This document shows positions 1-62,588 of a stretch of 62,588 bases of DNA, piece after piece; positions within the stretch are counted from its first letter, which is position 1; every line of letters begins with the position of its first letter. Location of the stretch: assembly GCA_021810245.1 (NCBI GenBank), contig JAJZJF010000004.1, positions 1 through 62,588 on the forward strand. Direction: 5' to 3'. The notes below the pieces were generated by a model. The model was not told the origin of the DNA. It did not search any database and worked only from the letters and a program-made list of their open reading frames with translations. The stretch comes from a bacterium. Lineage in GTDB: Bacteria; Elusimicrobiota; Elusimicrobia; UBA1565; UBA9628. Position numbers and translations under genes: made by a program.

Positions 1-2
1 TA

Positions 3-449
3 ATGAAAATTACAAGTTCAGTTGAGTATGCGACGCGCTTGATCGTCGCTTTGGGTAAATTCTACGGCGGGGATTCAGTGTCTTCAAAAAAACTCGCGGA
101 AATTGAAAACATTCCGGCGGACTTTGTAGATCAAATACTGATGCACTTGCGCCGAGCGGGTTTGGTTGAAAGCCAGCGTGGCGCGGGAGGAGGCTACGCC
201 CTTTCCCGGCCTCCTTCTCAAATTAAGCTTGGAGACGTTTTGCGCGGAATGAACGGACGGATTTTAGAAGGGATATGCGAGAAATATGAGTCTGGCGCAA
301 GAGAATGCCGCCACCAGAGTTCTTGCGCGATTTCTCCGGTTTGGAAAAAATTAGGAGATCTCATCGAGAACTACCTTGATTCCGTGACAATTGAACAATT
401 GATGGGCGAACCAGAGGCGACTCTAATCGCGACAGAGGCGCTGAGATGA
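3..449 (+). CDS. Rrf2 family transcriptional regulator (IscR/NsrR-like)
   Basis: 148-aa ORF. Rrf2-type winged-helix N-terminus (SSVEYATRLIVAL ... AGLVESQRGAGGGYALSRP) and a C-x9-C-x5-C cysteine cluster. Stop overlaps the next start. Confidence 0.85.
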   Translation: MKITSSVEYATRLIVALGKFYGGDSVSSKKLAEIENIPADFVDQILMHLRRAGLVESQRGAGGGYALSRPPSQIKLGDVLRGMNGRILEGICEKYESGARECRHQSSCAISPVWKKLGDLIENYLDSVTIEQLMGEPEATLIATEALR

Positions 450-682
450 ATTCCGATCTAAGCGCGCGGGTTTTGAGCGCCTTAGATCAAGTCCGTCCCT
501 ATATCGAGATGGATGGAGGGAATGTTTCCTTGGTTGATGTCAACGCGACTACCGGAATTGTGCGCGTTTCTCTTAAAGGGGCTTGTCAGGGTTGCCCAAG
601 CGCGCAAGCGACTCTTAAGGGCGGAATTGAAAGAGCGGTCAAGTCCAAGGCGCCGGAAGTTAAAGCAGTTATCTTGGCGTGA
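446..682 (+). CDS. NifU C-terminal-domain-like Fe-S cluster assembly protein
   Basis: 78-aa ORF with the NifU-like motif LKGACQGCPSA (CxxC). Translationally coupled to the Rrf2 gene. Confidence 0.8.
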   Translation: MNSDLSARVLSALDQVRPYIEMDGGNVSLVDVNATTGIVRVSLKGACQGCPSAQATLKGGIERAVKSKAPEVKAVILA

Positions 683-1506
683 AGAAAATAGATTTTCACA
701 CTCATTCCCATTATTCAGACGGTACTTCTCGCCCTGAAGATCTCTCTCGGCGCGCGGGAAAAGCGGGCCTTGAACTTTTAATTTTAACCGATCACGATAC
801 CGTGGCGGGTTTTCCCGAATTGCTTGAGTCCGCCAAACTCTATAAAGTCTCAGTTGCCTGTGGAATTGAAATCAATACCGCCGATTCCGGGGTTCACATT
901 TTAGGCTACGGCTTTAAGTGGGATTCCCCCTTGCTGATGGAAACTTTGTCGGATTTTCGCGCGCGTCGGCGCTTGCGCGTTGAAAAAATGCTGGAAAAAC
1001 TCAGGTCTCTGGGGTTTCCAATTGATTTGGAGGATGTGGGCGAGGTCTCAAAAGAAAGTTTGGGCCGCCCCCATATCGCCGATGCCCTAGTCAAAAAGGG
1101 CCTGGTCAAAAGTCGCCAGGAAGCTTTTGATCGACTCTTAAGCGGGGGAAAGCCCGGATACGTTGAGTCCTTGGGCCCTTCTCCCAAAGAGGCCATTGAA
1201 CTCATTCGCGGTTTTGGCGGTTTTGCCTCCTTGGCGCATCCCCATATCGTCAAAAAATCCGAAAGGATTACTGAATGGATCGAATGGGGTCTTGAGGGCC
1301 TGGAAGGTTATTATGCCGATTTAAATCACCCGCAAAAATGGCGAGATTTAGCGAAAGAGAAGAATTTGCTTTTGACCGGCGGCAGCGATTTTCATGGTCC
1401 GGGCAGTGGTCGAGACAAGGTTTTTGGAGTTGAAATTCCAGATGAGGTTTACCAAGGGTTTCTCAAGCGATTGGAGGCGTGTCCAGATGGAATTTATCGC
1501 GCATAG
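679..1506 (+). CDS. PHP-domain phosphoesterase (TrpH/YciV-like)
   Basis: GTG start overlapping the upstream stop. PHP signature IDFHTHSHYSDG, LTDHDT, and C-terminal GGSDFHG. Confidence 0.8.
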   Translation: MKKIDFHTHSHYSDGTSRPEDLSRRAGKAGLELLILTDHDTVAGFPELLESAKLYKVSVACGIEINTADSGVHILGYGFKWDSPLLMETLSDFRARRRLRVEKMLEKLRSLGFPIDLEDVGEVSKESLGRPHIADALVKKGLVKSRQEAFDRLLSGGKPGYVESLGPSPKEAIELIRGFGGFASLAHPHIVKKSERITEWIEWGLEGLEGYYADLNHPQKWRDLAKEKNLLLTGGSDFHGPGSGRDKVFGVEIPDEVYQGFLKRLEACPDGIYRA

Positions 1507-2197
1507 AGGGGCCAGCGCTCACGCGCCGGAAAACACCTTGGCCTCTTTTAAAAAGGCCCTTGAGATGAAGGCGCGGTCTATTGAGCTGGATATCGCCGAA
1601 AGCCGAGATGGGCGCCTGGTCGTCATTCATGATGATAATCTCAAAAGGGTGGCGGGGATGCCTGGCCGCGTCGAGACCTACACCGCGGCGCAACTTAAAA
1701 AGATGGATGTCGGTTCCTGGTTCTCGGAAAAATATGCTCAAGAAGGCGTTCCCACGCTAGAAGATGTTTTTGAACTGGTCGGGAAAAAAGCGCAAATAAA
1801 TGTCGAAATGAAAGGCGGGTGCCGAATTTATCCTAAAATAGAAGAAAAGCTGTGCCGCTTATTGAAAAAGAGGGCTTTAAGGTCCCAAGTTTTAATTTCC
1901 AGTTTCGATCATGAGGCCTTGTTTCATTTTAGAGCCTTGGACTCCAAAGCCCGTATCGGTTATCTTTTGGGGAGAACATCCCTCTCAAGGGCTTTTGAGG
2001 AAATGGCGGATTTAAAGGCTGAGAGCTTGAACTTAAGCGCGAGGCAGGTGAGCGCTCAAATTGTCTCTCAAGCCCATCGCAAGGGGTTTAAAGTTTTGGC
2101 GTATACGGTCAATAAAATTCAAGAGGCCAGGCGCTTGGCCAAGATAGGAGTAGACGGAATTTTTACTAATTTTCCGGAAATGAAAAATGACTTCTAA
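1487..2197 (+). CDS. glycerophosphodiester phosphodiesterase
   Basis: GDPD signatures IAHRGAS..APENT, IELDI, VIHDD. Start moved from 1394 to ATG 1487 (MEFIAHRG), because the upstream part of the ORF lies inside the PHP gene. Confidence 0.8.
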   Translation: MEFIAHRGASAHAPENTLASFKKALEMKARSIELDIAESRDGRLVVIHDDNLKRVAGMPGRVETYTAAQLKKMDVGSWFSEKYAQEGVPTLEDVFELVGKKAQINVEMKGGCRIYPKIEEKLCRLLKKRALRSQVLISSFDHEALFHFRALDSKARIGYLLGRTSLSRAFEEMADLKAESLNLSARQVSAQIVSQAHRKGFKVLAYTVNKIQEARRLAKIGVDGIFTNFPEMKNDF

Positions 2198-3251
2198 AAC
2201 TCTCTTAAAATCTCCAAAACCGACGGCAAAAGATATCGAGCTTGAGGCTGAGCGCCTGTTTTCAAAGGGTCTTGGAGATTTAGGGTATTCTGAAGAGGAT
2301 CTGCTTCGCTGCGCGGATCTGACGTGGGAAATCAACGCCCTTAAGAAGGAAAGAAATGCCGTCATCCCGGCGCATGTCTATGAGCGCGCCGAGATTTTGC
2401 ACGGAGTGGCTGATTTTATCGGAGATTCTTACAAACTCGCCCGCCTCTGCCAGGGAAATTCCGCTGAGCGCATCATTTTTTGCGGCGTGCGCTTCATGGC
2501 CGAAACGGCCAAGATTTTAAATCCGGAAAAAGAGGTTTTATTGCCGGCTCCAGAGGCGGGGTGCTCTCTTTCTGAAAGTATCGCTCCCGAAGACGTTCGC
2601 CGTTTGCGCGCGGAACACCCCGAGGCTCCAGTCGCGACCTATATTAATACCTCGGCCGCGGTCAAGGCAGAATCCGATGTGATTGTCACTAGCGCCAACG
2701 CGCCAAAAATTCTCTCAAAACTATTTGAGACGCACAAGAAAGTCATTTTTTTACCGGATGAGATGATGGGAAAAAATTTGGCGAAAGCGCTGAACAAAAA
2801 AATCGGCAGCGAGCTCGTTGTTTGGAAGGGGAGCTGTATTGTCCATGAAAATTTCGACGCTTCTTCAATTGAATATTACCGGAAAATTTATCCTGGGGTC
2901 AAAATTTTAGCGCATTCCGAATGTAGCCCCAGTCTTGTTTCGCTGGTTGACTTAGTCGGCGGAACCGGGGATATGATGCGCTATGTCGAGAAAACCAAGG
3001 CGCCCCATTACATGCTCATTACCGAGTGTGGGCTTGGCGATTTAGCGCGAACGAAATTTCCCGAAAAGATTTTCGTGCCGATGTGTCGTTTGTGCCCCCA
3101 TATGCGGGCGACGGATTTAAAGGCTATCTTGCGCGCTTTGGAAAATCCGCGTCCATCCAGCGTCATCGAGGTGTCCTCTGAAATCGCCTCGCGCGCCAAG
3201 CGCCCGATTGAAAAAATGTTTGAGATGGCCGAGGACGGAGCCGCGCTTTAA
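2187..3251 (+). CDS. nadA: quinolinate synthase
   Basis: 354-aa ORF with NadA-like segments (VRFMAETAKIL, GCSLSE, TYINTSAAVKA, AHSECS, ITECG). Overlaps both neighbours. Confidence 0.85.
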   Translation: MTSKTLLKSPKPTAKDIELEAERLFSKGLGDLGYSEEDLLRCADLTWEINALKKERNAVIPAHVYERAEILHGVADFIGDSYKLARLCQGNSAERIIFCGVRFMAETAKILNPEKEVLLPAPEAGCSLSESIAPEDVRRLRAEHPEAPVATYINTSAAVKAESDVIVTSANAPKILSKLFETHKKVIFLPDEMMGKNLAKALNKKIGSELVVWKGSCIVHENFDASSIEYYRKIYPGVKILAHSECSPSLVSLVDLVGGTGDMMRYVEKTKAPHYMLITECGLGDLARTKFPEKIFVPMCRLCPHMRATDLKAILRALENPRPSSVIEVSSEIASRAKRPIEKMFEMAEDGAAL

Positions 3252-4480
3252 TGGGCAACGGCTGGGGCGCGCTTTCTGGGGCTTCTAAACCGGCTTTAGA
3301 TTTTGATCCTCATTTTTTTTCGCGCGTTCTTGCGGGTTGTGAGACTCATCTGAGTCAAAACCAATCCCCAAATTTGGAACTCCTCGGTTTTCTTCTCTAC
3401 GCGGCGGCTGAGAAAAAAGAAATCAACCAGGAACTTGTTAAGAATAAATTATTAGAGGCCGCCCAAAGATTTTCCGATCCTCAATCTTTTCTTCCTGCCG
3501 ACTCGGAACAGAATTTTTTTATCGCCTCTCAATGGACGCGGCTTTTTTTTGACGCATTCTCTTTGTTTCAGATAGAAAAATTTAGAGAATCTGGACGGAG
3601 CTTGATTGAATTCTTGGACGGTTTTTATGATTCTCAGCTGGGATTTTTTGTTTCTTTAAAAGAAAAAGAAACGGGAAAGGCTCTGGATAATGCTTTGGGA
3701 GCCTGGGCTTTTTTATCGGCCTGGCCTCATCTTAAAAATCAGGAAATTCAAAAAAAAGCCGAGCGCGCGCTCAAATTCATTCAAGAGAAACTCTATGATC
3801 CTTTGCTGGGCCTAGTGAGTCAGTTCCCGCCCAATTCTTCGAGTTTAGAATACGGGCGTTTGGCGGATTCTTCTTGGGCCGCCTTAGCATTGACAGAGGC
3901 CTATCTTCAAAGCGGAAAAAAATCCTATCGCGATTTCGCCGATACTTTAGCCAAATATCTTTTTCAGGAATTGTGGGATAGAGACAAGGGAGCCTTTTTG
4001 TCTCGCCCAGGCATGGAATCTTCTCAAGGCGGCGTTTCGCCGCGGCTCATTTTAGACAACGCGATAGCCTTGGAGGCGCTTTGGAGATTGGGCTATTTAA
4101 AAGGGCAAAACACTTATTTTAAATGGATTGACTTGGCTCTCCACCGGTTTTTAGATCAAGCTGATTCTGCAGATGCCGCGGTTTATCTCGCGAAAATATT
4201 GGATATGCGTCTCCAAGGTCGAATCGAGCTTGAGATTGTCGGTCGCTCAAATCAAGCGGCTTTTCAAAAAATACTTGAGGCCTTGGCTTCTCTATACGCG
4301 CCTAGAAAAATTATTTCTTTTATCGATCCTGACGACCAGGACTATATCCTAGCCCACGGTCTTGATGCGGAATCTTATCCGCGTCTTTTCGGCTGCGTCG
4401 ATCTAAAAAGGCGGGCCGATACGGCAGAAGCGACCCCCGATGCGGTTGCATTCGTTCTTAATGCCGCCTGGCGCCGCTAA
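3251..4480 (+). CDS. hypothetical protein (weak resemblance to the alpha/alpha-barrel C-terminal part of YyaL/SSP411-type proteins)
   Basis: 409-aa ORF. ATG overlaps the nadA stop and it is the last gene before a terminator. Function is not supported by clear motifs. Confidence 0.5.
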   Translation: MGNGWGALSGASKPALDFDPHFFSRVLAGCETHLSQNQSPNLELLGFLLYAAAEKKEINQELVKNKLLEAAQRFSDPQSFLPADSEQNFFIASQWTRLFFDAFSLFQIEKFRESGRSLIEFLDGFYDSQLGFFVSLKEKETGKALDNALGAWAFLSAWPHLKNQEIQKKAERALKFIQEKLYDPLLGLVSQFPPNSSSLEYGRLADSSWAALALTEAYLQSGKKSYRDFADTLAKYLFQELWDRDKGAFLSRPGMESSQGGVSPRLILDNAIALEALWRLGYLKGQNTYFKWIDLALHRFLDQADSADAAVYLAKILDMRLQGRIELEIVGRSNQAAFQKILEALASLYAPRKIISFIDPDDQDYILAHGLDAESYPRLFGCVDLKRRADTAEATPDAVAFVLNAAWRR

Positions 4481-4506
4481 AAAAGGGACAGTCCCTTTTT
4501 CTTTTT
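4479..4506. terminator. bidirectional intrinsic terminator (palindrome AAAAAGGGAC-A-GTCCCTTTTT)
   Basis: Perfect palindrome flanked by an A-run and a T-run. It lies between the convergent 3251..4480 CDS and tRNA-His. Confidence 0.7.
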
Positions 4507-4513
4507 ACAAAAG

Positions 4514-4591
4514 TGGGGTGGCTGAGGGGACTTGAACCCCCGACCTCCTGGTTCACAGCCAGGCGCTCTAACCAACTGAGCTACAGCCACC
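4514..4591 (-). tRNA. tRNA-His (anticodon GTG)
   Basis: The reverse complement folds as a cloverleaf: extra G(-1), acceptor GTGGCTG/CAGCCAC, anticodon loop CTGTGAA, T-arm GGGGG-TTCAAGT-CCCCT, discriminator C, encoded CCA. Confidence 0.9.
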
Positions 4592-4655
4592 AAGAACCGC
4601 CGTTATTATACTATTTCGCCCGAGGGGGGGCAAAAAATAGTATATTCAAGTTAGG

Positions 4656-5366
4656 ATGGCTTTTTTAAAGAGCGAAGCGCCTAATTGCGACTGGTGTCCG
4701 CACAAGAAAACCTGTTTTTATAATTTCTTGGGGGATGCCGAGTCCAAAAAGGCTTGGCGGGAGATGCGGGTCGCGTCTCGCTTTAAATCCGGGGAAATTG
4801 TTTTCCATGAGGGAACCCCGGCCCCGGGTCTCTATGTCATTTGTAAGGGAAGCGCGAAGGTCTATAAATCGACCAGAACCGGCCAGCAATTAATCGCGCG
4901 CATCGAGCTTGCGGGAGATCTCTTGGGGCATATCACGCTTTTGGCCGATGAAGGTCCTTACACCGGGACCGCCGAAACCCTGGAACCAAGCGTTATTTCC
5001 ATGATAGACTCAAAGAGTTTCTTTGATTTCTTGGCGCGATTTTCCGACGCCACTCGCGCTCTTTTGCGGGAGTTGTCTCGCGACGTTCGTCGGGGAGAAA
5101 ACAAAGCTCGTGACATCGCTTTTAAATCCGCCAAATCCCGCATTGCCGATACCTTGATTCGGACCGCGCGGCCTCAGGGAAAATCCTATCCCCTTTTCAT
5201 CAACATCAAGAGAAAAGACTTGGCTGAGATGGCGGGACTCACTTTAGAAACCTCGGTTCGCACTCTTCATGAGCTTGAGCTCAAAGGCTTGATTAAACGC
5301 GAGGAAAAAAGCATCAAGATACTCAAAGAAGAAGAGTTAAAACGCCTAGCCTCTTCTTCCAGCTAA
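4656..5366 (+). CDS. Crp/Fnr family transcriptional regulator, FNR-like
   Basis: 236-aa ORF with an N-terminal C-x2-C-x5-C cluster (CDWCPHKKTC), spaced as in FNR. Also a cNMP-binding-type beta-roll and a C-terminal HTH (RKDLAEMAGLTLETSVRTLHELE). Confidence 0.8.
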   Translation: MAFLKSEAPNCDWCPHKKTCFYNFLGDAESKKAWREMRVASRFKSGEIVFHEGTPAPGLYVICKGSAKVYKSTRTGQQLIARIELAGDLLGHITLLADEGPYTGTAETLEPSVISMIDSKSFFDFLARFSDATRALLRELSRDVRRGENKARDIAFKSAKSRIADTLIRTARPQGKSYPLFINIKRKDLAEMAGLTLETSVRTLHELELKGLIKREEKSIKILKEEELKRLASSSS

Positions 5367-5385
5367 GGGACGATTCCTAAATTCC

Positions 5386-6012
5386 TTAAGTTCCAAAAAT
5401 CCTGTCGCCGGCGTCTCCAAGCCCCGGGACGATGTATCCGGATTTGTTTAATATCGGATCAATGACGGCGGTGTAGATGGGAACGTCGGGATGGGCTTCC
5501 TGAACGCGCTTAATTCCCGCCTTACAGGAAAGAAGAGTCAAAAGATAGATTTGTCTCGCGCCATCGGTTTTAAGAATTTGAATCGCCTCGGAGGCCGAGC
5601 CGCCGGTGGCAAGCATCGGGTCACAGAGTAGGACAAAGGATTCTGAGATTTGTTTGGGGAGTCTCACGTAATAGCGAACCGGGTTTAATGATTCCTCGTT
5701 GCGATAGAGCCCGATATGCCCAATCTGAGCGTTGGGAACTATTGCGCTGACTCCATTGACCATTCCGAGTCCGGCGCGCAAAATGGCGATGAGAGCGATT
5801 TCCTGATCGATATATTCCGCCGGGGCGCTTTTAAGCGGGGTTTGAACCAAGGATCTGCGGGTTCTGAGACCTTTAAAAATATCATAGGCCATTAAAGCCG
5901 AAATTTCTCCAAGGATGCGGCGGAAATCCTCGGGGCGAGTGCGCTTATCTCTCAGGGCCGAGAGTTTATCCTGGACCAGAGGGTGAGAACAGATGTTGAC
6001 TTTCGCGGGCAT
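5386..6012 (-). CDS. upp: uracil phosphoribosyltransferase
   Basis: 208-aa ORF. PRPP-binding motif VLLCDPMLATGGS and C-terminal GYIVPGLGDAGDRIFGT, typical of Upp. Confidence 0.9.
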   Translation of the reverse strand: MPAKVNICSHPLVQDKLSALRDKRTRPEDFRRILGEISALMAYDIFKGLRTRRSLVQTPLKSAPAEYIDQEIALIAILRAGLGMVNGVSAIVPNAQIGHIGLYRNEESLNPVRYYVRLPKQISESFVLLCDPMLATGGSASEAIQILKTDGARQIYLLTLLSCKAGIKRVQEAHPDVPIYTAVIDPILNKSGYIVPGLGDAGDRIFGT

Positions 6013-6013
6013 A

Positions 6014-7324
6014 TTAGGCTCCTAGCGTTTTGATGACGACGGGCTTTTCTTTCGTTGGGTTTGACGAGAGCAAAAAACCTTCTTTAAATCGAGACAGAGC
6101 CTCTTTTATTTTTTTCTCATCGCGGGCATAAAAAGCGGCGATGGCGTCTGCGGACTTAACTTTGTCTCCGGTCTTTTTGAAAAAACAAATTCCCGCGCCG
6201 TAATCGATCTGGTCTTCCGCCCGGCTTCTCCCGGCTCCCAATAAAACCGCCGCCTCTCCGGTTTTCCGGGCGTCGATGCGCGAGATAAATCCGGATTGCG
6301 CGGCTTTAAAGAGAATCATTTTTTTTGCCTTTGGGAGAAGAGAAGGGTTGTTTAAGACGCGAGCGTCTCCACCTTGACAGACGATGATTTGCTTCATGCG
6401 TCTTAAAGCTTGCCCATTTTTAAGGAGTTTTTCCAGTTTCTCCCGGCCCTCGTCAACGCTTCTTGCCTTGCGGGCAATTTTGAGAGCCCAAGCTCCCAAA
6501 GAAAGCGTGCACTCCACAAAATCGCGGGCGGAAAAATCGCCGCTGAGAACTTCGACGGCTTGCTTGACCTCAAGCGCGTTTCCGACGGCTTGTCCCAAGG
6601 GCTCTTCCATGCGGGTTAAAACCGCGACGGCTTTAAGTTTTAATCTGCGGCTGGTTTCAATGAGGGCCTCGGCTAAACTCTCGGCTTCTTGCGCCGTTTT
6701 AAAGATGGCGCCGGAGCCGACCTTGATATCCAAAACCAACCCGTCTAAATCCTCCGCCATTTTCTTTGAAAGAATGCTTGAAACGATTAGCGGCACGGAA
6801 TCGACCGTTGAGGTAGCGTCGCGGAGTTGATAGAGTTTCCTGTCGGCGGGGGCGATATTTTGGTTTTGGCCAAAAAGACAGACGCCGATTTTTTTGAGCT
6901 GGGATTCTATTTCGGATTTTGAAAACCTGACGCGAAAGCCGGGAATAGATTCGAGCTTGTCCAAGGTCCCGCCGGTGTGACCGAGGCCTCGTCCCGACAT
7001 CATCGGGATTATCATCCCCGCTTCCGCTAAAAGCGGGGCGAGAACTAGCGAAACTCCGTCTCCCACTCCGCCGGTTGAATGTTTGTCGATTTTCGGGCTT
7101 TTAATTTTTTTTAAATCGAGAATTTCTCCGGACTGAGCCATCGCTTTTGTCCATTCCGCGATTTCATCTTTATCCATTTTGCGCCAGAGAGCGGCCATGA
7201 GCCAGGCGGAAAGTTGATAGTCCGGAACGGCTCCTGAAGCGGCCGATTCGGCGATAAAGCGCAATTCCTCGGGAGAATGGGAAAATCCTAATTTTTTTTT
7301 CTCGATAAGATCAATGAAGCGCAA
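6014..7324 (-). CDS. deoA: thymidine / pyrimidine-nucleoside phosphorylase
   Basis: 436-aa ORF with hallmark DKHSTGGVGD and SGRGLGHTGGTLDKLE motifs. Confidence 0.9.
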   Translation of the reverse strand: MRFIDLIEKKKLGFSHSPEELRFIAESAASGAVPDYQLSAWLMAALWRKMDKDEIAEWTKAMAQSGEILDLKKIKSPKIDKHSTGGVGDGVSLVLAPLLAEAGMIIPMMSGRGLGHTGGTLDKLESIPGFRVRFSKSEIESQLKKIGVCLFGQNQNIAPADRKLYQLRDATSTVDSVPLIVSSILSKKMAEDLDGLVLDIKVGSGAIFKTAQEAESLAEALIETSRRLKLKAVAVLTRMEEPLGQAVGNALEVKQAVEVLSGDFSARDFVECTLSLGAWALKIARKARSVDEGREKLEKLLKNGQALRRMKQIIVCQGGDARVLNNPSLLPKAKKMILFKAAQSGFISRIDARKTGEAAVLLGAGRSRAEDQIDYGAGICFFKKTGDKVKSADAIAAFYARDEKKIKEALSRFKEGFLLSSNPTKEKPVVIKTLGA

Positions 7325-8138
7325 TCAACTCTCCCAACAGCTTCCCAATTGAGCTTGAAACTTTTTCCCCTAAAGACAAGACTTCATCGTGGCTGAGAAG
7401 CGCGCCTTGAATTCCGCTTCCCATATTGGAAACCCAGGTCAACGCCGAGGTTTTAATTCCCATCTGGGCTGCCGCGATGACTTCCGGGACCACCGACATT
7501 CCAACGACGTCTCCTCCCAATTTACGAAACGCGCGGATTTCAGAGGGGGTCTCGTAAGAAGGGCCGGAGACGGCGACATAAACTCCCGATTGCGCGCGGA
7601 TTTTAAGTTTTCGGCAGAGCGACAAGGCCGTTTGGACCATCCCAGGATCGTAAGCGCAACTGAGATCGGGAAACATTGCCCCAAATTCCGCGGCGATGAG
7701 GCCTCTTAGTGGGTTTTGCCCCATGAGATTAATATGATCTTTAATAACCACGACGCTTCCTGGCTTAATTTTTTTATCGAGAGACCCCACGGCGGCGGTG
7801 ATGAGCAGAGACTCAATGCCTAAATTTTTAAGGACGCGCAGCGGAAACGTGACTTCGGATAAATCATGGCCTTCATAATAATGAAGGCGTCCCTGCATGA
7901 TGACGACCGGAAAGCCCCGATATTCGCCGAAGATAAGTCGGCCTAAATGTCCGGCGACATTGGTTTTGGGAAAACCGGGAATGTCCTGATAGGGAATTTC
8001 CCGGCGCTTTTCCAACTTGGGAGCGGCTTTTGAAAGCCCGCTGCCTAAAATCACTCCGGCACGGGGTTTGATCTCTGTCTGTTTGCGGATAAATTTGGCT
8101 GATTCCTCGATCATCTCAAGATAAATTCGCGTATTCAT
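7311..8138 (-). CDS. punA: purine nucleoside phosphorylase (PNP/MTAP family)
   Basis: Motifs ILGSGLS, GRLHYYEGH, VGMSVVPEV. Start set at ATG 8138 (MNTRIYLE). The 46-codon Arg/Ala-rich upstream extension to 8276 looks non-coding. Confidence 0.85.
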   Translation of the reverse strand: MNTRIYLEMIEESAKFIRKQTEIKPRAGVILGSGLSKAAPKLEKRREIPYQDIPGFPKTNVAGHLGRLIFGEYRGFPVVIMQGRLHYYEGHDLSEVTFPLRVLKNLGIESLLITAAVGSLDKKIKPGSVVVIKDHINLMGQNPLRGLIAAEFGAMFPDLSCAYDPGMVQTALSLCRKLKIRAQSGVYVAVSGPSYETPSEIRAFRKLGGDVVGMSVVPEVIAAAQMGIKTSALTWVSNMGSGIQGALLSHDEVLSLGEKVSSSIGKLLGELIALH

Positions 8139-8274
8139 TTCGTCTTGAATTCTAGCACATCCGGCGGCGGGTGCGCCGTTTGCCCGAGGAGAAAGGCTTT
8201 TGGGGATTTTTCTTGCGCGGCTTGCCCCCCTTGTCTCGCACAAGCGGGCCGCGTAGGCCTTCATGCGTGCCGGC

Positions 8275-8298
8275 AAAAAAAGGGACAGTCCCTTTTTT
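8275..8298. terminator. terminator-like palindrome, second copy of AAAAAGGGACAGTCCCTTTTT
   Basis: Same 21-mer as at 4480-4500. Located in a divergent intergenic region, so its target transcript is unclear. Confidence 0.45.
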
Positions 8299-8380
8299 AT
8301 TTTCTCTACAGAAACACGCGCTCTTATCGGCGTTTGCTGTTTGAAAATCCAGAATTGTGACGATTAATCGCTCAGCCTCC

Positions 8381-8446
8381 TAGGTCCTTTCCCAGGGCCC
8401 ATCTAGGCCTTTGGGGCTATGTTATTTTCCTTGGGCGTGGTATCAT
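8381..8446 (+). promoter_or_regulatory. phased TAGG direct-repeat module plus -10-like TATCAT (copy 1)
   Basis: TAGG at 8381 and 8404 (23 nt apart). Proximal 16-mer is TAGGCCTTTGGGGCTA. TATCAT at 8441-8446 lies 37 nt from the proximal TAGG. The downstream part GGGCGTGGTATCATAAGG resembles copy 4. Confidence 0.5.
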
Positions 8447-8559
8447 AAGGCATAGTGATTACTTTGCCAAAGTCGCCTTTTATCCGCGAAGTGGTCGCCT
8501 CCAATCAGCGCTCGCGCTTGATCATGATTCATTATACCAGCGCTATGTGATATCGCGTC

Positions 8560-9402
8560 ATGAGAAAAGTTATATGGAATTTTTTGTTGATTCTTCTAGG
8601 GCTTCTTCTACTGCCTCACTCTGCCTTTGCTCATTTGAGTTTAGATTATAGTGAGGTGGCGCCCCTTTCTGGAGGTAGCGGTTGGAATCAGTTCAACTGG
8701 AATGCCGCTTGGAATTCCTCCAAAAGCGGATTTGGAATATCTTTTTCCAACTATTACGCCGATTTCACTCATGGCAACTATCAAACTACAGCTCTGAGCG
8801 CCAACCATCAATTTGGATCTCAAACACTCAAGGCGCTCATTGGCTTAACCCCCAGCAATAATGGTTATGGCAATTCTTTTTTTCAGCTGGAAAACAGCTT
8901 TCCCCTAATGGACAATCATCTGCATGTATCGGGAGGGCTCACGCGAATTAACTATTGGGACAATCAAAATAGCGCAACCGCTAGCGCTACAAACGCCCAA
9001 ACTGATGTTCTTGAAAAGATCCATTGGGACATTGATTGGGGTAAAATAGAATTAGAGTCAATCCAATCTTTATACGATAAAAACCCCGATCTCACGGACA
9101 TCAGGGCGGTGTTTGATCAGGAAATTGGCGGAATGACCGCGCCTTTCTGGGGATTGTGGCCAAGCATTAGTTCAAAAATAAATCTTCAATCTAATCCTTT
9201 GTTTGGCGGAATATCTCCATTTATTTCTTACGTCCACACGACCTTGCGGCTTGGATTGCCAAGCTGGGACTCATATACGGCAGGTTTGGCCCTCAACTTA
9301 AAACTAGGCACGATTTCTCTTTCATATTCCTACTGGGATCAACCCACTTATTTTCCGCATGCCAATTATCTTTTCTTCGATATCAGCTTAAAAAGATTTT
9401 AA
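8560..9402 (+). CDS. hypothetical exported protein, probable outer-membrane beta-barrel
   Basis: Signal peptide MRKVIWNFLLILLGLLLLPHSAFA. Aromatic/Gly/Asn-rich alternating sequence with a C-terminal Phe (ISLKRF). Confidence 0.6.
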   Translation: MRKVIWNFLLILLGLLLLPHSAFAHLSLDYSEVAPLSGGSGWNQFNWNAAWNSSKSGFGISFSNYYADFTHGNYQTTALSANHQFGSQTLKALIGLTPSNNGYGNSFFQLENSFPLMDNHLHVSGGLTRINYWDNQNSATASATNAQTDVLEKIHWDIDWGKIELESIQSLYDKNPDLTDIRAVFDQEIGGMTAPFWGLWPSISSKINLQSNPLFGGISPFISYVHTTLRLGLPSWDSYTAGLALNLKLGTISLSYSYWDQPTYFPHANYLFFDISLKRF

Positions 9403-10598
9403 TGAGCGGGTTTTTCTTGCGCGGTCAGAGAAGCCCAAGCTTCATCGGCGGTGTCTACGATTTTAAAAAGCGAAAGGTCTTGCGGCGAGATAACTCCCAT
9501 TTTCGAGAAAGACTTGAAATTGAGAATCTGATTCCAATATTTTCTTCCGACCAAAACGATGGGAACGCGCGGAATTTTTCCGGTCTGAATCAAGGTGAGG
9601 GTTTCAAAAAGTTCATCCATGGTTCCAAAGCCTCCGGGGAAAAACGCCAGGGCTACGGCCCCGCGGCGAAGATTGATTTTTCTGGGAGCGAAATTATCAT
9701 AAATGAAATTGAGTCCGTGGGTAATATAGGGGTTTGAAGATTCTTCGTGCGGAAGGCGAATCGTGTGTCCGATAGAGGTTCCGCCGGCCTCAAAAGCCCC
9801 GCGGTTGGCCGCTTCCATGATGCCGGGGCCGCCTCCGGTCGCGACGGCGATTTTACCGGCGCTCTCTCGTGCGACAATTTGTCCAAATCGATAAGCCTCT
9901 TCATAATACTTTGACATGCTCAAGTTTTGACGGGCTAATTTGAGCGCTTCCTGAACATTTTTGTCATCAGGATTAAGTCGCGCCAAAGCCAAGGCTTTTC
10001 TGTGTTCGGCAAGAGCCTTTTGCCGCGGCAGAAGCCGCGCGCTGCCGAAAACGGTAATCGAGGCGGAAACTCCTCTTTTTTGAATTTCTTGCGGAGCCTC
10101 CACGATTTCATGGGCGAATCTTTCGCCTTCGCCGATATCCGCAACGGGATAGCTTTGAGTTCCATCAATAAAATGAGAGAGGGCTCCAAGGGAGTTTGAC
10201 TTTTTTAAGGAACCGGCCAATTGAGTGAGAGGAGAAGCCGCTTTTTTCTCCAATTTTTTGAGGGTCTTGTTAGAGGCAGATTGCGGAATCTCCACCGCGG
10301 CAGGGGTGTTTCCATCGCGCGCCGGCAAAAGCGCGGGTTCCGGTTCTTTTTCTAAAGCTGGGAGAATTTTAGGCATTTCCCGTTCGCTGGGGGAAATGGG
10401 TGCTTCAAGAGAACCCTCGTTTAAAGAGCTCTCCGGAAGGGATAGGGGGTTTTGCAGGACAATCGCGGGGAGAACGGGAACTCCTCCATCCACGTCGCGC
10501 CCTTGCGGGGCTTCTAAGGCCGCAAAAGAGGGCCTTGTGCTCAGAATTGAGAGGATGATAAACAGGGGCATTTTGAGGTGAAGTTTTTGTGTTTCCAT
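9399..10598 (-). CDS. LOG family (TIGR00730-type) nucleotide phosphoribohydrolase with signal peptide and ~170-aa N-terminal extension
   Basis: C-terminal half has LOG motifs ITVFGSARL, VATGGGPGIMEAANRGA, PGGFGTMDELFE. The N-terminus has a hydrophobic signal (MPLFIILSILSTRPSFA) followed by a Pro/Glu/Ala-rich linker. Confidence 0.8.
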   Translation of the reverse strand: METQKLHLKMPLFIILSILSTRPSFAALEAPQGRDVDGGVPVLPAIVLQNPLSLPESSLNEGSLEAPISPSEREMPKILPALEKEPEPALLPARDGNTPAAVEIPQSASNKTLKKLEKKAASPLTQLAGSLKKSNSLGALSHFIDGTQSYPVADIGEGERFAHEIVEAPQEIQKRGVSASITVFGSARLLPRQKALAEHRKALALARLNPDDKNVQEALKLARQNLSMSKYYEEAYRFGQIVARESAGKIAVATGGGPGIMEAANRGAFEAGGTSIGHTIRLPHEESSNPYITHGLNFIYDNFAPRKINLRRGAVALAFFPGGFGTMDELFETLTLIQTGKIPRVPIVLVGRKYWNQILNFKSFSKMGVISPQDLSLFKIVDTADEAWASLTAQEKPAH

Positions 10599-10604
10599 AA
10601 CGTA

Positions 10605-10674
10605 AGGGTAAGCGAATCGGAGGCTTTGGGCCTGGGCCAGAGGGCCTAGAGGGCTTCCGGCAAAAGACCTATCC
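10605..10674 (-). promoter_or_regulatory. phased TAGG direct-repeat module plus TACCCT, 6 nt before ATG 10598 (copy 2)
   Basis: On the minus strand, TAGG starts at 10671 and 10648 (23 nt apart). Proximal 16-mer is TAGGCCCTCTGGCCCA. It is 38 nt to TACCCT (10610-10605), then TACGTT, then ATG. Confidence 0.55.
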
Positions 10675-10746
10675 CTATGTTCCTAAAAATGGGTGCGATT
10701 TTTCCTCTTGACAAAGGATGAGAGAGGGGATAAACTTATAGGACAT

Positions 10747-11496
10747 ATGACGGAGAACTCAAAAAAAGAGCTTCATCTCTACCAATTTCATTTTGGGTTT
10801 TCGCTTACGCGTAGGCAGACGGCTTTTCTTATATCCGTTGTGTTTCTGGCCTTATTAGTTTCTCCAATTGCGACCGAGTCGGTGACCCTGACTACCTACT
10901 ATCCCGCTCCCGCTGGGGCCTATAACAATATGGTGACCATTGGGAACACCTGGTTGGCCCGGGATAATCAGCCTGGAACATCAGTTCCCAGTTTTGTCGA
11001 GTTGGGAGACAATTCTGGCGTTTCCGCCGGGACCAAACTTGCGGTAATGAACGGCAATGTCGGGATTAATACCACGACGCCGCAAGCCCAGCTGGATATA
11101 GAGGCAGGAGCTGGGGTCACTCACTGCGTTGGTTCTTATGGATGTAGTACCTCTTATCCAGTCCCACTGCGGATTAATAATCCTCCCAATGGCGTCCAGG
11201 CCGGAGCGGTCTGGACAGCGACCGATAATATGGGAGATGGAGCGTGGCAGTCATCGACATCAGGTTTGTCGACTTTCGGCCCTTATGGCTGTACAGGTGG
11301 AGGAAATTGTGGGGGCCATAGTTACCCTTTAGGTGGGCCCTATCAACTCTGTACTATATCCTATGTATTTGACACTGCTGGAGCTGGGAGCGGAGGAGCT
11401 GGTCAAGGATGCGAGGTTTTATATAGCGGATCACCTGGGAATTATCAATGGACTGGGAAGGCTAATAACGCTATTTGTAGTTTCATTTGTATGTAG
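10747..11496 (+). CDS. hypothetical membrane-anchored fibre-like protein with Gly/Cys-rich head
   Basis: TM helix AFLISVVFLALLVSPIA followed by TLTTYYPAPAGAYNNM and GNVGINTTTPQAQLDI. Similar motifs recur in surface/tail-fibre-like proteins. C-terminus is Gly/Cys-rich. Start is uncertain (GTG 10693 or ATG 10747). Confidence 0.6.
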   Translation: MTENSKKELHLYQFHFGFSLTRRQTAFLISVVFLALLVSPIATESVTLTTYYPAPAGAYNNMVTIGNTWLARDNQPGTSVPSFVELGDNSGVSAGTKLAVMNGNVGINTTTPQAQLDIEAGAGVTHCVGSYGCSTSYPVPLRINNPPNGVQAGAVWTATDNMGDGAWQSSTSGLSTFGPYGCTGGGNCGGHSYPLGGPYQLCTISYVFDTAGAGSGGAGQGCEVLYSGSPGNYQWTGKANNAICSFICM

Positions 11497-11517
11497 CGCG
11501 TTTATTGGGAAAATTTA

Positions 11518-12114
11518 ATGATGAGATCAATGGGGATATTCTTTCTCGTTTTGAATTTTAATCAACTTTCAGTTTCTGTCGCTTCCGCTCAACCTGCCCA
11601 TCATTGGTGTGGGCAAGAAATCTATCAGTTTTGCCGCGATGCCCAAACGATGCCGGAAAGATTGCGTTGTCTTGAGAAACACAAAAGCCGCCTCTCGACG
11701 GATTGCCGAAAAAAAGTGGCCGTCGCCCACAAGGAGGCCGCACGTCTTCTCAATGCGTGTGGTCGTGATTTAACCCGGTTTTGCCGAGGACAAATGAGTT
11801 CATATGGCCCCGCATCGCAATGCCTTTTAAATTACCAGAACAGGCTCTCTTCGTCCTGCCGTAAACAAATACCTCAAATTCGACATTACGCTTATCGGAC
11901 CCTTGTGTGGAACTCCTGCAAACCCCAGATTTTAAGCCTTTGTTATCAAGAGACAACTGAAAAAGGCGTCTCCGCCTGCCTCAAAAATCATCTAAGCGCT
12001 TTGTCCTTTGGCTGCCAGCAGGCCGGATCCAAGGCCGGGCTTTGGGAAAAGCCGCATCTTGCTCGGGCAAAAAGTCAAAATCCCGAAAGCCAGATACAAT
12101 CCTTGGAGCCGTAA
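11518..12114 (+). CDS. secreted cysteine-rich repeat protein
   Basis: Signal-like N-terminus. Three internal repeats of a 4-Cys unit (CGQEIYQFC...RCLEKH...DCRKKV; CGRDLTRFC...QCLLNY...SCRKQI; CKPQILSLC...ACLKNH...GCQQA). Confidence 0.65.
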   Translation: MMRSMGIFFLVLNFNQLSVSVASAQPAHHWCGQEIYQFCRDAQTMPERLRCLEKHKSRLSTDCRKKVAVAHKEAARLLNACGRDLTRFCRGQMSSYGPASQCLLNYQNRLSSSCRKQIPQIRHYAYRTLVWNSCKPQILSLCYQETTEKGVSACLKNHLSALSFGCQQAGSKAGLWEKPHLARAKSQNPESQIQSLEP

Positions 12115-12195
12115 GCTCCGGTAATATGACCCAACGCTCTTGAACATTCGTCATAAAATTTGCGTTGGAAGATTAAATTTGTTTCAATAAAGCTG

Positions 12196-12972
12196 ATGAA
12201 GCAATACGGTTGGGGTCTGCCTCTTAGCGCGTCAAGCTACGCTGGGAGCATCGATTTCGGGATTTATCTCATTCACGCCGTCATGATCCTGATTTTCGTC
12301 ATCTGGGGCATTTTCTTTACCTATCTCCTTATTAAATACCGAAAAAAAACCGGCGTTTCCGCCCAGCGTGATGAAGGGCACGGCGTGGTTAAGAGCCTCA
12401 TTCCCGATATCATCGTCATGGTTTTTGAGATCGTTTTGATCGCGGTTTACGCGATTCCTGTTTGGAGCAAGATTAAAATTGATACTCCGCCTTCCGGAAA
12501 AGCGAACATGGTGGCTATCGAAGCTCAGCAATGGTCATGGAATATCCACTACCCCGGTCCCGACGGAAAATTTGGCAAGACCGATCCTAAGTATGTTCAT
12601 TTCTCCAATCCCATCGGCCTTGATTATAAGGACCCAGCGGCTAAAGATGACATCGTCATCGCCAATGAATTACATTTGCCCGTGGGTAAGCCCACGATTA
12701 TTGAACTGACCTCGATGGATGTCATTCATAGCCTCTTTATCCCGGAGTTTAGGCTCAAACAAGACGCCGTCCCCGGGATGAAAATTCCGGTTTGGGTGAC
12801 GCCGACAAAAATCGGAACTTTCGAGATTTCGTGCGCCCAACTTTGCGGCATGGCGCACAGTTTTATGCGCGGGAGGGTCATCGTTCAAAGCCAGGCCGAT
12901 TATGACGCTTGGCTTAAAAGCGAGGCCCCTAAATCGGCTGCGGCGAGCGTTCCCGCAAGCGAGGCATTTTAA
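12196..12972 (+). CDS. coxB: cytochrome c oxidase subunit II
   Basis: Two N-terminal TM helices. CuA-type motif DVIHS ... CAQLCGMAHSFM. Start set at ATG 12196; the ORF opens at TTG 12160. Confidence 0.85.
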   Translation: MKQYGWGLPLSASSYAGSIDFGIYLIHAVMILIFVIWGIFFTYLLIKYRKKTGVSAQRDEGHGVVKSLIPDIIVMVFEIVLIAVYAIPVWSKIKIDTPPSGKANMVAIEAQQWSWNIHYPGPDGKFGKTDPKYVHFSNPIGLDYKDPAAKDDIVIANELHLPVGKPTIIELTSMDVIHSLFIPEFRLKQDAVPGMKIPVWVTPTKIGTFEISCAQLCGMAHSFMRGRVIVQSQADYDAWLKSEAPKSAAASVPASEAF

Positions 12973-14702
12973 TGGCCCACGAACATCAAGATTCTCAGAC
13001 GCGTAAATCCTTTTACCATTATTTCTTTTCGACCGATCATAAAGTGATCGGTCTCCTTTATATAGTGACGGCCCTGGTGTTTTTACTTTGCGGTTTTATG
13101 CTGATGCTAGTCATGCGCTGGCAATTGGCGTTCCCGGGGAGCCCGATTCCTTTCTTGGGGCGCATCCTTTCTCCCAGCTTGGCTCCTAATGGAGTCATGA
13201 CGCCTGATTTTTACAATGCCTTGGGCGCGATGCATGGAACCATCATGGTTTTCTTGGGAATCGTTCCCCTGGGCGTCGGCGGATTCGGCAATTACGTTCT
13301 TCCTCTTCAAATCGGCGCGGAAGACATGGCCTTTCCTCGTCTTAATCTCGCGAGCTATTGGTTTTTCCTTTTGGGCGGGCTTTTAATGCTTTCTTCCTTT
13401 ATTCTTCCTGGCGGCGCGGCGCAATCGGGATGGACCTCTTATCCGCCCTTGTCGATCATCAATCCCGGGCAGACCGTTTGGTTGGTCGCAATGGTCATGC
13501 TCATTACCTCGTCTCTTTTGGGGGCGATTAATTTCTTGGTCACCTCCTTTAATTTGCGCGCCCAGGGGATGAAGCTTTCTCGTTTGCCAATTTTTGTCTG
13601 GGCCCAGATCGTGACGGCGTTTCTTCTTCTTTTGGCGTTTCCGCCGTTAGAGGCGGCTTCGGTTCTTCAACTGATGGACCGCATTGCCCACACGAGTTTT
13701 TATTTACCCCAAGGCTTGGTCATTTTAGGGATGCGGCATATCGCCTCCGGTGGCGGGCAGCCGCTTTTGTGGCAGCACCTTTTCTGGTTTTTGGCTCACC
13801 CCGAGGTTTACGTGCTTTTACTTCCGGCAATGGGTATTGTTTCGGAAATCATCGCCAACAATACCCGCAAACCCATTCATGGTTACAACGTGATCGTGGG
13901 ATCCATGATTGCAATCGGGATTCTGGCCTTCGTCGTCTGGGCGCATCATATGTTTATCAGCGGCATGAGCGCGGTTTTAAGCGACTTTTTCTTGGTGACG
14001 ACGATGATTATTTCGGTGCCGTCCGTCGCCATTTTGACGAGTTTTGTATTCAGCCTTAGAGGTGGCTCTATTCGATTTACCACTCCGATGCTTTTTGCCC
14101 TGGCGTTTTTGCCGATGTTTGGAATCGGAGGGCTGACCGGCCTGCCCTTAGGCCTGACCGTAACCGATATCTATTTGCATGACACCTATTACATCATCGG
14201 CCATTTCCATTATATCGTGGTTCCGGGGTCGCTCTTGGCGCTGATGGGGGGGGTCTATTATTGGTTTCCCAAATGGTTCGGGCGGAAAATGGATGACACG
14301 TTGGGAAAATGGCATTTTTGGACAAGCCTCATCTGCATGAACGGCGTTTTTTTCCCGATGTTTATTCAGGGCCTAGCGGGGCAAGACCGCCGCTATTATG
14401 ATCCGATGGCCGCCTTACACAGCGTTCCAACCCAACCCCTTCATGTTGTCAGCTCCGCTTTTGCGGGCCTTCTTTTCTTGGCGCAATTACCGTTTATCTA
14501 TAATTTTTTCCACAGCATTTCTCATGGAGAAAAAGCGGATGACAATCCCTGGCAAGCCACAACCTTGGACTGGGCTTGCCCTTCTCCGCCGCCGCATGGA
14601 AATTTTACAAAGCCTATTCGCGTTTATCATGGTCCCTATGAGTATTCTCCGGCCGGACACAAAACGGATTGGCTGCCTCAAAATGAGGAGGTTTTAGCTT
14701 AA
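12972..14702 (+). CDS. coxA: cytochrome c oxidase subunit I
   Basis: 576-aa polytopic protein with haem-copper oxidase signatures (WFLAHPEVYVLLLP, VWAHHMF, GHFHYIVV). Confidence 0.95.
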   Translation: MAHEHQDSQTRKSFYHYFFSTDHKVIGLLYIVTALVFLLCGFMLMLVMRWQLAFPGSPIPFLGRILSPSLAPNGVMTPDFYNALGAMHGTIMVFLGIVPLGVGGFGNYVLPLQIGAEDMAFPRLNLASYWFFLLGGLLMLSSFILPGGAAQSGWTSYPPLSIINPGQTVWLVAMVMLITSSLLGAINFLVTSFNLRAQGMKLSRLPIFVWAQIVTAFLLLLAFPPLEAASVLQLMDRIAHTSFYLPQGLVILGMRHIASGGGQPLLWQHLFWFLAHPEVYVLLLPAMGIVSEIIANNTRKPIHGYNVIVGSMIAIGILAFVVWAHHMFISGMSAVLSDFFLVTTMIISVPSVAILTSFVFSLRGGSIRFTTPMLFALAFLPMFGIGGLTGLPLGLTVTDIYLHDTYYIIGHFHYIVVPGSLLALMGGVYYWFPKWFGRKMDDTLGKWHFWTSLICMNGVFFPMFIQGLAGQDRRYYDPMAALHSVPTQPLHVVSSAFAGLLFLAQLPFIYNFFHSISHGEKADDNPWQATTLDWACPSPPPHGNFTKPIRVYHGPYEYSPAGHKTDWLPQNEEVLA

Positions 14703-14703
14703 C

Positions 14704-15309
14704 ATGAGTTCCGCGACCACCATTTCCGAACACGCTCCGGTTCATCGTTCCGGAGAATCCACCGGAGTCACTAACGCTAAACTTGGGATATGGCTCTTTT
14801 TAGCCTCCGAGATCATGCTTTTCTCGACTCTTTTCACGACCTATATCGTTTTAAGGCTCGGCGCGGCCTCGTGGCCTCGCGGCTGGGATGTTTTAAACGT
14901 CCCTCTCGGCATGATCAACACCTTTGTTTTGATCACCTCAAGCGTGACCATGGTCATGGCCTATGCTAAGGCGCATGAAAAAAACCTCAAGGGCTTTCAA
15001 ACCTATATGTCTCTGACTATTTTTCTGGCTTTTGTCTTTTTAATCAACAAGGGGATTGAATACAGCGCTCATTTCCGCCACAACGAGTTTCCGTCTACTT
15101 CCATTTTCCACGCCGTCTATTTTACTTTGACCGGCCTTCATGGCCTTCACGTCATCGGCGGCATTATCGTCAACTCGACCTTGCTTTATCTTTCAAAGAC
15201 GGATTTTGAACACCCGCTTTTCTTAGGCCGCGTTGAAGGCGCCGGACTTTATTGGCATTTCGTCGATATCGTTTGGATATTCCTGTTCCCGGCCTTATAC
15301 CTGTTATAG
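14704..15309 (+). CDS. coxC: cytochrome c oxidase subunit III
   Basis: 201-aa membrane protein, subunit III-like (YFTLTGLHGLHVIGG, YWHFVDIVWIFLF). Follows coxA by 1 nt. Confidence 0.9.
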   Translation: MSSATTISEHAPVHRSGESTGVTNAKLGIWLFLASEIMLFSTLFTTYIVLRLGAASWPRGWDVLNVPLGMINTFVLITSSVTMVMAYAKAHEKNLKGFQTYMSLTIFLAFVFLINKGIEYSAHFRHNEFPSTSIFHAVYFTLTGLHGLHVIGGIIVNSTLLYLSKTDFEHPLFLGRVEGAGLYWHFVDIVWIFLFPALYLL

Positions 15310-15320
15310 TTGGAGGCAAT

Positions 15321-15674
15321 ATGAGCGCAAGCGCAGTCGCGTCAAGCGAACACTCTTCCCATGGCCCAAATGTTCGGGCCTATATGACGGTTTTTGGCGC
15401 GCTTTTATTCTTGACGGTTGTGACGGTGCTTGTGTCTTATTGGCATTTGCCGATTAAAATGGCGGTGGCCGTCGCCTTGGCAATTGCGACTTTAAAATCT
15501 GCCTTGGTGGCCGCGGTCTTTATGCATTTAAAAGGAGAACGGATTATTATCTACGGGCTTTTGGGCATAACAGTCTTTTTCGTTCTTTTTTTAATCGCCG
15601 GACCTTCTTTTGACGTGGTTGATGTCGGCGGCCATGCCGTTCACGCGCCGGTGGCGATGCAGGCGGAAAAATAA
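15321..15674 (+). CDS. cytochrome c oxidase subunit IV (prokaryotic CtaF/CoxD-like)
   Basis: 117-aa, 3-TM protein (YMTVFGALLFLTVVTVLVSY; AAVFMHLK). ATG 15321 is preceded by GGAGG. Confidence 0.75.
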   Translation: MSASAVASSEHSSHGPNVRAYMTVFGALLFLTVVTVLVSYWHLPIKMAVAVALAIATLKSALVAAVFMHLKGERIIIYGLLGITVFFVLFLIAGPSFDVVDVGGHAVHAPVAMQAEK

Positions 15675-15871
15675 TGTCGCTTAAGAAATTTCATTTATTT
15701 TTTATCAGCACGAGTCTGTCCTTGATGGTCTTTATTGGCGGCTGGGTGGCTTACCAGTTTCAAATGGGAAAGGGAAAGGATTGGCTTGGGACGGGCGCGA
15801 TTGCCGTTGTCGGATTTATTCTTGGGCTTATTTACGCGAATTGGTTTAGGGTTAAATATAAAAACTTATGA
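15674..15871 (+). CDS. small 2-TM membrane protein, unknown function
   Basis: 65-aa ORF. ATG overlaps the upstream stop. Two hydrophobic helices. Position inside the cox operon. Confidence 0.55.
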   Translation: MSLKKFHLFFISTSLSLMVFIGGWVAYQFQMGKGKDWLGTGAIAVVGFILGLIYANWFRVKYKNL

Positions 15872-16086
15872 GATTTTGGGTCCCCTTAGTCAATCAAATC
15901 GCGCGGCCTTCTCTTGCTTGCGCGGTTTGTTTTGGCGCGAAAGGTTCTCCTGAACTTTTGCGCGGGCTTATCATCAGCGGGGTGATTTTGCTGGCCTTTG
16001 TCTTTTCGATTTTAGCGGTTCTTGTTAAAACGGTCTATGATATGGAAGTTCGCAAAAATGCGGCTGACGCCCCTCGCCTTTCATGA
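15868..16086 (+). CDS. small membrane protein with N-terminal CxxC, unknown function
   Basis: 72-aa ORF with overlapping stop/start on both sides. CAVCFG motif followed by one TM helix. Confidence 0.5.
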   Translation: MRFWVPLVNQIARPSLACAVCFGAKGSPELLRGLIISGVILLAFVFSILAVLVKTVYDMEVRKNAADAPRLS

Positions 16087-16952
16087 GTGAAGTCTCTTCC
16101 GCGTCGCTTGAAATTTCTCCATCGCCTGCCTCTTTTCATATTTTTGCCGTGATCACAGCTGTTTGCGCCTTTGTCTTGGTCTTTGCCGGCGCGATGGTAA
16201 CCTCGACCGGATCGGCCTTAGCCGTTCCCGATTGGCCGCTTTCTTTCGGCAAATTTTTCCCGCCGATGACTGGGGGCGTCTTGTTTGAGCATGGGCACCG
16301 CATGATTGCCGGCTCTGTCGCCATTATGACTTGGGCCTTGGCTTTGTGGGCTTATTTCTCTCGTTTGTCTAAACCCGTTCGGCTTTTGAGTTATTTGATC
16401 GCTTTTGCCATTTTGCTTCAGGCTATTTTAGGGGGACTGACGGTTCTTCTCCTTTTACCGCCATCGATTGCGGTGTTTCACGCGCTGCTTGGGCAAACGG
16501 TTTTTTGCCTTCTTCTGATTTTAGCGGACGCTTCTTCTCAATCTTCGCAACCTAAAACTGAGGCCTCAAAATCAGGGCTTTGGAAATACGGCGCGGCGGC
16601 GGTGACGGCTTTGTATCTGCAACTCCTTTTTGGCGCGGTTTTAAGACATTCAGGGAAATACGGGTTTCTCCATTACAGTTGGTCCATCGGCGCGGCGATC
16701 TCGTTGATGACCATGGGAGTCGTGGGGATGAAAAGCAAGGTTAAAAGCCTCAGAGGACTTTCCATTTTCGCGGGGATTTTCGTGTTTTTCCAAGTTGCCT
16801 TGGGGATCTTAGCTTACATGCGCCGGGTTTCTCTCGATATGCAGCCGGGTTACAGCGCCGGGGCTTTGTTGACTTCTATCCATGTAGCTTTGGGGGCCTT
16901 ACTTTTAGGCTCTTGTGTCGTTTGGACTTTTCGCGCCTATCAATTGAAATGA
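16083..16952 (+). CDS. ctaA: haem A synthase (COX15/CtaA family)
   Basis: Polytopic protein with VTSTGSALAVPDWPLSFG and EHGHRMIAG motifs characteristic of CtaA. Confidence 0.85.
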   Translation: MSEVSSASLEISPSPASFHIFAVITAVCAFVLVFAGAMVTSTGSALAVPDWPLSFGKFFPPMTGGVLFEHGHRMIAGSVAIMTWALALWAYFSRLSKPVRLLSYLIAFAILLQAILGGLTVLLLLPPSIAVFHALLGQTVFCLLLILADASSQSSQPKTEASKSGLWKYGAAAVTALYLQLLFGAVLRHSGKYGFLHYSWSIGAAISLMTMGVVGMKSKVKSLRGLSIFAGIFVFFQVALGILAYMRRVSLDMQPGYSAGALLTSIHVALGALLLGSCVVWTFRAYQLK

Positions 16953-17788
16953 TTAAAGATTATTTGTCTCTCTGTAAGCCGCGAATTTCGCTTTTGGTCG
17001 CCTTGACCTCAGCCTTGGGATACGCCTTGGCTCATGGGGTTTCCGGAGCTCATTTAAACTGGATGCTTTTGGGCGTGACCTTAAGCTCTTCCGCGAGCGC
17101 GTGTTTGAATCAGTGGCTGGAGTTTAAGCAGGACGCGCTGATGGAAAGAACAAAAAAACGCCCAATTCCTCAAGGGCGCATCGCCCCGAGAGCGGCTTTA
17201 GCCTTCGGCCTTGTCTTAGCTTTTTCCGGATTTTTGATTCTTTTGTTTAAGTCTAATTTCCTGACATTATTTTTGACCGAATTGACCGTGGCGGTATACG
17301 TTTTAATTTATACCCCGCTTAAAATGGCGACTCCGCAAACGACCTGGATTGGGGCTTTTGCCGGGGCGATGCCGCCTTTGATCGGCTGGGCCGCGGCAAC
17401 GGGGAAACTCTCGCTTGAGGCGTGGATATTATTCGCGATTCAATTTTTGTGGCAGATTCCGCATTTCCTGGCTCTATTTTGGATGAATAGAGAGGATTAT
17501 GCGCGGGCGGGGTTTAAGGTGATGCCGGCCCTCGACCCTGAAGGGCAGATTACCTCTGCCCAGATCGCTCTTCATTCGTTCTCTGTTTTGCCTGTCGTTC
17601 TTTTGCCGGCTTTTTGCGGCATGGCGGGAACAGGATATGAATTGGGAGCGTTGTGCGTGGGAACCGCTTATATGGGTTTGGGCCTTAAGGCCAGTTGGGG
17701 ACTAGAAAGGGCGGACACGAAGCGTTTGTTCTTCGCTTCGCTCATTTATCTGCCACTTATTTTCGGAATGCTTTGGATAGGAGCTTAA
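16949..17788 (+). CDS. ctaB: protohaem IX farnesyltransferase (haem O synthase)
   Basis: UbiA-family motifs (NQWLEFKQDALMERTKKRP, YTPLK). Start set at ATG 16949 (MIKDYLSLCKPRI), overlapping the ctaA stop. Confidence 0.9.
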   Translation: MIKDYLSLCKPRISLLVALTSALGYALAHGVSGAHLNWMLLGVTLSSSASACLNQWLEFKQDALMERTKKRPIPQGRIAPRAALAFGLVLAFSGFLILLFKSNFLTLFLTELTVAVYVLIYTPLKMATPQTTWIGAFAGAMPPLIGWAAATGKLSLEAWILFAIQFLWQIPHFLALFWMNREDYARAGFKVMPALDPEGQITSAQIALHSFSVLPVVLLPAFCGMAGTGYELGALCVGTAYMGLGLKASWGLERADTKRLFFASLIYLPLIFGMLWIGA

Positions 17789-17789
17789 A

Positions 17790-18485
17790 ATGGTGAAGAA
17801 AACTTTAATCGGCTTTGGAATCTTGATGGCGGTTTTATCCGCCTGCCAGACAGTTTCCCAGGATCCCGTCACCAGGGGAGATGTTTATTTTCACGCGCTG
17901 GGATGCATGCAATGCCATCAAATCGGAAATCAAGGCGGAACCTGGGGACCCAATCTCACCTTCATCGGCTTTCGCAAAAGCCCGCAATGGCTGACCTTGT
18001 GGCTTAAGAGCCCGCATTCCTGGAACCAGAAAACGGTGATGCCCAATTTCCATTTAAGCCAGGATGAATTGACCTCCTTGGTCGCCTATCTCTCCGCCCA
18101 AAAAGGACAGGCCTGGACCGCGGCTGAAAGGCCCTGGAATAAGCCGGGGCTAACTGCGCTTGAGCGCGGGCATATCCTTTTTAATAAAGCGGGTTGTGTC
18201 GCTTGTCACGGGCAAGACGGGAGGGGCGGATATCCCAATAATAATGTCGTTGGCGGCCAGATTCCGGGTTTGACCCAAGTTTCATTGGGATATAGCCGAA
18301 GAGAACTCATCCGAAAAATTACCAACGGGGTTCCCCAGCCAGCTCCCGCCGACCCCAATAAGCCGCTTCCCATGATTTTCATGCCGTCTTGGGGAAAAGT
18401 TCTTTCGCAGTCTGAAATCTCGGATGTCGCGGATTATCTTTTGTCTTTGGGGCCTAAGCCCTCTTCCAGCGCTGACAGCTTTTAG
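17790..18485 (+). CDS. dihaem c-type cytochrome, lipoprotein-type signal
   Basis: Two CxxCH motifs (CMQCH, CVACH). Lipobox-like LMAVLSAC. Confidence 0.85.
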   Translation: MVKKTLIGFGILMAVLSACQTVSQDPVTRGDVYFHALGCMQCHQIGNQGGTWGPNLTFIGFRKSPQWLTLWLKSPHSWNQKTVMPNFHLSQDELTSLVAYLSAQKGQAWTAAERPWNKPGLTALERGHILFNKAGCVACHGQDGRGGYPNNNVVGGQIPGLTQVSLGYSRRELIRKITNGVPQPAPADPNKPLPMIFMPSWGKVLSQSEISDVADYLLSLGPKPSSSADSF

Positions 18486-18931
18486 CCGCCCCAGCCGACT
18501 TTGACGACGCCCATTCCGAAATCAAAGACTAGCCGTCCGCCGAGATAGGCCGTGGAAAGAAGAAGTCCAAGGCAAAGCGCCCATGCTATCAGTTGGGGCT
18601 TAAAATCTTTTTTGCGAAAAATTCTCCAGATTGACAAAACGCTAAAAACTCCGACCGTCCAAAAAGCGCGGGTTTTGTGATCGGAAATAACTTCCCAAGC
18701 CTCGGGCACGTGTGGAGCCTTGTCTTCGGCTAAAAGCCCAAGCCCCATCGCCGCCCAAGCTCCAAGAGTTCCCAGCCACAAAAGCCAGGATGCCGCGTCG
18801 TCAATCCAGGTAAAGGCCGCTTTCTTTCGCAAAATGCCGGCGAAGAAGGCAGCGAAAAAGCCCAGCGATAAAAGCGCGATGGGAAAATGGACGGCAACGG
18901 GATGAAAAAGATAGAGAGGAGGAATTTTCAT
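18482..18931 (-). CDS. DUF2231-like integral membrane protein
   Basis: 149-aa 4-TM protein. N-terminal HPVAVHFPIALL is typical of DUF2231. Confidence 0.6.
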   Translation of the reverse strand: MKIPPLYLFHPVAVHFPIALLSLGFFAAFFAGILRKKAAFTWIDDAASWLLWLGTLGAWAAMGLGLLAEDKAPHVPEAWEVISDHKTRAFWTVGVFSVLSIWRIFRKKDFKPQLIAWALCLGLLLSTAYLGGRLVFDFGMGVVKVGWGG

Positions 18932-18934
18932 GAC

Positions 18935-18974
18935 AAAAAAGGGACAGTCTCATTGAGACTGTCCCTTGTCTTTT
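18935..18974 (-). terminator. intrinsic terminator (11-bp stem GGGACAGTCTC/GAGACTGTCCC)
   Basis: The hairpin is followed on the minus strand by TTTTTTG. It sits immediately downstream of the 18982..19395 CDS and shares the AAAAAAGGGACAGTC arm with the palindromes at 4479 and 8275. Confidence 0.8.
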
Positions 18975-18981
18975 GCCGAAC

Positions 18982-19395
18982 TTAGCTTTTTACTTTTTCG
19001 ACTTTGTCGACGATCAAGGCTTTAAGACCGCCTTTGTGGGTCATGTCGCCCGTGACTTTAACGAGTTTTGCCGCTAATTTTTTTGCGGAATCATAGGCGG
19101 ATTGTTTTTCATGGTTGTTGACTAGAAGGAAAAGAGAGCCCTTTTTCGTCAATAATCCCATAGGGGAGCCGTCGGCCAGGCATTTCTTGGCGCACTCGGC
19201 GTGTTTGGCCCCTTTAGCTCCGTGGCTAAGGTAGCAGGCCAAATCCACGATTTCGCCGGTGACGGTTTTATCCGCGGCTTCGTGTTTTTCGCCTTTCATG
19301 TTCATTCCCTTCATATGGCCCATGGATTGGGACCAGGCGAAGGGGGTTGCGGCCATCGCTGAGGCGGCCAACAGCGCGATCATTGTTTTCTTCAT
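18982..19395 (-). CDS. exported Met/His/Lys-rich protein, unknown function
   Basis: Signal peptide MKKTMIALLAASAMAATPFAWS, then MGHMKGMNMKGEKHE and a 4-Cys segment CYLSHGAKGAKHAECAKKC. Confidence 0.6.
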   Translation of the reverse strand: MKKTMIALLAASAMAATPFAWSQSMGHMKGMNMKGEKHEAADKTVTGEIVDLACYLSHGAKGAKHAECAKKCLADGSPMGLLTKKGSLFLLVNNHEKQSAYDSAKKLAAKLVKVTGDMTHKGGLKALIVDKVEKVKS

Positions 19396-19508
19396 TTTAT
19401 TCTCCTAGAGCTTCTCATCACTCATTTCCGAAGCTCCGACGATAGTCTATCATTTAACTCAAGTATGGGTCAAAATAAGCGCTGGCTGTTGTGGTAGGTT
19501 GGGATACC

Positions 19509-20960
19509 CTATTTAGAGGAGGAAAGAAGAGATTTCGCGGCGTTAACGACGATATCGGTCACCGCCGGGCCGACGGAATTTGTCTCCTCATAATGATCGC
19601 CCTTGGGGCGCGGCTCCATGATGAGATCGCGCGTGACCTTAAAATCATATCCCGGAACCATGTATCCCAGCTCGTCATTGGCGAGTCCCGCGACGATTTT
19701 GATTTTTCCCGGAATTTCGCTCCATAGATAAGGGCCTTTTGGCGCTTTTGAGAGATCCGGCGGATTGGGGTTTGAGGGTTTGATGAGAGGATGTCCAAAG
19801 CGGTAGCGACCGTGATATCCGCCGATGACCAATTCCGGGAATATCTCGCCGGGAATGCCCAGAATTGTCAGCGGGCCGACGCGAATTAAACTGACCTCGC
19901 TTTTGACCCAGGGGCTTTCTTTAGGTTTGAGAAGATGAAAAGCGTGCTTGAGGGCAATCCAATAGGGACTTTCTTTGAGGGGCGCGCCATCTTTTAAAAA
20001 GAGCTTGTGCCCAAAAACCAGGGAATAGAGAAAAAGAAGGTATCTCGAATTTTGAACGGGAATTAAAACCGTTTGGCTTGAAACGGAAATTTTCGAGGCG
20101 TTGATGGGGGTTGCGCGCGGCAGATTTTGAAGCGCGAAATCGGCGATGGCTTTCCCGATGCGATTATTTTCTTCCCAAGAGCCGTCTTTCCCTTTCGTTT
20201 CCTCCGGCGTGAGAAGACCTCCGATGGGGCCGTTGATAAAAACGCAGGTCCCGCCAGATTTTTTCTCCATGCGATCGCAGAGAACTCCCGGAAAATCAGC
20301 GGTCAAGAATTGATTGGAGTGGTTGAGAACTTCCGCGTGACAGGGCCAGTGGACGATATTGGCGACGGTTTTTCGGTCGAGGCTTTCAACGTGGACGACG
20401 GAAAAGTAAGGATCGATGACGACCGGATCCCGGCTGTCGCGGCAAAGCCCGTTGGGCGGCAACTCCCTGGTCACTCCAGAAAGTCGAACGGGCTTAAGAT
20501 TTTGCGACAATTGATTTATTTTTTTCGCGACGGCGGACTCGATTCTTTGAAGATATTGAGAATTGACGCCGGAGACCCCGGGCCAGGGCCCCCAAAGCCC
20601 CAAGGTGTCCGGACCGGAGTGGTCATGGGTCGAGGCGACAAAAAGATACTTTCCGGGTTGGTTAAAGCCCGAGAGTTTTCTGAGATCCTTGACCTGATTG
20701 CGGAAAAACCCGATGAGATCGAGTCCCACAATCGCCAAGGTTTCTTTTTTGTTTGAGATAACGATTATTCGCGCGTAAAGCGGATCGTGAACGCCGACGG
20801 GGTTTCGCCCCATAAATCCATATCCAGCGAGATAGGTCTTTTCGGTCTTGATGTTTGGCGTAATATCGACCTTGCCCGCAGCCGCCAACATTTCCGCGCG
20901 TGCGGCGACGGAGGCGAAAAAGCTCATGGCAAGTAAAGCCGCGATTTTTAATGACCGCAT
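19509..20960 (-). CDS. neutral/alkaline ceramidase-like hydrolase (exported)
   Basis: 483-aa ORF with a signal peptide. The N-terminal region (GKVDITP ... LAGYG ... DPLYARIIV ... VASTHDHSGPD) resembles the neutral ceramidase N-terminal domain. Confidence 0.55.
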   Translation of the reverse strand: MRSLKIAALLAMSFFASVAARAEMLAAAGKVDITPNIKTEKTYLAGYGFMGRNPVGVHDPLYARIIVISNKKETLAIVGLDLIGFFRNQVKDLRKLSGFNQPGKYLFVASTHDHSGPDTLGLWGPWPGVSGVNSQYLQRIESAVAKKINQLSQNLKPVRLSGVTRELPPNGLCRDSRDPVVIDPYFSVVHVESLDRKTVANIVHWPCHAEVLNHSNQFLTADFPGVLCDRMEKKSGGTCVFINGPIGGLLTPEETKGKDGSWEENNRIGKAIADFALQNLPRATPINASKISVSSQTVLIPVQNSRYLLFLYSLVFGHKLFLKDGAPLKESPYWIALKHAFHLLKPKESPWVKSEVSLIRVGPLTILGIPGEIFPELVIGGYHGRYRFGHPLIKPSNPNPPDLSKAPKGPYLWSEIPGKIKIVAGLANDELGYMVPGYDFKVTRDLIMEPRPKGDHYEETNSVGPAVTDIVVNAAKSLLSSSK

Positions 20961-20998
20961 ATCATGATTCTACATTAATATTGTAAAATCAAGAAGTT

Positions 20999-21070
20999 GA
21001 GCTCGTAGCTCAGGGGTAGAGCATTCGCCTTTTAAGCGAGGGGTCGTGGGTTCGAATCCCACCGGGCTCA
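20999..21070 (+). tRNA. tRNA-Lys (anticodon TTT)
   Basis: Cloverleaf: acceptor GAGCTCG/CGGGCTC, D-arm GCTC-AGGGGTA-GAGC, anticodon loop CTTTTAA, T-arm GTGGG-TTCGAAT-CCCAC. Confidence 0.9.
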
Positions 21071-21108
21071 TATGTTTTAAGGTCAAGTGGGATTCGAAGC
21101 TGACGGAC

Positions 21109-21130
21109 AAAAGCCAAGGGTTTGGCTTTT
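21109..21130 (+). terminator. intrinsic terminator after tRNA-Lys
   Basis: AAAAGCCAA-GGGT-TTGGCTTTT hairpin with a T-run. Confidence 0.6.
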
Positions 21131-21183
21131 AGACGCAGCGGGCTGCGGAGGAGATTGGAGCGCAGCGGAAATCGGAGGAGCAG

Positions 21184-21212
21184 GAATCCCACCGGGCTTA
21201 TAGGTTTTAGGT
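21184..21212 (+). repeat. direct repeat of the tRNA-Lys 3' end plus its downstream flank
   Basis: GAATCCCACCGGGCTTATAGGTTTTAGGT matches GAATCCCACCGGGCTCATATGTTTTAAGGT at 21054-21083. Confidence 0.7.
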
Positions 21213-21216
21213 ATTC

Positions 21217-21291
21217 GCCCCCGTCGTCTAACGGCTAGGACGCAGCCCTTTCAAGGCTAAAACACGAGTTCGACTCTCGTCGGGGGCACCA
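21217..21291 (+). tRNA. tRNA-Glu (anticodon TTC)
   Basis: Acceptor GCCCCCG/CGGGGGC, anticodon loop CTTTCAA, T-arm ACGAG-TTCGACT-CTCGT, encoded CCA. Confidence 0.85.
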
Positions 21292-21306
21292 GATTTAATT
21301 CTTCTA

Positions 21307-21335
21307 TTGACAGTCCTCTTCTTGTCCGTTACACT
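21307..21335 (+). promoter_or_regulatory. sigma70-type promoter of pilin cassette 1
   Basis: TTGACA (21307-21312), 17-nt spacer, TACACT (21330-21335). The GTTACACTT context is shared with the cassette 2 promoter. Confidence 0.65.
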
Positions 21336-21356
21336 TTAGACGTTAGGCGCCTCAAA

Positions 21357-24011
21357 GTGAAACAATCCTCGGGAATTTCCGTTATAGAACTGATGGTCAC
21401 CGTGGCTTTAATCGCCATCGGGGCGATGGCTTTTATCAGCGCTTTTCAGGGCATTAACCGCGCGCTACAATCGGCGAGGATGCGGACCATTGCGACCAAT
21501 TTAGCGCAGGAAGAAGTCGAATATCTGAAAAATTTTTCTTATTACACTCTCTTGGTTACAACCTCAACTTCTATCAATAGCGATTTCAGTCCAAGCCTGA
21601 GTTATGACAATGCCTCTTATCCGCCTCAGAGCTTTAGTTATTGGGGAAATTCTCTTACTCGCGCGGTTTACATTCAATATGCGACCCCGGTCAATGGGCA
21701 GATGCAGACCTTGCCTTATACCGCCAATGATCCCGGGCTAAAAATGATTACCGTTTACGTCTGGTGGAATGACGGAGCCGGTTGGCGGGAAGTGGAGATG
21801 CAAAATCTGCTGGAAAACCCCAATGTCTCGACTTTAAATTCTCAGATTACCGGTTTTGTTTATGACTCTTCTTCTGGCAATAGCCCTTTATCTGGAGCGA
21901 TTGTCAGCGTTTTGGGCAGTCCGCAGTGGAATACGGAATCTTCCTTAAACGGGAGCTTTAGCTTAAGCGTTGCCGCTGGGTCTTATACTGTTGTTGCCTC
22001 ATCCATTGGATTTTTCTCCGCCTCTTCTCCTCTTTTATCCGCGCCCTCGGGCGGATCTGTGAGCCAAAATTTTTACTTAACTCAGATGGCTTCCGGGACG
22101 GTTGTCGCCAACAGCGTCTATTTCTCTGGAAATGTCCTCATTAGTCAAATCGTGGCCGACACAAAAACCGTGGTTGGCGACGGCAGCGCCCAAGATGTCC
22201 AGTATGTCGAGCTTTTTAACCCAACGACAGGAGTTGTCTCGGTGGCAAGCGATATCTCCGGGCCGGGATGCGCTAATTCCGTCACGCCCTTCATTCAAAT
22301 GAACTATTATTGCGGAAATGGGGCTAGTTGTACCTCAAGCGATCAAGCCCCTATCGCCCTTTGTTATATTTCCTCATCCGTTGAGTCCGGCTCCTATTAC
22401 TTGATTGCCAATACCACGGAAACTTTTACCGTGGCGGGAGAAACCGTTTCCCCCGACGCTTATTTCAAGAATAATTATTATCCCGATGATAACTGGCCCA
22501 CGACGGAGATCATTCAAGCGGGTCATGCCGGAGTGGTTCAGATTCAAGGCCCTGGCGCTGTGGGAAGCGGCGTAATTGATGAAGTCGGTTGGTCCAACAC
22601 CGCCAATGGACATAACCCTGTTTTGGCTTGGGGTAACCCCATCCCTCAAAAAGGCGGAATCCAAAGTGGAGACCAGATTGTCCGGATGTCGAGCCCTTGT
22701 GCGGTCATTGCCGGTTTAGGGCGGGCCTATGATACCCAGGATAACGCCGATAATTTTGGATATGACACCACAGGAGTGGGGGGGAGTTATTTTTTAAACC
22801 CGGCATATGACACTTTGTCTTCCACTCAGACCGTGATTTCCGGAGATCCCGCCATTGGCGGATACGCGTCTGCCGATGATGGGCTTTCCGCGCCGAGCCC
22901 GATCTTTGAACTGCTTTTACCCAATTCTTTTGATCCCACTCCGCCTGCTGGATATTGTCCCTATGCGAGTTTTAATTTGACCAATGTCGCGACGGGAACC
23001 TGGACGGTGGTAGTCGCAAGCGGCGCTTATCAACAGAGTATTTCCAGCGTTACTATTTCTTATTCCGGGCAAACTATTTCCGTCCTCAATTCTTTCACCG
23101 CGCCGGTTTCTTCTTTCGCTCCTGTTGGATTTTTGCCGCTTTCTTCCGCCGCCTTGGGCGGATATATCGCCGGGACGGTGACGAGCGTTCAGGGAACTCC
23201 TCTTAGCGGAATTACCGTTTTAGGCGGGGCTTCTAGCGCACTGACTAATTCATCGGGGTTTTATTTTCTTTCTTCCTCGACCGGTACGGCCGCCTTGGGA
23301 ACCGCCGTGTCCTTGTCAGTCAACCCCAATCAGCAAAACCCGCTTTATGTGAGCGCAACAGCTTCGGTCAATGTCTATTCTGGAGAGGTGACGGTTCAGA
23401 ATTTTACCCTTTCTCAGGGCGGGGAAATCATCGGCTATGCGACGAGCGGCCTTTCGGTTTTGCCTGGCATCGTTTTTGTCGCCTCTAACACCGAAACTAC
23501 CCAGGCCGGGACTACCGATGACACCGGGCATTTTTATATCCCGAATTTAACCACCGGGACTTATACGGTTATTCCGCAGCTTTCTTCAGGGCAAACCTCA
23601 AGCCCGGCCCAGGCTTCTGTCAATGTGGGCAGCGGAAATCTGGAAGTTTTTTCCGCGAGTTTTACCATTTCCGGAATCATGGGAACTTTTAGTGGAACTG
23701 TTTCGGCGGGCGGCAATCCCGTGACTACGGGAGTGATCATTATGGCTTCGACGGGTACGCTCTCTTATCCGCCGCCCAACATCACTGGATCCGGCGCGGG
23801 GCAAATTTATTATGCGACGATGAGTCAGCCCGATGGCAGCTATTCCTTGCCGGTCAGGGGAAGCAACTCTTCGACTACGTACACCTACAATCTTTTGGCG
23901 ATCTACCCTTCGGTTGACGAAGGAAATGGAGCGGTCAGCGTTGTTTCTCAAACGCAGTCCGGCTCTGTCAATGCCGGACAAACCCAGGCGGTTAATTTTA
24001 CCGGATTATGA
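21357..24011 (+). CDS. giant prepilin-type (PilV-like) protein with lamin-tail domain and CarboxypepD_reg-like repeats
   Basis: 884 aa. N-terminal class-III signal / N-methylation motif G-ISVIELMVTVALIAIG, then a PilV-like segment (IATNLAQEEVEYL). Beta-sandwich repeats (ITGFVYD..GAIVSV..GSFSLSVAAGSYTVVASSIGF). LTD signature VLISQIV...VQYVELFNPT. Confidence 0.8.
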   Translation: MKQSSGISVIELMVTVALIAIGAMAFISAFQGINRALQSARMRTIATNLAQEEVEYLKNFSYYTLLVTTSTSINSDFSPSLSYDNASYPPQSFSYWGNSLTRAVYIQYATPVNGQMQTLPYTANDPGLKMITVYVWWNDGAGWREVEMQNLLENPNVSTLNSQITGFVYDSSSGNSPLSGAIVSVLGSPQWNTESSLNGSFSLSVAAGSYTVVASSIGFFSASSPLLSAPSGGSVSQNFYLTQMASGTVVANSVYFSGNVLISQIVADTKTVVGDGSAQDVQYVELFNPTTGVVSVASDISGPGCANSVTPFIQMNYYCGNGASCTSSDQAPIALCYISSSVESGSYYLIANTTETFTVAGETVSPDAYFKNNYYPDDNWPTTEIIQAGHAGVVQIQGPGAVGSGVIDEVGWSNTANGHNPVLAWGNPIPQKGGIQSGDQIVRMSSPCAVIAGLGRAYDTQDNADNFGYDTTGVGGSYFLNPAYDTLSSTQTVISGDPAIGGYASADDGLSAPSPIFELLLPNSFDPTPPAGYCPYASFNLTNVATGTWTVVVASGAYQQSISSVTISYSGQTISVLNSFTAPVSSFAPVGFLPLSSAALGGYIAGTVTSVQGTPLSGITVLGGASSALTNSSGFYFLSSSTGTAALGTAVSLSVNPNQQNPLYVSATASVNVYSGEVTVQNFTLSQGGEIIGYATSGLSVLPGIVFVASNTETTQAGTTDDTGHFYIPNLTTGTYTVIPQLSSGQTSSPAQASVNVGSGNLEVFSASFTISGIMGTFSGTVSAGGNPVTTGVIIMASTGTLSYPPPNITGSGAGQIYYATMSQPDGSYSLPVRGSNSSTTYTYNLLAIYPSVDEGNGAVSVVSQTQSGSVNAGQTQAVNFTGL

Positions 24012-24514
24012 AATATCTTGGAGGCTGGCGGTTTCGCGGAGGATATACCCTCATAGAAATCATGGTAACGGTCGCGATCGTGTCGGTCGTGGCCGCTTTG
24101 ATTTCTCCTTTGTTGACTAATATGACGAGTTTTTGGCGGCTGACCCAGGCTCGAGCGGTCATTGAACGAGACGCCCGCGTGTCCATGGACTTAATGAACC
24201 GCGCCATTCGTCAAGCGCAGAGTTCGACGATTCTTATCTCTAATTATCCGCAACAACCACCCTATTCCGCCATCAGCTTTACCGATATCAAGGGAAATTC
24301 GGTCTCTTTCTATCAACAGGGAAATTATCTCTACGAAAAATTCAACACCACCATCTCGATGTTGACGAAAAATTTAGAATTCGTTTCTTTTACTTTTCCA
24401 GACAGCTCGGACCCCGGCATTTTGTCGGTGGCGATGACGACCCAGAAAAGCACCTATTTGGGCCGCAGCAAGGCTTTGGAGCTGTCTATCGAAGAAGTGC
24501 GGGTAATGAACTGA
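24008..24514 (+). CDS. pseudopilin / minor pilin (prepilin-type N-terminal domain)
   Basis: 168 aa. GGYTLIEIMVTVAIVSVVAAL motif with Glu at +5. Start overlaps the upstream stop. Confidence 0.8.
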   Translation: MKYLGGWRFRGGYTLIEIMVTVAIVSVVAALISPLLTNMTSFWRLTQARAVIERDARVSMDLMNRAIRQAQSSTILISNYPQQPPYSAISFTDIKGNSVSFYQQGNYLYEKFNTTISMLTKNLEFVSFTFPDSSDPGILSVAMTTQKSTYLGRSKALELSIEEVRVMN

Positions 24515-25779
24515 TGAAAAATTTATCGAAGAATCAGTCGCCTGGACAAATTTCAATTGGAGCGATGGCTCTTTTGGTTGGACTGATGATTTTAGGCGCC
24601 GCGATGGTTTCTTATATTGTCTATGAATCAAAATGGACCGTCAAGGAACAGAAAACGACCACGGCCTTTCAGTTGGCCGAAGCCGCGACCGAGCGCGGCT
24701 ATTGGGAGATCAGCCAATTGAGCTCTCCAACGGCCAATATTCCCATTGCCGGATATAATTTTGACCAGGAATATAACGACCTTGCCGGCGGGGCCTACGC
24801 GATTCAAATCTCCAGCGACTCCTCAAGCGATATCATCATCACCGGCATCGGACGGGACAATCTAAAAAAGGAAACTCGTGAAATTCAGTCTTTATATGAA
24901 AATGGGGGCGGCGGAAAAAACGCGATCGTCGGCGGAGGAGGGGTGGATGAGAGCGGAACGAATATGCATGTTGAGTGGGGGGCGATTATCAGCCAAAGTT
25001 CGATGACAGCGAATTCTTCAAGGCTTCACCCGTCGTTGTGGAGCAGCGGCGAAATCGCGCCTTTTGATACCAGCAATACTCCGCCTAACTGCGATTCTCC
25101 CAATTGTTGGTGGTGGCATGCTTATGACTCTAATTTGCCTCCGATGCCTTCTCTTAACTTCAATTATTATGAGAATCTGGCCCAGTCCGAGGGCGCCAGT
25201 CCTTGCGGCGGCAGTTACTACACCAACGGGAATCGATCGGGGGGCTGTAATGATTTAAGCGGGAACACTTATTACGTAACCGGCAACTGGACTTCGTTTG
25301 ACGGCCCTATAACGGGCAATGTCATTGTGTTGGGAGACGTGACGACTCCTAATGGAGCTCTTAGCGGAGCATCCATTAATGCTCCCATGCCGCAAAACGC
25401 ATGGGCGCAATACTGCAATGATTGGAATTTTTATCTAACGACTTATAACGACACCTACGCCCAATCTCACTATCCAAGCAATTGTCCGGGGCTCAGCAGC
25501 AGTTATTTGTCCTCGCCTTCCATCACCTATTCCATCAGTCCGGCCGTTCAAGGGCTTCTTTATGTGGGAGGCGATTTTACCGGGCCCAACGGCGGAGGAA
25601 ATAGCGTTCTTGTGTTTGGAGTTTTAATGGTCGCCGGAAAGGTCCATCTCAATTCTAATTCCCACGTCGCTGTTTATTATGACGCGAATGTCGGCAATAA
25701 TCTTAAGGTTACCAAGACCAGCTACTCGCGGGTTTCATGGAAGGAAATTCAGCCGGTCTGGCCAAGTGGGCTGCCGTAA
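24514..25779 (+). CDS. PilX-like large pseudopilin
   Basis: 421 aa. N-terminal hydrophobic helix without Glu5. PilX_N-like TTAFQLAEAATERGYWE. Gly/Asn/Trp/Cys-rich C-terminal region. Confidence 0.7.
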   Translation: MKNLSKNQSPGQISIGAMALLVGLMILGAAMVSYIVYESKWTVKEQKTTTAFQLAEAATERGYWEISQLSSPTANIPIAGYNFDQEYNDLAGGAYAIQISSDSSSDIIITGIGRDNLKKETREIQSLYENGGGGKNAIVGGGGVDESGTNMHVEWGAIISQSSMTANSSRLHPSLWSSGEIAPFDTSNTPPNCDSPNCWWWHAYDSNLPPMPSLNFNYYENLAQSEGASPCGGSYYTNGNRSGGCNDLSGNTYYVTGNWTSFDGPITGNVIVLGDVTTPNGALSGASINAPMPQNAWAQYCNDWNFYLTTYNDTYAQSHYPSNCPGLSSSYLSSPSITYSISPAVQGLLYVGGDFTGPNGGGNSVLVFGVLMVAGKVHLNSNSHVAVYYDANVGNNLKVTKTSYSRVSWKEIQPVWPSGLP

Positions 25780-25843
25780 CCAATCGCCAAAAAGATAGAA
25801 TGGTCTGCACAGTTTATAAAAATCGTTAGCGAGGATTCAGGAC

Positions 25844-26392
25844 GTGGAATTTGAACTTGTCCTTGGAAAGCTTTTAGAGGGATTTGAAGAACGCGGCATC
25901 CGCTATGCGGCCATTGGAGGCTACGCCCTGGGTTTCTGGGGAGTTTCCCGCGCGACCGGGGATGTTGATTTTATCGTCCTTAAAGAAGATGTGGAAAAAC
26001 TTGATTTACTGATGGCCTCTCTTGGCTATAAGCGGATATTCTTTAGCGACAACGTCTCCCAATATCAGGGAGATATATTTCCCGTTTGGGGTTATGTCGA
26101 TTTTCTTCACGCCTTTAGGCCCTTGGGCTTGCGCATCGTTGAAGAGGCCGTCGAAAAAAGGATTTTTGACAAAAAAATTAAAATCGCCTGCCCAGAAGAT
26201 ATTATCGGGCTCAAACTTCAGGCGCTTTGCAATTCCGAACCTGGGAGCCGGGATCAAGACAGTGTTGATATTAAGTCTTTAGTCAAGGCGAATTGCGGTT
26301 CTCTGGATTGGAGCCGAGTTGAAGAATACTATAAAATTTTTGGCATGGAAGCCGCGTATAAGGCATTGAAGGATCAATTTTGTGTTCAGTAA
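25844..26392 (+). CDS. putative nucleotidyltransferase-fold protein
   Basis: 182 aa. GTG start with GAGGA 9 nt upstream. IGGYALGFWGVSRATGDVDFIV resembles the GG...R.T.D.D motif of the AbiEii/DUF-type NTase families. Confidence 0.5.
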   Translation: MEFELVLGKLLEGFEERGIRYAAIGGYALGFWGVSRATGDVDFIVLKEDVEKLDLLMASLGYKRIFFSDNVSQYQGDIFPVWGYVDFLHAFRPLGLRIVEEAVEKRIFDKKIKIACPEDIIGLKLQALCNSEPGSRDQDSVDIKSLVKANCGSLDWSRVEEYYKIFGMEAAYKALKDQFCVQ

Positions 26393-26588
26393 AGAAGAGA
26401 AGCTCGGTTTTCTGGAAGATGCGCAGTCGTTAGAACGCCGAAAGGATTTTGATCGGATGCGAGAAAACGTTTTTTCTCGCCGATGGACTCCTGAAGAGCA
26501 TGCGTCATTTCTAACGGCGATGAGCCGACATTTCGGGAGCCAAATTAGACATCCGATTCCCGTAGACAACGGGAAGTTCCTCATTTAG
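26382..26588 (+). CDS. hypothetical small protein
   Basis: 68-aa ORF overlapping the upstream gene by 11 nt. Its TAG stop is the first triplet of repeat copy A. Confidence 0.4.
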   Translation: MFSKEEKLGFLEDAQSLERRKDFDRMRENVFSRRWTPEEHASFLTAMSRHFGSQIRHPIPVDNGKFLI

Positions 26589-26680
26589 GCACTTTCGCCG
26601 TCGCCAACAGCTTTTCCCAAGCAAAATCTCGAAATACCTCTAGGCCTTTTGCCGGAAGCCCTCTAGGTCCTTGGGCCCAT
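26586..26680 (+). repeat. 95-bp intergenic repeat, copy A (3' element plus TAGG promoter module, copy 3)
   Basis: TAGGCACTTTCGCCGTCGCCAACAGCTTTTCCCAAGCAAAATCTCGAAATACCTCTAGGCCTTTTGCCGGAAGCCCTCTAGGTCCTTGGGCCCA. About 90 percent identical by eye to copy B. TAGG at 26641 and 26664. TATTCT at 26702-26707 is 38 nt from the proximal TAGG. Confidence 0.85.
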
Positions 26681-26714
26681 GCGAGAAATAAAGATGCGTG
26701 ATATTCTCTTTATG

Positions 26715-27269
26715 ATGCAACATAAAGAACATGGAGGAGTAAAGATGCAAAACAAAAAAAAGTTGATGGGAGTTATCTACTTTTTGACAATGTCAATGTC
26801 CCTATCGTTCCCCTCTCAGGCTGCAAATATCGGAGGCGATGCCGCTTTTGCTAAGGATATTCAAAATGACTTTAAAGCGATTAATGCAAGAGTTCTTTCC
26901 CTAAAAGAGAGTGCCCGGCATGAGGATAAAAGGGCGGTTAGCAATCAAATTCTCAATACGAAATCGCTTAAAGATACATCTGTTAAAATGGCTAATCCAC
27001 AACAAGAATCCCAGTCATTCAATATAGAAACCTATACACATCTCCCATTGTGCGTAAAAAGTAACACTGCCAATGCAGTTTCAGTAGTTTTCTCTTTGCC
27101 GCCTAACGCAGGGAATAGTTGCATCGCAAATTTTGAGCTGACAGGTGACGGGGGACTCTGTTGGCAGGTTTGTTCTGAAGACTGCAATGGGAGTGGCGCC
27201 TGTTGGTTGTCGTGTACCTATCATTGCACCACTCAGGGGGGAGAGGGGGATCCGAGAAAACATGGATAA
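26715..27269 (+). CDS. secreted cysteine-rich protein, unknown function
   Basis: Signal peptide KKLMGVIYFLTMSMSLSFPSQA. The last ~70 aa contain 9 Cys (CIANFELTGDGGLCWQVCSEDCNGSGACWLSCTYHC). Start is ambiguous: ATG 26715 lies 7 nt after TATTCT (leaderless), and ATG 26745 has a GGAGG RBS. Confidence 0.65.
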   Translation: MQHKEHGGVKMQNKKKLMGVIYFLTMSMSLSFPSQAANIGGDAAFAKDIQNDFKAINARVLSLKESARHEDKRAVSNQILNTKSLKDTSVKMANPQQESQSFNIETYTHLPLCVKSNTANAVSVVFSLPPNAGNSCIANFELTGDGGLCWQVCSEDCNGSGACWLSCTYHCTTQGGEGDPRKHG

Positions 27270-27297
27270 GTTAATCTCTTTCTAGTTAGAGTATTTT

Positions 27298-28089
27298 GTG
27301 GCAGTATCAGTGGTAGGGAAAAGGAGAGTTCTTATCCGCAAGGAATTAGCAGAACTTGCGGTGTTTTTCTTTGTTATTCTCCTCCCGGCTATATCATCGA
27401 GTTTCCACTCTCTTTTCCTTAAACAACAAGGTTTTGATTACGCGAACTTATATTCTCCGTGGGGATTTTTTAATCAAATTCAAGCGAGCATTCCTCTTGG
27501 CCTTCTTGCCGCTTTTTTATTGGTCTACGGGGATCATGATCCGTCTTATTTAGCTCTCCGTTCCAGTAAATTATCCGTCATTAGACAAATTATGGCGGGT
27601 GTAGGGCTCTGGTTTGTCTATTATCTTTTCTTCACTCTCTGGGATGTTGTCGCCGCTCTCGCTCAAATCCATGTCCCTCATATTAATTTTCATTCCGCAA
27701 CCCCTCTTCCTCAGGAGACCATGCTGAATGGCGTGTTTGCTTTAGTCAACGGCATTTCTGAAGAGGTTATGCGGGTATACCTTCTAGCCCAAATTGGGAA
27801 ACTAACGACGCGGCGTTGGGCGGTAATCCTTATAACCGCAATTTTGATTTCTTCCTATCATTCTTATCAAGGCGGGTTTACCCTGATTGCTTTTCTTGTT
27901 GCCAATATTTTTCTGAGTTCTTTCTACCTCTCTTCCCAATCTCTCTTGGCGCTTTGTGTGTGGCATATCTTGGCCGATTTTTCGCATCCGACGGCTCTTA
28001 TGGGCTGGAATGTGCTCAGTGGATTCATTGGAGGTTCTTTCATCATAGGAACTAGCTGGGTTTTTGGCCATCTGGGGATAAAGATTTAA
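27298..28089 (+). CDS. CPBP family intramembrane glutamic endopeptidase (CAAX protease/Abi-like)
   Basis: Polytopic membrane protein with the CPBP motifs EEVMRVY (EExxxR), SSYHSYQG and WHILADF (HxxxD). Confidence 0.75.
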   Translation: MAVSVVGKRRVLIRKELAELAVFFFVILLPAISSSFHSLFLKQQGFDYANLYSPWGFFNQIQASIPLGLLAAFLLVYGDHDPSYLALRSSKLSVIRQIMAGVGLWFVYYLFFTLWDVVAALAQIHVPHINFHSATPLPQETMLNGVFALVNGISEEVMRVYLLAQIGKLTTRRWAVILITAILISSYHSYQGGFTLIAFLVANIFLSSFYLSSQSLLALCVWHILADFSHPTALMGWNVLSGFIGGSFIIGTSWVFGHLGIKI

Positions 28090-28115
28090 GCCCCTCACCT
28101 TTCTGGACACTACAC

Positions 28116-28210
28116 TAGGCGCTTTCGCCGTCGCCAACAGCTTTTCCCAAGCGAAATCTCGAAATACCTCTAGGCCTTTTGCCGGAAACCTTCTAGGCCC
28201 TTTGGCCCAT
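28116..28210 (+). repeat. 95-bp intergenic repeat, copy B (3' element plus TAGG promoter module, copy 4)
   Basis: Same element as copy A. TAGG at 28171 and 28194. It is 38 nt to TACAAT (28232-28237), then 7 nt to ATG 28245. Confidence 0.85.
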
Positions 28211-28244
28211 CCATATTTTATGGGCGTGGCATACAATAAGGGTC

Positions 28245-29564
28245 ATGGCGAAAAGCAAGAACGCGGTCGCAGCGGCGTTATTTTTAGCGTTCGCCGCGTC
28301 CTCGACAATCCGAGCGCAAGAATTAAATTGGGATCGGGGCGCTGATATTGAGGCGATGACGGCGGGCTTGAGTAAAAAATTTCCTTCCGTTAAAGCGACA
28401 TTGGTGAGTGATGGGGGGGGGGATAATCCGGGAATTCCTTCTTCATCTCTAGCGGCTCCGCCCCTCTACGAATTGGAACAGGCGACATCGGGAGATGGAG
28501 GAATTTACTTTTTTAGCGTCGCGGGAAATCATCCCGTTGACAGTTCTGGAAATAATCTCGCCGTTTTTACTTATGATTTCGATGAAGCCGCGTATGAAGA
28601 AAACCAAAAATTAAATTACGCAATGGAGCACGGAGTCTCCTCTCTTGACTCATGGAGCGGGCTTGAGGACTCTCAAATACGCGAGGCTCAATCAAATTAT
28701 GAAAATTGGACCTTTGGCAGCAATGTCGCTGTTTATGTCGCCCCTGACTTATCCATGGATCATGTTGACTCGATCAGCGTTTGGATCGATCCGGGAGGGC
28801 GGATTCATAGCCTGGATACTTTGCGGCGACAACTGAAGTTCCGAGTGTGGTATGGGCGGCATCGATTGTACGAACATTCTGATTTGACGATGGGAAGACA
28901 AAACGTTTTCCATATGCAAGCTCCGGCGATTACGGAAATCATGGATCGTGACACGTTGGATATTCCGCTGATGAAGCTCGAATGGCGTTATGACGAGGTC
29001 TACCGTTCTTTCCTCGAGCATTGCGGGCAGGCTTCGGCTTCGGGGTGTTCGGGGTCGCCTTGGCCTAACGAATTCTTTAAGCATTGGGCCGAGGCTCTTG
29101 ATGCCGCTCGCGGCGCTTTAGACAATTTGGCGAATTTATTAGCCTCGGTTCCGTTCTCCAAGCCTATTTCCATCAACGCTTCCGTCGCGCCGTTAATGAG
29201 CGAGTCTTCCGGAAATCAATATGGCGGATTATCTCTTTCATTCCCAGGTTTTTCACGTAAAGAGTTGGTCGGAATGTTGAACGGGCGTTCGCCGCAAAAC
29301 GATCCAATATCGCCTTGGGGAGCTACGGATAGAAATCAGTCAAGTGTGGAAATATGGTCGCGCAATCTTCCCAATCCTCAATGCGACGAGGAGAAAACAA
29401 GTTGCTTAATCGGACTCCCTCCGGCTTCCGATGAACCTGAAAATCAAGTCGTGGAATTTATTGATCCCAGTTCCCTTTCCCAAAACTTGATTGAATCCAT
29501 TCAAGAATCAAGACATGCCGCTGATAACGCGCTTCAAAACGCCGAAGCCCTTGCCTCGCCATAA
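28245..29564 (+). CDS. hypothetical exported protein
   Basis: 439 aa. Signal peptide MAKSKNAVAAALFLAFAASSTIRAQE. No recognisable domain. Contains a G10 homopolymer at 28413-28422. Confidence 0.65.
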   Translation: MAKSKNAVAAALFLAFAASSTIRAQELNWDRGADIEAMTAGLSKKFPSVKATLVSDGGGDNPGIPSSSLAAPPLYELEQATSGDGGIYFFSVAGNHPVDSSGNNLAVFTYDFDEAAYEENQKLNYAMEHGVSSLDSWSGLEDSQIREAQSNYENWTFGSNVAVYVAPDLSMDHVDSISVWIDPGGRIHSLDTLRRQLKFRVWYGRHRLYEHSDLTMGRQNVFHMQAPAITEIMDRDTLDIPLMKLEWRYDEVYRSFLEHCGQASASGCSGSPWPNEFFKHWAEALDAARGALDNLANLLASVPFSKPISINASVAPLMSESSGNQYGGLSLSFPGFSRKELVGMLNGRSPQNDPISPWGATDRNQSSVEIWSRNLPNPQCDEEKTSCLIGLPPASDEPENQVVEFIDPSSLSQNLIESIQESRHAADNALQNAEALASP

Positions 29565-29570
29565 TAGCCC

Positions 29571-30446
29571 ATGAAAAAAATCGCGCCGATATTTTTCAGC
29601 TTTTGCATCGCGCTCGGCGCGGGAATTTTCATTTGGGCGATGCGCCATCCCCATGCGCCGGTTTTGTCGCCTGATGTTCGGAGCAAACACCCCAGCGTCT
29701 CGGCTCAAAAGGGGCCGCTCAAACTAACCCTGACTCTTTATTCCGATAAGGTTCCGAGAAATGGACCGCTCTGGTTTCGCCTGACCGTGACCAATGTCGG
29801 CAAAAAACCGTTTACGATTGACGATCCTTTGTTTGCCCCGTATTTTTTAGATGATGGGGAAAATCTCATCGATTATTTAAGCGACCCCTTCAAGAAAAAG
29901 AATTCGTTCCATTTAGTCGTCCTTGATGATAAAGGAAGGGAAGTCGCTCAAAAATACCAGACCGTTTGGGCGATGGAAATGGACCCTTGTATTGGATTTC
30001 CCGACAATTCATTTGAGAGCGAACTCCTGTCCAAGGCTCAACGCCGCAAGTCAAGAGCCCAATTTAAGGAACGGGCTATTGCGGAGAAAGATTTTAAGGC
30101 TAATTGGAAACGCCTTGTGAGTCCCGGAAGCTCCATCGAAACAATCGCCTGGTCTTATCACGGCTACTGCAAGGGCGAGCGCAAAAACCCTCCGATTCCG
30201 CCGGGGCGTTTCGCCGAATTTTACGGCTTGGACCTAAGTCGCCCCGGGCATTACCGCATCTTTGCCGGCCTCAACCACGTTCCAACGAAAAAGGAGTTGG
30301 AAGAGAAAAAAAAGGAAGATCAGGATGCGTTGGAAGTTGATAAGAAAATGGGCTGGAAATCCGATTGGTATGGAAGGAAGTCCATTCCCCGTGCGGAGGA
30401 CGCCGTTATTCAAACGCCGCCCATTGATTTCGAGGTTCTCCCATGA
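29571..30446 (+). CDS. hypothetical membrane-anchored protein
   Basis: 291 aa. N-terminal TM IAPIFFSFCIALGAGIFIWA. No recognisable domain. Confidence 0.6.
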   Translation: MKKIAPIFFSFCIALGAGIFIWAMRHPHAPVLSPDVRSKHPSVSAQKGPLKLTLTLYSDKVPRNGPLWFRLTVTNVGKKPFTIDDPLFAPYFLDDGENLIDYLSDPFKKKNSFHLVVLDDKGREVAQKYQTVWAMEMDPCIGFPDNSFESELLSKAQRRKSRAQFKERAIAEKDFKANWKRLVSPGSSIETIAWSYHGYCKGERKNPPIPPGRFAEFYGLDLSRPGHYRIFAGLNHVPTKKELEEKKKEDQDALEVDKKMGWKSDWYGRKSIPRAEDAVIQTPPIDFEVLP

Positions 30447-30949
30447 GATATTTTTTGATTTTCTATATTTCTCTCATGGGGGTTTCTCCCGCGCTTGCCC
30501 TCTCATTTCATGCGCCCAAATCAGATAAGGAGAGATATGAATTTCAACTGGCTGAAAAGTACTTGTCCAAAATCAAGGAAATAAATAACGATCTTGAGGA
30601 TAACAAAAACAAGAAGAAAAGTTTAAGCGACGCGGAAATCGAGAAAGACAAAATCCAGCGCCAGATGATTGAGGAATACACGATCAAGGCGGTGATCGCG
30701 GCTTATGGAATTAAGCCAAAACATGAAACAGGAACGCTTTATCTTGGGCAGCTCTCGGGCAGCCAGGCCGTTCGGTGGGACCCTGTTTTGAGCGAGCGGC
30801 GACAATCGTGCGCGGCATCTCCGCTCCGTTTGTCGCGGTTGGAAATTCCATCACTGTCCTATCGCCCGGGAATTCCGGCGGCTCAAATTTCCAATATCAT
30901 GCCGGGCTTGCGGACAGCCAATTGCGCGGAATCGCGAGCGGGAGCATGA
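30443..30949 (+). CDS. hypothetical exported protein, possibly frameshifted
   Basis: Signal-like N-terminus MRYFLIFYISLMGVSPALA. After about codon 110 the frame becomes Arg/Ser/Pro-rich, while the overlapping frame 30775..30969 reads more protein-like. Confidence 0.45.
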   Translation: MRYFLIFYISLMGVSPALALSFHAPKSDKERYEFQLAEKYLSKIKEINNDLEDNKNKKKSLSDAEIEKDKIQRQMIEEYTIKAVIAAYGIKPKHETGTLYLGQLSGSQAVRWDPVLSERRQSCAASPLRLSRLEIPSLSYRPGIPAAQISNIMPGLRTANCAESRAGA

Positions 30950-30966
30950 GTTTTGACGGTGGAGTG

Positions 30967-31012
30967 TAGGCGCTTTCGCCGTCGCCAACAGCTTTTCCCA
31001 AGCGAAATCTCG
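30967..31012 (+). repeat. intergenic repeat, partial copy C (3' element only)
   Basis: TAGGCGCTTTCGCCGTCGCCAACAGCTTTTCCCAAGCGAAATCTCG is identical to the first 46 nt of copy B. It lies between convergent genes. Confidence 0.85.
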
Positions 31013-31016
31013 GTCT

Positions 31017-32507
31017 TTACGGCCACGCCTGCGGCTTGATGTCTTGCCAATCGGTTTGGACCAAGACCACATTTAAAGTTGGAACTTGAAGTTGGTCGTT
31101 GTAGAAAATACCGCAGAAACTGCTCAGACAATTCGGGTCTCCCGAGGGACAGCTGGCGATGACGGATCCTCCCACCCAAACCGCGCCGTTAAAATCCATA
31201 AAATTCTTGATGATGAGATTGCCGCCGACATAGGTAAATCCCCTGATCCCTACGGTGTTGACCCAGCCGCAGGTCATCGTATTGGGGGGATGGCTTGGAA
31301 AACAAAATGAATTGGTTCCGAAAGCCCAGGTGGTAGCGCTTTGGTGGTATCCAATATCGGCGGGATATTCCCCACTGGCCGGAGTGTCATAGCGGGTTTC
31401 CGTAAATTTCTGATCCTGCTCCCAGGCGTTGGTTGGAACATGTCCGGTATAATCGTAATCGCCCCCGCTATCAATCGTTAGATTTCCACGCACGATGACT
31501 GTTCCTCTCAGGCCAGTGTCTAACCCGGCAGACGGCGCGGCCCCTTGTCCGGCAAAGGTGACGTCTCCATCCCAATACCAGACATAATCGGTATTCGGCT
31601 GATTTTGAGGCGAGAATGGATGATTCCAGGAATTTCCAAAATGACAAGAAGAACCGTAACAGGCTCCTCCAGTTCCAGAATAGTGCGGAGAGCCGGATTG
31701 ACAATGGCCGCGATTGTCCCAAGGCGCTCTTCCCGACATATTGGCCCCGGTTGTGGGATCGGTATAACGGGTACTGTCTCTACAGCCATAGACGTTGAGG
31801 GTATGGGTCGCGGCAGCGGAAGAGCGGAGAGCGGCGAAATCAAGTATGGGCAATTCTGGAACCTTGGCATAATTGGCCCACCATTCGATGCCGTCAGTAT
31901 TGGGGGGCAGAGGCCAGGTCGTGTCGCGCGGATTATTAGTGGTTCCGATAACGTCTCCTCTTGCGTATTTTTGCGGAAAATACCATTGGGCGGTGGTGTT
32001 GTCAAGCGTGATATTGCTTTGGGAAATAATAGGGCCCCAGAAAATGCTGATGCCTTTATTGTAATTGACGTTTCCCTGGGTCAAAAGCGGGCTATAGACC
32101 GTTTCATTTTGAAAAACCGCTTCGATTTCTCGCAGTTCATTATTGGAATTATCGCGTCCTTCTCCGAAAATGGTAATCCCCCCGTTGGCGGCCGAGGTAA
32201 TGAGAATTCGGTAAGTTCCGCCGGGGATATCGCTGTAGGTTTTGTCGAATTGATATCCTGGAAACGCGATTCCGGAAGACATCTCCGCGAAAGTTCCAGT
32301 TGAGCTTTTAGCCTTCCAATAGCCGCGATTGACGGCCGCTTCGGCGAGATTTAAAGCCGTGGTTGATTTCTGGTTTTTAACCGAGGTCCGCGCTTCCGTC
32401 TGAACCCATTGGACCACCGCCGGCACAATCGCCAAGAGGAGAAGCATTAAAAGGAGAGCCCCAACCAAGACCTGGCCGCGCTTTTGTGCCCAAAGGTTTT
32501 TTCTCAT
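31017..32507 (-). CDS. PilX-like large pseudopilin (paralogue of 24514..25779)
   Basis: 496 aa. N-terminal helix VLVGALLLMLLLLAIV. PilX_N-like STTALNLAEAAVNRGYWK. Shares ...REIEAVF / REIQSLY and the C-terminal layout with the cassette 1 protein. Confidence 0.7.
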   Translation of the reverse strand: MRKNLWAQKRGQVLVGALLLMLLLLAIVPAVVQWVQTEARTSVKNQKSTTALNLAEAAVNRGYWKAKSSTGTFAEMSSGIAFPGYQFDKTYSDIPGGTYRILITSAANGGITIFGEGRDNSNNELREIEAVFQNETVYSPLLTQGNVNYNKGISIFWGPIISQSNITLDNTTAQWYFPQKYARGDVIGTTNNPRDTTWPLPPNTDGIEWWANYAKVPELPILDFAALRSSAAATHTLNVYGCRDSTRYTDPTTGANMSGRAPWDNRGHCQSGSPHYSGTGGACYGSSCHFGNSWNHPFSPQNQPNTDYVWYWDGDVTFAGQGAAPSAGLDTGLRGTVIVRGNLTIDSGGDYDYTGHVPTNAWEQDQKFTETRYDTPASGEYPADIGYHQSATTWAFGTNSFCFPSHPPNTMTCGWVNTVGIRGFTYVGGNLIIKNFMDFNGAVWVGGSVIASCPSGDPNCLSSFCGIFYNDQLQVPTLNVVLVQTDWQDIKPQAWP

Positions 32508-32508
32508 G

Positions 32509-33000
32509 TTAATTCATGACCTCGACTTCTTCAGACGCCATATGAAGGGCTTTGCTCCCTCCTTGGTAAATTCCGGATTGAAAGGTGACCGACACGGAAA
32601 TAATATTCATATCATCGGATCGCGGGAAAGTGAACGCGAGATAGATGAGGTCTTTGGATAAGACCTTGGTCATATTGCCCGACTGCATCTCAAGAAGATT
32701 ACCATTTTGGAAAAAGCTCATGGTCGTTCCCTGGGAGGTGGTAAAACTGATCTGGGAATAATAAGGTTGGCTTGAGGAATAGCGGCTAAGCGTAATTGTC
32801 GAACTCTGCGCTTGCCTTAGATTGCGGGTAATCACGTAGAGAATACTCCGGCCTTCTTCTTGGAGTTGAACCTTCGCGTTAGACAACATAAAGTAGCGAT
32901 TGGCTTCTATGGTGATCCCAGCTCCGACAGAAATCAGGGTTCCGACAATGGCAAGCGTGATCATCGCTTCAAGCAGGCTAAATCCGTTTTTTTTCACCAT
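32509..33000 (-). CDS. pseudopilin / minor pilin (paralogue of 24008..24514)
   Basis: 163 aa. Classical prepilin motif KNG-FSLLEAMITLAIVGTLI. Ends ...EEVEVMN versus ...EEVRVMN in the paralogue. Confidence 0.85.
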   Translation of the reverse strand: MVKKNGFSLLEAMITLAIVGTLISVGAGITIEANRYFMLSNAKVQLQEEGRSILYVITRNLRQAQSSTITLSRYSSSQPYYSQISFTTSQGTTMSFFQNGNLLEMQSGNMTKVLSKDLIYLAFTFPRSDDMNIISVSVTFQSGIYQGGSKALHMASEEVEVMN

Positions 33001-35546
33001 GATAGATTTTGTCCCGAGACTGTTTGGCCTTGCAGTATGGAAACGTTAGACAACGATTGGGTGACGACGCTAATGGCCCCCGAAGGCAAAATTTCCGGAT
33101 AATATCCGTAGACATTGTAAGCTGGAGAGGTGCTTTGCCTGACTTGGAGGCTAAAGGTCCCATCTTCCTTGCTTGAAGTCGAGTAGTAAGAGATTCCGGT
33201 TAAAGATGCGGAGCTAAGATTGGGCGGGCCGCTGGGCAAGGTATCGGTCGTCACCACGATCAGAACGCCGGTGGATATGGGGTTTCCCTTGTAAGTCACG
33301 TTCCCGCTGATCGTTCCCAAGGCCCCGGTGATGGTAAATGTTCCCACGAAAACAGTTTGGCCTGAAAGAGCGTTGGCCGAAACGACCACGGGATTTGAAA
33401 CCTCAGTGCTGTCGAGCGGAATGCGCACGGTATAGGTTCCCGTGGCAAGGTTGACCGTTTGGAAATGCCCGGTGGCATCGGTCACTTCTTGATCTTGAGT
33501 GTTTCCATTAGAATCAATGGCGCTCATGGGAATTCCCTCAAGACCGTTGATTCCGTCCCGGGTCACCCATCCGCTGAGCCGGCCGCCTTGGGTCAGAGTA
33601 AAGTTGATCCCGCTTTCAATTTGACCCGGCAAGACCGTGATGGCATTAGAAGACATTGAAACATAATTGGCGTTCAGGGAAGATGGGTTAGCCGTGACAT
33701 CGGTCATTCCACTGGAAACGCGCAATAAATATCTTCCAGTTGAAACGTTAGCGAAGCTATCTGATCCCGCGGCGGAAACTTCGATGGCGGTCGGTATTGA
33801 AATGGGATTGCCGTTGGCGTCGGTCACGGTTCCCGAGATAAAGCCGGAATTGGGAGTTTGATTGAGAATGCTCATCGTGCTTGGAAAAACATAGACGGAA
33901 TTGGAAGCGGCGATGGTGACGCTGTCATTTTCCGTCTCGTAAGATGAACTGGTAATCACCACGCTCCAGGTTCCGGTCGCCACATTAATGAGGTTGAAAG
34001 CGGCCGCCGGAGGATTCCCGGAAATAAATGCCTCGGTTGAGGAAGAGAGCCCGTCATTCGATGTGATGACCGCCCCAATGGCGGGAACTCCCGCGATGAC
34101 GGTTGTGCCAGGAAGCAAGGAATCATTAGGCGGATATTGGATGCCTATCGTAGACAAGGCCGGATTGGCGTTTCCGGGATAGGCGAAATCAGCGGCATTG
34201 TTTCCGGAATTATAGGCGCGCCCAAATGCGGCGCTCGCGAAAGCGGGGCTCGATGTCCTCACGATTTCTTGTCCGGCCGCAAGCCCGCCGCTGGGCTGCG
34301 GGATGCAGGTTCCATTACAGTAACTAGGATTATGCGTTGATCCGTTGTTGGTCCATCCCACCGCGTCTATCGTGTTTCCGGAAGCATTCGTTATCCAGAT
34401 CGTTCCACTGTGTCCGCGCGCCATGATGTCTTCCGCCGAGGGCGGAGTCCAGTTGTAAGCGGAAGGCGTGCAGCTGAGATTGGCGTTATCGGCGTAATAG
34501 GCGTCGGCGGAAATTGAACTACCGTCAACCGTAAAGGTCGCGGTGTTGGCGATTAAATAATACTCCTCCGGCGCGATATTATCCGTGACGTAGGTCAAGG
34601 GGATGTTGGAGCATTGGGTGGCATTATAGCCGGAAACGTAGTTGAGTTCGATATTTCCGTTAATTGCGATTGTATTAGTCGTCGGATTGAAGAGTTCGAC
34701 ATATTCCACGTCATAGTCATTGGCTTGGGGGGTTGAAACGACGATTTGACTGATGACGAGATTTGGCTCAATCCAAGCGTCTCCAGTGACTGTTCCAGAA
34801 CTCATCGGAGTCAGGGAAAAATTGACCGTGATGGTGTTGTTCGCGGGAACGGATTGAAAAGAATACCCCGTGAAATATCCCGGGGCGGAGGCGACTAAGT
34901 TAAAACTTCCGGGAGACAGCGAAATCGAATAGAGGCCGGAGGCATTGGTTAAGCTGCTCCAACCGAGATCTTCGGCGACGTCTACGTTGGCGCCGGCGAT
35001 AGGGTTTCCCGTTGTCGCGTCCGAGACAGTTCCGGTCAGTGAAGAATTTGCCTCCACGGTATCCGGGTTGGACATCACGCTGTTTAAGGAAAGATATTGC
35101 GTTTGACTGTCTTGAGTCCAGGTGACGGTGACGGTAATTTGGCGCATTCCCGTGTCCGGAGTGGTCGGGGGGAGAGTCGTCAATGTCCCATTTTTATCCA
35201 TCACCACTTGAATATCGGTGTAGCGCGTAAAATTAACCCCGCCTTCAAGGAGCGTTTCCGGAGGGAAATTGACCGTATCGTAAGGCGTTCCATTGGACAA
35301 AAAAGAAGGGTTAAGAGTTGGAATGACGTTAGGGTAGGACTCCTCTTCTATGATTTGAATCTGTTCCTGCGCGAGGTTGGCGGCGAGGGTTTTATCCCGA
35401 GACATTTGAATTGAACGCTGAACATCCCGAAAAGACGCGACCAGCCCTAAAGTCGCCACTGAAAGAATGCCCAAGGCGATCATCATTTCAACCAGGCTTG
35501 CCCCGCCCTGGCTTTTTAAGGCATTTTCGCCTTTTAAATGCCCCAT
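32994..35546 (-). CDS. giant prepilin-type (PilV-like) protein with lamin-tail domain and CarboxypepD_reg-like repeats (paralogue of 21357..24011)
   Basis: 850 aa. GG-ASLVEMMIALGILSV, LAANLAQEQIQII, LTGTVSD..GANVDV..GLYSISLSPGSFNLVASAPGY. LTD signature LVISQIV...VEYVELFNPT. Confidence 0.8.
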   Translation of the reverse strand: MGHLKGENALKSQGGASLVEMMIALGILSVATLGLVASFRDVQRSIQMSRDKTLAANLAQEQIQIIEEESYPNVIPTLNPSFLSNGTPYDTVNFPPETLLEGGVNFTRYTDIQVVMDKNGTLTTLPPTTPDTGMRQITVTVTWTQDSQTQYLSLNSVMSNPDTVEANSSLTGTVSDATTGNPIAGANVDVAEDLGWSSLTNASGLYSISLSPGSFNLVASAPGYFTGYSFQSVPANNTITVNFSLTPMSSGTVTGDAWIEPNLVISQIVVSTPQANDYDVEYVELFNPTTNTIAINGNIELNYVSGYNATQCSNIPLTYVTDNIAPEEYYLIANTATFTVDGSSISADAYYADNANLSCTPSAYNWTPPSAEDIMARGHSGTIWITNASGNTIDAVGWTNNGSTHNPSYCNGTCIPQPSGGLAAGQEIVRTSSPAFASAAFGRAYNSGNNAADFAYPGNANPALSTIGIQYPPNDSLLPGTTVIAGVPAIGAVITSNDGLSSSTEAFISGNPPAAAFNLINVATGTWSVVITSSSYETENDSVTIAASNSVYVFPSTMSILNQTPNSGFISGTVTDANGNPISIPTAIEVSAAGSDSFANVSTGRYLLRVSSGMTDVTANPSSLNANYVSMSSNAITVLPGQIESGINFTLTQGGRLSGWVTRDGINGLEGIPMSAIDSNGNTQDQEVTDATGHFQTVNLATGTYTVRIPLDSTEVSNPVVVSANALSGQTVFVGTFTITGALGTISGNVTYKGNPISTGVLIVVTTDTLPSGPPNLSSASLTGISYYSTSSKEDGTFSLQVRQSTSPAYNVYGYYPEILPSGAISVVTQSLSNVSILQGQTVSGQNLSW

Positions 35547-35552
35547 CTTAGA

Positions 35553-35580
35553 AGTGTAACAGACAAATATCGGAAGTCAA
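35553..35580 (-). promoter_or_regulatory. sigma70-type promoter of pilin cassette 2 (apparently leaderless)
   Basis: On the minus strand: TTGACT (35580-35575), 16-nt spacer, TACACT (35558-35553), then TCTAAG and ATG at 35546. Confidence 0.65.
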
Positions 35581-35626
35581 TAGATATCGGCAATGGGAGA
35601 GAAACTGATAAAATACAGAGGTCTCT

Positions 35627-36304
35627 ATGAACCATCCACTCCAATTGGGCGTTCTTGGCGCCTTAGGCCGCATGGGAAAACGCGTTTGCGCCTTGGCCTC
35701 AAAAGATCCGCGCTTTCATTTAGCGGCCTTAATTCATCGCGAGAACTTCGCGCAAATCCCTTGGTCGGGATTGGATGTTGTCATTGATTTCTCATCGCCC
35801 AAAGGATCATTATCCATTCTAAAAAAAGCCGCCTTGGAAAAAGTTCCGGTGGTCATCGGAGTCACGGGATTTTCTTCGGATCAGATATCTCAAATTAAAG
35901 TAGTCTCCCGCAAAATTCCAGTTTTCCTCGCTTCTAATTTCAGCCCGGGAATTTTTTGGATGAAGCGTTTGGTAAGCGAAATCTCCCGCGCCTTGCCGCG
36001 CTATGATATGTCAATTCTCGAAGTCCATCACAAGGCTAAAAAAGACGCGCCTTCGGGAACCGCCAAGGATATCGCTCAGCTTTTGGACGGCAAGGCTAAA
36101 ATCCATTCCTTGCGAGTGGGAGATATTGTGGGAGAGCATACTGTGGTTTTGGCGGGGCCTTTTGAGCGTCTGGAGATAACCCATCGCGCGCACAGCCGGG
36201 ATGTTTTCGCGCTCGGAGCCTTAGAGGCCGCTTTTTGGCTCAAGAGACAATGCCCCGGGCTTTACGGCATGGAAGATTTATTTAGGAAAAATGCGAAGGC
36301 TTAA
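35627..36304 (+). CDS. dapB: 4-hydroxy-tetrahydrodipicolinate reductase
   Basis: GVLGALGRMGK NAD(P)-binding motif, VIGVTGF, and EVHHKAKKDAPSGTA signature. Confidence 0.9.
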   Translation: MNHPLQLGVLGALGRMGKRVCALASKDPRFHLAALIHRENFAQIPWSGLDVVIDFSSPKGSLSILKKAALEKVPVVIGVTGFSSDQISQIKVVSRKIPVFLASNFSPGIFWMKRLVSEISRALPRYDMSILEVHHKAKKDAPSGTAKDIAQLLDGKAKIHSLRVGDIVGEHTVVLAGPFERLEITHRAHSRDVFALGALEAAFWLKRQCPGLYGMEDLFRKNAKA

Positions 36305-36680
36305 ATCTCTTGCTTCTTTTTGCGCGCGCTGGATTGGGGAAGACGATGATTCCTCGCGGCCGATTTACGATCCCGTCCATTTAGCGGCGGTTTTAGTTGG
36401 AAGCCTGGCCGCCCTCGGCGCTCTTTATTGGCTTTTATGGACGCTTTTGGTTTATGATGGCGGCCTCTTTTCTAAAGTGTTGCCCTTCTTTCATGTTCTG
36501 ATCGGCTCTAAAACCTTGGCCGATTATGGCTATTACGGTTCTCCCTACCAGATGGGAGCGTTCCGCGGTTGGATGGGAAATCTTGGAGCGCTCATCATTT
36601 TAGTCGGGATTATCATTGTTTTATACCGCGGTTACCAGGAAGCCGCGGGAAAGGCAAAAGAAGATCGTGAAAGCCGTTGA
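36291..36680 (+). CDS. hypothetical membrane protein
   Basis: 129-aa ORF with two or three hydrophobic helices. Overlaps both neighbours. Confidence 0.5.
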   Translation: MRRLKSLASFCARWIGEDDDSSRPIYDPVHLAAVLVGSLAALGALYWLLWTLLVYDGGLFSKVLPFFHVLIGSKTLADYGYYGSPYQMGAFRGWMGNLGALIILVGIIIVLYRGYQEAAGKAKEDRESR

Positions 36681-37155
36681 CTGTTTGATCGCCTTGGGAA
36701 GTAATAGTGGCAACCGCCTTTCTCATCTTAGACAGGCCGTTTCAGATATCGACAAAATTCCTGGAGTTAAGGTCTTGAAAAAATCCCGGGTTTACCAGAC
36801 CCAACCCTTGGGCCCAAGCCGCCGAGATTTTCTCAATTGCGCGCTCAAAATAAGAACAACAAAAACGGCAATGGGACTCCTAATTGAGTTTAAGCGCCTT
36901 GAATTTTTGTCGGGGCGCAAGTCGGGAAAGCGCTGGGGGCCAAGGCCTTTGGACATTGACTTAATTACCTACGGAAACGCGAGAATCAAAACTCCTTGGC
37001 TGACGGTTCCTCATTCTGAGGCCGCGAAAAGGGCTTTTGTCTTGGTCCCGTTGTCTGACATCGTGCCTAAGGTAAAATTAGGCTCTGGCGCGACCGTTCA
37101 AGAAGCCTTGTCTCGGTTGAAGGATGTTTCCCGAACTGTTAAATTATTCTCATGA
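36667..37155 (+). CDS. folK: 2-amino-4-hydroxy-6-hydroxymethyldihydropteridine diphosphokinase
   Basis: HPPK motifs IALGSN, VYQTQP, RWGPRPLDIDLI. Start is uncertain: GTG 36667 is chosen, and the ORF opens at ATG 36616 inside the upstream gene. Confidence 0.8.
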   Translation: MKAVDCLIALGSNSGNRLSHLRQAVSDIDKIPGVKVLKKSRVYQTQPLGPSRRDFLNCALKIRTTKTAMGLLIEFKRLEFLSGRKSGKRWGPRPLDIDLITYGNARIKTPWLTVPHSEAAKRAFVLVPLSDIVPKVKLGSGATVQEALSRLKDVSRTVKLFS

Positions 37156-37955
37156 AGACTCCCTTGTCCCTTATCGAAATGAAGAGAAAAGGCGAAAAAA
37201 TCGCCGCCTTAACCGCCTATGATTATCCCACGGCCCAGATTGTCAGCTTAAGCGGCGTGGATGTGGTCCTGGTTGGGGATTCTTTGGGGATGGTCAAGCT
37301 GGGTTACGAGAGTACCCTTCCGGTTTCAATGGAAGAGATGATTCACCATGTAAAGGCCGTTAAGCGCGGAATTTCCGGGCCGCTTTTGGTCGCGGATATG
37401 CCGTATCTCAGCTACGAAATCGAGATTAAGGAAGCCCTTAAAAATGCCGGGCGCTTGATTAAAGAAGGCGGAGCCCAGGCGGTCAAAATAGAAGGGGGGG
37501 AAGCGATCATTTCTGTCGTCAAGGAACTTTTGAAAATCCATATTCCCGTGATGGGACATTTGGGGCTCACTCCGCAATCTGTCAATCGCCTGGGCGGATA
37601 TAAGGTGCAAGGGCGGGATTCAAAAAGCGCGAAAAAAATTTTAGCGGAGGCAAAACTGCTTGAGAAAGCGGGCATTTTTGCCTTGGTTTTAGAATGCGTG
37701 CCGGCTGATTTGGCGAAAAAAATCACGGCGGCTGTTTCGATTCCCACGATTGGAATTGGGGCCGGCCCTTTTTGCGACGGTCAGATTTTGGTCTCCGACG
37801 ATTTGTGGGGCCTTAGCGCGGGGCCCGCGCTTAAATTCGTCAAACGCTACGCGAATTTGCGGGAGATCATGATTGAATCGGCCCAGCGCTATTCTCAAGA
37901 AGTCAGAAAAGGCGCTTTCCCCGCTTCTGAACACTCCTTTTCATCGAAAGGATAA
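37152..37955 (+). CDS. panB: 3-methyl-2-oxobutanoate hydroxymethyltransferase
   Basis: 267 aa. PanB-like LTAYDYPTA, VGDSLGMV, KIEGG, GHLGLTPQS. Confidence 0.9.
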   Translation: MKTPLSLIEMKRKGEKIAALTAYDYPTAQIVSLSGVDVVLVGDSLGMVKLGYESTLPVSMEEMIHHVKAVKRGISGPLLVADMPYLSYEIEIKEALKNAGRLIKEGGAQAVKIEGGEAIISVVKELLKIHIPVMGHLGLTPQSVNRLGGYKVQGRDSKSAKKILAEAKLLEKAGIFALVLECVPADLAKKITAAVSIPTIGIGAGPFCDGQILVSDDLWGLSAGPALKFVKRYANLREIMIESAQRYSQEVRKGAFPASEHSFSSKG

Positions 37956-37956
37956 A

Positions 37957-38958
37957 ATGGGCGTCTTCTCCCTTGATCGCCCGCGCCGGATTTTGATGTT
38001 CTATCCGCGCCGCATCGGCGATTGGGTTGTGACCACTCCTTTTTTGCGCGGCCTTAGGCAAAAATTTCCCGAGGCCGAAATCGTCGCGGTCGCTTCGGCT
38101 AAAAGCGCGGCGGTCATGCCGCTGATTCCTTTTATTGACCGCTTCCACGTTCTAGGCCGGCCTGAAAATATCGGGCAAAATTTCGGGTTGTTAAAATTTT
38201 TATTAACCTCGGGGACTTGGGACCTCTATATCGATCTTGATCCTAATCCCGCTTTCTCCAGAGGAGGGTGGATTTTTTCTTTTTTGACTCGCGCTGGAAT
38301 CAAGGCGGGGTTTGCTAGAGCTGGAAACGAGGGGTTTGAGATTCGAGCTCATTTCCCGGAAGGGGAATGCCCGATGCTTGAGAGATACGCTATTTTCGCC
38401 CGCGCGATGGACATCCCGTATCAGGCTCGTACGGAATTGCGCGCATTTCCCGAAGATGAAAAAATGGCCGAGCGCGAAATTGAAAGCCTAAATCTTGCGA
38501 GGCCCCGAATCTTGATTCACCCCGGAGATTTAAAACGGGAATCGGGAGTGCGGTGGCAGATGGAAAAATTCGCGGACTTAGGAAAGCGCCTTCGCTCTGA
38601 AAATTGTTCGCTCTTTTTTCTCGCTGGCCCCGGAGAAAGGCCGTGGGTTCAAAACTTGGCCGCTCAAATCGGAATAGGCCCATCCTATGTCATAGGCCCT
38701 AGGCCTTTAAAAGAAGCCGCCGCCTTTATGCGCCAGGCGGACTTATTTGTCTCCAGTCTCAATGGTTCTTCTCACGTCGCCGCTGCTCTGGGGGTTCCAA
38801 CCCTTTCCCTTTACATGGGCTATGATTGGAAGATTTGGCGCATTACGGGCGACCGTCATTTCGGGCTCGTAGGAGACGAGAGAAATTGTCGCGCCATCGC
38901 TGCCGAACAGGTCTACGCATCCATTAAGAAGATCACGGATAGGGCATCTTTAGAATGA
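37957..38958 (+). CDS. glycosyltransferase family 9 (heptosyltransferase-like)
   Basis: N-terminal RILMFYPRRIGDWVVTTPFLRGLRQKFPEAEI is typical of GT9. Start set at ATG 37957, 2 nt after the panB stop. Confidence 0.7.
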   Translation: MGVFSLDRPRRILMFYPRRIGDWVVTTPFLRGLRQKFPEAEIVAVASAKSAAVMPLIPFIDRFHVLGRPENIGQNFGLLKFLLTSGTWDLYIDLDPNPAFSRGGWIFSFLTRAGIKAGFARAGNEGFEIRAHFPEGECPMLERYAIFARAMDIPYQARTELRAFPEDEKMAEREIESLNLARPRILIHPGDLKRESGVRWQMEKFADLGKRLRSENCSLFFLAGPGERPWVQNLAAQIGIGPSYVIGPRPLKEAAAFMRQADLFVSSLNGSSHVAAALGVPTLSLYMGYDWKIWRITGDRHFGLVGDERNCRAIAAEQVYASIKKITDRASLE

Positions 38959-39782
38959 AGAGCCCTAGCGTCGCGGTTTTAGTTCGAGTTCATCAGAGAA
39001 CCCAGGACCTTAAGGTCTGTCTTGAAGTCATTCGCAAATATTGGAAGATTTATGATTATCATGTCGTCGTTGTTTCTAATGGCGTCAAGAATGGATATGA
39101 AATTTCGGATGAAATCCGAGCTTTAGCCGATAAAGTTATAGAGTTAGAACCCTTGGAACATATTTCAGGTTCTTCCCAACTCCTTCTTGAGGGGCTTGAG
39201 TTTATTCCAGATCAATTTAAATACGCCGTTTTATTGGAAGCCGATACCTGGGTTTTTTCAGATAAGCTGATCGCTCAATATATTCGATTGATGCAGGCTC
39301 AAAAAGCGGTTTGGGCGAGCGCGGAATGGATCAAGAAGGTTCACTCGCTTGCGCTGGATTTTGCGGTCGTGGAAACGCGGTTTCTAAAAAACAACCCTAA
39401 TATTTTTAAATTTAAAAAAATGCCTGAAAGTTTTGTCTGCAATTATCTGCGTTCTTGCCGGGGCCGCTATTTATTTATCTCTGAATGCATGCCTGTTCAT
39501 TTCCCGAAATTTATGCGCTTGTTTTATGATTCAAAAACAGGGAGAATGCATAGCTTTAGCCGAGCGCAGATGGTGACCCATCACTTGGAAGATCTTGATG
39601 GAGAAATGGAAGAGAAAAAAAATCTCGCAAATATCGCCGCCGGATTTAAGGCATTCAATACAGGGCAGACTCCGAGCGATATCCGAGCCGGGCGATTGAG
39701 GCTAAAACTCGTCGAATTGGCGATGAAAATTATGCCTCAATCCCGTTGGATTAAGCCCAAAAAAACCCAGGGGATGGATTAA
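38955..39782 (+). CDS. hypothetical protein
   Basis: 275-aa ORF translationally coupled to the GT9 gene. No clear motifs. An envelope-glycan role is suggested by context only. Confidence 0.5.
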   Translation: MKSPSVAVLVRVHQRTQDLKVCLEVIRKYWKIYDYHVVVVSNGVKNGYEISDEIRALADKVIELEPLEHISGSSQLLLEGLEFIPDQFKYAVLLEADTWVFSDKLIAQYIRLMQAQKAVWASAEWIKKVHSLALDFAVVETRFLKNNPNIFKFKKMPESFVCNYLRSCRGRYLFISECMPVHFPKFMRLFYDSKTGRMHSFSRAQMVTHHLEDLDGEMEEKKNLANIAAGFKAFNTGQTPSDIRAGRLRLKLVELAMKIMPQSRWIKPKKTQGMD

Positions 39783-39870
39783 AAATAGAGCTTTGAGTTT
39801 GCTTTTCCTAAATTTAGTTATAATAAAGTTGTAGCGCGCATTTGGGAATAATTGCGCTGGGAGGCACTTT

Positions 39871-40710
39871 ATGAGCAAGACGGCGATGGTTCAAAATGAC
39901 GTGGCTGATTTTAAGCCGGTGGCCAAGCAGTTGCGGGTAGATATCATTCGGATGATTGAGGCCGCGGGCTCCGGGCACCCCGGGGGCTCTTTATCGGTTA
40001 TCGATCTTCTGACGGTTCTTTATCTGAAATTTTTGCGCCATGAGCCCAAGCGCCCGGATTGGCCGGAGAGAGATCGCGTGATTCTTTCCAAGGGACATGC
40101 CTGTCCCGCCCTTTATGCGGTGATGGCTTACAGCGGATATTTCCCTAAGGAAAATTTAATGACGCTGAGAAAACTGGGAAGCCCTCTTCAGGGCCATCCC
40201 GATCGCTTAAGGCTTCCCGGAATCGAATTTTCAAGCGGCTCTTTGGGTCAAGGCCTCTCGGTGGGGATCGGAATGGCGCTGGCCGCGAAATTAGACAAGA
40301 AGGATTTCAAGACCTATGTCATCTTGGGCGACGGCGAGATTCAAGAAGGACAATGCTGGGAAGCCTTTATGGCGGCTCCAAGATTTAAGCTCGACAACCT
40401 GATTATGATTTTAGATCACAATAACGGCCAAATTGACGGGCATGTAGATGAGGTGATGCCTATCGATCCGATGGAAGACAAACTCAAATCTTTCGGGTGG
40501 GAAGTTTCATCCATTGATGGCCATGATTTTGCGCAGATTGAGAAGGCTTTCACTCAAGCGCAAAAGGCCAATGGAGTGCCGCACGCCATTGTCGCTAAAA
40601 CAGTCAAAGGCAAGGGCGTAAGCTTCATGGAAAACGTCATTGCTTGGCACGGAAAAGCTCCTAATAAAGAGGAAGCGGACCGCGCCGTGGAGGAGATACT
40701 CAATGCCTAA
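39871..40710 (+). CDS. tkt: transketolase, N-terminal (thiamine diphosphate-binding) subunit
   Basis: GSGHPGGSLS, SKGHACPALY and GDGEIQEG motifs. Split-gene arrangement. Confidence 0.9.
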   Translation: MSKTAMVQNDVADFKPVAKQLRVDIIRMIEAAGSGHPGGSLSVIDLLTVLYLKFLRHEPKRPDWPERDRVILSKGHACPALYAVMAYSGYFPKENLMTLRKLGSPLQGHPDRLRLPGIEFSSGSLGQGLSVGIGMALAAKLDKKDFKTYVILGDGEIQEGQCWEAFMAAPRFKLDNLIMILDHNNGQIDGHVDEVMPIDPMEDKLKSFGWEVSSIDGHDFAQIEKAFTQAQKANGVPHAIVAKTVKGKGVSFMENVIAWHGKAPNKEEADRAVEEILNA

Positions 40711-41644
40711 AGCGACTCGTGAATCTTTCGGAGAAGCGCTGTCGGAGTTGGCTCCGGCTAATCCTCGGTTGGTGGTTCTGGACGCGGATTTGTCCAAATC
40801 CACGATGACCCAGGATTTTAAGAAGAAATTTCCGGAACGCCATTTTGATTTCGGAATCGCCGAACATAATATGATCGGCGCGGCGGCGGGCCTGGCTTTG
40901 TGTGGGAAAGTTCCCTTTGCCGCGAGTTTCGCCTGTTTTTTGATCGGGAGACTTGAGACGATACGCATTGCCGTGGCTTACAATAAGACCAACGTCAAAC
41001 TGGTTGGAACGCACGCGGGACTTGGAATTGGAGATGATGGGGCGTCTCAAATGGGACTGGAAGATATCGCGGCCATGCGGGCTCTGCCCAACATGGCGGT
41101 TTTGCAGCCGGCCGACGCGGTTGAAACCAAGCAGGCGGTCTCTTGGGCTTTAGCGCATGACGGCCCGGTTTATTTGAGACTCACCCGCCAAAAGCTCGAA
41201 GATGTTCACGACGCGAGCTATCGTTTTGCCTTTGGCGTTCCCGATACTGTTTGGGAGCCGGAATCAAAGCCTCGGCATTACCAAGCGACGGTGTTTTCTT
41301 CCGGAGGAACGGTAGGGCCGGCGATTCATGCGGCCAAAGGCCTCTTGGAGAAAGGGTTTAAAGTGCGGGTGGTCAACGTGGCGACTTTGTCTCCCTTTGG
41401 CCCCGATTCTATCGAGAAGTTTGCGTTGGACAGCTCTCGCTTCGTTACGGTGGAAGATCATAACATCAATGGCGGATTGGGGAGCGCTGTTTGTGAAGCC
41501 ATGTCTCAACTTAAAACCCCGGTCCAGGTCGTGAGATTGGGGGTTCATTCCTTTGGCGAATCGGGAACCGGGGAAGAACTTTATCACAAACACGGCCTTT
41601 CCGCTCCGCATATTGTCGAGGCTTGTCTTAAAAACCTCGATTAG
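40703..41644 (+). CDS. tkt: transketolase, C-terminal (pyrimidine-binding) subunit
   Basis: FGIAEHNMIG and GDDGASQMGLEDIA motifs. ATG 40703 overlaps the upstream stop. Confidence 0.9.
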   Translation: MPKATRESFGEALSELAPANPRLVVLDADLSKSTMTQDFKKKFPERHFDFGIAEHNMIGAAAGLALCGKVPFAASFACFLIGRLETIRIAVAYNKTNVKLVGTHAGLGIGDDGASQMGLEDIAAMRALPNMAVLQPADAVETKQAVSWALAHDGPVYLRLTRQKLEDVHDASYRFAFGVPDTVWEPESKPRHYQATVFSSGGTVGPAIHAAKGLLEKGFKVRVVNVATLSPFGPDSIEKFALDSSRFVTVEDHNINGGLGSAVCEAMSQLKTPVQVVRLGVHSFGESGTGEELYHKHGLSAPHIVEACLKNLD

Positions 41645-41665
41645 CGCTTTGAGCTATAAATTCTT

Positions 41666-42895
41666 TTGAGATACTGGTTCTTTGACGGGAAGGGCCCGAC
41701 GGGGCCGTTTGAAGAAGAAGAACTCAAGAACCTCCCGGGCTTTAACTCCAAGAGCCTCATTTGCCCGGAAAACGCGCAGAGTTCCAACCAATGGAAACCA
41801 GCTCAATATTATCTCATTAAGCCGCCTCCGCAAAAAGCGCGTGCGGAAGCTCAGCTTCCTGAAAAAACCCGGATGGGTCGTTTAGCCGATCTCGAAGAAG
41901 CCGAGGCGGCGAAAAAAGACACAGAAAGCGAGTCTCAAAAATCTCAAGCGCAAAATCCGCCCTCTCGGAAAACGGGGCTTAAAATACTCTTTCTCTCTAC
42001 GCTGCTTGCTTGCGCTGTTTACTTTTCTCCAAGATTCATTTCTTTTTTCAGTTCTCGCATCCAGGCGTTCAAGTCGCCTTCTATAGCTTCTTCAGAGACT
42101 CAAGATAGGGGCTCTCAGGCCATTGAAATAGCCAAGGCTTTTCCCATAATGCCTCCAGATAGAAGTTACCCGGGGCGTATTGAAGATATCCTCTTGCCTT
42201 CAAAATGGAAAATTCCTAAAAACTTGGACGCGTTGCTTGAGGGAAAAGCGCTAGGCGCTCTTTCTCTTGAGACCCTTATCCTTTTGAAAGCGGAGGGCTT
42301 AAGCCCCATTTTCGGAGGAAAGTTAATCGCCCAAAACCCTCAAGAGTGGAAAAATTGGGGGGGAACCTTTCTTGAAAAAAACCTGGCTTTTCAGTGGAGC
42401 TCTTTTTCTCTTCCCAATTCCCATGTCCGCGTGGAAGCCTCTTCTCCATCGCCATGGTCCTTGGCCGGCAGAAAAGACATTTTTGATTGCGACGTTAAAA
42501 ATAAGACGCTTAAGCCCCTTAATTTTAATGCCTGGTTTGATTTGGAGCCCCGCGCGGCCAAGGCTTGGGCGGCTCAAAACAGGCTTTTTTGGCATGCGGC
42601 CGATGAACCACTCACAGAGGCCCCGGCGTATTCTGTAGCCGAGATGGATCAGAAATTGAAGGCTCATAAGCCCACATCCATTCGGGCGCCCACAAGGCCT
42701 TCTTCTCCTAGGCGCCCTGTTTCGCCAGAAAACCCAATTCCTAAACCTCAGAAAGTGGTTTTGCCCAAAACGCCTGGAAATTCTGGAAGTCCACATAAGA
42801 ATGCCGCGAATATGAGCTTAGATGAGCTCAATCGCTACCTCAATCGCGCCCAAGGTCAAGCTCCGAGCTCTAATTCCCCTCAAAACCCACACTAA
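41666..42895 (+). CDS. hypothetical protein with N-terminal GYF_2-like domain, one TM helix and Pro-rich tail
   Basis: YWFFDGKGPTGPFEEEELKNL resembles the GYF_2/DUF4339 domain. TM helix LKILFLSTLLACAVYF. TTG start, so the start is uncertain. Confidence 0.55.
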   Translation: MRYWFFDGKGPTGPFEEEELKNLPGFNSKSLICPENAQSSNQWKPAQYYLIKPPPQKARAEAQLPEKTRMGRLADLEEAEAAKKDTESESQKSQAQNPPSRKTGLKILFLSTLLACAVYFSPRFISFFSSRIQAFKSPSIASSETQDRGSQAIEIAKAFPIMPPDRSYPGRIEDILLPSKWKIPKNLDALLEGKALGALSLETLILLKAEGLSPIFGGKLIAQNPQEWKNWGGTFLEKNLAFQWSSFSLPNSHVRVEASSPSPWSLAGRKDIFDCDVKNKTLKPLNFNAWFDLEPRAAKAWAAQNRLFWHAADEPLTEAPAYSVAEMDQKLKAHKPTSIRAPTRPSSPRRPVSPENPIPKPQKVVLPKTPGNSGSPHKNAANMSLDELNRYLNRAQGQAPSSNSPQNPH

Positions 42896-42911
42896 GGGCC
42901 CAGAAAAGCTC

Positions 42912-42955
42912 TAGGCCTTTGGGCCCAGGTATGAGAAGCGTTTTTCGTTTATCCT
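42912..42955 (+). promoter_or_regulatory. TAGG proximal motif plus TATCCT, 6 nt before ATG 42962 (copy 5)
   Basis: TAGGCCTTTGGGCCCA at 42912. It is 38 nt to TATCCT (42950-42955), then TGAAAT, then ATG. The distal TAGG is degenerate. Confidence 0.5.
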
Positions 42956-42961
42956 TGAAAT

Positions 42962-43927
42962 ATGAGGAAAATGATGGTGGCAGTTCTTCTCGCCTTAGGA
43001 GTTTCCACTGCCCATGCGCAGCTGGGATCAGTCATCTCCGCGCCTTCCCGTCCCGCCAATAAACGCTCTGGTTCCGCGATCGCCAAAGCCATTCAAAATA
43101 GAAATTCTGTTCAAAGAGACAATCTTAAAGGGCTTAAGCGTTGCCAGAAAAATGTCGGTTCAACTCATTTTGATTGTTTGAGAAGGGAAATATCGAAACT
43201 GGGAAAAAAATCTAAAGTCTCTATGCCAAAGACTGTTCCTCTCCATAGACCCCAAGCGAGCTTTGTTTTAAGCGCGAGATTTTTAGCCCCCAAGGCCTCT
43301 CACTTTTCTCTTCCCAAGACAACCCCAATCGCGGTTAAAAAATCAAAAGTTTCCATTCCGGAACCATTGATTCAAAAAATGCTTTCTACTGAAAACCAAA
43401 ATGCAGCGGCGCGCCAAAACCCCTTCAGTCAGATGGAAAATCAATTTGTCTCCGCTTTTAGGAAAGCGAAATCTGGCGTCTTAAAAATTCCAAGTTATAT
43501 CGAGAGCTTGGTTTCTTACTATGCTAAAAAATACTCCGTTGACCCTAATTTGGCCTTGGCCATGGTTAAACAGGAAAGCGGTGGCAACCGCTACGCGGTT
43601 TCAAAAGTAGGGGCAATGGGGCTTGGGCAATTGATGCCTCAAACCGCCCGTCGTTTTGGGGTCACTAATCCCTTCGATCCTAGGCAAAATATCGCGGGCA
43701 TGATCCGCTACCTAAAATTTTTGCGGCAGAAGTTTCATGACGATGAGGTTTTAATGGTCGCGGCTTACAATAGCGGCGAGGGAAGAAAGGCTTTTCGCTA
43801 TGGTCTTATTCCGCGCTTTCATGAAACCATTGATTACGTCAAAAAAGTTTTTGGAAACTATTTTCGCTTAACCGGAGAAAAAGTCGATTATAAAAACCGG
43901 ATAGCGCCGCAGCATCTTGAGGCTTAG
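42962..43927 (+). CDS. lytic transglycosylase (SLT domain) with signal peptide
   Basis: Signal MRKMMVAVLLALGVSTAHA. SLT motifs MVKQESGGN, GAMGLGQLMP, AAYNSGEG. Confidence 0.85.
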   Translation: MRKMMVAVLLALGVSTAHAQLGSVISAPSRPANKRSGSAIAKAIQNRNSVQRDNLKGLKRCQKNVGSTHFDCLRREISKLGKKSKVSMPKTVPLHRPQASFVLSARFLAPKASHFSLPKTTPIAVKKSKVSIPEPLIQKMLSTENQNAAARQNPFSQMENQFVSAFRKAKSGVLKIPSYIESLVSYYAKKYSVDPNLALAMVKQESGGNRYAVSKVGAMGLGQLMPQTARRFGVTNPFDPRQNIAGMIRYLKFLRQKFHDDEVLMVAAYNSGEGRKAFRYGLIPRFHETIDYVKKVFGNYFRLTGEKVDYKNRIAPQHLEA

Positions 43928-43934
43928 TCCTGCC

Positions 43935-44273
43935 CTAATCAAAGGCGTTTTCGATGTGTTCTAGCTTGTCTCCATCGAAAGTAATGACGTCAAAGCGGAC
44001 GGGAGAGTCCAAACGGCTTTTTTGGAGATAAAGAAGGGCTGTGCGTTTAATTTTTTCTTTTTTAGAGGCATTAATTGTTTCTGCCGCCGCCCCAAAGGTG
44101 GAATAGGAGCGGGCTCTGACTTCTACAAATACGATTAACCCATTTATTTGGGCGATGATGTCGATTTCACCGCCTTTCCAGCGAAAGTTCCTCTGGAGAA
44201 TTTGGTATCCTTTTTGCGTTAGGTGCCGGCAGGCTGCTTCTTCCGATTGCGCGCCTTTTTCTCTGCGGTCCAT
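43935..44273 (-). CDS. YraN family (UPF0102) endonuclease-like protein
   Basis: 112 aa. GEIDIIA ... VFVEVRAR motif. Confidence 0.8.
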   Translation of the reverse strand: MDRREKGAQSEEAACRHLTQKGYQILQRNFRWKGGEIDIIAQINGLIVFVEVRARSYSTFGAAAETINASKKEKIKRTALLYLQKSRLDSPVRFDVITFDGDKLEHIENAFD

Positions 44274-44282
44274 GCTTTATGG

Positions 44283-44957
44283 TCAAGCCCTAAGGGCATG
44301 GCGGACTGGGGCATAACTTTTTCGATGAACGGAGGAAACCCCCAAGAGATGAAGAGCCTTTAGATGGTCTTTTGTTCCGTATCCTTTATGCTTTAAAAAT
44401 CCGTATCCGGGGAAACGCTGGTCGATTGTTTCCATCCAGCGGTCGCGGTAAACCTTTGCGATGATGGAGGCGCAGGCAATGGCCAGCGATTTTTGATCTC
44501 CTTTGATAATGGGAAGCTGCCTGCCTTTGAAATCAGGTATCGAAAAAGGGCCGTCGACTAAAACAGGCGCGGCTTTAAATTGAACGGCTTTCTTGGCGGC
44601 GCGATTCATCGCTCTTAGAGTCGCTTCTAAAATATTGAGCTTGTCGATTTCGGAGGGATAAGACCAGGCAATTGAAATCTTTTCAGCGCGGCGCTTTATT
44701 TCTAAAGCGAAAATCTTTCTTTGTTTGGGAGAAACTTGTTTAGAATCTCGGATTTCGATTGCGAGGGGAAAATCGTCGTTTTTGAGGAGGACCGCCGCGA
44801 CAAAAACGGGGCCGGCCAATGGGCCGCGCCCCGCTTCGTCGATTCCGATGAGAGAATCAGCGCCAAAAGCTCGCTTTATTTCCCGATCGAAGTCCCTGGG
44901 ACTTTTACTTTGCGGTTCCAAGAACGGGAGCGGATTGAGCTTTCGCCTTTGCCGCAT
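44283..44957 (-). CDS. rnhB: ribonuclease HII
   Basis: [15 protein letters not shown] catalytic motif. Start is uncertain (ATG 44957 or 45011); both overlap the rplS 3' end. Confidence 0.85.
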
Positions 44958-45387
44958 TGGAAACCCCGTTTCCCTTTTCAGAGGAGGATTTCTCCGGTTG
45001 GGACTTCGCAACGGAAGCGTTCGCGGCTTCAGGCGAAGAACCCATTTGAGATGGAGAGCGGTCCGTCTCGTTGAGCCGCGCGGCTTTTCCTTTTAAATTC
45101 CTTAAGTAATAAAGGCGAGACCGGCGAACCTTTCCGGAGCGGACGACTTCGATTTTTTCAATCAGCGGCGAGTGAAGGGGGAAGGTTCTTTCGACTCCCA
45201 CTCCAAACGATATTTTTCTCACCGTGAAACTCTCGGCGATTCCAGAACCCCTTTTGAGCAAAACGACTCCTTCAAAGGCTTGGACGCGCTCAGAATCTCC
45301 TTCGACGACTTTAATGGAAACTCGAACTGAGTCTCCTACCCGGAATTCCGGATTTTTTTTTGTTTTATCCTTCGGTTCTGCGGTCAT
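44905..45387 (-). CDS. rplS: 50S ribosomal protein L19 with ~50-aa Lys/Ala/Ser-rich C-terminal extension
   Basis: [26 protein letters not shown]...RRSRLYYLR core, followed by a low-complexity tail. Confidence 0.9.
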
Positions 45388-46094
45388 TTTTTTCTCCCTG
45401 TCTGCTGCGTCATTAAATCGGGGCGCTTAAGGCGTGTGATTGTTTCCGCCGCATGGGCGCGCCATTGTCTAATGAGCTGGTGATTTCCAGAAATAAGAAC
45501 TTCTGGGATTTTTTTCCCGCGCCAATTTTGAGGGCGGGTATATTGCGGAAAATCGAGAAACGAACTGGAAAAAGATTCTTGTTCGACAGCTTCCGCCTTT
45601 TTTAGAACCCCGGGAATCAGCCGGGTCACGGCGTCGGCTAAAACCAGGGCCGGCAATTCTCCGCCGGTGAGCACATAATCGCCGATTGAAATTTCCTCAT
45701 CAAAATCGCTTCTAAGGCGTTCATCAACCCCTTCGTAATGGCCGCAGACAAGAACCAAATGCGGTTTGCGGGATAATTCCTGCGCTATTTCTTGGTTGAG
45801 GCGCCGGCCTTGGGGCGAAAGAAAAATGACATGAGATTTTGAAGAAGAGGCCTTGCGTATCGCTTGGTGAAGCGGTTCCGCCATCAAAACCATCCCCGGG
45901 CCGCCGCCGTAAGGTCTTTCGTCTACTTTACGGCGCTTGTCATCGCTGAAATCCCGCGGATTGATGCAGCGGGTTTCAAGGAACTTGTTGCTTCTGGCCC
46001 GAGAGAGAATGCTGGTGTTTAAGACCGTCTCGACCATGTCGGGAAATAGAGTGACAAAGTCTATTCTCAGAGGGGATTTAGCTGATTTGGACAT
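45384..46094 (-). CDS. trmD: tRNA (guanine37-N1)-methyltransferase
   Basis: [32 protein letters not shown] motifs. Start set at ATG 46094 (MSKSAK). Confidence 0.9.
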
Positions 46095-46305
46095 GACTCC
46101 GTTTCCCTTGTTTGGACGCCGCCGCTCCCACCAACGCCCGTATCGCCTTGATGATGCGTCCTTCTTTGCCAATGACGCGCCCTTTGTCATCGTCGGCGAC
46201 TTTGACGGTAATATTAATGATCCCATTTTCTTCTTTTTCTTCCACCGCGACCGCTTCCGGATGGACGGTCAAGTTTTGAATTAGATAGAGAGTGAGGTCT
46301 TTCAT
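46078..46305 (-). CDS. KH-domain RNA-binding protein (UPF0109/YlqC-like)
   Basis: 75 aa. GRVIGKEGRIIKAIRAL (GxxG KH motif). Conserved position after rpsP. Confidence 0.8.
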   Translation of the reverse strand: MKDLTLYLIQNLTVHPEAVAVEEKEENGIINITVKVADDDKGRVIGKEGRIIKAIRALVGAAASKQGKRSHVQIS

Positions 46306-46334
46306 TCTAATCTATTGAATCCATCAATTTCGCG

Positions 46335-46595
46335 TCAGGCTTTTTCCTTTTTTGAAGCCAAGGCCTTGAGGAGTTGCGCCACTGTTTCGGAGGGTTTCGC
46401 TCCGTTTTTAATCCAGTGATCGACTCTTTCTTGATTGAGCGTCAGTTTTTTGGCTGAACTCGTCTCTTTAGGATCGTAGGTCCCAAGAATTTCCAACGGC
46501 TGTCCAGCCGGCCCTCTCATTTTTTCGATAGCCACCACGCGAAAATGCGGGTGTTTTGGTTTTCCAACTCTTTTAAGTCTAATTGTTACCGCCAT
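46335..46595 (-). CDS. rpsP: 30S ribosomal protein S16
   Basis: MAVTIRLKRVGKPKHPHFRVV is a typical S16 N-terminus. Confidence 0.9.
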   Translation of the reverse strand: MAVTIRLKRVGKPKHPHFRVVAIEKMRGPAGQPLEILGTYDPKETSSAKKLTLNQERVDHWIKNGAKPSETVAQLLKALASKKEKA

Positions 46596-46610
46596 TCATC
46601 ATCCCCCTTG

Positions 46611-47288
46611 TTATTTATTTTTGACTTGATCCTTCAAAATCTGAGCGGCTTGCGTTATGTTTTTTTGTCCAAATATCGCCGTTCCCGCCACCAAACTGTC
46701 TGCACCGGCCTCGGAAGCGAGCAAGGCTGTTTGCGGATTAATTCCGCCGTCGGCTTGAATCCAGCAATCGAGGTTGGCGGAATCAATGGCCTGCCGCAAG
46801 GTTGAAATTTTGGGAAGCATTTCCTTCATGAAATGGGCGCCGCCAAAGCCAGGGTCGACGGTCATGACCAAGACCAAATCAATTTCCGGCAGAAGGGGAA
46901 GAACCCGGTCTGCGGGGGTTTGGGGTCTAAGGGCAATGCCCGCCTTTTTCCCTTCTTTGCGGATTTTTTGCGCAAGGCTTTTGGCGTTCTTGGCCGCCTC
47001 GATATGGAAAGTGACGATATCAGCGCCCGCATTGGTAAACCACGGCGCGATGGACTCGGGGTCTTCAACCATGAGATGAGAATCCACGGTGAGCCCATAT
47101 TTCTTGGCCATGCGCACATGGTCGGGGCCAAAACTTAAATTGGGAACGAAATGGCCGTCCATGATGTCGACAGAAACCCAGGAGATTTTCGCCGCTTTAA
47201 CCGCTTGAATGGCTTCTCCCATCTGCGCTAAATCGCAAGCCAATAGCGACGGGACGATTTCAATGGAGTGTTTTCTAGTCATGGTCAT
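46611..47288 (-). CDS. rpe: ribulose-phosphate 3-epimerase
   Basis: PSLLACD, DIMDGHFVPN, MTVDPGFGG, DGGI motifs. Confidence 0.9.
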   Translation of the reverse strand: MTMTRKHSIEIVPSLLACDLAQMGEAIQAVKAAKISWVSVDIMDGHFVPNLSFGPDHVRMAKKYGLTVDSHLMVEDPESIAPWFTNAGADIVTFHIEAAKNAKSLAQKIRKEGKKAGIALRPQTPADRVLPLLPEIDLVLVMTVDPGFGGAHFMKEMLPKISTLRQAIDSANLDCWIQADGGINPQTALLASEAGADSLVAGTAIFGQKNITQAAQILKDQVKNK

Positions 47289-48259
47289 AAATCTTTTTCT
47301 TCAACCAAAATTCCGTTGAGAAATATGCGAACCTGGGCTTTGCCCGATTCATTGAGGGGGATATCAATTTTCGTGCCGGGTTTTCTGAGACCGTTAAAAA
47401 TCTCATGCTCTCCATATTTATCAATGGCGACGATTCTAACCAAACTTGCGCTTGCCCCTTGCGGGACTTCATAGTGAAACTCATTGGCTTGGGGCGCAGA
47501 CGAAGAGGAGGAGCCCGAGGCTTTGGCGCTAACGGTAATCGAGATAGCGGTTGAGGAGGAAAGAACCGTGTCAGAGTCAGGAGTTTGGCTTAAAATGATC
47601 CCGGCTGGAAATAACGAGGAGGGATCTTGATTGATGGTGATAGACAGATTTTCTTGTCCGGCCCAGGCCTGCGCTTCGGTTACGTTTTTGCGGAGAAAGT
47701 CAGGCATCAAAATGACCCCGGAGGGCGGCGATCCGTCCGAGACGGCTAAACTGATAGGGGAATTGCGCGCGACTCCCAGATCGGCTTTCGGATCTTGAGA
47801 TAAAACAATCCCTTTGTCTTCTTTAAGCGAATAGGCCTTCGAGACATCTCCTTCCGTCAGTTGGGATTCCCGGAGAAGCATTTCCGCGTTTCTGAGAGGC
47901 AACCCCGTGACATTGGGAACCAGCACAGTTTCTCCGCCTTGACTGATGACAACGCGAATAATTTTTTCTTCCCTGACGACTGTCCCGCCGGGGGGATTTT
48001 GTCGGAGTATGGAATCGATTGGAACGGAGGCGTCAAAATCAGAGCTTGTTTTTTCAAGACCGAGATGAAGGGGGGAAAGAATATCGAGGGCGGCAGACAA
48101 AGATTTGCCGCGCAGATCAGGCACGACCTGCGTTTTTCTGCTGTGCACGGCGCCTTCAATAGCCCACTGGAGCATAAAAAATAAAACTAGACCTAGAAAT
48201 ACGAGGGCGATGGCGGCTTCCCACCAACGCACAAACGATAAATTTTCTCTATTTTCCAC
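47285..48259 (-). CDS. stand-alone PASTA-domain membrane protein
   Basis: N-terminal TM helix, then at least three PASTA-like repeats (VVPDLRGKSLSAALDIL; VPNVTGLPLRNAEMLL; MPDFLRKNVTEAQAW). No kinase or transpeptidase domain. Confidence 0.7.
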   Translation of the reverse strand: MENRENLSFVRWWEAAIALVFLGLVLFFMLQWAIEGAVHSRKTQVVPDLRGKSLSAALDILSPLHLGLEKTSSDFDASVPIDSILRQNPPGGTVVREEKIIRVVISQGGETVLVPNVTGLPLRNAEMLLRESQLTEGDVSKAYSLKEDKGIVLSQDPKADLGVARNSPISLAVSDGSPPSGVILMPDFLRKNVTEAQAWAGQENLSITINQDPSSLFPAGIILSQTPDSDTVLSSSTAISITVSAKASGSSSSSAPQANEFHYEVPQGASASLVRIVAIDKYGEHEIFNGLRKPGTKIDIPLNESGKAQVRIFLNGILVEEKDL

Positions 48260-49208
48260 GTTTTAAAGGGAGACTGTGCCCCGCGGTCAAGCGCCGACCA
48301 TTTAAAAATTCGGCCGCTCCCATCGGACTTTTTCCCTCAGGCTGGACGCGCGAAATCCAAACAGAACTGCCTTGTCCACATTGTAACAAAAAGCCCCGTT
48401 GTTGTTCAACGCGTAGAATGGTTCCAATGGGCGCGGGAAATGGAGAAGAGAATGCCGAGTTTAAAGACGTTTGAAGAACGGAAACGCGCTTGTCGCCGGA
48501 AGAGTCTCTCAGAACAAAGTAGGCGCGGGGCCAGATAAAGAGCCCGCGGACGAGATTGTGGATTTGAATGGCAGAATTCTCAAAATCGATGAGCCCGTCG
48601 GTTTTTTTGAGCAATGGAGCATAGCTTGGGGCTCCTTCTTGAGGAGTTTTGAGATAATCCCCATGGGAGATTTGCCCAAGAGCCGTCTTCAGTAAATCTA
48701 ATCCGATGGGCTCAAGTTTTTCCATCAGTTGAGAAGCGTTTTCAGTCGGCAGTATTTCCGCCTCTTTTTGACTTAGAAGGGGGCCGGTGTCCATTCCCTC
48801 ATCCAGCCAAAACAGAGAGACTCCGGTTTTGGTCTCTCCATTGATGAGAGCCCAGGGAACCGGAGCGGAACCGCGGTATTTGGGCAATAGCGAGAAATGG
48901 ACATTGATGTGTCCTAAACGAGCGGCTTTGAGAGCGTCGGGTTTGAGAATTTGTCCATATGCGATAACGATCCCTAAATCGGCGTCGAAGGACTTGATTT
49001 GCGCCGCTATCTCGGAAGGGCGTTCTGGCTGAAGAACGGGCAGTTTGAGTTTTAAGGCTGCTTCCTTGACTGGGGTGGGTTTTGTCTCAAGACCGCGTCC
49101 CACGGGGCGATCCGGCTGGGTGATGATGGCGGCAACTTCCGATTCTTCCGCCGCTAATTGCAGATAAGGAACGGCGATACTTGGGGTTCCGTAAAACAGG
49201 GTTCGCAT
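48249..49208 (-). CDS. fmt: methionyl-tRNA formyltransferase
   Basis: MRTLFYGTPSIAVPYL, INVHFSLLPKYRGSAPV (formyltransferase motif). Confidence 0.9.
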   Translation of the reverse strand: MRTLFYGTPSIAVPYLQLAAEESEVAAIITQPDRPVGRGLETKPTPVKEAALKLKLPVLQPERPSEIAAQIKSFDADLGIVIAYGQILKPDALKAARLGHINVHFSLLPKYRGSAPVPWALINGETKTGVSLFWLDEGMDTGPLLSQKEAEILPTENASQLMEKLEPIGLDLLKTALGQISHGDYLKTPQEGAPSYAPLLKKTDGLIDFENSAIQIHNLVRGLFIWPRAYFVLRDSSGDKRVSVLQTSLNSAFSSPFPAPIGTILRVEQQRGFLLQCGQGSSVWISRVQPEGKSPMGAAEFLNGRRLTAGHSLPLKRGK

Positions 49209-49223
49209 TAGGATACGGTTCTC

Positions 49224-49736
49224 TTAGTTCCAGTTCTTCTTCAGATCTTTGACCAGAGATAAGACTTTCAGTTTGCTTGTGAAGTCGAGACGATCGATGA
49301 AGAGTTTGCCGTCTAAATGATCGACTTCATGCTGGAAAGCTCGCGCCAAGAGGCCTTCCCCTGCCATTTGAAAAGGCTTGCCTTCGGCGTTGAGGGCGTG
49401 GATTTTCGCGCGGGAAAACCTTTTGACCTTGGCATAAACTCCGGGGACTGACAAACAACCCTCTTCTTCTTCGAGATGACCATCTTTATCGATGATTTCC
49501 GGGTTGATTAAAACAATTTTTTGGGATTTGCCCTCCGGCCTGACATCGATAATGCAAAGCCGTATGTTGAGCCCGATTTGAGGCGCGGCCAGCCCCACCC
49601 CATTGACGGAATACATGGTTGCCCACATGTCTTTGAGGAGCTTGGCCAGTTTCGGCTTTATCTTGTCATAATCAACGGGAGCAGAGACGGTCTTAAGAAC
49701 TTTTTCTCCGTGTTTGGTAATTCTCATCACAGCCAT
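49224..49736 (-). CDS. def: peptide deformylase
   Basis: GVGLAAPQIG, EGCLSVPG, HEVDHLDG motifs. Confidence 0.95.
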   Translation of the reverse strand: MAVMRITKHGEKVLKTVSAPVDYDKIKPKLAKLLKDMWATMYSVNGVGLAAPQIGLNIRLCIIDVRPEGKSQKIVLINPEIIDKDGHLEEEEGCLSVPGVYAKVKRFSRAKIHALNAEGKPFQMAGEGLLARAFQHEVDHLDGKLFIDRLDFTSKLKVLSLVKDLKKNWN

Positions 49737-50221
49737 TATATTTTTCTAGAGCGAATAAGCCGCAGGGCTTCTTCGGCGGACGCCAAGTTGAGGGCGTCAA
49801 TAAAATCCGGCTGAAATAAAAGGGAGGCCTTGCGGAGTATTTGGAGGTGTCGGGGATAAAATTCTTTTTTGTTGGGAGATAAAAAGATAAACATCAGTCG
49901 AATCATATTGGCGGAATCGTTTTGTTCATTGAGACCGTAGGGTAGTAAAGCCAGGGCGGCGGCGAAATCATCGAGGCCGTCTATTCGCGCGTGCGGAATG
50001 CTCAGCCCGGTATCTAAGGTCGTAGGGATTCCTTTTTCTCTCTCATGGACCTTGGATTGAAGAAATTCTAAGTTTGAGATATGATGAGCTTCGCATATGC
50101 GGGAAATGAGAGAGTTCATCAAGACTTCTTTTTTTGTAAAAGGCTCGGCGCGAAGGATTGTTTTTTCGGTGAGCAAAAAGCCGATATCTGTTTCTTCCGT
50201 AAAATCCATTTTGTGGCCCAA
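49736..50221 (-). CDS. PTS EIIA-type 2 (PtsN-like) domain protein
   Basis: 161 aa. REKGIPTTLDTGLSIPHARIDG resembles the EIIA-2 active-site His region. Confidence 0.65.
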   Translation of the reverse strand: MGHKMDFTEETDIGFLLTEKTILRAEPFTKKEVLMNSLISRICEAHHISNLEFLQSKVHEREKGIPTTLDTGLSIPHARIDGLDDFAAALALLPYGLNEQNDSANMIRLMFIFLSPNKKEFYPRHLQILRKASLLFQPDFIDALNLASAEEALRLIRSRKI

Positions 50222-50357
50222 GTGATTTTATCCCATTTTATCACAAAAAGGCCTGGGCTTTGTTGTCGGGCAACAATTTTTCATATCGCGGCGGAATCGC
50301 TGCTGGCTTTTCATCAGATTAGGTATTGCGCCTTAAGGTTTTGTAGAAATTAAGGAT

Positions 50358-51671
50358 ATGCCTGCCGAGACTGAATTGGAAGGTCTTATCGTCACCGACA
50401 GCTATCTGCGTATTTTTGAGGCGCTCAAAGATAAAGCTCCGATTGTTTTTGTCAGCGGAAAGGCGGGAAGCGGAAAATCAACCCTGATTCGCTGGATTAT
50501 CGAGCAGAAAAAATGGCGCTCGGCCATTGTCGCCCCGACTGGAATTGCCGCCCTCAACGTCGGCGGCGCGACGATTCATTCCTTTTTCAAACTGCCTTCC
50601 CGTCTTCTCCAGGCCTCCGATATTCGCCGCATGTCAAAACGCGCTCTTTATGAAAATCTCGATCTTCTGATTATTGACGAAATTTCGATGGTTCGGGCCG
50701 ATGTCATGGACGCGATTGGGAGTTTCCTCGAAAAAAACGGGCCGCAGCTTGGCCAGCCTTTTGGCGGCGTTCAAATTCTCCTAGTCGGAGATCTCTTTCA
50801 GCTTCCTCCGGTGGTTTCCGGCTCCGATCTAAACTCATTTTTTAGCGAAATTTATCCCAATCCCTATTTTTTTAGCTCCCGGGTCCTTGGAGAAGTGCGG
50901 ATGAAATTTTTCGAGTTAGAAGAGGCCTTTAGGCAAAAAGACCGCTTTTTCGCGGGGCTTTTAAATCAAATTCGCACGGGAGAAAATCTCGAAGAGGTCG
51001 TCTTCCAGATTAATCAGCGCTGTTTTAAAAAGAGGGAGATGCCGCAATTGCCCAGTATTCTTCTAACTACCACTAATCGCGCGGCGGATATTCGTAACGA
51101 ACAAGCCTTGGCATCTTTGTCGGGGGAAAACAAGGTTTATGCCGGGACTTTTAAAGGCGCTTTTGATTCTCTTCGGGAACGCTTGCCGTCTCCCGAGTTT
51201 CTCAAACTTAAAATCGGAGCTCAGGTGATGCTGACAAAAAACGGGAGCGAATGGGTTAATGGCAGCCTCGGGGTCGTTCGAGACTTGAAAGAAAACAGCG
51301 TGGTAGTTGAAATTCAAGATGAGAATCCGCGCATGGTTGAAGTGGAAGCGAGCACGTGGGAATCCGTGCGCTACCATTGGGACCCGGAACAAAAAATTAT
51401 TCACAAGGAAAGCGCCGGGCAGTTTTCTCAAATTCCCTTAACCTTGGCTTGGGCAACGACCATTCACAAAGCCCAGGGAAAAACTCTCAGTTCCGTCGAA
51501 ATTGATTTAGGATACGGCGCCTTTGCCGCGGGGCAGGCCTACGTTGCATTAAGCCGGTGCCGAGAGTTGTCCCATATTTGTCTTTCGCGCCCGCTTCAAA
51601 AGCGAGATATTATCTGCGAGCCTGAAATCGCGCGGTTTTATTCTCAGTTAAAGCGATTGGGCGCGTCTTGA
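50358..51671 (+). CDS. PIF1/RecD-like superfamily 1 DNA helicase
   Basis: Walker A SGKAGSGKST, APTGIAALNVGGATIHSFF, LLIIDEISMV, LVGDLFQLPPV, and C-terminal TIHKAQGKT...YVALSR. Confidence 0.85.
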   Translation: MPAETELEGLIVTDSYLRIFEALKDKAPIVFVSGKAGSGKSTLIRWIIEQKKWRSAIVAPTGIAALNVGGATIHSFFKLPSRLLQASDIRRMSKRALYENLDLLIIDEISMVRADVMDAIGSFLEKNGPQLGQPFGGVQILLVGDLFQLPPVVSGSDLNSFFSEIYPNPYFFSSRVLGEVRMKFFELEEAFRQKDRFFAGLLNQIRTGENLEEVVFQINQRCFKKREMPQLPSILLTTTNRAADIRNEQALASLSGENKVYAGTFKGAFDSLRERLPSPEFLKLKIGAQVMLTKNGSEWVNGSLGVVRDLKENSVVVEIQDENPRMVEVEASTWESVRYHWDPEQKIIHKESAGQFSQIPLTLAWATTIHKAQGKTLSSVEIDLGYGAFAAGQAYVALSRCRELSHICLSRPLQKRDIICEPEIARFYSQLKRLGAS

Positions 51672-51700
51672 AGCGGGCTAAAAAACTTTGAGCCCCGAAA

Positions 51701-52372
51701 TTATTTTGCCCTTGGAATATAGGGAGTAAAACGAGAGATAAACCAGATGATAAATTTCTTCCGCTTTGGATTTTCGCTTGCTGGAATGATAAAGAAATCC
51801 CGGTTTTTATCCAGGGTTCCGTCTTCGGTGACGATGAGGTCCCGGATTTCTCCGCGTGAGTCCGTGTCTAGATTAGAGTAGAAATTAAAAGCCTCGTGGG
51901 GATCTTGACTAAAAAGGCCCTCAAGAGTTTTCTTGAGGACTCTGGGGCTGGGCAATTCTCCAGGGCGCAATCTCTTCGGATTTTTTATCTTGGGAATTGG
52001 ATGGTAGGGCTTAATGAGAGAATTAGCTAAAAGCGCCCCTCTAAATTTAGTTTGGGTAAACTCGATGACGGGCCAGCTGCAGAGGGGGAAACAATAGACG
52101 GTTTTTTCAATTTGGGCTTGGGCGATAGATTCCGCGTTTACGTTGTGTTTTTCTTCCGCGTTCTTAAGAGCCGCCGAAGCGGTAGCGTTTCCGATAGGCT
52201 TAAACCACAAAAAATCCCACGCGGAAGATTCTCCGCTAATTAATGATTCTGGAGCGTCATAAGAAGCGCCCAGCCTTGGGCTTGGCAGGGAATAGGGTTG
52301 ATGATAGACGCATCCGCCAACTAAGAGAAGAGAAAAATTGAGGAGAATATATTGGGAGAGAGGAAATCTCAC
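51701..52372 (-). CDS. hypothetical lipoprotein
   Basis: Lipobox LLLVGGC near the N-terminus. No recognisable domain. Confidence 0.55.
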   Translation of the reverse strand: MRFPLSQYILLNFSLLLVGGCVYHQPYSLPSPRLGASYDAPESLISGESSAWDFLWFKPIGNATASAALKNAEEKHNVNAESIAQAQIEKTVYCFPLCSWPVIEFTQTKFRGALLANSLIKPYHPIPKIKNPKRLRPGELPSPRVLKKTLEGLFSQDPHEAFNFYSNLDTDSRGEIRDLIVTEDGTLDKNRDFFIIPASENPKRKKFIIWFISRFTPYIPRAK

Positions 52373-55008
52373 AGGAGAGAAATTAAGGCGCTTGTCACTT
52401 TCTCCCAGTCTTTTTCGGCGACTCCGCCTTGGGCGAAATCAGGCCGCCCGCCAGCGGATCCAGATAAGCGAGAGGCGAGGTTTTTGGCTATTTTGGATGC
52501 GTCAAAGCCGCGGGCGATCATGTCCGCGTTTAAAGACAAGACAAAAGAAATCTTTTCGTTAGAAGGACAGGCGACAAAGATAATGCCGGCGCTTGCACGG
52601 GCCTTGGCCATGTCGGCGATTTCGCGCAACATCTTTGGCTGCGCTCCGTCTAGTTTCTGAATGTGAACGGAGGCTCCTTTGACGGCCATGAGTTTGACTC
52701 CGGCGTCGGAATCTAGAGCCAGTTTTTTTGTTTTCAAATTATTTAAAATCAACAAAAGTTCCTTTTCTTGAATCCGCAGCGATTGAATGTCTTGATTGAA
52801 ACCGAAATTTGAGGGCTCTTGTCCGCCCAAGGCTAGAATTTCTTCGAGGATATGTTTCTGGCGAGATTTTAAATCTTCAAGAATTGTTTTTTCCGATTCT
52901 CTTTTTTCTTTTTCCCAGATTGTGGCGGCTATGCCTGCGACTGCCTCGATGCGGCGCACTCCAGAAGCGACGGAGGATTCTTTGATAATCTTAAAAGTCT
53001 TGATTTCAGCGGTATTTGAAACATGCGTTCCACCGCAGAGTTCAAGGCTGAAACGCTCGTGGGGATTTTCCCAGCCTTTAGGGCCGATCAGCAAAAAGCG
53101 GGGTTTGTCCCCGTAGTTTTCGCCCATGAGAGTGAGCGCGCCCAATTTCTCGACTTTATCAATAGAATCTTCTTTGGGGCTGACTGGATCTGACCTCTTA
53201 ATTTCTTCGTTGACGAGAAACTCGATTTTCTCTAGTTGTTCTTTTAAGAGAGCTGATGGATGGGTAAAATCAAAGCGCAGTTTGTCGGGGCCAACATAGG
53301 ACCCGGCCTGTCGCACGTGAGATCCCAAAACCGTCCGAAGCGCGGCATTGAGAAGATGGGTCGCAGTGTGATGGGGGGCGGTCAATTCTCTTTGTTGCCT
53401 GTCAACCCGAGCAATGACCGTGCGGCCCTTTTGAAATGGGCTGATATCATTGGATTCTAAAATATGGATGATGGTCGGTCCTTGTTTTTGGGTGTCTATG
53501 ACTTTCGCCAAGACGTGTCCTTCTTCGCTTAGGATTTCTCCCTGATCTCCCACCTGCCCGCCACCTTCCGGATAAAAAGGAGTTTGATTGAGTACGATGA
53601 AACCGCGATTTCCCCTGGTATCGGCGGCGACGATTTCAGCTTTGGATTCTAACCTTTCATAGCCTAAAAATCGGGTGGGATGTTCAAAATGCGGAATTTC
53701 TATGCGGTTCTCTCCGGAACCCTTCCACGAAGAGCGGGCAATTTCAACTGATTTTTTAAAAGCGCTGTCAAACCCGGCTTCGTCAACTTGAAAGCCTTTT
53801 TCAATGCAGATTTCCTTGGTCAGTTCTAAGGGGAAACCGAAGGTTTCATAGAGCCGAAACGCCTCTTGCCCATTGAGAGTTTTCCCGCTCTGTTTGGATA
53901 AGATGTGCGTTAATTCCGCTTCTCCGACAGATAAGGTCTCCAAGAATTTTTCTTCTTCTGACTTAAGAGTCGTTTCTATCAAATCTCGAGCTCTCTCTAT
54001 TTCAGGATAGACCTCCTTGAAAATTTCCAGACATGCTGGGATGAGTTTGTAGAGAAAGGGCTCTTGAGAGCCCAGCATCTTTCCGTAGCGCGAGGCCCGG
54101 CGAATCAGGCGCCTTAAAACGTATCCGCGCTCGATGTTAGAAGGAACAATTCCTTCGCTCAGCAAAAAGACCGAGCCTCGCAAATGGTCGGCGATGACGC
54201 GAAAGGAAATTTCTGTCTGGCTTGACTGGCGAAAATCGCGGTTAAATAAAGAAGAGGCTTTTTCGATGATGGGCAAAAACAAATCGGTGTCAAAAGGCGA
54301 GGGTTTTCCGCTGGAAGAAAAAACTAAGCGCTCAAGTCCCATTCCGGTGTCGATGTTCTTGCGCGGCAAGGGCGCCAGTTTTCCGTCTTCCTGACGGTCA
54401 AACTGGGTAAAGACCAGATTCCAAACTTCTAAATATCTGTCGCAGTCGCATCCAACCGAACAGCTGGGTTTCCCGCAAGAAAATTCCGAGCCGCGGTCAA
54501 AATAAATTTCAGAACAAGGGCCGCAAGGGCCGGTGGGGCCCATGGTCCAAAAATTGGTGTCTTCTCCAAGCCGCGCCGGCAGGTTAGGCACGCCGAGCGA
54601 TTTCCATATTTTTTCGGCCTCGGGATCGTCTTTAAAAACCGTGGGATAAAGGCGGCGCGGGTCAAAGCCCGCTTTTTGAGTCAGAAATTCCCAGGCCCAC
54701 TTAATCGCGTCTTCCTTAAAATAATCGCCGAATGAAAAATTTCCCAGCATTTCAAAGAAGGTCAAATGCCTTACGGTAAGGCCGACATTTCCGATATCGG
54801 TTGTCCGGAAGCACTTCTGGCAGCTGGCCGCGCGCGAGAGGTCTTGGAGTTGCCCCAAAAAATAAGGCTTAAAGGGCACCATCCCGGCCGAGGTAAACAT
54901 CAGCGTCGGGTCGCCGCGGGGAATCAGAGGAGAAGAAGAGGTAACGCGGTGGTTGCGAGCGGAAAAAAACGACAGAAATTCTCGACGAAGAACGGAGCTT
55001 TGGTTCAT
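52369..55008 (-). CDS. alaS: alanine--tRNA ligase
   Basis: 879 aa. Class II core (FTSAGMVPFK, FEMLGNFSFGDYFK), editing-domain HHTATHLL, and C-terminal DHHA1-like region. Confidence 0.95.
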   Translation of the reverse strand: MNQSSVLRREFLSFFSARNHRVTSSSPLIPRGDPTLMFTSAGMVPFKPYFLGQLQDLSRAASCQKCFRTTDIGNVGLTVRHLTFFEMLGNFSFGDYFKEDAIKWAWEFLTQKAGFDPRRLYPTVFKDDPEAEKIWKSLGVPNLPARLGEDTNFWTMGPTGPCGPCSEIYFDRGSEFSCGKPSCSVGCDCDRYLEVWNLVFTQFDRQEDGKLAPLPRKNIDTGMGLERLVFSSSGKPSPFDTDLFLPIIEKASSLFNRDFRQSSQTEISFRVIADHLRGSVFLLSEGIVPSNIERGYVLRRLIRRASRYGKMLGSQEPFLYKLIPACLEIFKEVYPEIERARDLIETTLKSEEEKFLETLSVGEAELTHILSKQSGKTLNGQEAFRLYETFGFPLELTKEICIEKGFQVDEAGFDSAFKKSVEIARSSWKGSGENRIEIPHFEHPTRFLGYERLESKAEIVAADTRGNRGFIVLNQTPFYPEGGGQVGDQGEILSEEGHVLAKVIDTQKQGPTIIHILESNDISPFQKGRTVIARVDRQQRELTAPHHTATHLLNAALRTVLGSHVRQAGSYVGPDKLRFDFTHPSALLKEQLEKIEFLVNEEIKRSDPVSPKEDSIDKVEKLGALTLMGENYGDKPRFLLIGPKGWENPHERFSLELCGGTHVSNTAEIKTFKIIKESSVASGVRRIEAVAGIAATIWEKEKRESEKTILEDLKSRQKHILEEILALGGQEPSNFGFNQDIQSLRIQEKELLLILNNLKTKKLALDSDAGVKLMAVKGASVHIQKLDGAQPKMLREIADMAKARASAGIIFVACPSNEKISFVLSLNADMIARGFDASKIAKNLASRLSGSAGGRPDFAQGGVAEKDWEKVTSALISLL

Positions 55009-55026
55009 TGAAATTGCTTAAAGATT

Positions 55027-55111
55027 TGCCGGCGGAGGGAGTCGAACCCACACGGTGCGAGGCACCGAGCGATTTTGAGTCGCTTGCGTCTGCCAGTTCC
55101 GCCACGCCGGC
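55027..55111 (-). tRNA. tRNA-Leu (anticodon CAA)
   Basis: Reverse complement: acceptor GCCGGCG/CGCCGGC, anticodon loop CTCAAAA, long variable arm (CGGTGCCTCGCACCGTG), T-loop TTCGACT. Confidence 0.85.
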
Positions 55112-55151
55112 GTATTTGTCTATTCTACTCATTTATGGGGAAGTAAGGCTA

Positions 55152-56102
55152 TTAGGAACGAGAAAGCGCCTCAAGCAAGGCTTGGGCGGCTTTATAGACA
55201 AAGGAGTATCTTTGGAAATTTGGAATGCTCTTAAGCTCTCTTTTTGCTTTTGATATTTTTCCGCGGCTTAGGGCGGCTTGGGCCAATATCCAATGGGCGA
55301 TGGGATCATCTGGAGAAGTTTTTTGGACATCTCGGGCCGCCAAAATCGCTTGTGAAACTTTTTTGTCTTCTAAAAGCCACAGTCCTTTAAGGCGAGTTGC
55401 CTTAATGCCATATTGGCTGACGATGCTTGGCGAATTAAGTAATGAAATAGCCGCGTCTAATTTTCCTTCACCTCTATCAATAAAGGCGATGTCCATTTCC
55501 GTCTTGGGGTCGGGGTTTAGAGAAAGAGATTTTTTGGCCGCTATTTTTGCTTGTGGAAATTCTCGGAGACGGAAGAGAACTTCTGCGTAGTGACGCCAGA
55601 TATCCGCGTTTTCGGGAACGGATTTGAGCGTCTCTTGATAGCGTTTTGCGCTTCTCTTTAAAAATCCCAGGTTTGAGTCAATTTCGGCAAGGCCCAAATG
55701 AGCTTCGGCATTCTGAGGTTTTGCCAGGAGTATTTTTTTAAATAGCGGTCTGGCATTGGTTTCAAGTCCGGCTCTGTGAAGCAAAAGAGCTAAAGCCAAG
55801 ACCAGGCGTAAATCGTCAGGAAAAAGTTTGACTCCCAACTCATAAAAGCCGAGCGCGCGGCCAAGGTGATCGGTATACTCGTAACTTTGCCCCAAATAGA
55901 AATAGGCTTTCGCGAGATTTTTTCCGTGGTAGTACTGAAATTGGCCAGGGCTTAATCTTTTGATAATTTCGTTGTAGCGTCCCTCCTTGAATAGTTCTTT
56001 TTCTTTAGCTAGCGGATCCTTGTGAGATAGGAAAATATTCCAAGAAGCTTGAAGGGGCAAGGAAGGCAATAAGAGGAGAAGAGTCAGCAGAATTTTTTTC
56101 AT
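55152..56102 (-). CDS. TPR-repeat exported protein
   Basis: Signal MKKILLTLLLLLPSLPLQA (start set at ATG 56102, overlapping the patatin stop). Multiple TPR-like A/Y/L-rich repeats. Confidence 0.7.
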   Translation of the reverse strand: MKKILLTLLLLLPSLPLQASWNIFLSHKDPLAKEKELFKEGRYNEIIKRLSPGQFQYYHGKNLAKAYFYLGQSYEYTDHLGRALGFYELGVKLFPDDLRLVLALALLLHRAGLETNARPLFKKILLAKPQNAEAHLGLAEIDSNLGFLKRSAKRYQETLKSVPENADIWRHYAEVLFRLREFPQAKIAAKKSLSLNPDPKTEMDIAFIDRGEGKLDAAISLLNSPSIVSQYGIKATRLKGLWLLEDKKVSQAILAARDVQKTSPDDPIAHWILAQAALSRGKISKAKRELKSIPNFQRYSFVYKAAQALLEALSRS

Positions 56103-57082
56103 CAATAACCCTTGAGGATGGCGGGCATGGAAAAAAGAATATAAGACTCTTCCGCTTTGTGCAAAAGTTGGTTGGCTTGAAGCGCTCCTTGGTCGATCAT
56201 CCAAGGCCTTGGAGTCATATAGAGGGCGGTTCCACCCGTGGATGGCACACTGCCGACGGCAGGCTCTATCAGAAAATTCGCGGTCTTTTTCTGGGCATCT
56301 AAAATCATGGCGCCACGAATGTCGATGACCTGCTGCATACTTGAGATGACATTGTCCGGTCTTGCTTGGGTAAAATCATCTTCAGTGACGCTGGCTAAGA
56401 CCCATTTTGCTCCCAAAAGCCTGGCGGCATCAACCGGAACGTAATCGACAATCGCTCCATCGACAAGATAGCGGTGCCGATATTCAACGGGTTTAAAAAC
56501 CCCCGGAAGATTCATCGAGGCTCTCACAGCCGGGGCTACGCGCCCTTCTCGGAAAATAATGGCCTCTCCTGAATTAATGTCCATCGCAACGCAGGCAAAA
56601 GGTTTTTTGAGCTGTTCAAAGCGTTTGTCTTTTATTTCTTTCTTGATAAATAGCTCTAGCTTTTTCGAGGAAAATAATTTCTGCGCAAAAAGATATTTTA
56701 AAAGGGTCCAAGGGCTGATATTGGAGCCGTTTGAGGCCCCGATTCTAAGAGATAATTTTCTCAACTCATCAGGAGATTTGCCGTCGGCATAAAGAGAACC
56801 GATGATGGCACCCATCGATGTTCCGGCGACGATATCAATTGGGAAGCCGGATTCCTCCAGGACCGATATCACCCCGATGTGGGCGGAAGCTCGAGTTCCT
56901 CCGGCGGAGAGAACTAGTCCAGTAGTGGGCCTTTGGTCCTTGGGTTTTGAGGATAAATCTCGCCATAAGTGATCGCGCAAAACGGCGTTGGCCGATAAAT
57001 CCATTGCCGCTCGGGCCTGGGCCGAGACAAGGAGCGCTAGGGAAATTCCAAGAATTTTCGAGAAGAGGCGGGGCTTTTTCAC
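56102..57082 (-). CDS. patatin-like phospholipase with signal peptide
   Basis: Signal KILGISLALLVSAQARA. Oxyanion motif SAGGTRASAH, nucleophile elbow GTSMG, and catalytic Asp motif VDGAIVD. GTG start overlaps the TolC stop. Confidence 0.85.
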   Translation of the reverse strand: MKKPRLFSKILGISLALLVSAQARAAMDLSANAVLRDHLWRDLSSKPKDQRPTTGLVLSAGGTRASAHIGVISVLEESGFPIDIVAGTSMGAIIGSLYADGKSPDELRKLSLRIGASNGSNISPWTLLKYLFAQKLFSSKKLELFIKKEIKDKRFEQLKKPFACVAMDINSGEAIIFREGRVAPAVRASMNLPGVFKPVEYRHRYLVDGAIVDYVPVDAARLLGAKWVLASVTEDDFTQARPDNVISSMQQVIDIRGAMILDAQKKTANFLIEPAVGSVPSTGGTALYMTPRPWMIDQGALQANQLLHKAEESYILFSMPAILKGY

Positions 57083-58500
57083 TGCGTAATCTCTCGGCCG
57101 ACCGCCCGCTCAAGTTTAGCTTTGGCCAAGAGGTGCTGCGTGACGGCTTTTAAATAGGCCGTTTGAATACCTAAGAGAGAGGAAAGGGCCCTGATTTTAA
57201 GAAGAGTTTTGCCGGGGCTTTGAGAAGCCCGCTCATAAAGACTTCGCATCTTTTTGTATTCGTCGCTAAGAATGGGGTATTGATTTTGCCAGAACATTAA
57301 GTCGGAAAAGGCTTCTCGAACTTCCAGGCGAACCTGATCTTGAAGTTCCGCGCGGCTAATATCTCCTTGCCTTTGTTCCGCCCGTTTCTTTGTCAATTCG
57401 CTCCAGTAGTCGTAGGCAAAGGGCAACTTCATTCCAAGAGTGGCGTCCCAATTGTTTCTATCAACCGGGAAATTTTGCGTCATTAAATCATAATCTCCTG
57501 AAATAAACACCGTCGGAGTTCTGCGCGATTGGGCAAGGTTGACCGAGATGGCGTCCATTTGAGCTTTGTAGGTTTCCGACTGGAGTTCAGGGCGCAATTC
57601 TAGTGACCACAGAACGGCTTTTTCGATGTCTATGGTGACGGGGCGCGTTTGAATTTTGCCTACAATCCGAAAGGGCGTGTCTAGCTCAAGGTTGAGGCTT
57701 TTGAGAAATTGGAGGCGTTCAATTCGGAGTTTGTGAGAGATTTTGGCATACCGTGTTTCGGCTTGGGCCAATTGCGTTTGGGACTCTAAATTTCCCCACA
57801 GATCTAGATTTCCGTTTTGAAGAAGCGCCTTGATCCGGGATAGATAATCTTGGTCCAGCTCTTTCTCTTTTTGCGTTAAAAGCAGATGATAAAAAGAGCG
57901 TTTAACCGCGAGAATGACGTTCATCCGCGCGGCCTTATAACGGCTGTCGGCCTGTTTTTGCGCGGCCTGGGCCAATTTATAAGTGTTGACTCCTCTACCG
58001 CCTTCATAAAGATTCATGTTCATGTAAGCTCCGCCGAACATGATCGTATTTAAAGTGTTCCCAAATCCCGGCGAGTTTTGGGGAAACAAAAGCGCGTTTC
58101 CGGCGGCGGGCAACGAAAACGGATAGAGGGCGTTGTATTTGGTCGCGCTGGCTTGAACTCCGACTTCGGGCAGAAATAAATAGCCCGCCTCTCGAACTCT
58201 TTCGGCCGCGACGATTTTATCTTGTTCAGCTGACAAAACAGTCGCGTCATTGAGGAGGGCTAGTCTCTCCGCATCCTTGAGCGTCAGGGTTCTTTCAATG
58301 ACTCCGCCGCCCGGGTTTGAGTCATCCGTTGAAGTCTCGTCGTTTCCTGAGAACGCCCCGGGTTGGTTTAGAAAAACCGAAGGGCGGGCGGGAGAAGGGG
58401 AGGTTTCATTTTCGGCAGGGAGAGCCCTTGAAATTAAAAGAACTCCGAAAACGAGCAAAAGGATTCTCAACTGGATATGGGGTTTAAGGTGGGCGCGCAT
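57079..58500 (-). CDS. TolC-family outer membrane channel protein
   Basis: 473 aa. Signal peptide and two coiled-coil/beta repeat halves typical of outer membrane efflux proteins. Confidence 0.75.
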   Translation of the reverse strand: MRAHLKPHIQLRILLLVFGVLLISRALPAENETSPSPARPSVFLNQPGAFSGNDETSTDDSNPGGGVIERTLTLKDAERLALLNDATVLSAEQDKIVAAERVREAGYLFLPEVGVQASATKYNALYPFSLPAAGNALLFPQNSPGFGNTLNTIMFGGAYMNMNLYEGGRGVNTYKLAQAAQKQADSRYKAARMNVILAVKRSFYHLLLTQKEKELDQDYLSRIKALLQNGNLDLWGNLESQTQLAQAETRYAKISHKLRIERLQFLKSLNLELDTPFRIVGKIQTRPVTIDIEKAVLWSLELRPELQSETYKAQMDAISVNLAQSRRTPTVFISGDYDLMTQNFPVDRNNWDATLGMKLPFAYDYWSELTKKRAEQRQGDISRAELQDQVRLEVREAFSDLMFWQNQYPILSDEYKKMRSLYERASQSPGKTLLKIRALSSLLGIQTAYLKAVTQHLLAKAKLERAVGREITQ

Positions 58501-59073
58501 TTAAATTTTAAAGGATTGCGTGAGATGCTTTAATTCAATTTTGATTGCGTCCAGTTCTTCTTTGATTTCAAGAGGAGGCTCTAGGTTTTCGATTTTTTTG
58601 CCGAGAGAATCGAGCTTGTCGGACAGTCTTTGCGCGAGATTTCGGTCTTTTTGGATGAGGCTTTGAAGACTGGCCATCATCGCGTTGAATTCTTCCTGAA
58701 GCTCGTGAAGTTCGTCGCCGGTTCTCAACGCCACACGATGGGTCAAATCCCCCGCAGCCGCGATCTGGGCGCTTTTTTCAAAACGGTGAACCGGCCCCGC
58801 GAAACGATGGGAGATGTAAACTCCGGTTAAGATGATTAAAAATAGGTAGAGAAACATCTTGATTCCAAAAATGAGATAGAGGTGCGAAATGGAGGTGACC
58901 AATGCCGGATTTTCCCGCAGAGCCAATTTGGCCACGGTGTAATAGACATCAAAATCGGCTAAAAGCGCCGCTACAAGAGAAGTCAGAAATATCAGGGCGA
59001 CGTATTTAAATTGAAGAGAACGCTTAACGACAATCGTTCGGCGCTGGTATTTAGAGTTGAGTTCTTCGGTCAT
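58501..59073 (-). CDS. membrane protein with HAMP domain and coiled coil, no output domain
   Basis: Two TM helices, then HRFAGPVHRFEKSAQIAAAGDLTHRV ... ELQEEFNAMMASL (HAMP). ATG 59073 overlaps the pfk stop. Confidence 0.7.
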   Translation of the reverse strand: MTEELNSKYQRRTIVVKRSLQFKYVALIFLTSLVAALLADFDVYYTVAKLALRENPALVTSISHLYLIFGIKMFLYLFLIILTGVYISHRFAGPVHRFEKSAQIAAAGDLTHRVALRTGDELHELQEEFNAMMASLQSLIQKDRNLAQRLSDKLDSLGKKIENLEPPLEIKEELDAIKIELKHLTQSFKI

Positions 59074-60131
59074 CGCGAAACAGTCTCTCTTTTCGCGCAT
59101 AGGGTTTGCGCCGCAATAATCCAATCCTTAGAGACTTTTTTAAGAGTCCCGGCGGCTTCTTTAAGCGAGACGTCTATAATTTCAGAACCTCTCATCGCGG
59201 CCATGCGCCCGAATTGTCCCTCGTGGGTCATTTGAGCCGATTTCATTCCCACCCGCGTGGCTAGCATGCGGTCAAACAGGGTGGGCTTTCCGCCGCGCTG
59301 GATATGGCCGATGACGGCGGCCCTGGTCTCAATTCCGGTCTCCTTTTCAATCATTTTAGCCACCGTGTCTCCAGTTCCTTGTTCTTTAAGAAGAGCGTGG
59401 CCGAAATCGTCTTTTTCCGGAACGATATTTCCGTTGGAAGCGGGCTTTGGAAATTTCAAGGCTTCAGAGACAACGACCAGGGCGTGTTTTTTGCGCTGAT
59501 AAGACACTTTAATCTGCTCAAGCATTTCGGTTTCGTCAAAAGGTTTTTCCGGAATCGCGATATAATCGGCGCCCGCGGCCATTCCCGTAAACAAGGCGAC
59601 CCAGCCGGCTTCCCGGCCCATGACCTCAAGGACCATCACCCGGCGGTGGCTTTTTCCGGTGTCGATTAATTTTTCAGCGGCATCAACCGCGATGGTAGTC
59701 GCGGTGTCAAAACCGAAGGTATAATCAGTTGCCGAAAGATCGTTATCCATCGTTTTGGGAACGCCCACGACTTTGACTTGATGCTCGGCATAAAGCCTTT
59801 GGGCGACTCCCAAGGTGTCTTCTCCGCCCATCGCGATGAGAGAATAGAGCCCGAGAGATTTCAGGCTTTCTAAAGCCTTCTCGACTCCTTTTTCTTTTTT
59901 GAAAGGATTGGTTCTTGAAGTGCCAAGAATGGTTCCGCCTTGTCCCACGATGCTTTCGACATCGCCGAGATTTAGTTTTCGGGCGTTTCCCTCGATGAGG
60001 CCTTTCCAGCCTTCTTCGAGTCCCCAGCATTCATATCCCAGATCCAACGCTTGAAGGACCGCTCCTCTGATTGCGGGGTTAAGCCCCGGGCAATCTCCTC
60101 CGCCAGTCAAAATTCCTATCTTTCGCGGCAT
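59070..60131 (-). CDS. pfk: 6-phosphofructokinase (ATP- or PPi-dependent)
   Basis: IGILTGGGDCPGLN, GGEDTLG, PKTMDND, EVMGREAGW motifs. Confidence 0.9.
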   Translation of the reverse strand: MPRKIGILTGGGDCPGLNPAIRGAVLQALDLGYECWGLEEGWKGLIEGNARKLNLGDVESIVGQGGTILGTSRTNPFKKEKGVEKALESLKSLGLYSLIAMGGEDTLGVAQRLYAEHQVKVVGVPKTMDNDLSATDYTFGFDTATTIAVDAAEKLIDTGKSHRRVMVLEVMGREAGWVALFTGMAAGADYIAIPEKPFDETEMLEQIKVSYQRKKHALVVVSEALKFPKPASNGNIVPEKDDFGHALLKEQGTGDTVAKMIEKETGIETRAAVIGHIQRGGKPTLFDRMLATRVGMKSAQMTHEGQFGRMAAMRGSEIIDVSLKEAAGTLKKVSKDWIIAAQTLCAKRETVSR

Positions 60132-61217
60132 TTAATAATCTCCAGAACCCATCAGCCCGGAAGCCTTTGAATTTTTGGACTTTGAGTCCAAATACCATTG
60201 CGCATCAACCGTCGCGGCGAGGTCTTGAGAGGCGATTTTATATCTTTCCATCCAGCCTCGGGCGTTTTTTTCCACAAGGGCGTTTAGCTTTTTCATTCTC
60301 TCAACTCCCACGGATTTAAGAAAAGAATCCTGGTTTTTTGAGTTGTCGAATGATTCGTTGAAGATGGCGCGTCCCGCCATATAACCCGAAGAGCCTGCCT
60401 GCATGGCCATTTCCGCCTGTTTGGCGAAAAGATCGAATTTCTCTCCGGCGGACAAAAGCACCCACGGGCGAATCGCCGTTTCATTGAGACGCTGGAGATT
60501 GTCTTCCATCTGTGAGGCGGAATCTTCTTGGATAAAGCCGGGAAATTCTAGCTTAAGAATATCGGTATAAGGGCCAATCAAGCGCGCGGCTTCCAGGATA
60601 TTTTTGACTTTTCGGGCTTTGTAAGAAGGAGAGGTTTTCTCTTCTCCCTTTCTAGGAAAAGATAATTCTTCAGTCATTAAGAGAATGTCGTTTTTTTCGC
60701 AGGCGAGAGAGACTTCCTTGACGAAATTCATTTGGGCCTTGACGTTTTCTGGGTCTTCGGTGTCGATATAAACCAAAAGCTTCACCGCGTCGCCGCCCAT
60801 TTTCTTTATTTTTTCAACCGACCAGCCCGGCTCATATTCCGATTTCGTTCCGGGATCTTTGGAGGCCTCAAGCCGCACGATGAGGCCGACTTGTTTCGGC
60901 AAAGACATTGAACTGACGGCTTGCCTGGCGGCGTAGTTGACATCTAGAAGAACGGCGGTGGCCCAAGGACTTAAGATTTCGACCATCTTGAGTTTGATGT
61001 CTCGAATCTCGGAATAATCCGGCTCTTGGGGCACGCCCTCCTTGGCATGTAAGGCTTTAAGAGCTTTCCTAAAGGAGTTCGACTGATCTAAGGCCAAGAC
61101 CTTAAATCGGTTCTTTTCATCGGTAATGCGGCGAAGACCCATCAGCTTTCCAGGGCTGAGTTGGGTAAAATGATTGCGGGAATCTTTGTTTTGGGAAGGA
61201 ATTGCCATTGTATTCAT
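60132..61217 (-). CDS. DeoC/LacD-family class I aldolase (tagatose/fructose-bisphosphate aldolase-like)
   Basis: FKVLALDQSNSFRKAL resembles the LacD N-terminal motif. Adjacent to pfk. Confidence 0.6.
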   Translation of the reverse strand: MNTMAIPSQNKDSRNHFTQLSPGKLMGLRRITDEKNRFKVLALDQSNSFRKALKALHAKEGVPQEPDYSEIRDIKLKMVEILSPWATAVLLDVNYAARQAVSSMSLPKQVGLIVRLEASKDPGTKSEYEPGWSVEKIKKMGGDAVKLLVYIDTEDPENVKAQMNFVKEVSLACEKNDILLMTEELSFPRKGEEKTSPSYKARKVKNILEAARLIGPYTDILKLEFPGFIQEDSASQMEDNLQRLNETAIRPWVLLSAGEKFDLFAKQAEMAMQAGSSGYMAGRAIFNESFDNSKNQDSFLKSVGVERMKKLNALVEKNARGWMERYKIASQDLAATVDAQWYLDSKSKNSKASGLMGSGDY

Positions 61218-61279
61218 TAGATTGCCTCCATGCCGCTATTTTACGTTTTTTTATGGATAGTTTTCGATGATTTTAAGTT

Positions 61280-62113
61280 TTAAAAATTTCCGACATAGCG
61301 CAATTGGATGATCCTTTCAGGTCCGCGCGAGGTTCCATCGGAATAATAGCCGTTTTGATTGGCGCGTCTGACCGCCACGTCAAGGTCAAAATGATTAGTG
61401 ATATAGAAACGGAGGCCCGCATTGACCCTGCTGTTGGAAAAATTATGAATATTATCCCATTCCGCCAGGATCGAGACCCTGTTTTCGATGGTATAGGTTA
61501 TGGGCAGAGCTCCGTAAATAGAGCTGGAATTGGTTCCCGAGGCGTTGACCGATGGAGAAAAGACCAGGCCCGGAATGAAAAGCTCTTGAGTTCCCACTAA
61601 GTAAAAGCCGCGAGCGGGGTCATTATATTTATGGGTTATTCTGTTATAGTCATATCCCTGCCCGTCATATCCGACAGCCAAAGCGGGGACGTAATGATTG
61701 CCGTCAAAAAACCGGTATTTGACTTGAGCTTGAGGCGTTCTGACTCCTACCGAAGATGAGTTGCCAATCAGGCCATCGGCGGTCATTGACGCTCCGACAT
61801 TGAGACCGTTGAAAACGCCCAGAGAGATGTATTGAAGAACTCCTCCTCCGGAATAAAATCGCGTTTGGGTCGCGAAAGTTCCTGGGTCGAGAGTGGCCGC
61901 GGTGTTGGCGTCGATGATCATTGTATCCGGCTCGATAAGGCCTGTGGGAGTGGGAATTAAGCCAAGAGCGTCTTGCTGGGCTTGAGACTTTGGCTTTATG
62001 GGGATCATTTGAGGGGAGGCTTGGGCTGTGGGATCGGCAGACGTGTTTGAAGAAGCCTGCGCACGAGTGAGCGGCAAAACCAAGACAAGCGCCAAGAGAA
62101 TCGCCGCGTTCAT
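61280..62113 (-). CDS. hypothetical outer-membrane beta-barrel protein
   Basis: Signal MNAAILLALVLVLPLTRAQA. Alternating aromatic/Gly pattern. C-terminal ...LRYVGNF. Confidence 0.6.
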   Translation of the reverse strand: MNAAILLALVLVLPLTRAQASSNTSADPTAQASPQMIPIKPKSQAQQDALGLIPTPTGLIEPDTMIIDANTAATLDPGTFATQTRFYSGGGVLQYISLGVFNGLNVGASMTADGLIGNSSSVGVRTPQAQVKYRFFDGNHYVPALAVGYDGQGYDYNRITHKYNDPARGFYLVGTQELFIPGLVFSPSVNASGTNSSSIYGALPITYTIENRVSILAEWDNIHNFSNSRVNAGLRFYITNHFDLDVAVRRANQNGYYSDGTSRGPERIIQLRYVGNF

Positions 62114-62496
62114 TGCGCTTGAGGCCGTTTTAATATTTCAGCGACTTTGCTTTGAAAGGCCGCGATTTCAAATGGTTTTTGCAAAATGGCTTCCGCTCCG
62201 CTCATCAGGGCGATTCCCTTTTCTTTCTGGACGTCGCGGCTGCTCATGATGAGAATGGGGGGGCATTTCTCTCCCAACTTGTCGGATATCTCATGGGCGA
62301 CGTGGTAGCCGTCAATATAAGGCATCATGACGTCTAAAATGAGGAGATCGAATTTTCCGGACAAAGCCGTTTGGAGGGCTTGCCGCCCATCGCTGACGGG
62401 AGTAATTTCGTGGTTTTGATATCCCAGCGCGGTTTTTAACAACTCCAATAGTTCCGGGTCATCATCGGCAATTAGGATTCGCTTTTGATCTGCCAT
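62110..62496 (-). CDS. single-domain response regulator (CheY-like receiver)
   Basis: KRILIADDDPELLELL ... DLLILDVMMPYIDG ... ILIMSS. Start set at ATG 62496. Confidence 0.85.
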   Translation of the reverse strand: MADQKRILIADDDPELLELLKTALGYQNHEITPVSDGRQALQTALSGKFDLLILDVMMPYIDGYHVAHEISDKLGEKCPPILIMSSRDVQKEKGIALMSGAEAILQKPFEIAAFQSKVAEILKRPQAQ

Positions 62497-62588
62497 GAGG
62501 ATTGGCCCAAAAGGGCTTCGATGGATTTTAACAAATTTTGGTCGATGTTGACGCAATAATCCAGTTCCAAAACCCCGCCCGATCCCTT

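What the first reader, a model, noticed from the sequence alone, without database searches (positions are those of the whole stretch)
21307..35580. Two convergent paralogous cassettes encoding giant prepilin-type proteins: candidate alternative pilus-tip/adhesin modules on a tRNA-flanked island
Seen in sequence:
- Cassette 1 is on the plus strand: 21357-24011 (884 aa), 24008-24514 (168 aa), 24514-25779 (421 aa).
- Cassette 2 is on the minus strand: 32994-35546 (850 aa), 32509-33000 (163 aa), 31017-32507 (496 aa).
- Both have the same gene order, overlapping or abutting stop/start codons, and near-identical promoters.
- Gene 1 of each starts with a prepilin-type leader and hydrophobic helix (G-ISVIELMVTVALIAIG; G-ASLVEMMIALGILSV) and a PilV-like segment. 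It then continues for about 700 aa through CarboxypepD_reg-like sandwiches and a lamin-tail domain.
- Gene 2 is a classical small pseudopilin (G-FSLLEAMITLAIVG).
- Gene 3 has a PilX_N-like motif (TTA[FL]xLAEAAxxRGYW) without Glu5, and a Gly/Asn/Trp/Cys-rich C-terminal body.

Established knowledge: PilV/W/X-type or GspI/J/K-type minor pilins form the tip-priming complex of type IV pili and T2SS pseudopili, and are normally small (roughly 15-35 kDa).

Inference:
- These look like two interchangeable tip complexes in which the PilV-like subunit has been expanded several-fold into an adhesin or ligand-binding fibre.
- No major pilin, ATPase, platform protein, secretin or prepilin peptidase is in the window, so the machinery must be encoded elsewhere.
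- The segment sits between tRNA-Lys/tRNA-Glu and dapB, so it looks like an accessory island.
Basis: partly seen in the sequence, partly recalled or inferred. Interest (0 to 1): 0.85.

Follow-up and report, generated by a model that had tools for sequence, protein, structure and literature searches.

The report
Two minor-pilin tip cassettes in Elusimicrobiota
Two three-gene cassettes in an Elusimicrobiota genome most likely each encode the tip complex of a type IV pilus-like filament, an 850-880 aa PilV-like pilin carrying a long beta-sandwich stalk, a small pseudopilin and a ComZ-like cap pilin; both cassette types are ancient and conserved across the phylum, so this is a lineage-specific variant of a known design, not a new kind of system.

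Summary
All six ORFs, their overlapping junctions and the two sigma-70-like promoters are at the stated coordinates, and the three gene pairs are real paralogues (35-39% identity).

Gene 1 is a modular pilin. It has a PilV/GspI/ComGE-class pilin module (aa 1-155), then CarboxypepD_reg, lamin-tail and more beta-sandwich domains. Gene 2 is a canonical 157-aa (mature) pseudopilin. Gene 3 lacks Glu5, and its high-confidence AlphaFold model (pLDDT 91.6) matches only ComZ, the tip pilin of Thermus thermophilus.

The trio occurs only in Elusimicrobiota. It was found in 43 species-level loci, almost always in the same order. NJ trees of gene 1 and gene 3 agree and split into two old clades, A (cassette 1) and B (cassette 2). 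Several genomes carry both.

The "accessory island" reading is only partly right. In other lineages the trio sits among housekeeping genes (nrd, tmk, holB, metG). In the window's close relatives, only cassette B, the spacer and the flanking defence genes vary.

No filament machinery lies in the window or next to the trio elsewhere, so the filament type and the ligand are still inferred. Modular pilins, ComZ-like caps and multiple minor-pilin sets are already known. Verdict: a new variant of a known kind, of moderate interest.

The parts
21307..21335 (+). Promoter of cassette A (TTGACA-17-TACACT)
   Evidence: Best sigma-70-like site in the region, 10 of 12 matches. -35 and -10 are conserved in orthologous loci L004, L005 and L007.
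21357..24011 (+). Gene 1A: 884-aa modular PilV/GspI-class prepilin, with leader MKQSSG|ISVIE
   Evidence: - ORF.
- Pfam: CarboxypepD_reg x3, fn3_3, weak N_methyl and LTD.
- PilV, ComGE and GspI N-terminal hits.
- AF2 pLDDT 81.5: helix 9-58, sheet 71-153, then all-beta domains.
- Foldseek matches tandem Ig/CnaB-type stalks of surface adhesins.
21357..21821 (+). Gene 1A pilin module (aa 1-155)
   Evidence: AF2 secondary structure, with a low-pLDDT linker at 156-159. Family alignment A7. 25 of 28 members hit TIGR02523 PilV and NF041013 ComGE; 20 of 28 hit GspI.
21843..24008 (+). Gene 1A extension (aa 163-884): CarboxypepD_reg #1, LTD-like domain (about aa 246-470), then four further beta-sandwiches
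   Evidence: Pfam, AF2 and Foldseek hits to B. anthracis TIE 6FWV, sortase-pilin CnaB domains, SdrD and teneurin TTR. The protein is acidic and 24% Ser/Thr.
24008..24514 (+). Gene 2A: 168-aa pseudopilin, with leader ...RFRGG|YTLIE
   Evidence: N_methyl 28.6 bits (cut-off 21.2) and TIGR02532 26.8 bits (cut-off 16.3). Mature length of about 157 aa is constant across loci. The start overlaps the gene 1 stop (ATGA).
24514..25779 (+). Gene 3A: 421-aa ComZ-like cap pilin without Glu5
   Evidence: - AF2 pLDDT 91.6, pTM 0.78: helix 10-67, four strands 82-130, then a large beta-rich body.
- Foldseek against PDB: only ComZ 6QVI is significant (E 1.5e-5, prob 0.99).
- G11-Q12 conserved, no E5, invariant A55-E56.
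- TGATG junction with gene 2.
31017..32507 (-). Gene 3B: 496-aa paralogue of gene 3A (clade B)
   Evidence: 35% identity to gene 3A over the N-terminal 220 aa. PilX_N E 0.0065 and ComGG E 0.01. Clade B in the gene 3 tree.
32509..33000 (-). Gene 2B: 163-aa pseudopilin, with leader MVKKNG|FSLLE
   Evidence: N_methyl 25.3 bits and TIGR02532 22 bits. 39% identity to gene 2A.
32994..35546 (-). Gene 1B: 850-aa modular PilV/GspI-class prepilin, with leader ...KSQGG|ASLVE
   Evidence: CarboxypepD_reg x3 (E 3e-23), LTD 37.1 bits (above cut-off), SdrD_B and SpaA. ComGE E 5e-8 and GspI E 4e-5. 37% identity to gene 1A over the full length.
35553..35580 (-). Promoter of cassette B (TTGACT-16-TACACT). The -10 lies 6 nt before the ATG.
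   Evidence: The arrangement TAYACT-TCTAAG-ATGGG is conserved in L004 and L007, which suggests a leaderless or very short-leader mRNA (inference).

Best explanation
Each cassette encodes a three-subunit minor-pilin complex that primes, and then caps, a type IV filament. The filament is most likely a surface type IV pilus whose motor, platform, secretin, prepilin peptidase and major pilin are encoded elsewhere.

- **Gene 3** is the GspK/PilX/ComZ-class cap. It has a hydrophobic N-terminal helix without Glu5 and a pilin sheet carrying a bulky beta-rich (solenoid-like) body that can only sit at the filament end.
- **Gene 2** is a small canonical pseudopilin that packs beneath the cap.
- **Gene 1** is the PilV/GspI/ComGE-class subunit. 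Its pilin module anchors in the tip, and a flexible stalk of about 730 aa hangs from it. The stalk has CarboxypepD_reg, lamin-tail and CnaB-like beta-sandwich domains. It probably binds a surface or glycan ligand, taking the adhesin role that PilY1/PilC plays in Proteobacteria.
- **Stoichiometry.** Translational coupling should give equimolar subunits.
- **Two sets.** Types A and B are ancient, co-evolved sets. They probably give the same machine two tips with different specificities, or two different filaments.

**Shown:** gene structure, paralogy, class III signals, pilin folds, ComZ-like structure, phylum-wide co-conservation, and two clades.

**Inferred:** tip location, assembly order, adhesin role, ligand, and which machine is used.
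For: - **Class III signals.** A basic leader followed by G|[VYF][ST]L[IVT]E is conserved in genes 1 and 2 in every locus. Gene 2 passes the N_methyl and TIGR02532 cut-offs.
- **Class of gene 1.** 25 of 28 gene 1 pilin modules hit PilV and ComGE models, and 20 of 28 hit GspI.
- **Pilin folds.** AF2 gives an alpha1 helix plus a beta-sheet in gene 1 and gene 3.
- **Gene 3 resembles a known tip pilin.**
  - It lacks Glu5, and its only significant PDB match is ComZ.
  - ComZ is argued to be tip-located, is GspK-like and binds a GspI-like partner (PMC6561018).
  - Cyanobacterial PilX proteins have the same solenoid design and are proposed as a PilY1 substitute.
- **Gene 1 extension.** It consists of adhesin-stalk-type beta-sandwiches. 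PF13620 is among the commonest add-on modules of modular pilins, which are predicted to be tip-exposed.
- **Co-conservation.** Coupled junctions. The trio is kept, almost always in the same order, in 43 Elusimicrobiota loci. The gene 1 and gene 3 trees are congruent.
Against: - No filament machinery or major pilin lies in the window, or among 120 ORFs neighbouring the trio in about 40 other loci. The link to a particular machine is therefore untested.
- There are only three subunits, whereas the canonical core set has four (FimU/GspH class as well).
- The class of gene 2 is ambiguous: GspH, GspJ and GspG all hit weakly, and only over the N-terminus.
- All class-specific profile hits are below the curated cut-offs.
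- TM-scores to ComZ are low (0.20-0.24).
- Gene 2 was not modelled, and no complex prediction was possible.
Confidence: 0.6

Rival explanations
1. The trios are tip complexes of a periplasmic type II secretion pseudopilus (GspI-J-K analogue) rather than of an extracellular pilus. The large gene 1 body would act in the periplasm or secretin vestibule, or be released.
For: Hits to GspI/XpsI (20 and 12 of 28) and weak hits to GspH/J/G. A trio of I-, J- and K-like subunits matches the GspIJK trimer. The ComZ pilin domain is closest to GspK. Some sources label homologues 'type II secretory pathway pseudopilin PulG'.
Against: - A beads-on-a-string stalk of about 730 aa, made of adhesin-type sandwiches, has no precedent or obvious role on a pseudopilus that stays inside the secretin.
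- PilV and ComGE models hit as often as GspI.
- No gsp genes are adjacent in any locus.
Confidence: 0.13
2. At least one cassette is a competence-pilus DNA receptor, by analogy with ComZ/PilA2 of Thermus and the cyanobacterial Com minor-pilin set.
For: - Gene 3 matches only ComZ structurally, and ComZ binds DNA.
- ComGE and ComGG models hit genes 1 and 3 weakly.
- Two minor-pilin sets, one of them for competence, exist in cyanobacteria.
- Competence genes are reported in Endomicrobium (PMC8809381).
- From my own knowledge, not tested here: lamin-tail domains also occur in some extracellular nucleases.
Against: All four large proteins are net acidic. Gene 1A has 14 K+R against 48 D+E, and gene 3A has 18 against 31. 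There are no comEA or comEC neighbours. Structural similarity to ComZ says nothing about the ligand.
Confidence: 0.12
3. The proteins use class III signal peptides only for membrane insertion or anchoring. They form a filament-independent envelope or surface complex, comparable to the archaeal bindosome, in a phylum known for many pilin-like genes.
For: No machinery is linked in any locus. The trio sits among housekeeping and glycosyltransferase genes. Gene 1 N_methyl scores are below the cut-off.
Against: The conserved Glu5 in genes 1 and 2, its specific absence in gene 3, the PilV/GspI-class helix and the ComZ-like cap are the signature of an ordered filament tip, not of simple anchors.
Confidence: 0.1

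Closest known systems
ComZ-PilA2 tip complex of the Thermus thermophilus competence pilus (PDB 6QVI; PMC6561018)
   Same: Gene 3 has a pilin helix and sheet plus a large beta-rich body. It is the only significant Foldseek PDB match. It is encoded next to a GspI/PilV-class pilin, and ComZ was likewise not predicted to be a standard PilD substrate.
   Different: There is no detectable sequence similarity: the gene 3 profile finds nothing in PDB sequences. TM-scores are low. The Thermus locus has pilA1-3, comZ and pilA4, whereas here there is a trio. The GspI-class partner here carries a 730-aa extension. DNA binding is untested and the proteins are acidic.
Cyanobacterial Com and EPS core minor-pilin sets with beta-solenoid PilX (bioRxiv 10.64898/2026.02.12.705559)
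   Same: There are two co-evolving minor-pilin sets per genome, with PilV and PilX subfamilies co-occurring. The solenoid PilX is proposed as a plug that replaces PilY1. Here the gene 1 and gene 3 trees are congruent, with clades A and B.
   Different: The cyanobacterial sets have four families (FimT, PilW, PilV, PilX), whereas here there are three genes. In cyanobacteria the expansion is in PilX (HpsA-like); here the largest protein is the PilV-class subunit. The phylum differs, and no sequence-level link was shown.
Modular type IV pilins such as S. sanguinis PilB (vWA) and PilC (lectin) (PMC8179133)
   Same: [quoted passage not shown] PF13620 (CarboxypepD_reg) is listed among the 15 commonest architectures and is interpreted as carbohydrate-binding-like.
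   Different: Gene 1 carries about six or seven domains (about 730 aa) rather than one module. It includes a lamin-tail domain, is conserved phylum-wide, and always sits in an operon with a cap pilin.
GspI-GspJ-GspK pseudopilus tip and the FimU-PilV-PilW-PilX-PilY1 priming complex (M. xanthus has three such sets; PMC7541494)
   Same: Glu5 is absent from the cap subunit. There is a PilV/GspI-class partner, and genomes carry multiple alternative sets. Tip location and a priming role are the model being borrowed.
   Different: There is no PilY1 beta-propeller and no GspK alpha-domain. A fourth (GspH/FimU-class) gene is missing, and all class-specific scores are below the curated cut-offs.

Membership tests
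Type IV pilins / pseudopilins (class III signal peptide; PF07963, TIGR02532) | Short basic leader, Gly at -1, hydrophobic helix of about 20 aa, and Glu at +5 | tested here: met
   Genes 1 and 2 in the window and in all related loci. Gene 3 has a conserved G11-Q12 and a hydrophobic helix but no Glu5, as expected for the GspK/PilX class.
Type IV pilins / pseudopilins (class III signal peptide; PF07963, TIGR02532) | Profile score above the curated cut-off | tested here: inconclusive
   - Gene 2 passes: 28.6 and 25.3 vs 21.2 bits (Pfam), 26.8 and 22 vs 16.3 bits (TIGR02532).
- Gene 1 falls just short in Pfam (16.8 and 20.0 vs 21.2 bits) and in TIGR02532 (10.2 and 13.2 vs 16.3 bits).
- Even so, 21 of 28 gene 1 family members hit TIGR02532 at E of 0.01 or better, and many homologues carry a precomputed PF07963 hit.
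Type IV pilins / pseudopilins (class III signal peptide; PF07963, TIGR02532) | Pilin fold: a long alpha1 helix packed on an antiparallel beta-sheet | tested here: met
   AF2 gives helix 9-58 and strands 71-153 for gene 1, and helix 10-67 and strands 82-130 for gene 3.
Type IV pilins / pseudopilins (class III signal peptide; PF07963, TIGR02532) | Processing by a prepilin peptidase and assembly by a PilB/GspE-PilC/GspF machine in the same genome | not testable with these tools
   No such genes lie in the 62.6-kb window or next to the trio elsewhere. Whole genomes could not be scanned. The literature reports PilD, Tad-like and PulG-like genes in Endomicrobium and Elusimicrobium.
PilV / GspI / ComGE-class minor pilin (gene 1 pilin module) | Match to TIGR02523, TIGR01707 or NF041013 above the curated cut-off | tested here: not met
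   The hits are consistent but sub-threshold: 25 of 28 members for PilV and ComGE (best E 1.4e-9) and 20 of 28 for GspI. Window scores are 24-33 bits against cut-offs of 44-52. This is a class resemblance, not equivalog membership.
GspK / PilX / ComZ-class cap pilin (gene 3) | Absence of Glu5, with a bulky extra domain inserted in the pilin sheet | tested here: met
   No Glu5. AF2 shows a pilin sheet followed by a beta-rich body of about 270 aa and a terminal strand at 404-412. Foldseek matches ComZ 6QVI with prob 0.99. The exact insertion point was not verified because no coordinates were available.
GspK / PilX / ComZ-class cap pilin (gene 3) | Sequence-profile match (PilX_N PF14341, T2SSK, ComGG) | tested here: not met
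   PilX_N scores 16.9 bits against a cut-off of 25.5, and only in the cassette B copy. Only 5 of 56 family members hit it. ComGG E is 0.01. The profile search of PDB sequences found nothing.
Modular pilins (sensu Raynaud et al. 2021) | An N-terminal pilin module plus at least one domain not specific to type IV pilus biology | tested here: met
   Gene 1 has a pilin module at 1-155 followed by CarboxypepD_reg x3, LTD and SdrD_B/SpaA-like domains. The PF13620 architecture is listed in PMC8179133.
PilY1/PilC tip adhesins | C-terminal PilY1/PilC beta-propeller domain | tested here: not met
   None of the six proteins hits such a domain in Pfam or NCBIfam. The gene 1 model is all beta-sandwich.
Verru_Chthon cassette (TIGR02596-02599) | Full-length match to cassette protein C or D | tested here: not met
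   All 21 gene 2 proteins tested match only positions 1-61 of the 361-position protein C model. The window copy scores 33 bits against a cut-off of 256.5, which is alpha1 similarity only.
Genomic (accessory) island | tRNA-adjacent, atypical composition, mobility genes, and patchy presence among close relatives | tested here: inconclusive
   - The region is tRNA-adjacent, but GC is normal at 0.49-0.52.
- No integrase or transposase was found among the ORFs scanned.
- Cassette A is present in all close relatives examined. Cassette B, the spacer and the flanking defence or R-M genes vary.
- In distant lineages the trio sits among core genes.

The most novel reading that the evidence does not exclude
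Elusimicrobiota replaced the PilY1-type tip adhesin with a PilV-class minor pilin fused to a 700-aa multi-domain stalk. They have also kept, since early in the phylum's history, two co-evolved three-subunit tip sets (A and B). These sets would programme one type IV machine to build two functionally different filaments, for example attachment to particles or other cells versus DNA or polysaccharide capture. This would be a minimal three-subunit priming complex, distinct from the canonical four minor pilins plus PilY1.
Probability: 0.25. Interest if true: 0.6.

Novelty: new variant of a known kind. Interest (0 to 1): 0.45.

Why it matters
Elusimicrobiota are almost entirely uncultured and their surface biology is unknown. 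A phylum-wide, co-evolving trio, present as two ancient types, gives a concrete handle on how these small cells attach to or sense their surroundings.

It also extends the recurring theme that the filament tip, not the shaft, carries functional diversity. In this phylum the PilV-class subunit, rather than PilX or PilY1, is the expanded adhesin carrier, and only three subunits are encoded together.

The gene 3 family has no Pfam model. It has 1,543 cluster representatives at E of 0.001 or better and 203 at 1e-30. Together with the gene 1 architecture, it could be turned into annotation models. At present sources label these proteins 'hypothetical' or 'carboxypeptidase regulatory-like domain-containing protein'.

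Tried and rejected
- **Sequence-profile searches of PDB.** Profiles for gene 2, gene 3 and the gene 1 pilin module gave only alpha1-helix matches or nothing, so they could not assign minor-pilin classes.
- **Class of gene 2.** NCBIfam majority voting for gene 2 was ambiguous between GspH, GspJ and GspG.
- **Taxonomy of distant gene 3 relatives.** Looking up ten representatives returned no names.
- **Insertion topology of gene 3.** I looked for model coordinates to check it; none are exposed.
- **E. minutum genome paper.** My guessed identifier for it (PMC2681670) is not held, so my recollection of many pilin-like genes in that genome is uncited.
- **Linked machinery.** I tested whether T4P machinery is genetically linked to the trio in relatives. 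It is not.
- **Rejected: recent tandem or inverted duplication.** The cassettes are 35-39% identical and fall in separate phylum-wide clades.
- **Rejected: horizontally acquired island.** Composition is normal and the trio has a core-gene context elsewhere.
- **Rejected: Verru_Chthon cassette membership.** The match is N-terminal only.
- **Rejected: PilY1 homology.** No beta-propeller domain is present.
- **Rejected: an enzymatic role for gene 1.** No catalytic domain was found. The CNF1 and MetallophosN hits are sub-threshold fragments inside beta-sandwiches.

Full report
**Observation**

Within each cassette the genes are translationally coupled: ATGA and TGATG overlaps in cassette 1, and a 7-nt overlap and a 1-nt gap in cassette 2.

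The ends of the finding (21307 and 35580) are the -35 hexamers of the two sigma-70-like sites that precede the gene 1 copies. These are TTGACA-17-TACACT (the best site in the region, 10 of 12 matches) and TTGACT-16-TACACT (9 of 12). Both share CTATTGAC and TTGTCyGTTACACTT, and both are conserved in orthologous loci of three related genomes.

The gene pairs are true but old paralogues:
- gene 1: 37% identity over the full length (E 3e-137)
- gene 2: 39% (E 1e-39)
- gene 3: 35% over the N-terminal 220 aa, with a much more divergent C-terminal body that is 75 aa longer in cassette 2

tRNA-Lys and tRNA-Glu precede cassette 1, and dapB follows cassette 2.

**What the proteins are**

*Gene 2* is a canonical pseudopilin. 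N_methyl and TIGR02532 score above their cut-offs. The leader is basic-x-G|[YF][ST]L[IVL]E. The mature length of about 157 aa is constant across the phylum.

*Gene 1* has the same class III signal (G|ISVIE, G|ASLVE), conserved in all homologues. Its first 155 residues are predicted as a pilin module: helix 9-58, strands 71-153, then a low-confidence linker at 156-159.
- Across 28 family members this module hits PilV and ComGE models in 25 and GspI in 20.
- All of these hits are below the curated cut-offs, so this is a class resemblance, not equivalog membership.
- The remaining 730 aa or so are beta-sandwiches: three CarboxypepD_reg stretches, a lamin-tail domain and SdrD_B/SpaA-like domains. 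The lamin-tail domain passes the cut-off in cassette 2; cassette 1 is below it but keeps the YVELFNPT motif.
- The AF2 model (pLDDT 81.5) matches tandem Ig/CnaB stalks of surface adhesins: B. anthracis TIE, sortase pilins, SdrD and teneurin TTR.
- The protein is acidic and 24% Ser/Thr, and no single domain stands out as hypervariable.

*Gene 3* has no Pfam family. PilX_N hits only 5 of 56 members, weakly.
- It has a conserved G-Q followed by a hydrophobic helix without Glu5, and an invariant Ala-Glu in the AFQLAEAA motif.
- Its AF2 model is confident (pLDDT 91.6, pTM 0.78): helix 10-67, four strands at 82-130, then a large beta-rich body.
- Its only significant matches in the PDB are the three chains of ComZ from Thermus thermophilus (E 1.5e-5 to 3.5e-5, prob 0.99). 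The alignments span nearly both proteins, although the TM-scores are low.
- ComZ is a GspK-like pilin with an inserted beta-solenoid. It binds the GspI-like PilA2 and is argued on steric grounds to sit at the pilus tip (PMC6561018).

**Distribution and evolution**

Every named homologue of gene 1 and gene 3 comes from Elusimicrobia, Elusimicrobiota or Endomicrobiia. A scan of one genome per GTDB species gave 43 loci, all Elusimicrobiota or unnamed MAGs.

HMMs built from the three families show gene 1, gene 2 and gene 3 in the same order wherever the contig is long enough. The exception is L040, where gene 3 is transcribed divergently upstream of gene 1.

Copy number varies:
- The relatives with 94% and 84% identical gene 1A (L004, L007) have the same convergent pair as the window.
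- The 82% relatives (L005, L006, L008) have only cassette A, followed directly by dapB.
- L009, L013 and L037 have tandem pairs.
- One MAG has two copies on separate contigs (L025, L036).

Neighbour-joining trees of gene 1 and gene 3 (crude, no bootstrap) are congruent. They split most sequences into clade A (window cassette 1) and clade B (window cassette 2). Each clade spans many species, and both types are present in the window, L004, L007, L013, L037 and the L025/L036 MAG. The duplication is therefore ancient, and each cassette evolves as a unit.

The gene 3 family is large. It has 1,543 cluster representatives (50% identity) at E of 0.001 or better, and 203 at 1e-30.

**Context**

The window is ordinary chromosome. 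It carries an aa3-type cytochrome oxidase operon, dapB, folK, panB, transketolase, trmD, fmt/def, alaS and pfk. GC content is flat.
- No type IV filament machinery and no further class III signal protein is present.
- In other Elusimicrobiota the trio sits among ribonucleotide reductase, tmk, holB, metG, glycosyltransferases and two-component genes.
- None of the 120 neighbouring ORFs scanned produced a secretion ATPase, platform, secretin, PilMNO or A24 peptidase family among the 25 commonest families.

The trio is therefore a core, vertically inherited gene set that is not linked to its machinery. This is usual for T4aP, which is encoded in multiple loci (PMC6668835).

What is variable at the window's tRNA-adjacent site is cassette B, the 5.1-kb spacer and the flanks. 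The spacer (25844-30949) is reduced to an AbiEii-like gene plus a 72-aa ORF in L004, and is absent in L007. The flanks carry a NotI R-M system in L004 and TIR/ThsB/DUF4011 defence genes in L005.

**Mechanism proposed**

I propose this by analogy with GspIJK, with FimU-PilV-PilW-PilX-PilY1 (PMC7541494), with ComZ-PilA2 and with the cyanobacterial sets. Each cassette would make an equimolar three-subunit complex that nucleates filament assembly and ends up at the tip:
- gene 3 as the Glu5-less cap
- gene 2 beneath it
- gene 1 anchored by its PilV-class module, with its beta-sandwich stalk projecting as the adhesin or ligand-binding element

PF13620-bearing modular pilins have been catalogued and interpreted as carbohydrate-binding-like (PMC8179133).

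The A and B sets would give two tip specificities or two filament types. Something similar has been shown for the cyanobacterial Com and EPS sets, whose PilV and PilX subfamilies co-occur.

Tip location, ligand and the identity of the machine are inferred, not shown.

**Rivals**

- *A T2SS pseudopilus tip.* GspI/XpsI hits favour it. The 730-aa stalk and the absence of gsp neighbours argue against it.
- *A competence DNA receptor.* The ComZ analogy favours it. The acidic composition argues against it.
- *A filament-independent anchored complex.* The missing linkage to machinery favours it. The ordered Glu5 pattern argues against it.

**Comparison and novelty**

Every element has precedent: modular pilins, ComZ/PilX-type solenoid caps, and multiple minor-pilin sets per genome.

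The new points are these:
- the particular combination
- its restriction to Elusimicrobiota and its conservation across the phylum
- the expansion affecting the PilV-class subunit rather than PilX or PilY1
- only three subunits being encoded together
- two ancient co-evolved types

I found no paper describing it. I rate it a new variant of a known kind, of moderate interest.

Noticed in passing
window 26679-30949: The 4.3-kb block between the cassettes is absent from the closest relatives L004 and L007. It encodes a 196-aa secreted protein with a Cys-rich C-terminus (CWQVCSEDCNGSGACWLSCTYHC), a CPBP/Rce1-like intramembrane protease (27298-28089) and three signal-peptide proteins with no Pfam family. 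It could be a bacteriocin or immunity-type insert.
   Followed up: partly
window 25844-26392: A nucleotidyltransferase of the NTP_transf_5 / AbiEii / DUF2204 type lies directly after cassette A. It is conserved at the same place in L004 (185 aa). No partner antitoxin was identified.
   Followed up: no
window 35553-35546 and L004, L007 equivalents: The -10 hexamer of cassette B ends only 6 nt before the annotated ATG. The arrangement TAYACT-TCTAAG-ATGGG is conserved in two relatives. This suggests a leaderless mRNA for gene 1B, whereas cassette A has a leader of about 21 nt before a GTG start.
   Followed up: partly
L004 19943-22619; L005 1-9757: In relatives, the same tRNA-to-dapB neighbourhood carries a NotI-type restriction-modification pair (L004), or TIR/ThsB (Thoeris-like) genes, a 1687-aa DUF4011 helicase and a DUF1016 protein (L005). 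It looks like a defence-gene hotspot flanking the conserved cassette A.
   Followed up: no
window 12160-18485: A complete aa3-type cytochrome c oxidase operon is present: COX2, COX1, COX3, CtaA, a UbiA-family prenyltransferase (CtaB-like by position in the operon) and a dihaem cytochrome c. It is conserved in L004, which indicates aerobic respiration in this Elusimicrobiota lineage.
   Followed up: no
L040 6562-15505: This locus has an atypical arrangement of two tandem units in which gene 3 is transcribed divergently upstream of gene 1 and gene 2: g3(-) g1(+) g2(+), twice. The association is kept although the gene order is not.
   Followed up: no
L048 5970-6428 (-); L021 13806-14852 (+): These are the only other class III signal ORFs found near any trio. 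One is a 130-aa (mature) major-pilin-sized protein transcribed divergently upstream of gene 1 in L048. The other is a 252-aa pilin-like protein downstream in L021.
   Followed up: no
L001, L002 and about 40 further loci: Synteny of ribonucleotide reductase, the trio, tmk, holB and metG recurs. Glycosyltransferases (GT2, GT4, GT9, PMT_2) are often adjacent. Given that gene 1 is 24% Ser/Thr, O-glycosylation of the stalk is conceivable but untested.
   Followed up: no
window 11518-12114: A 198-aa ORF upstream of the cox operon hits the eukaryote-typical Cys_rich_FGFR repeat (E 9e-8).
   Followed up: no

Follow-up and report, generated by a model that had tools for sequence, protein, structure and literature searches.

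A conserved TAGG box upstream of exported-protein genes in a clade of uncultivated Elusimicrobia

In one clade of uncultivated Elusimicrobia, a 16 bp motif, the TAGG box, is conserved at a fixed position upstream of genes for exported proteins. This regulatory signal is well conserved and of an ordinary kind, namely a transcription factor-type site in front of a regulon. On balance, with a probability of approximately 0.58, it is best regarded as the upstream element that is recognised in a distinct class of sigma-70-type promoter, at which it would dock a predicted activator in place of the -35 contact. Five such boxes are present in the window, the 62,588 nt stretch of DNA analysed as a whole. 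A preliminary description had reported five related 16-mers (at 8404, 26664, 28194 and 42912 on the forward strand and 10648 on the reverse), four of them with a second TAGG exactly 23 nt upstream, and both observations were reproduced, the upstream copies lying at 8381, 26641 and 28171 and, on the reverse strand, at 10671. The elements are listed here with their scores from a position weight matrix (PWM) derived from other genomes.

28194 to 28209, forward strand: proximal TAGG box TAGGCCCTTTGGCCCA, predicted centre about -42.5; 28.5 bits
28171 to 28186, forward strand: distal box TAGGCCTTTTGCCGGA, 23 nt 5' of the proximal box, predicted centre about -65.5
26641 to 26679, forward strand: paired TAGG boxes, distal at 26641 and proximal at 26664; 26.3 bits
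10633 to 10671, reverse strand: paired TAGG boxes, the proximal running from 10648 down to 10633 and the distal from 10671 down to 10656
8404 to 8419, forward strand: proximal TAGG box TAGGCCTTTGGGGCTA, the weakest of the five; 19.6 bits
8381 to 8403, forward strand: atypical 'distal' unit TAGGTCCTTTCCCAGGGCCCATC, a 23 nt tandem duplication that is not in the orthologous L025 promoter when the two are aligned
42912 to 42927, forward strand: proximal TAGG box TAGGCCTTTGGGCCCA of a single-box site; 29.8 bits
42892 to 42903, forward strand: partial upstream unit CTAAGGGCCCAG, inverted, overlapping the TAA stop codon (42893-42895) of a 409 aa gene

The similarity between these sites extends beyond that expected by chance. 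When a PWM built solely from eight sites in other genomes was run over the window, the five proximal boxes ranked highest (19.6-29.8 bits), followed by the distal units of the same sites (15.1 bits), with the background of the window reaching at most 12.9 bits. The maxima of 200 simulated windows averaged 13.3 bits, the highest of them (20.9 bits) exceeding the score of the weakest site, at 8404. All five sites are intergenic, within the 7.5 % of the window devoid of long ORFs, and each has the orientation of the next gene. Occurrence within genes or in random orientation, which the preliminary description had named as evidence against its proposal, was not observed: there are zero in-gene copies, and the orientation is non-random. 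Approximately 19.5 kb of flanking sequence from the same genome contains no further sites, giving five per ~82 kb.

The genes downstream of the five sites, and those that follow them, are these.

28245 to 30949, forward strand: operon encoding a 439 aa secreted near-orphan protein followed by proteins of 291 aa and 168 aa, all with hydrophobic N-termini
26745 to 28089, forward strand: Cys-rich secreted protein (174 aa from a Shine-Dalgarno-led start), then an Rce1-like CAAX protease
9399 to 10598, reverse strand: exported protein of the LOG/TIGR00730 family, with a signal peptide and an extended N-terminal region
42962 to 43927, forward strand: secreted lytic transglycosylase with an SLT domain
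8560 to 9402, forward strand: gene for a 280 aa protein, with a long leader resulting from an insertion

Pfam matches agree with the LOG and SLT identities originally assigned, and the signal peptides attributed to the downstream products were recovered as signal-like N-termini by a crude measure, a hydrophobicity window, by which 13 of 13 first genes are positive compared with 30 of 65 ORFs in the window. The 280 aa protein had been called outer-membrane barrel-like; a single-sequence AlphaFold model of it was unusable (pLDDT 36.8). Members of the proposed regulon are mostly lineage-specific exported or envelope proteins. An all-against-all BLAST of the motif-driven proteins returned no matches, such that they are unrelated to one another and the similarity of their promoters is no by-product of gene duplication.

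Conservation of the motif was assessed through a database search with a pattern of 19 specified bases, covering 596 Gb of reference genomes as well as metagenomes. It was found at four places in the 596 Gb of reference genomes, every one of them an Elusimicrobia metagenome-assembled genome (MAG), and at four places in metagenomes, of which three are convincing; the metagenome match L006, without a proximal box, appears to be due to chance. Several related MAGs carry the module, and the reference-genome search detected it in no phylum other than Elusimicrobia. The preliminary description had suggested conservation upstream of orthologues as a check on its proposal, and for four of the five genes the box is indeed kept 5' of the orthologues, even where the proteins are as little as 51-57 % identical. 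Among SLT orthologues from five genomes, as little as 57 % identical, the box, the hexamer at +38 (counted from the proximal TAGG) and the ATG at +50 are all retained while adjacent bases vary. The LOG orthologues (80, 69 and 51 % identity) retain both boxes at 23 nt, the hexamer, the ATG and a 22 nt spacer that is constant in length and unrelated in sequence. In L025, the orthologue of the 280 aa gene is preceded by a box scoring 26.6 bits, as against 19.6 bits at 8404 in the window. The box at 28194, core element of the promoter originally singled out, has its orthologous position kept in the relative L003, where it again lies at the junction between the genes for the Rce1-like and 439 aa proteins. 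The GCCGGA of the distal box is also strongly conserved between genomes.

The proximal box has the 16 bp consensus T-A-G-G-n-C-y-T-T-n-G-r-C-C-C-A. Its conservation profile is symmetric, and complementary bases occupy the position pairs (0,15), (2,13), (3,12) and (5,10) in 11-13 of 13 sites; pair (1,14), A against C, is complementary in just one of the 13. One fixed orientation is found at all sites, with the conserved patches approximately one helical turn apart. The upstream box is auxiliary: it occurs as a direct unit with a 23 bp period in 12 sites, is inverted at 25 bp at 42912 and its orthologues as well as at L002c and L008b, and is absent in L025. There is no direct distal unit at 42912, where the inverted partial unit sits against the stop codon of the upstream gene, and L019 has a full inverted unit in the place of this partial one. 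The earlier suggestion that the pair would suit a response-regulator-type dimer or tandem binder needs qualifying: direct pairs at 23 nt exist, but this spacing is not obligatory and the conservation pattern of the proximal box is dyad-symmetric.

Downstream of the proximal box there follows a -10-like hexamer, in the arrangements listed below.

28232 to 28237, forward strand: TACAAT at +38, with the ATG at 28245 7 nt later as a candidate leaderless start
26702 to 26707, forward strand: TATTCT, with TGA just before it forming an extended -10; in-frame ATGs at 26712 and 26715, and a GGAGG-led ATG at 26745
10605 to 10610, reverse strand: TACCCT at +38, with the ATG at 10598 6 nt later as a candidate leaderless start, its position kept in orthologues
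8438 to 8446, forward strand: extended -10 TGGTATCAT, its hexamer at +37, identical in L025 and in site b of L002
42950 to 42955, forward strand: TATCCT at +38, with the ATG at 42962 (+50) invariant in six genomes

This phasing matches that initially claimed, with TACCCT, TATTCT, TACAAT and TATCCT at +38 and TATCAT at +37 for site 8404. Of 13 independent sites, 8 have a TAnnnT sequence at +38 (P = 8e-14). The gap between box and hexamer is 22 nt in 12 of these 13 and in all orthologues, being 21 nt once. From the centre of the box to the first base of the -10 the distance is 30.5 bp (29.5 bp at 8404), and the centre would fall at about -42.5 were transcription to start 7 nt past the hexamer. 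At the -35 position (+15 to +20 from the TAGG) are sequences that are unlike TTGACA and differ between sites. Canonical TTGACA or TTGACT promoters with a 16-17 nt spacer occur elsewhere in the window, indicating that the housekeeping promoter type is normal. The shared, positionally fixed upstream promoter element originally proposed is borne out, spanning approximately -35 to -73 in front of unrelated genes for exported proteins.

These features suggest a mechanism in which a dedicated DNA-binding activator, probably a dimer, would sit on the proximal box and recruit or stabilise RNA polymerase, standing in for the -35 contact in a class II manner. The second box, in the form of TAGGyCyTTTGCCGGA directly repeated at 23 bp or a full inverted unit at 25 bp, or lacking altogether, would be an auxiliary site for another copy of the activator. 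Transcription would begin approximately 50 nt past the proximal TAGG, and in about half of the promoters this position would coincide with the A of the start codon, yielding a leaderless mRNA. That the protein would activate rather than repress is suggested by the position of the box and the missing -35. Certain features fit this reading less readily. The fixed orientation and the non-complementary pair (1,14) are unexpected for a simple symmetric dimer site, and five sites in ~82 kb extrapolates to many dozens per genome, a large number for a specific, rather than global, activator. The right half of the distal box (GCCGGA) differs from that of the proximal box, so that there may be two proteins, or two modes of binding, at work. 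Pfam searches around the sites in the window, L001, L002 and L008 found no DNA-binding protein adjoining any of them; the window encodes an Rrf2 protein, an FNR-like CRP-family protein and a lone receiver domain, and nothing ties any of the three to the motif.

The closest parallel in architecture is with class II CRP/FNR promoters, in which the site lies near -41.5. TAGG-box promoters likewise have a partly dyadic 16 bp site with an outer T...A, its predicted centre at about -42.5, that replaces the -35 hexamer, adheres to a strict position and can be accompanied by a further site upstream, as in class III; they also share with class II promoters the absence of a functional -35 hexamer. By contrast, the TAGG box has one orientation only and contains an asymmetric pair, and its second site is at 23 or 25 bp rather than ~20 or ~30 bp. 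To our knowledge, the half-site TAGGnC / GnCCCA resembles no CRP/FNR-family consensus. The sole CRP/FNR protein of the window has a generic FNR appearance, with a C-X2-C-X5-C motif and a helix containing E..R. A second parallel is with AraC/XylS sites, such as araI1-araI2 and those of XylS at Pm, in which two bipartite direct repeats with a ~21 bp period extend from approximately -72 to -35. Paired TAGG sites can similarly be described as four patches, A-B-A'-B' (TAGG / TTTGCCGGA / TCTAGG / TTnGGCCCA), from about -73 to -35, the proximal unit abutting the -35 position and the upstream unit sometimes being inverted; flexible dimers of the AraC type tolerate an inverted upstream unit. The TAGG sites differ in having a period of 23 bp instead of 21, in the upstream unit being dispensable in at least one orthologous promoter, and in the dyad symmetry of conservation in the proximal unit, which a typical bipartite A/B box would not show. 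The sequence examined showed no AraC-family gene.

Other regulator families resemble the arrangement less. A site of the OmpR/PhoB type was rejected on the basis of the 23 bp period and the lack of a 10-11 bp substructure of 6-7 bp half-sites; the four patches alternate between two sequences (TAGG and TTTGSCSSA), with no single repeated half-site. The two partly dyadic TAGG sites near -65 and -42 recall the recognition (~-65) and activation (approximately -35 to -45) sites of LysR regulators, from which they differ in having a large and dispersed set of targets. A LysR-type region was also rejected, there being no T-N11-A core in the distal box, where the conserved T and A are 15 nt apart; no LysR regulator is encoded adjacent to, or divergently from, any site examined.

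An alternative is that the box is read directly by RNA polymerase, by means of a sigma factor, alternative or lineage-specific, or of an additional domain in sigma or alpha, with no separate activator. The GGnCCCA, or the whole box, would then be recognised 22 nt from a sigma-70-like -10, defining a separate promoter class for secreted proteins. The distance between box and hexamer is essentially invariant, a strictness that is also a difficulty for the activator reading and would fit such direct recognition. Also in its favour are the single orientation of the proximal box, a set of genes reminiscent of an extracytoplasmic regulon and the high density of sites. This explanation is nevertheless unlikely, as the -10 is housekeeping-like, with the same TGn extension as the canonical promoters of the window, and a 22 nt spacer exceeds the range of -35/-10 pairs known to us for the sigma-70 family. 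If the box is construed as an ECF promoter, with GCCGGAA and GGCCCA separated by 16 nt, the pattern exists only in direct-paired sites, is absent at 42912, L002c and L008b, which lack the direct distal box, and leaves the conserved hexamer at +38 and ATG at +50 unexplained. A sigma-54 promoter was similarly rejected: TGGCCCA resembles a -24 element, but the sequence 4-9 nt downstream is not conserved between sites or orthologues, and the sequence past the box being unconserved, the GG-N10-GC pattern is absent. The fuller proposition, that a lineage-specific holoenzyme reads the TAGG box directly at a 22 nt gap and so defines a promoter class reserved for the secretome and often producing leaderless mRNAs, is more doubtful still.

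The TGn preceding the hexamer in most sites raises a further question, as an extended -10 of this type can work without a -35, and the box could thus modulate transcription instead of enabling it. In a further alternative, the protein bound by the boxes would be a repressor or a dual regulator: promoters with an extended -10 would be constitutively active, and the protein, at -35 to -73, would block polymerase or upstream contacts until a signal arrives. The partial dyad symmetry of the proximal box is operator-like, and a second site of variable orientation and distance is common among cooperative repressors. Yet several promoters have neither a -35 nor TGn, namely 10648, L002c, and 42912 together with every one of its SLT orthologues, and unaided they would be very weak; repressor sites, for their part, typically cover some of the -10 or the start and vary in position, whereas the TAGG box is fixed just 5' of the place of the -35. 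Repression, alone or as part of a dual role, appears improbable, and activation from the proximal box is the preferred reading.

Some sites are embedded within, or altered by, repeats and insertions.

28116 to 28170, forward strand: 55 nt companion repeat directly 5' of the boxes, missing at the orthologous place in L003
26586 to 26640, and 30967 to 31012: copies of the 55 nt repeat, the former 96 % identical and the latter comprising its first 46 nt only
8446 to 8549, forward strand: insertion of ~104 nt that separates the -10 from the ATG; L025 lacks it and has its ATG at +53

The copies at 26.6 kb and 28.2 kb belong to a 95 nt direct repeat, 94 % identical, upstream of two non-homologous genes, and the 55 nt companion repeat was found in this species only. 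The reuse of promoter DNA is documented in prokaryotes (PMC3575422), and near-identical 95 nt promoters before two non-homologous genes of one genome are an arrangement of the same kind. The boxes might hence be shared as a consequence of copying, whether by promoter reuse or by a small mobile repeat, in which case no common regulator need be involved and the conservation would reflect recent duplication; the 23 nt tandem duplication at 8381 and the 55 nt insertion, both relative to close relatives, are further signs of such activity. At most sites, however, just the boxes and the -10 are shared, the spacers and flanks being unrelated between sites and diverging between orthologues, and these elements are maintained at orthologous positions across species, in genomes whose proteins are just 51-57 % identical, which indicates selection on a binding site as opposed to recent copying. 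Strict position and orientation relative to genes are also contrary to this hypothesis, as is a hairpin potential no higher than that of shuffled controls: folding of the motif regions and of the 55 nt and 104 nt inserts gave z-scores of -0.64 to +0.80. Copying accounts for the origin of some sites and not for their maintenance, and is very improbable as a general explanation. With no stable hairpin, no Rfam match and a fixed distance before gene starts, a REP- or MITE-like repeat or a structured RNA was rejected. At the gathering threshold, Rfam identified four tRNAs and nothing else in the whole window, and a permissive search of 8300-8620 gave no match. A repeat-family hint that the 8446-8549 insert might be a tRNA relic was discarded when alignments to tRNA-Lys and tRNA-Glu proved unconvincing.

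The in-frame ATGs reported at 10598, 26715, 28245 and 42962 are present, and had led to the proposal of a regulon of leaderless mRNAs. Indirectly in its favour, an ATG is found at +50 or +51 in 6 of 13 independent sites (P = 8e-7), and is invariant in the SLT and LOG orthologues; against it, six of the 13 have starts 72-83 nt past the proximal TAGG, mostly Shine-Dalgarno-led, the only start at L001 is a doubtful TTG at +226, and the leader at 8404 is ~105 nt long, the product of the insertion. At 26664, the 'leaderless' ATG at 26715 has a rival 30 nt further downstream, a canonical GGAGG-led ATG at 26745, which is the likelier start. Leaderless mRNAs with a -10 located 6-7 nt before the ATG are common in Actinobacteria and Deinococcus-Thermus (PMC3160421, PMC3898074), and a comparable arrangement is seen here and kept in orthologues: TAnnnT precedes by 6-7 nt an in-frame ATG, which is the first codon of a signal peptide. 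Such starts are plausible for three or four genes of the window. They differ from those systems in occurring here with canonical -35 promoters too: TTGACT/extended -10 promoters of the window likewise have an ATG 6 nt past the -10. Leaderless starts would be a habit of this genome, and no specific property of the TAGG box or its regulon.

Elusimicrobia is a phylum known mostly from MAGs, and almost nothing is known of its transcription signals; the literature searches made found nothing relevant on promoter, leaderless or regulon motifs in the group, and leaderless starts are undocumented for it in the literature searched. The arrangements described here would constitute evidence, at the level of sequence, for leaderless starts in this clade. 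The TAGG box is a sharply defined regulatory motif, common to several species and of testable geometry, and it affords a first sketch of a regulon, in which a lytic transglycosylase and an exported LOG-family protein are joined by many orphan secreted proteins. In practice, it may be used to predict regulons through scans of whole MAGs, to correct start codons that public gene callers place inconsistently, and as a bait sequence for the regulator.

The TAGG box, a 16 bp element, occurs in the window with its proximal copy, that nearer the gene start, at 8404 (+), 10648 (-), 26664 (+), 28194 (+) and 42912 (+), as a preliminary description had reported. That description was also correct in noting a second TAGG exactly 23 nt upstream at four of the five sites, a -10-like hexamer starting at +38 from the proximal TAGG (+37 at site 8404) and, again at four of the five, an in-frame ATG at +50/+51. 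The genes served are:

8560-9402, 280-aa protein bearing a signal peptide, without a Pfam family
9399-10598 (-), exported LOG/TIGR00730-family protein
Site 26664 (+), Cys-rich secreted protein, then an Rce1-like CAAX protease
Site 28194 (+), 439-aa secreted near-orphan, first of a three-gene operon
42962-43927, SLT lytic transglycosylase

Because the original degenerate pattern had been fitted to these same sites, a non-circular test was made with a weight matrix built from eight sites in other genomes only, excluding those of the window. The five sites ranked top (19.6-29.8 bits), with their own distal units next (15.1 bits), ahead of the window background (<=12.9 bits); the maximum in simulated windows (n = 200) averaged 13.3 bits and reached 20.9, so that the weakest site, 8404, does not beat every simulation. 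All five fall within the 7.5 % of the window outside long ORFs and each is directed toward its adjoining gene, rather than lying within genes or in random orientation. No further site was found in the ~19.5 kb that flank the window in this genome, hence ~82 kb holds five.

When 13 independent sites were anchored on the first base of the proximal TAGG (position 0), the module resolved into conserved blocks with variable positions between them:

-23 to -20, TAGG (distal)
-16 to -8, TTTGCCGGA
-4 to +3, CCnTCTAGG
+7 to +15, TTnGGCCCA
+34 to +36, gTG
+38 to +43, TA...T

Conservation within the proximal 16-mer is mirror-symmetric (0-3, 5, 7-8, 10 and 12-15 conserved; 4, 6, 9 and 11 variable), with complementary bases in the outer pairs at 11-13 of the 13 sites; the exception is the pair (1,14), which is almost never complementary. 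The proposed tandem repeat holds for twelve sites with a direct distal box at 23 bp, but site 42912 and its orthologues, as well as sites L002c and L008b from other loci, have an inverted upstream unit with centres 25 bp apart, and the orthologue of the 8560 gene at locus L025 has a proximal box only. As the upstream partner can be direct, inverted or absent, the proximal box is the core of the module and the upstream box auxiliary.

The module is a promoter element. TAnnnT starts at exactly +38 in 8/13 independent sites (P = 8e-14; background 0.0095 per position), with near-matches at +37/+38 in the remainder. TGn, the extended -10 signature, precedes most hexamers, and repression of constitutive extended -10 promoters is one rival account. 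No TTGACA-like sequence lies 17 nt upstream of the +38 hexamer; canonical promoters in the window stand before 21357 (TTGACA-N17-TACACT) and before 35546 on the minus strand (TTGACT-N16-tgtTACACT). An RNA element was also considered and rejected, folding energies being the same as those of shuffles and Rfam giving no match.

Across 185,579 reference genomes, a 27 nt pattern with 19 specified bases matched at just four places, which belong to three 'Elusimicrobia bacterium' MAGs; metagenomes gave four more, three of them convincing. L003 alone of these loci is orthologous to a window site, with a box at the corresponding position in the Rce1/439-aa junction. Conservation upstream of orthologues, suggested earlier as a check, extends to the SLT, LOG and 280-aa genes. 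In five other genomes the SLT orthologue, 84-57 % identical at the protein level, still has a proximal box (21-28 bits), with a hexamer at +38 and an ATG at +50, while the intervening bases differ. In the LOG orthologues (80, 69 and 51 % identity) the two boxes remain 23 nt apart, and the hexamer, the ATG and the 22-nt length of the spacer are retained, the spacer sequence being unrelated; nothing was found upstream of the LOG homologue at L028, from a distant Elusimicrobia genome of 64 % GC. The proximal box is retained before the 280-aa gene in L025. Boxes, -10, start codon and spacer length are constrained and spacer sequence is not, a textbook phylogenetic footprint. Mere promoter copying could also make sites similar, and copying does occur here, as a duplicated block of 95 nt, a tandem duplication of 23 nt and an insertion of 55 nt show. 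It cannot account, however, for conservation restricted to the boxes between genomes with 51-57 % protein identity. An N run in the assembly breaks the SLT orthologue at ~9742-10705 of L018 into two gene calls (94 and 234 aa), an assembly artefact rather than a pseudogene.

The proposal that these genes are leaderless stands in part. An ATG lies at +50/+51 in 6/13 independent sites (P = 8e-7) and is invariant across the SLT and LOG orthologue sets, making leaderless transcripts from 10598, 28245 and 42962 a reasonable inference. However, at six other sites the start lies 72-83 nt past the proximal TAGG and is mostly Shine-Dalgarno-led, and at site 26664 the GGAGG-led ATG at 26745 is the likelier actual start; the sole start at locus L001 is a doubtful TTG at +226. 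At site 8404 the leader is ~105 nt long, and comparison with L025, where the ATG is at +53, identifies an insertion of ~104 nt (8446-8549) between the -10 element and the ATG, which would have converted a near-leaderless gene into a long-leader one. The insertion has no Rfam match, and a weak similarity to tRNA-Lys was unconvincing. Two canonical promoters also have an ATG 6 nt after the -10, before 35546 (-) and 20960 (-):

35547-35600 (-), TTGACT-N16-tgtTACACT-tctaag-ATG
20961-20990 (-), tgTAGAAT-catgat-ATG, overlapping a tRNA-Lys of the opposite strand

These suggest that leaderless mRNAs are in general use in this genome and, given the later or Shine-Dalgarno-led starts of other TAGG sites, leaderless initiation looks like a habit of the organism rather than a feature of the regulon. 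Public start calls for the same or orthologous genes (window, L010-L012, L016, L021 and L027) disagree: 390 vs 399 aa for the LOG protein, 317, 318 or 321 aa for SLT and 167 vs 196 aa for the Cys-rich protein (26679-27269), with the L027 start placed 21 nt before the conserved +50 ATG. Mishandling of leaderless starts by gene finders would fit this pattern.

Repeated features of the window include:

26586-26640, 28116-28170 and 30967-31012, three copies of a 46/55-nt repeat (TAGGCGCTTTCGCCGTCGCCAACAGCTTTTCCCAAGCGAAATCTCG...)
21357-25779 (+) and 31017-35546 (-), paralogous gene clusters, diverged and inverted
4478-4500, 8277-8299 and 18932-18962, terminator-like palindromes in three intergenic regions

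Two copies of the 46/55-nt repeat directly precede TAGG modules; the third, between convergent genes, is followed at ~31008 by a decayed box-like TCTCGGTCTTTACGGCCA (11.9-14.5 bits in matrix scans). The repeat has no significant fold and is missing at the orthologous position in L003, and no species but this one was found to have it. Both clusters encode a CarboxypepD_reg-domain giant protein, a prepilin-type N_methyl protein and a 421/496-aa protein, and they flank a segment (25.8-31 kb) with two of the TAGG promoters, the repeats specific to this species and a gene for an AbiEii-like nucleotidyltransferase; as the relatives L017-L020 differ in dapB-adjacent content, this segment looks like a variable island. 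Two of the palindromes, near-identical versions of AAAAAGGGACAGTCCCTTTTT, have A and T runs on their flanks and therefore seem bidirectional; in the third (68 % identical) the AAAAAAGGGACAGTC arm is the same but the loop differs.

The claim that the targets are exported agrees with a hydrophobic signal-like N-terminus in 13/13 first genes, against 30/65 window ORFs by the same crude measure. Many exported window proteins have no box, so the box-driven genes are a subset of the secretome. Homologues of the 439-aa protein form a single cluster (65 % identity); targets at other loci are unrelated secreted proteins, mostly without a Pfam family, followed on the same strand by genes including those for a DUF4384 protein, a tyrosine phosphatase, an M23 peptidase and a bactofilin. 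The LOG protein, an uncommon exported form of this enzyme, has a signal peptide and a ~200-aa low-complexity region before the enzyme domain, a layout kept in the clade; many Elusimicrobia homologues are longer (550-690 aa).

Assuming a transcription start 7 nt past the hexamer, the proximal box is centred at ~-42.5 and the distal at ~-65.5. This layout is best read as activator-dependent, with class II geometry: in place of the absent -35, a putative protein on the proximal box would provide the contact, and another copy of it would occupy the auxiliary upstream box. The module is reminiscent of CRP/FNR sites in position and partial dyad symmetry, AraC/XylS sites in its four-patch A-B-A'-B' layout (-73 to -35) and LysR-type sites in its -65/-42 pair, although it lacks their T-N11-A. 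The response-regulator-type binder envisaged earlier found no support, the module not having an OmpR/PhoB-type pattern; ECF and sigma-54 patterns were likewise absent. Alternatively, a special holoenzyme might read the TAGG box directly; a dedicated promoter class read by the polymerase itself seems to us improbable. As regards the putative activator, no regulator gene adjoins any site among the genes around those in the window, L001, L002 and L008, and the CRP-family protein in the window is a generic FNR look-alike near cytochrome oxidase genes. This regulator (4656-5366; N-terminal C-X2-C-X5-C), a haem-copper oxidase cluster (12160-15674, by synteny with COX2, COX1, COX3 and COX4_pro gene calls in L025-L027) and a COX15/UbiA pair (16083-17788) suggest that respiration in this Elusimicrobia lineage responds to oxygen.

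The literature searched held no description of the TAGG motif or of any Elusimicrobia promoter motif. The TAGG box is not a new kind of system; as a regulon signal it is new, it belongs to a phylum about which little is known, and its comparative support is unusually clean.
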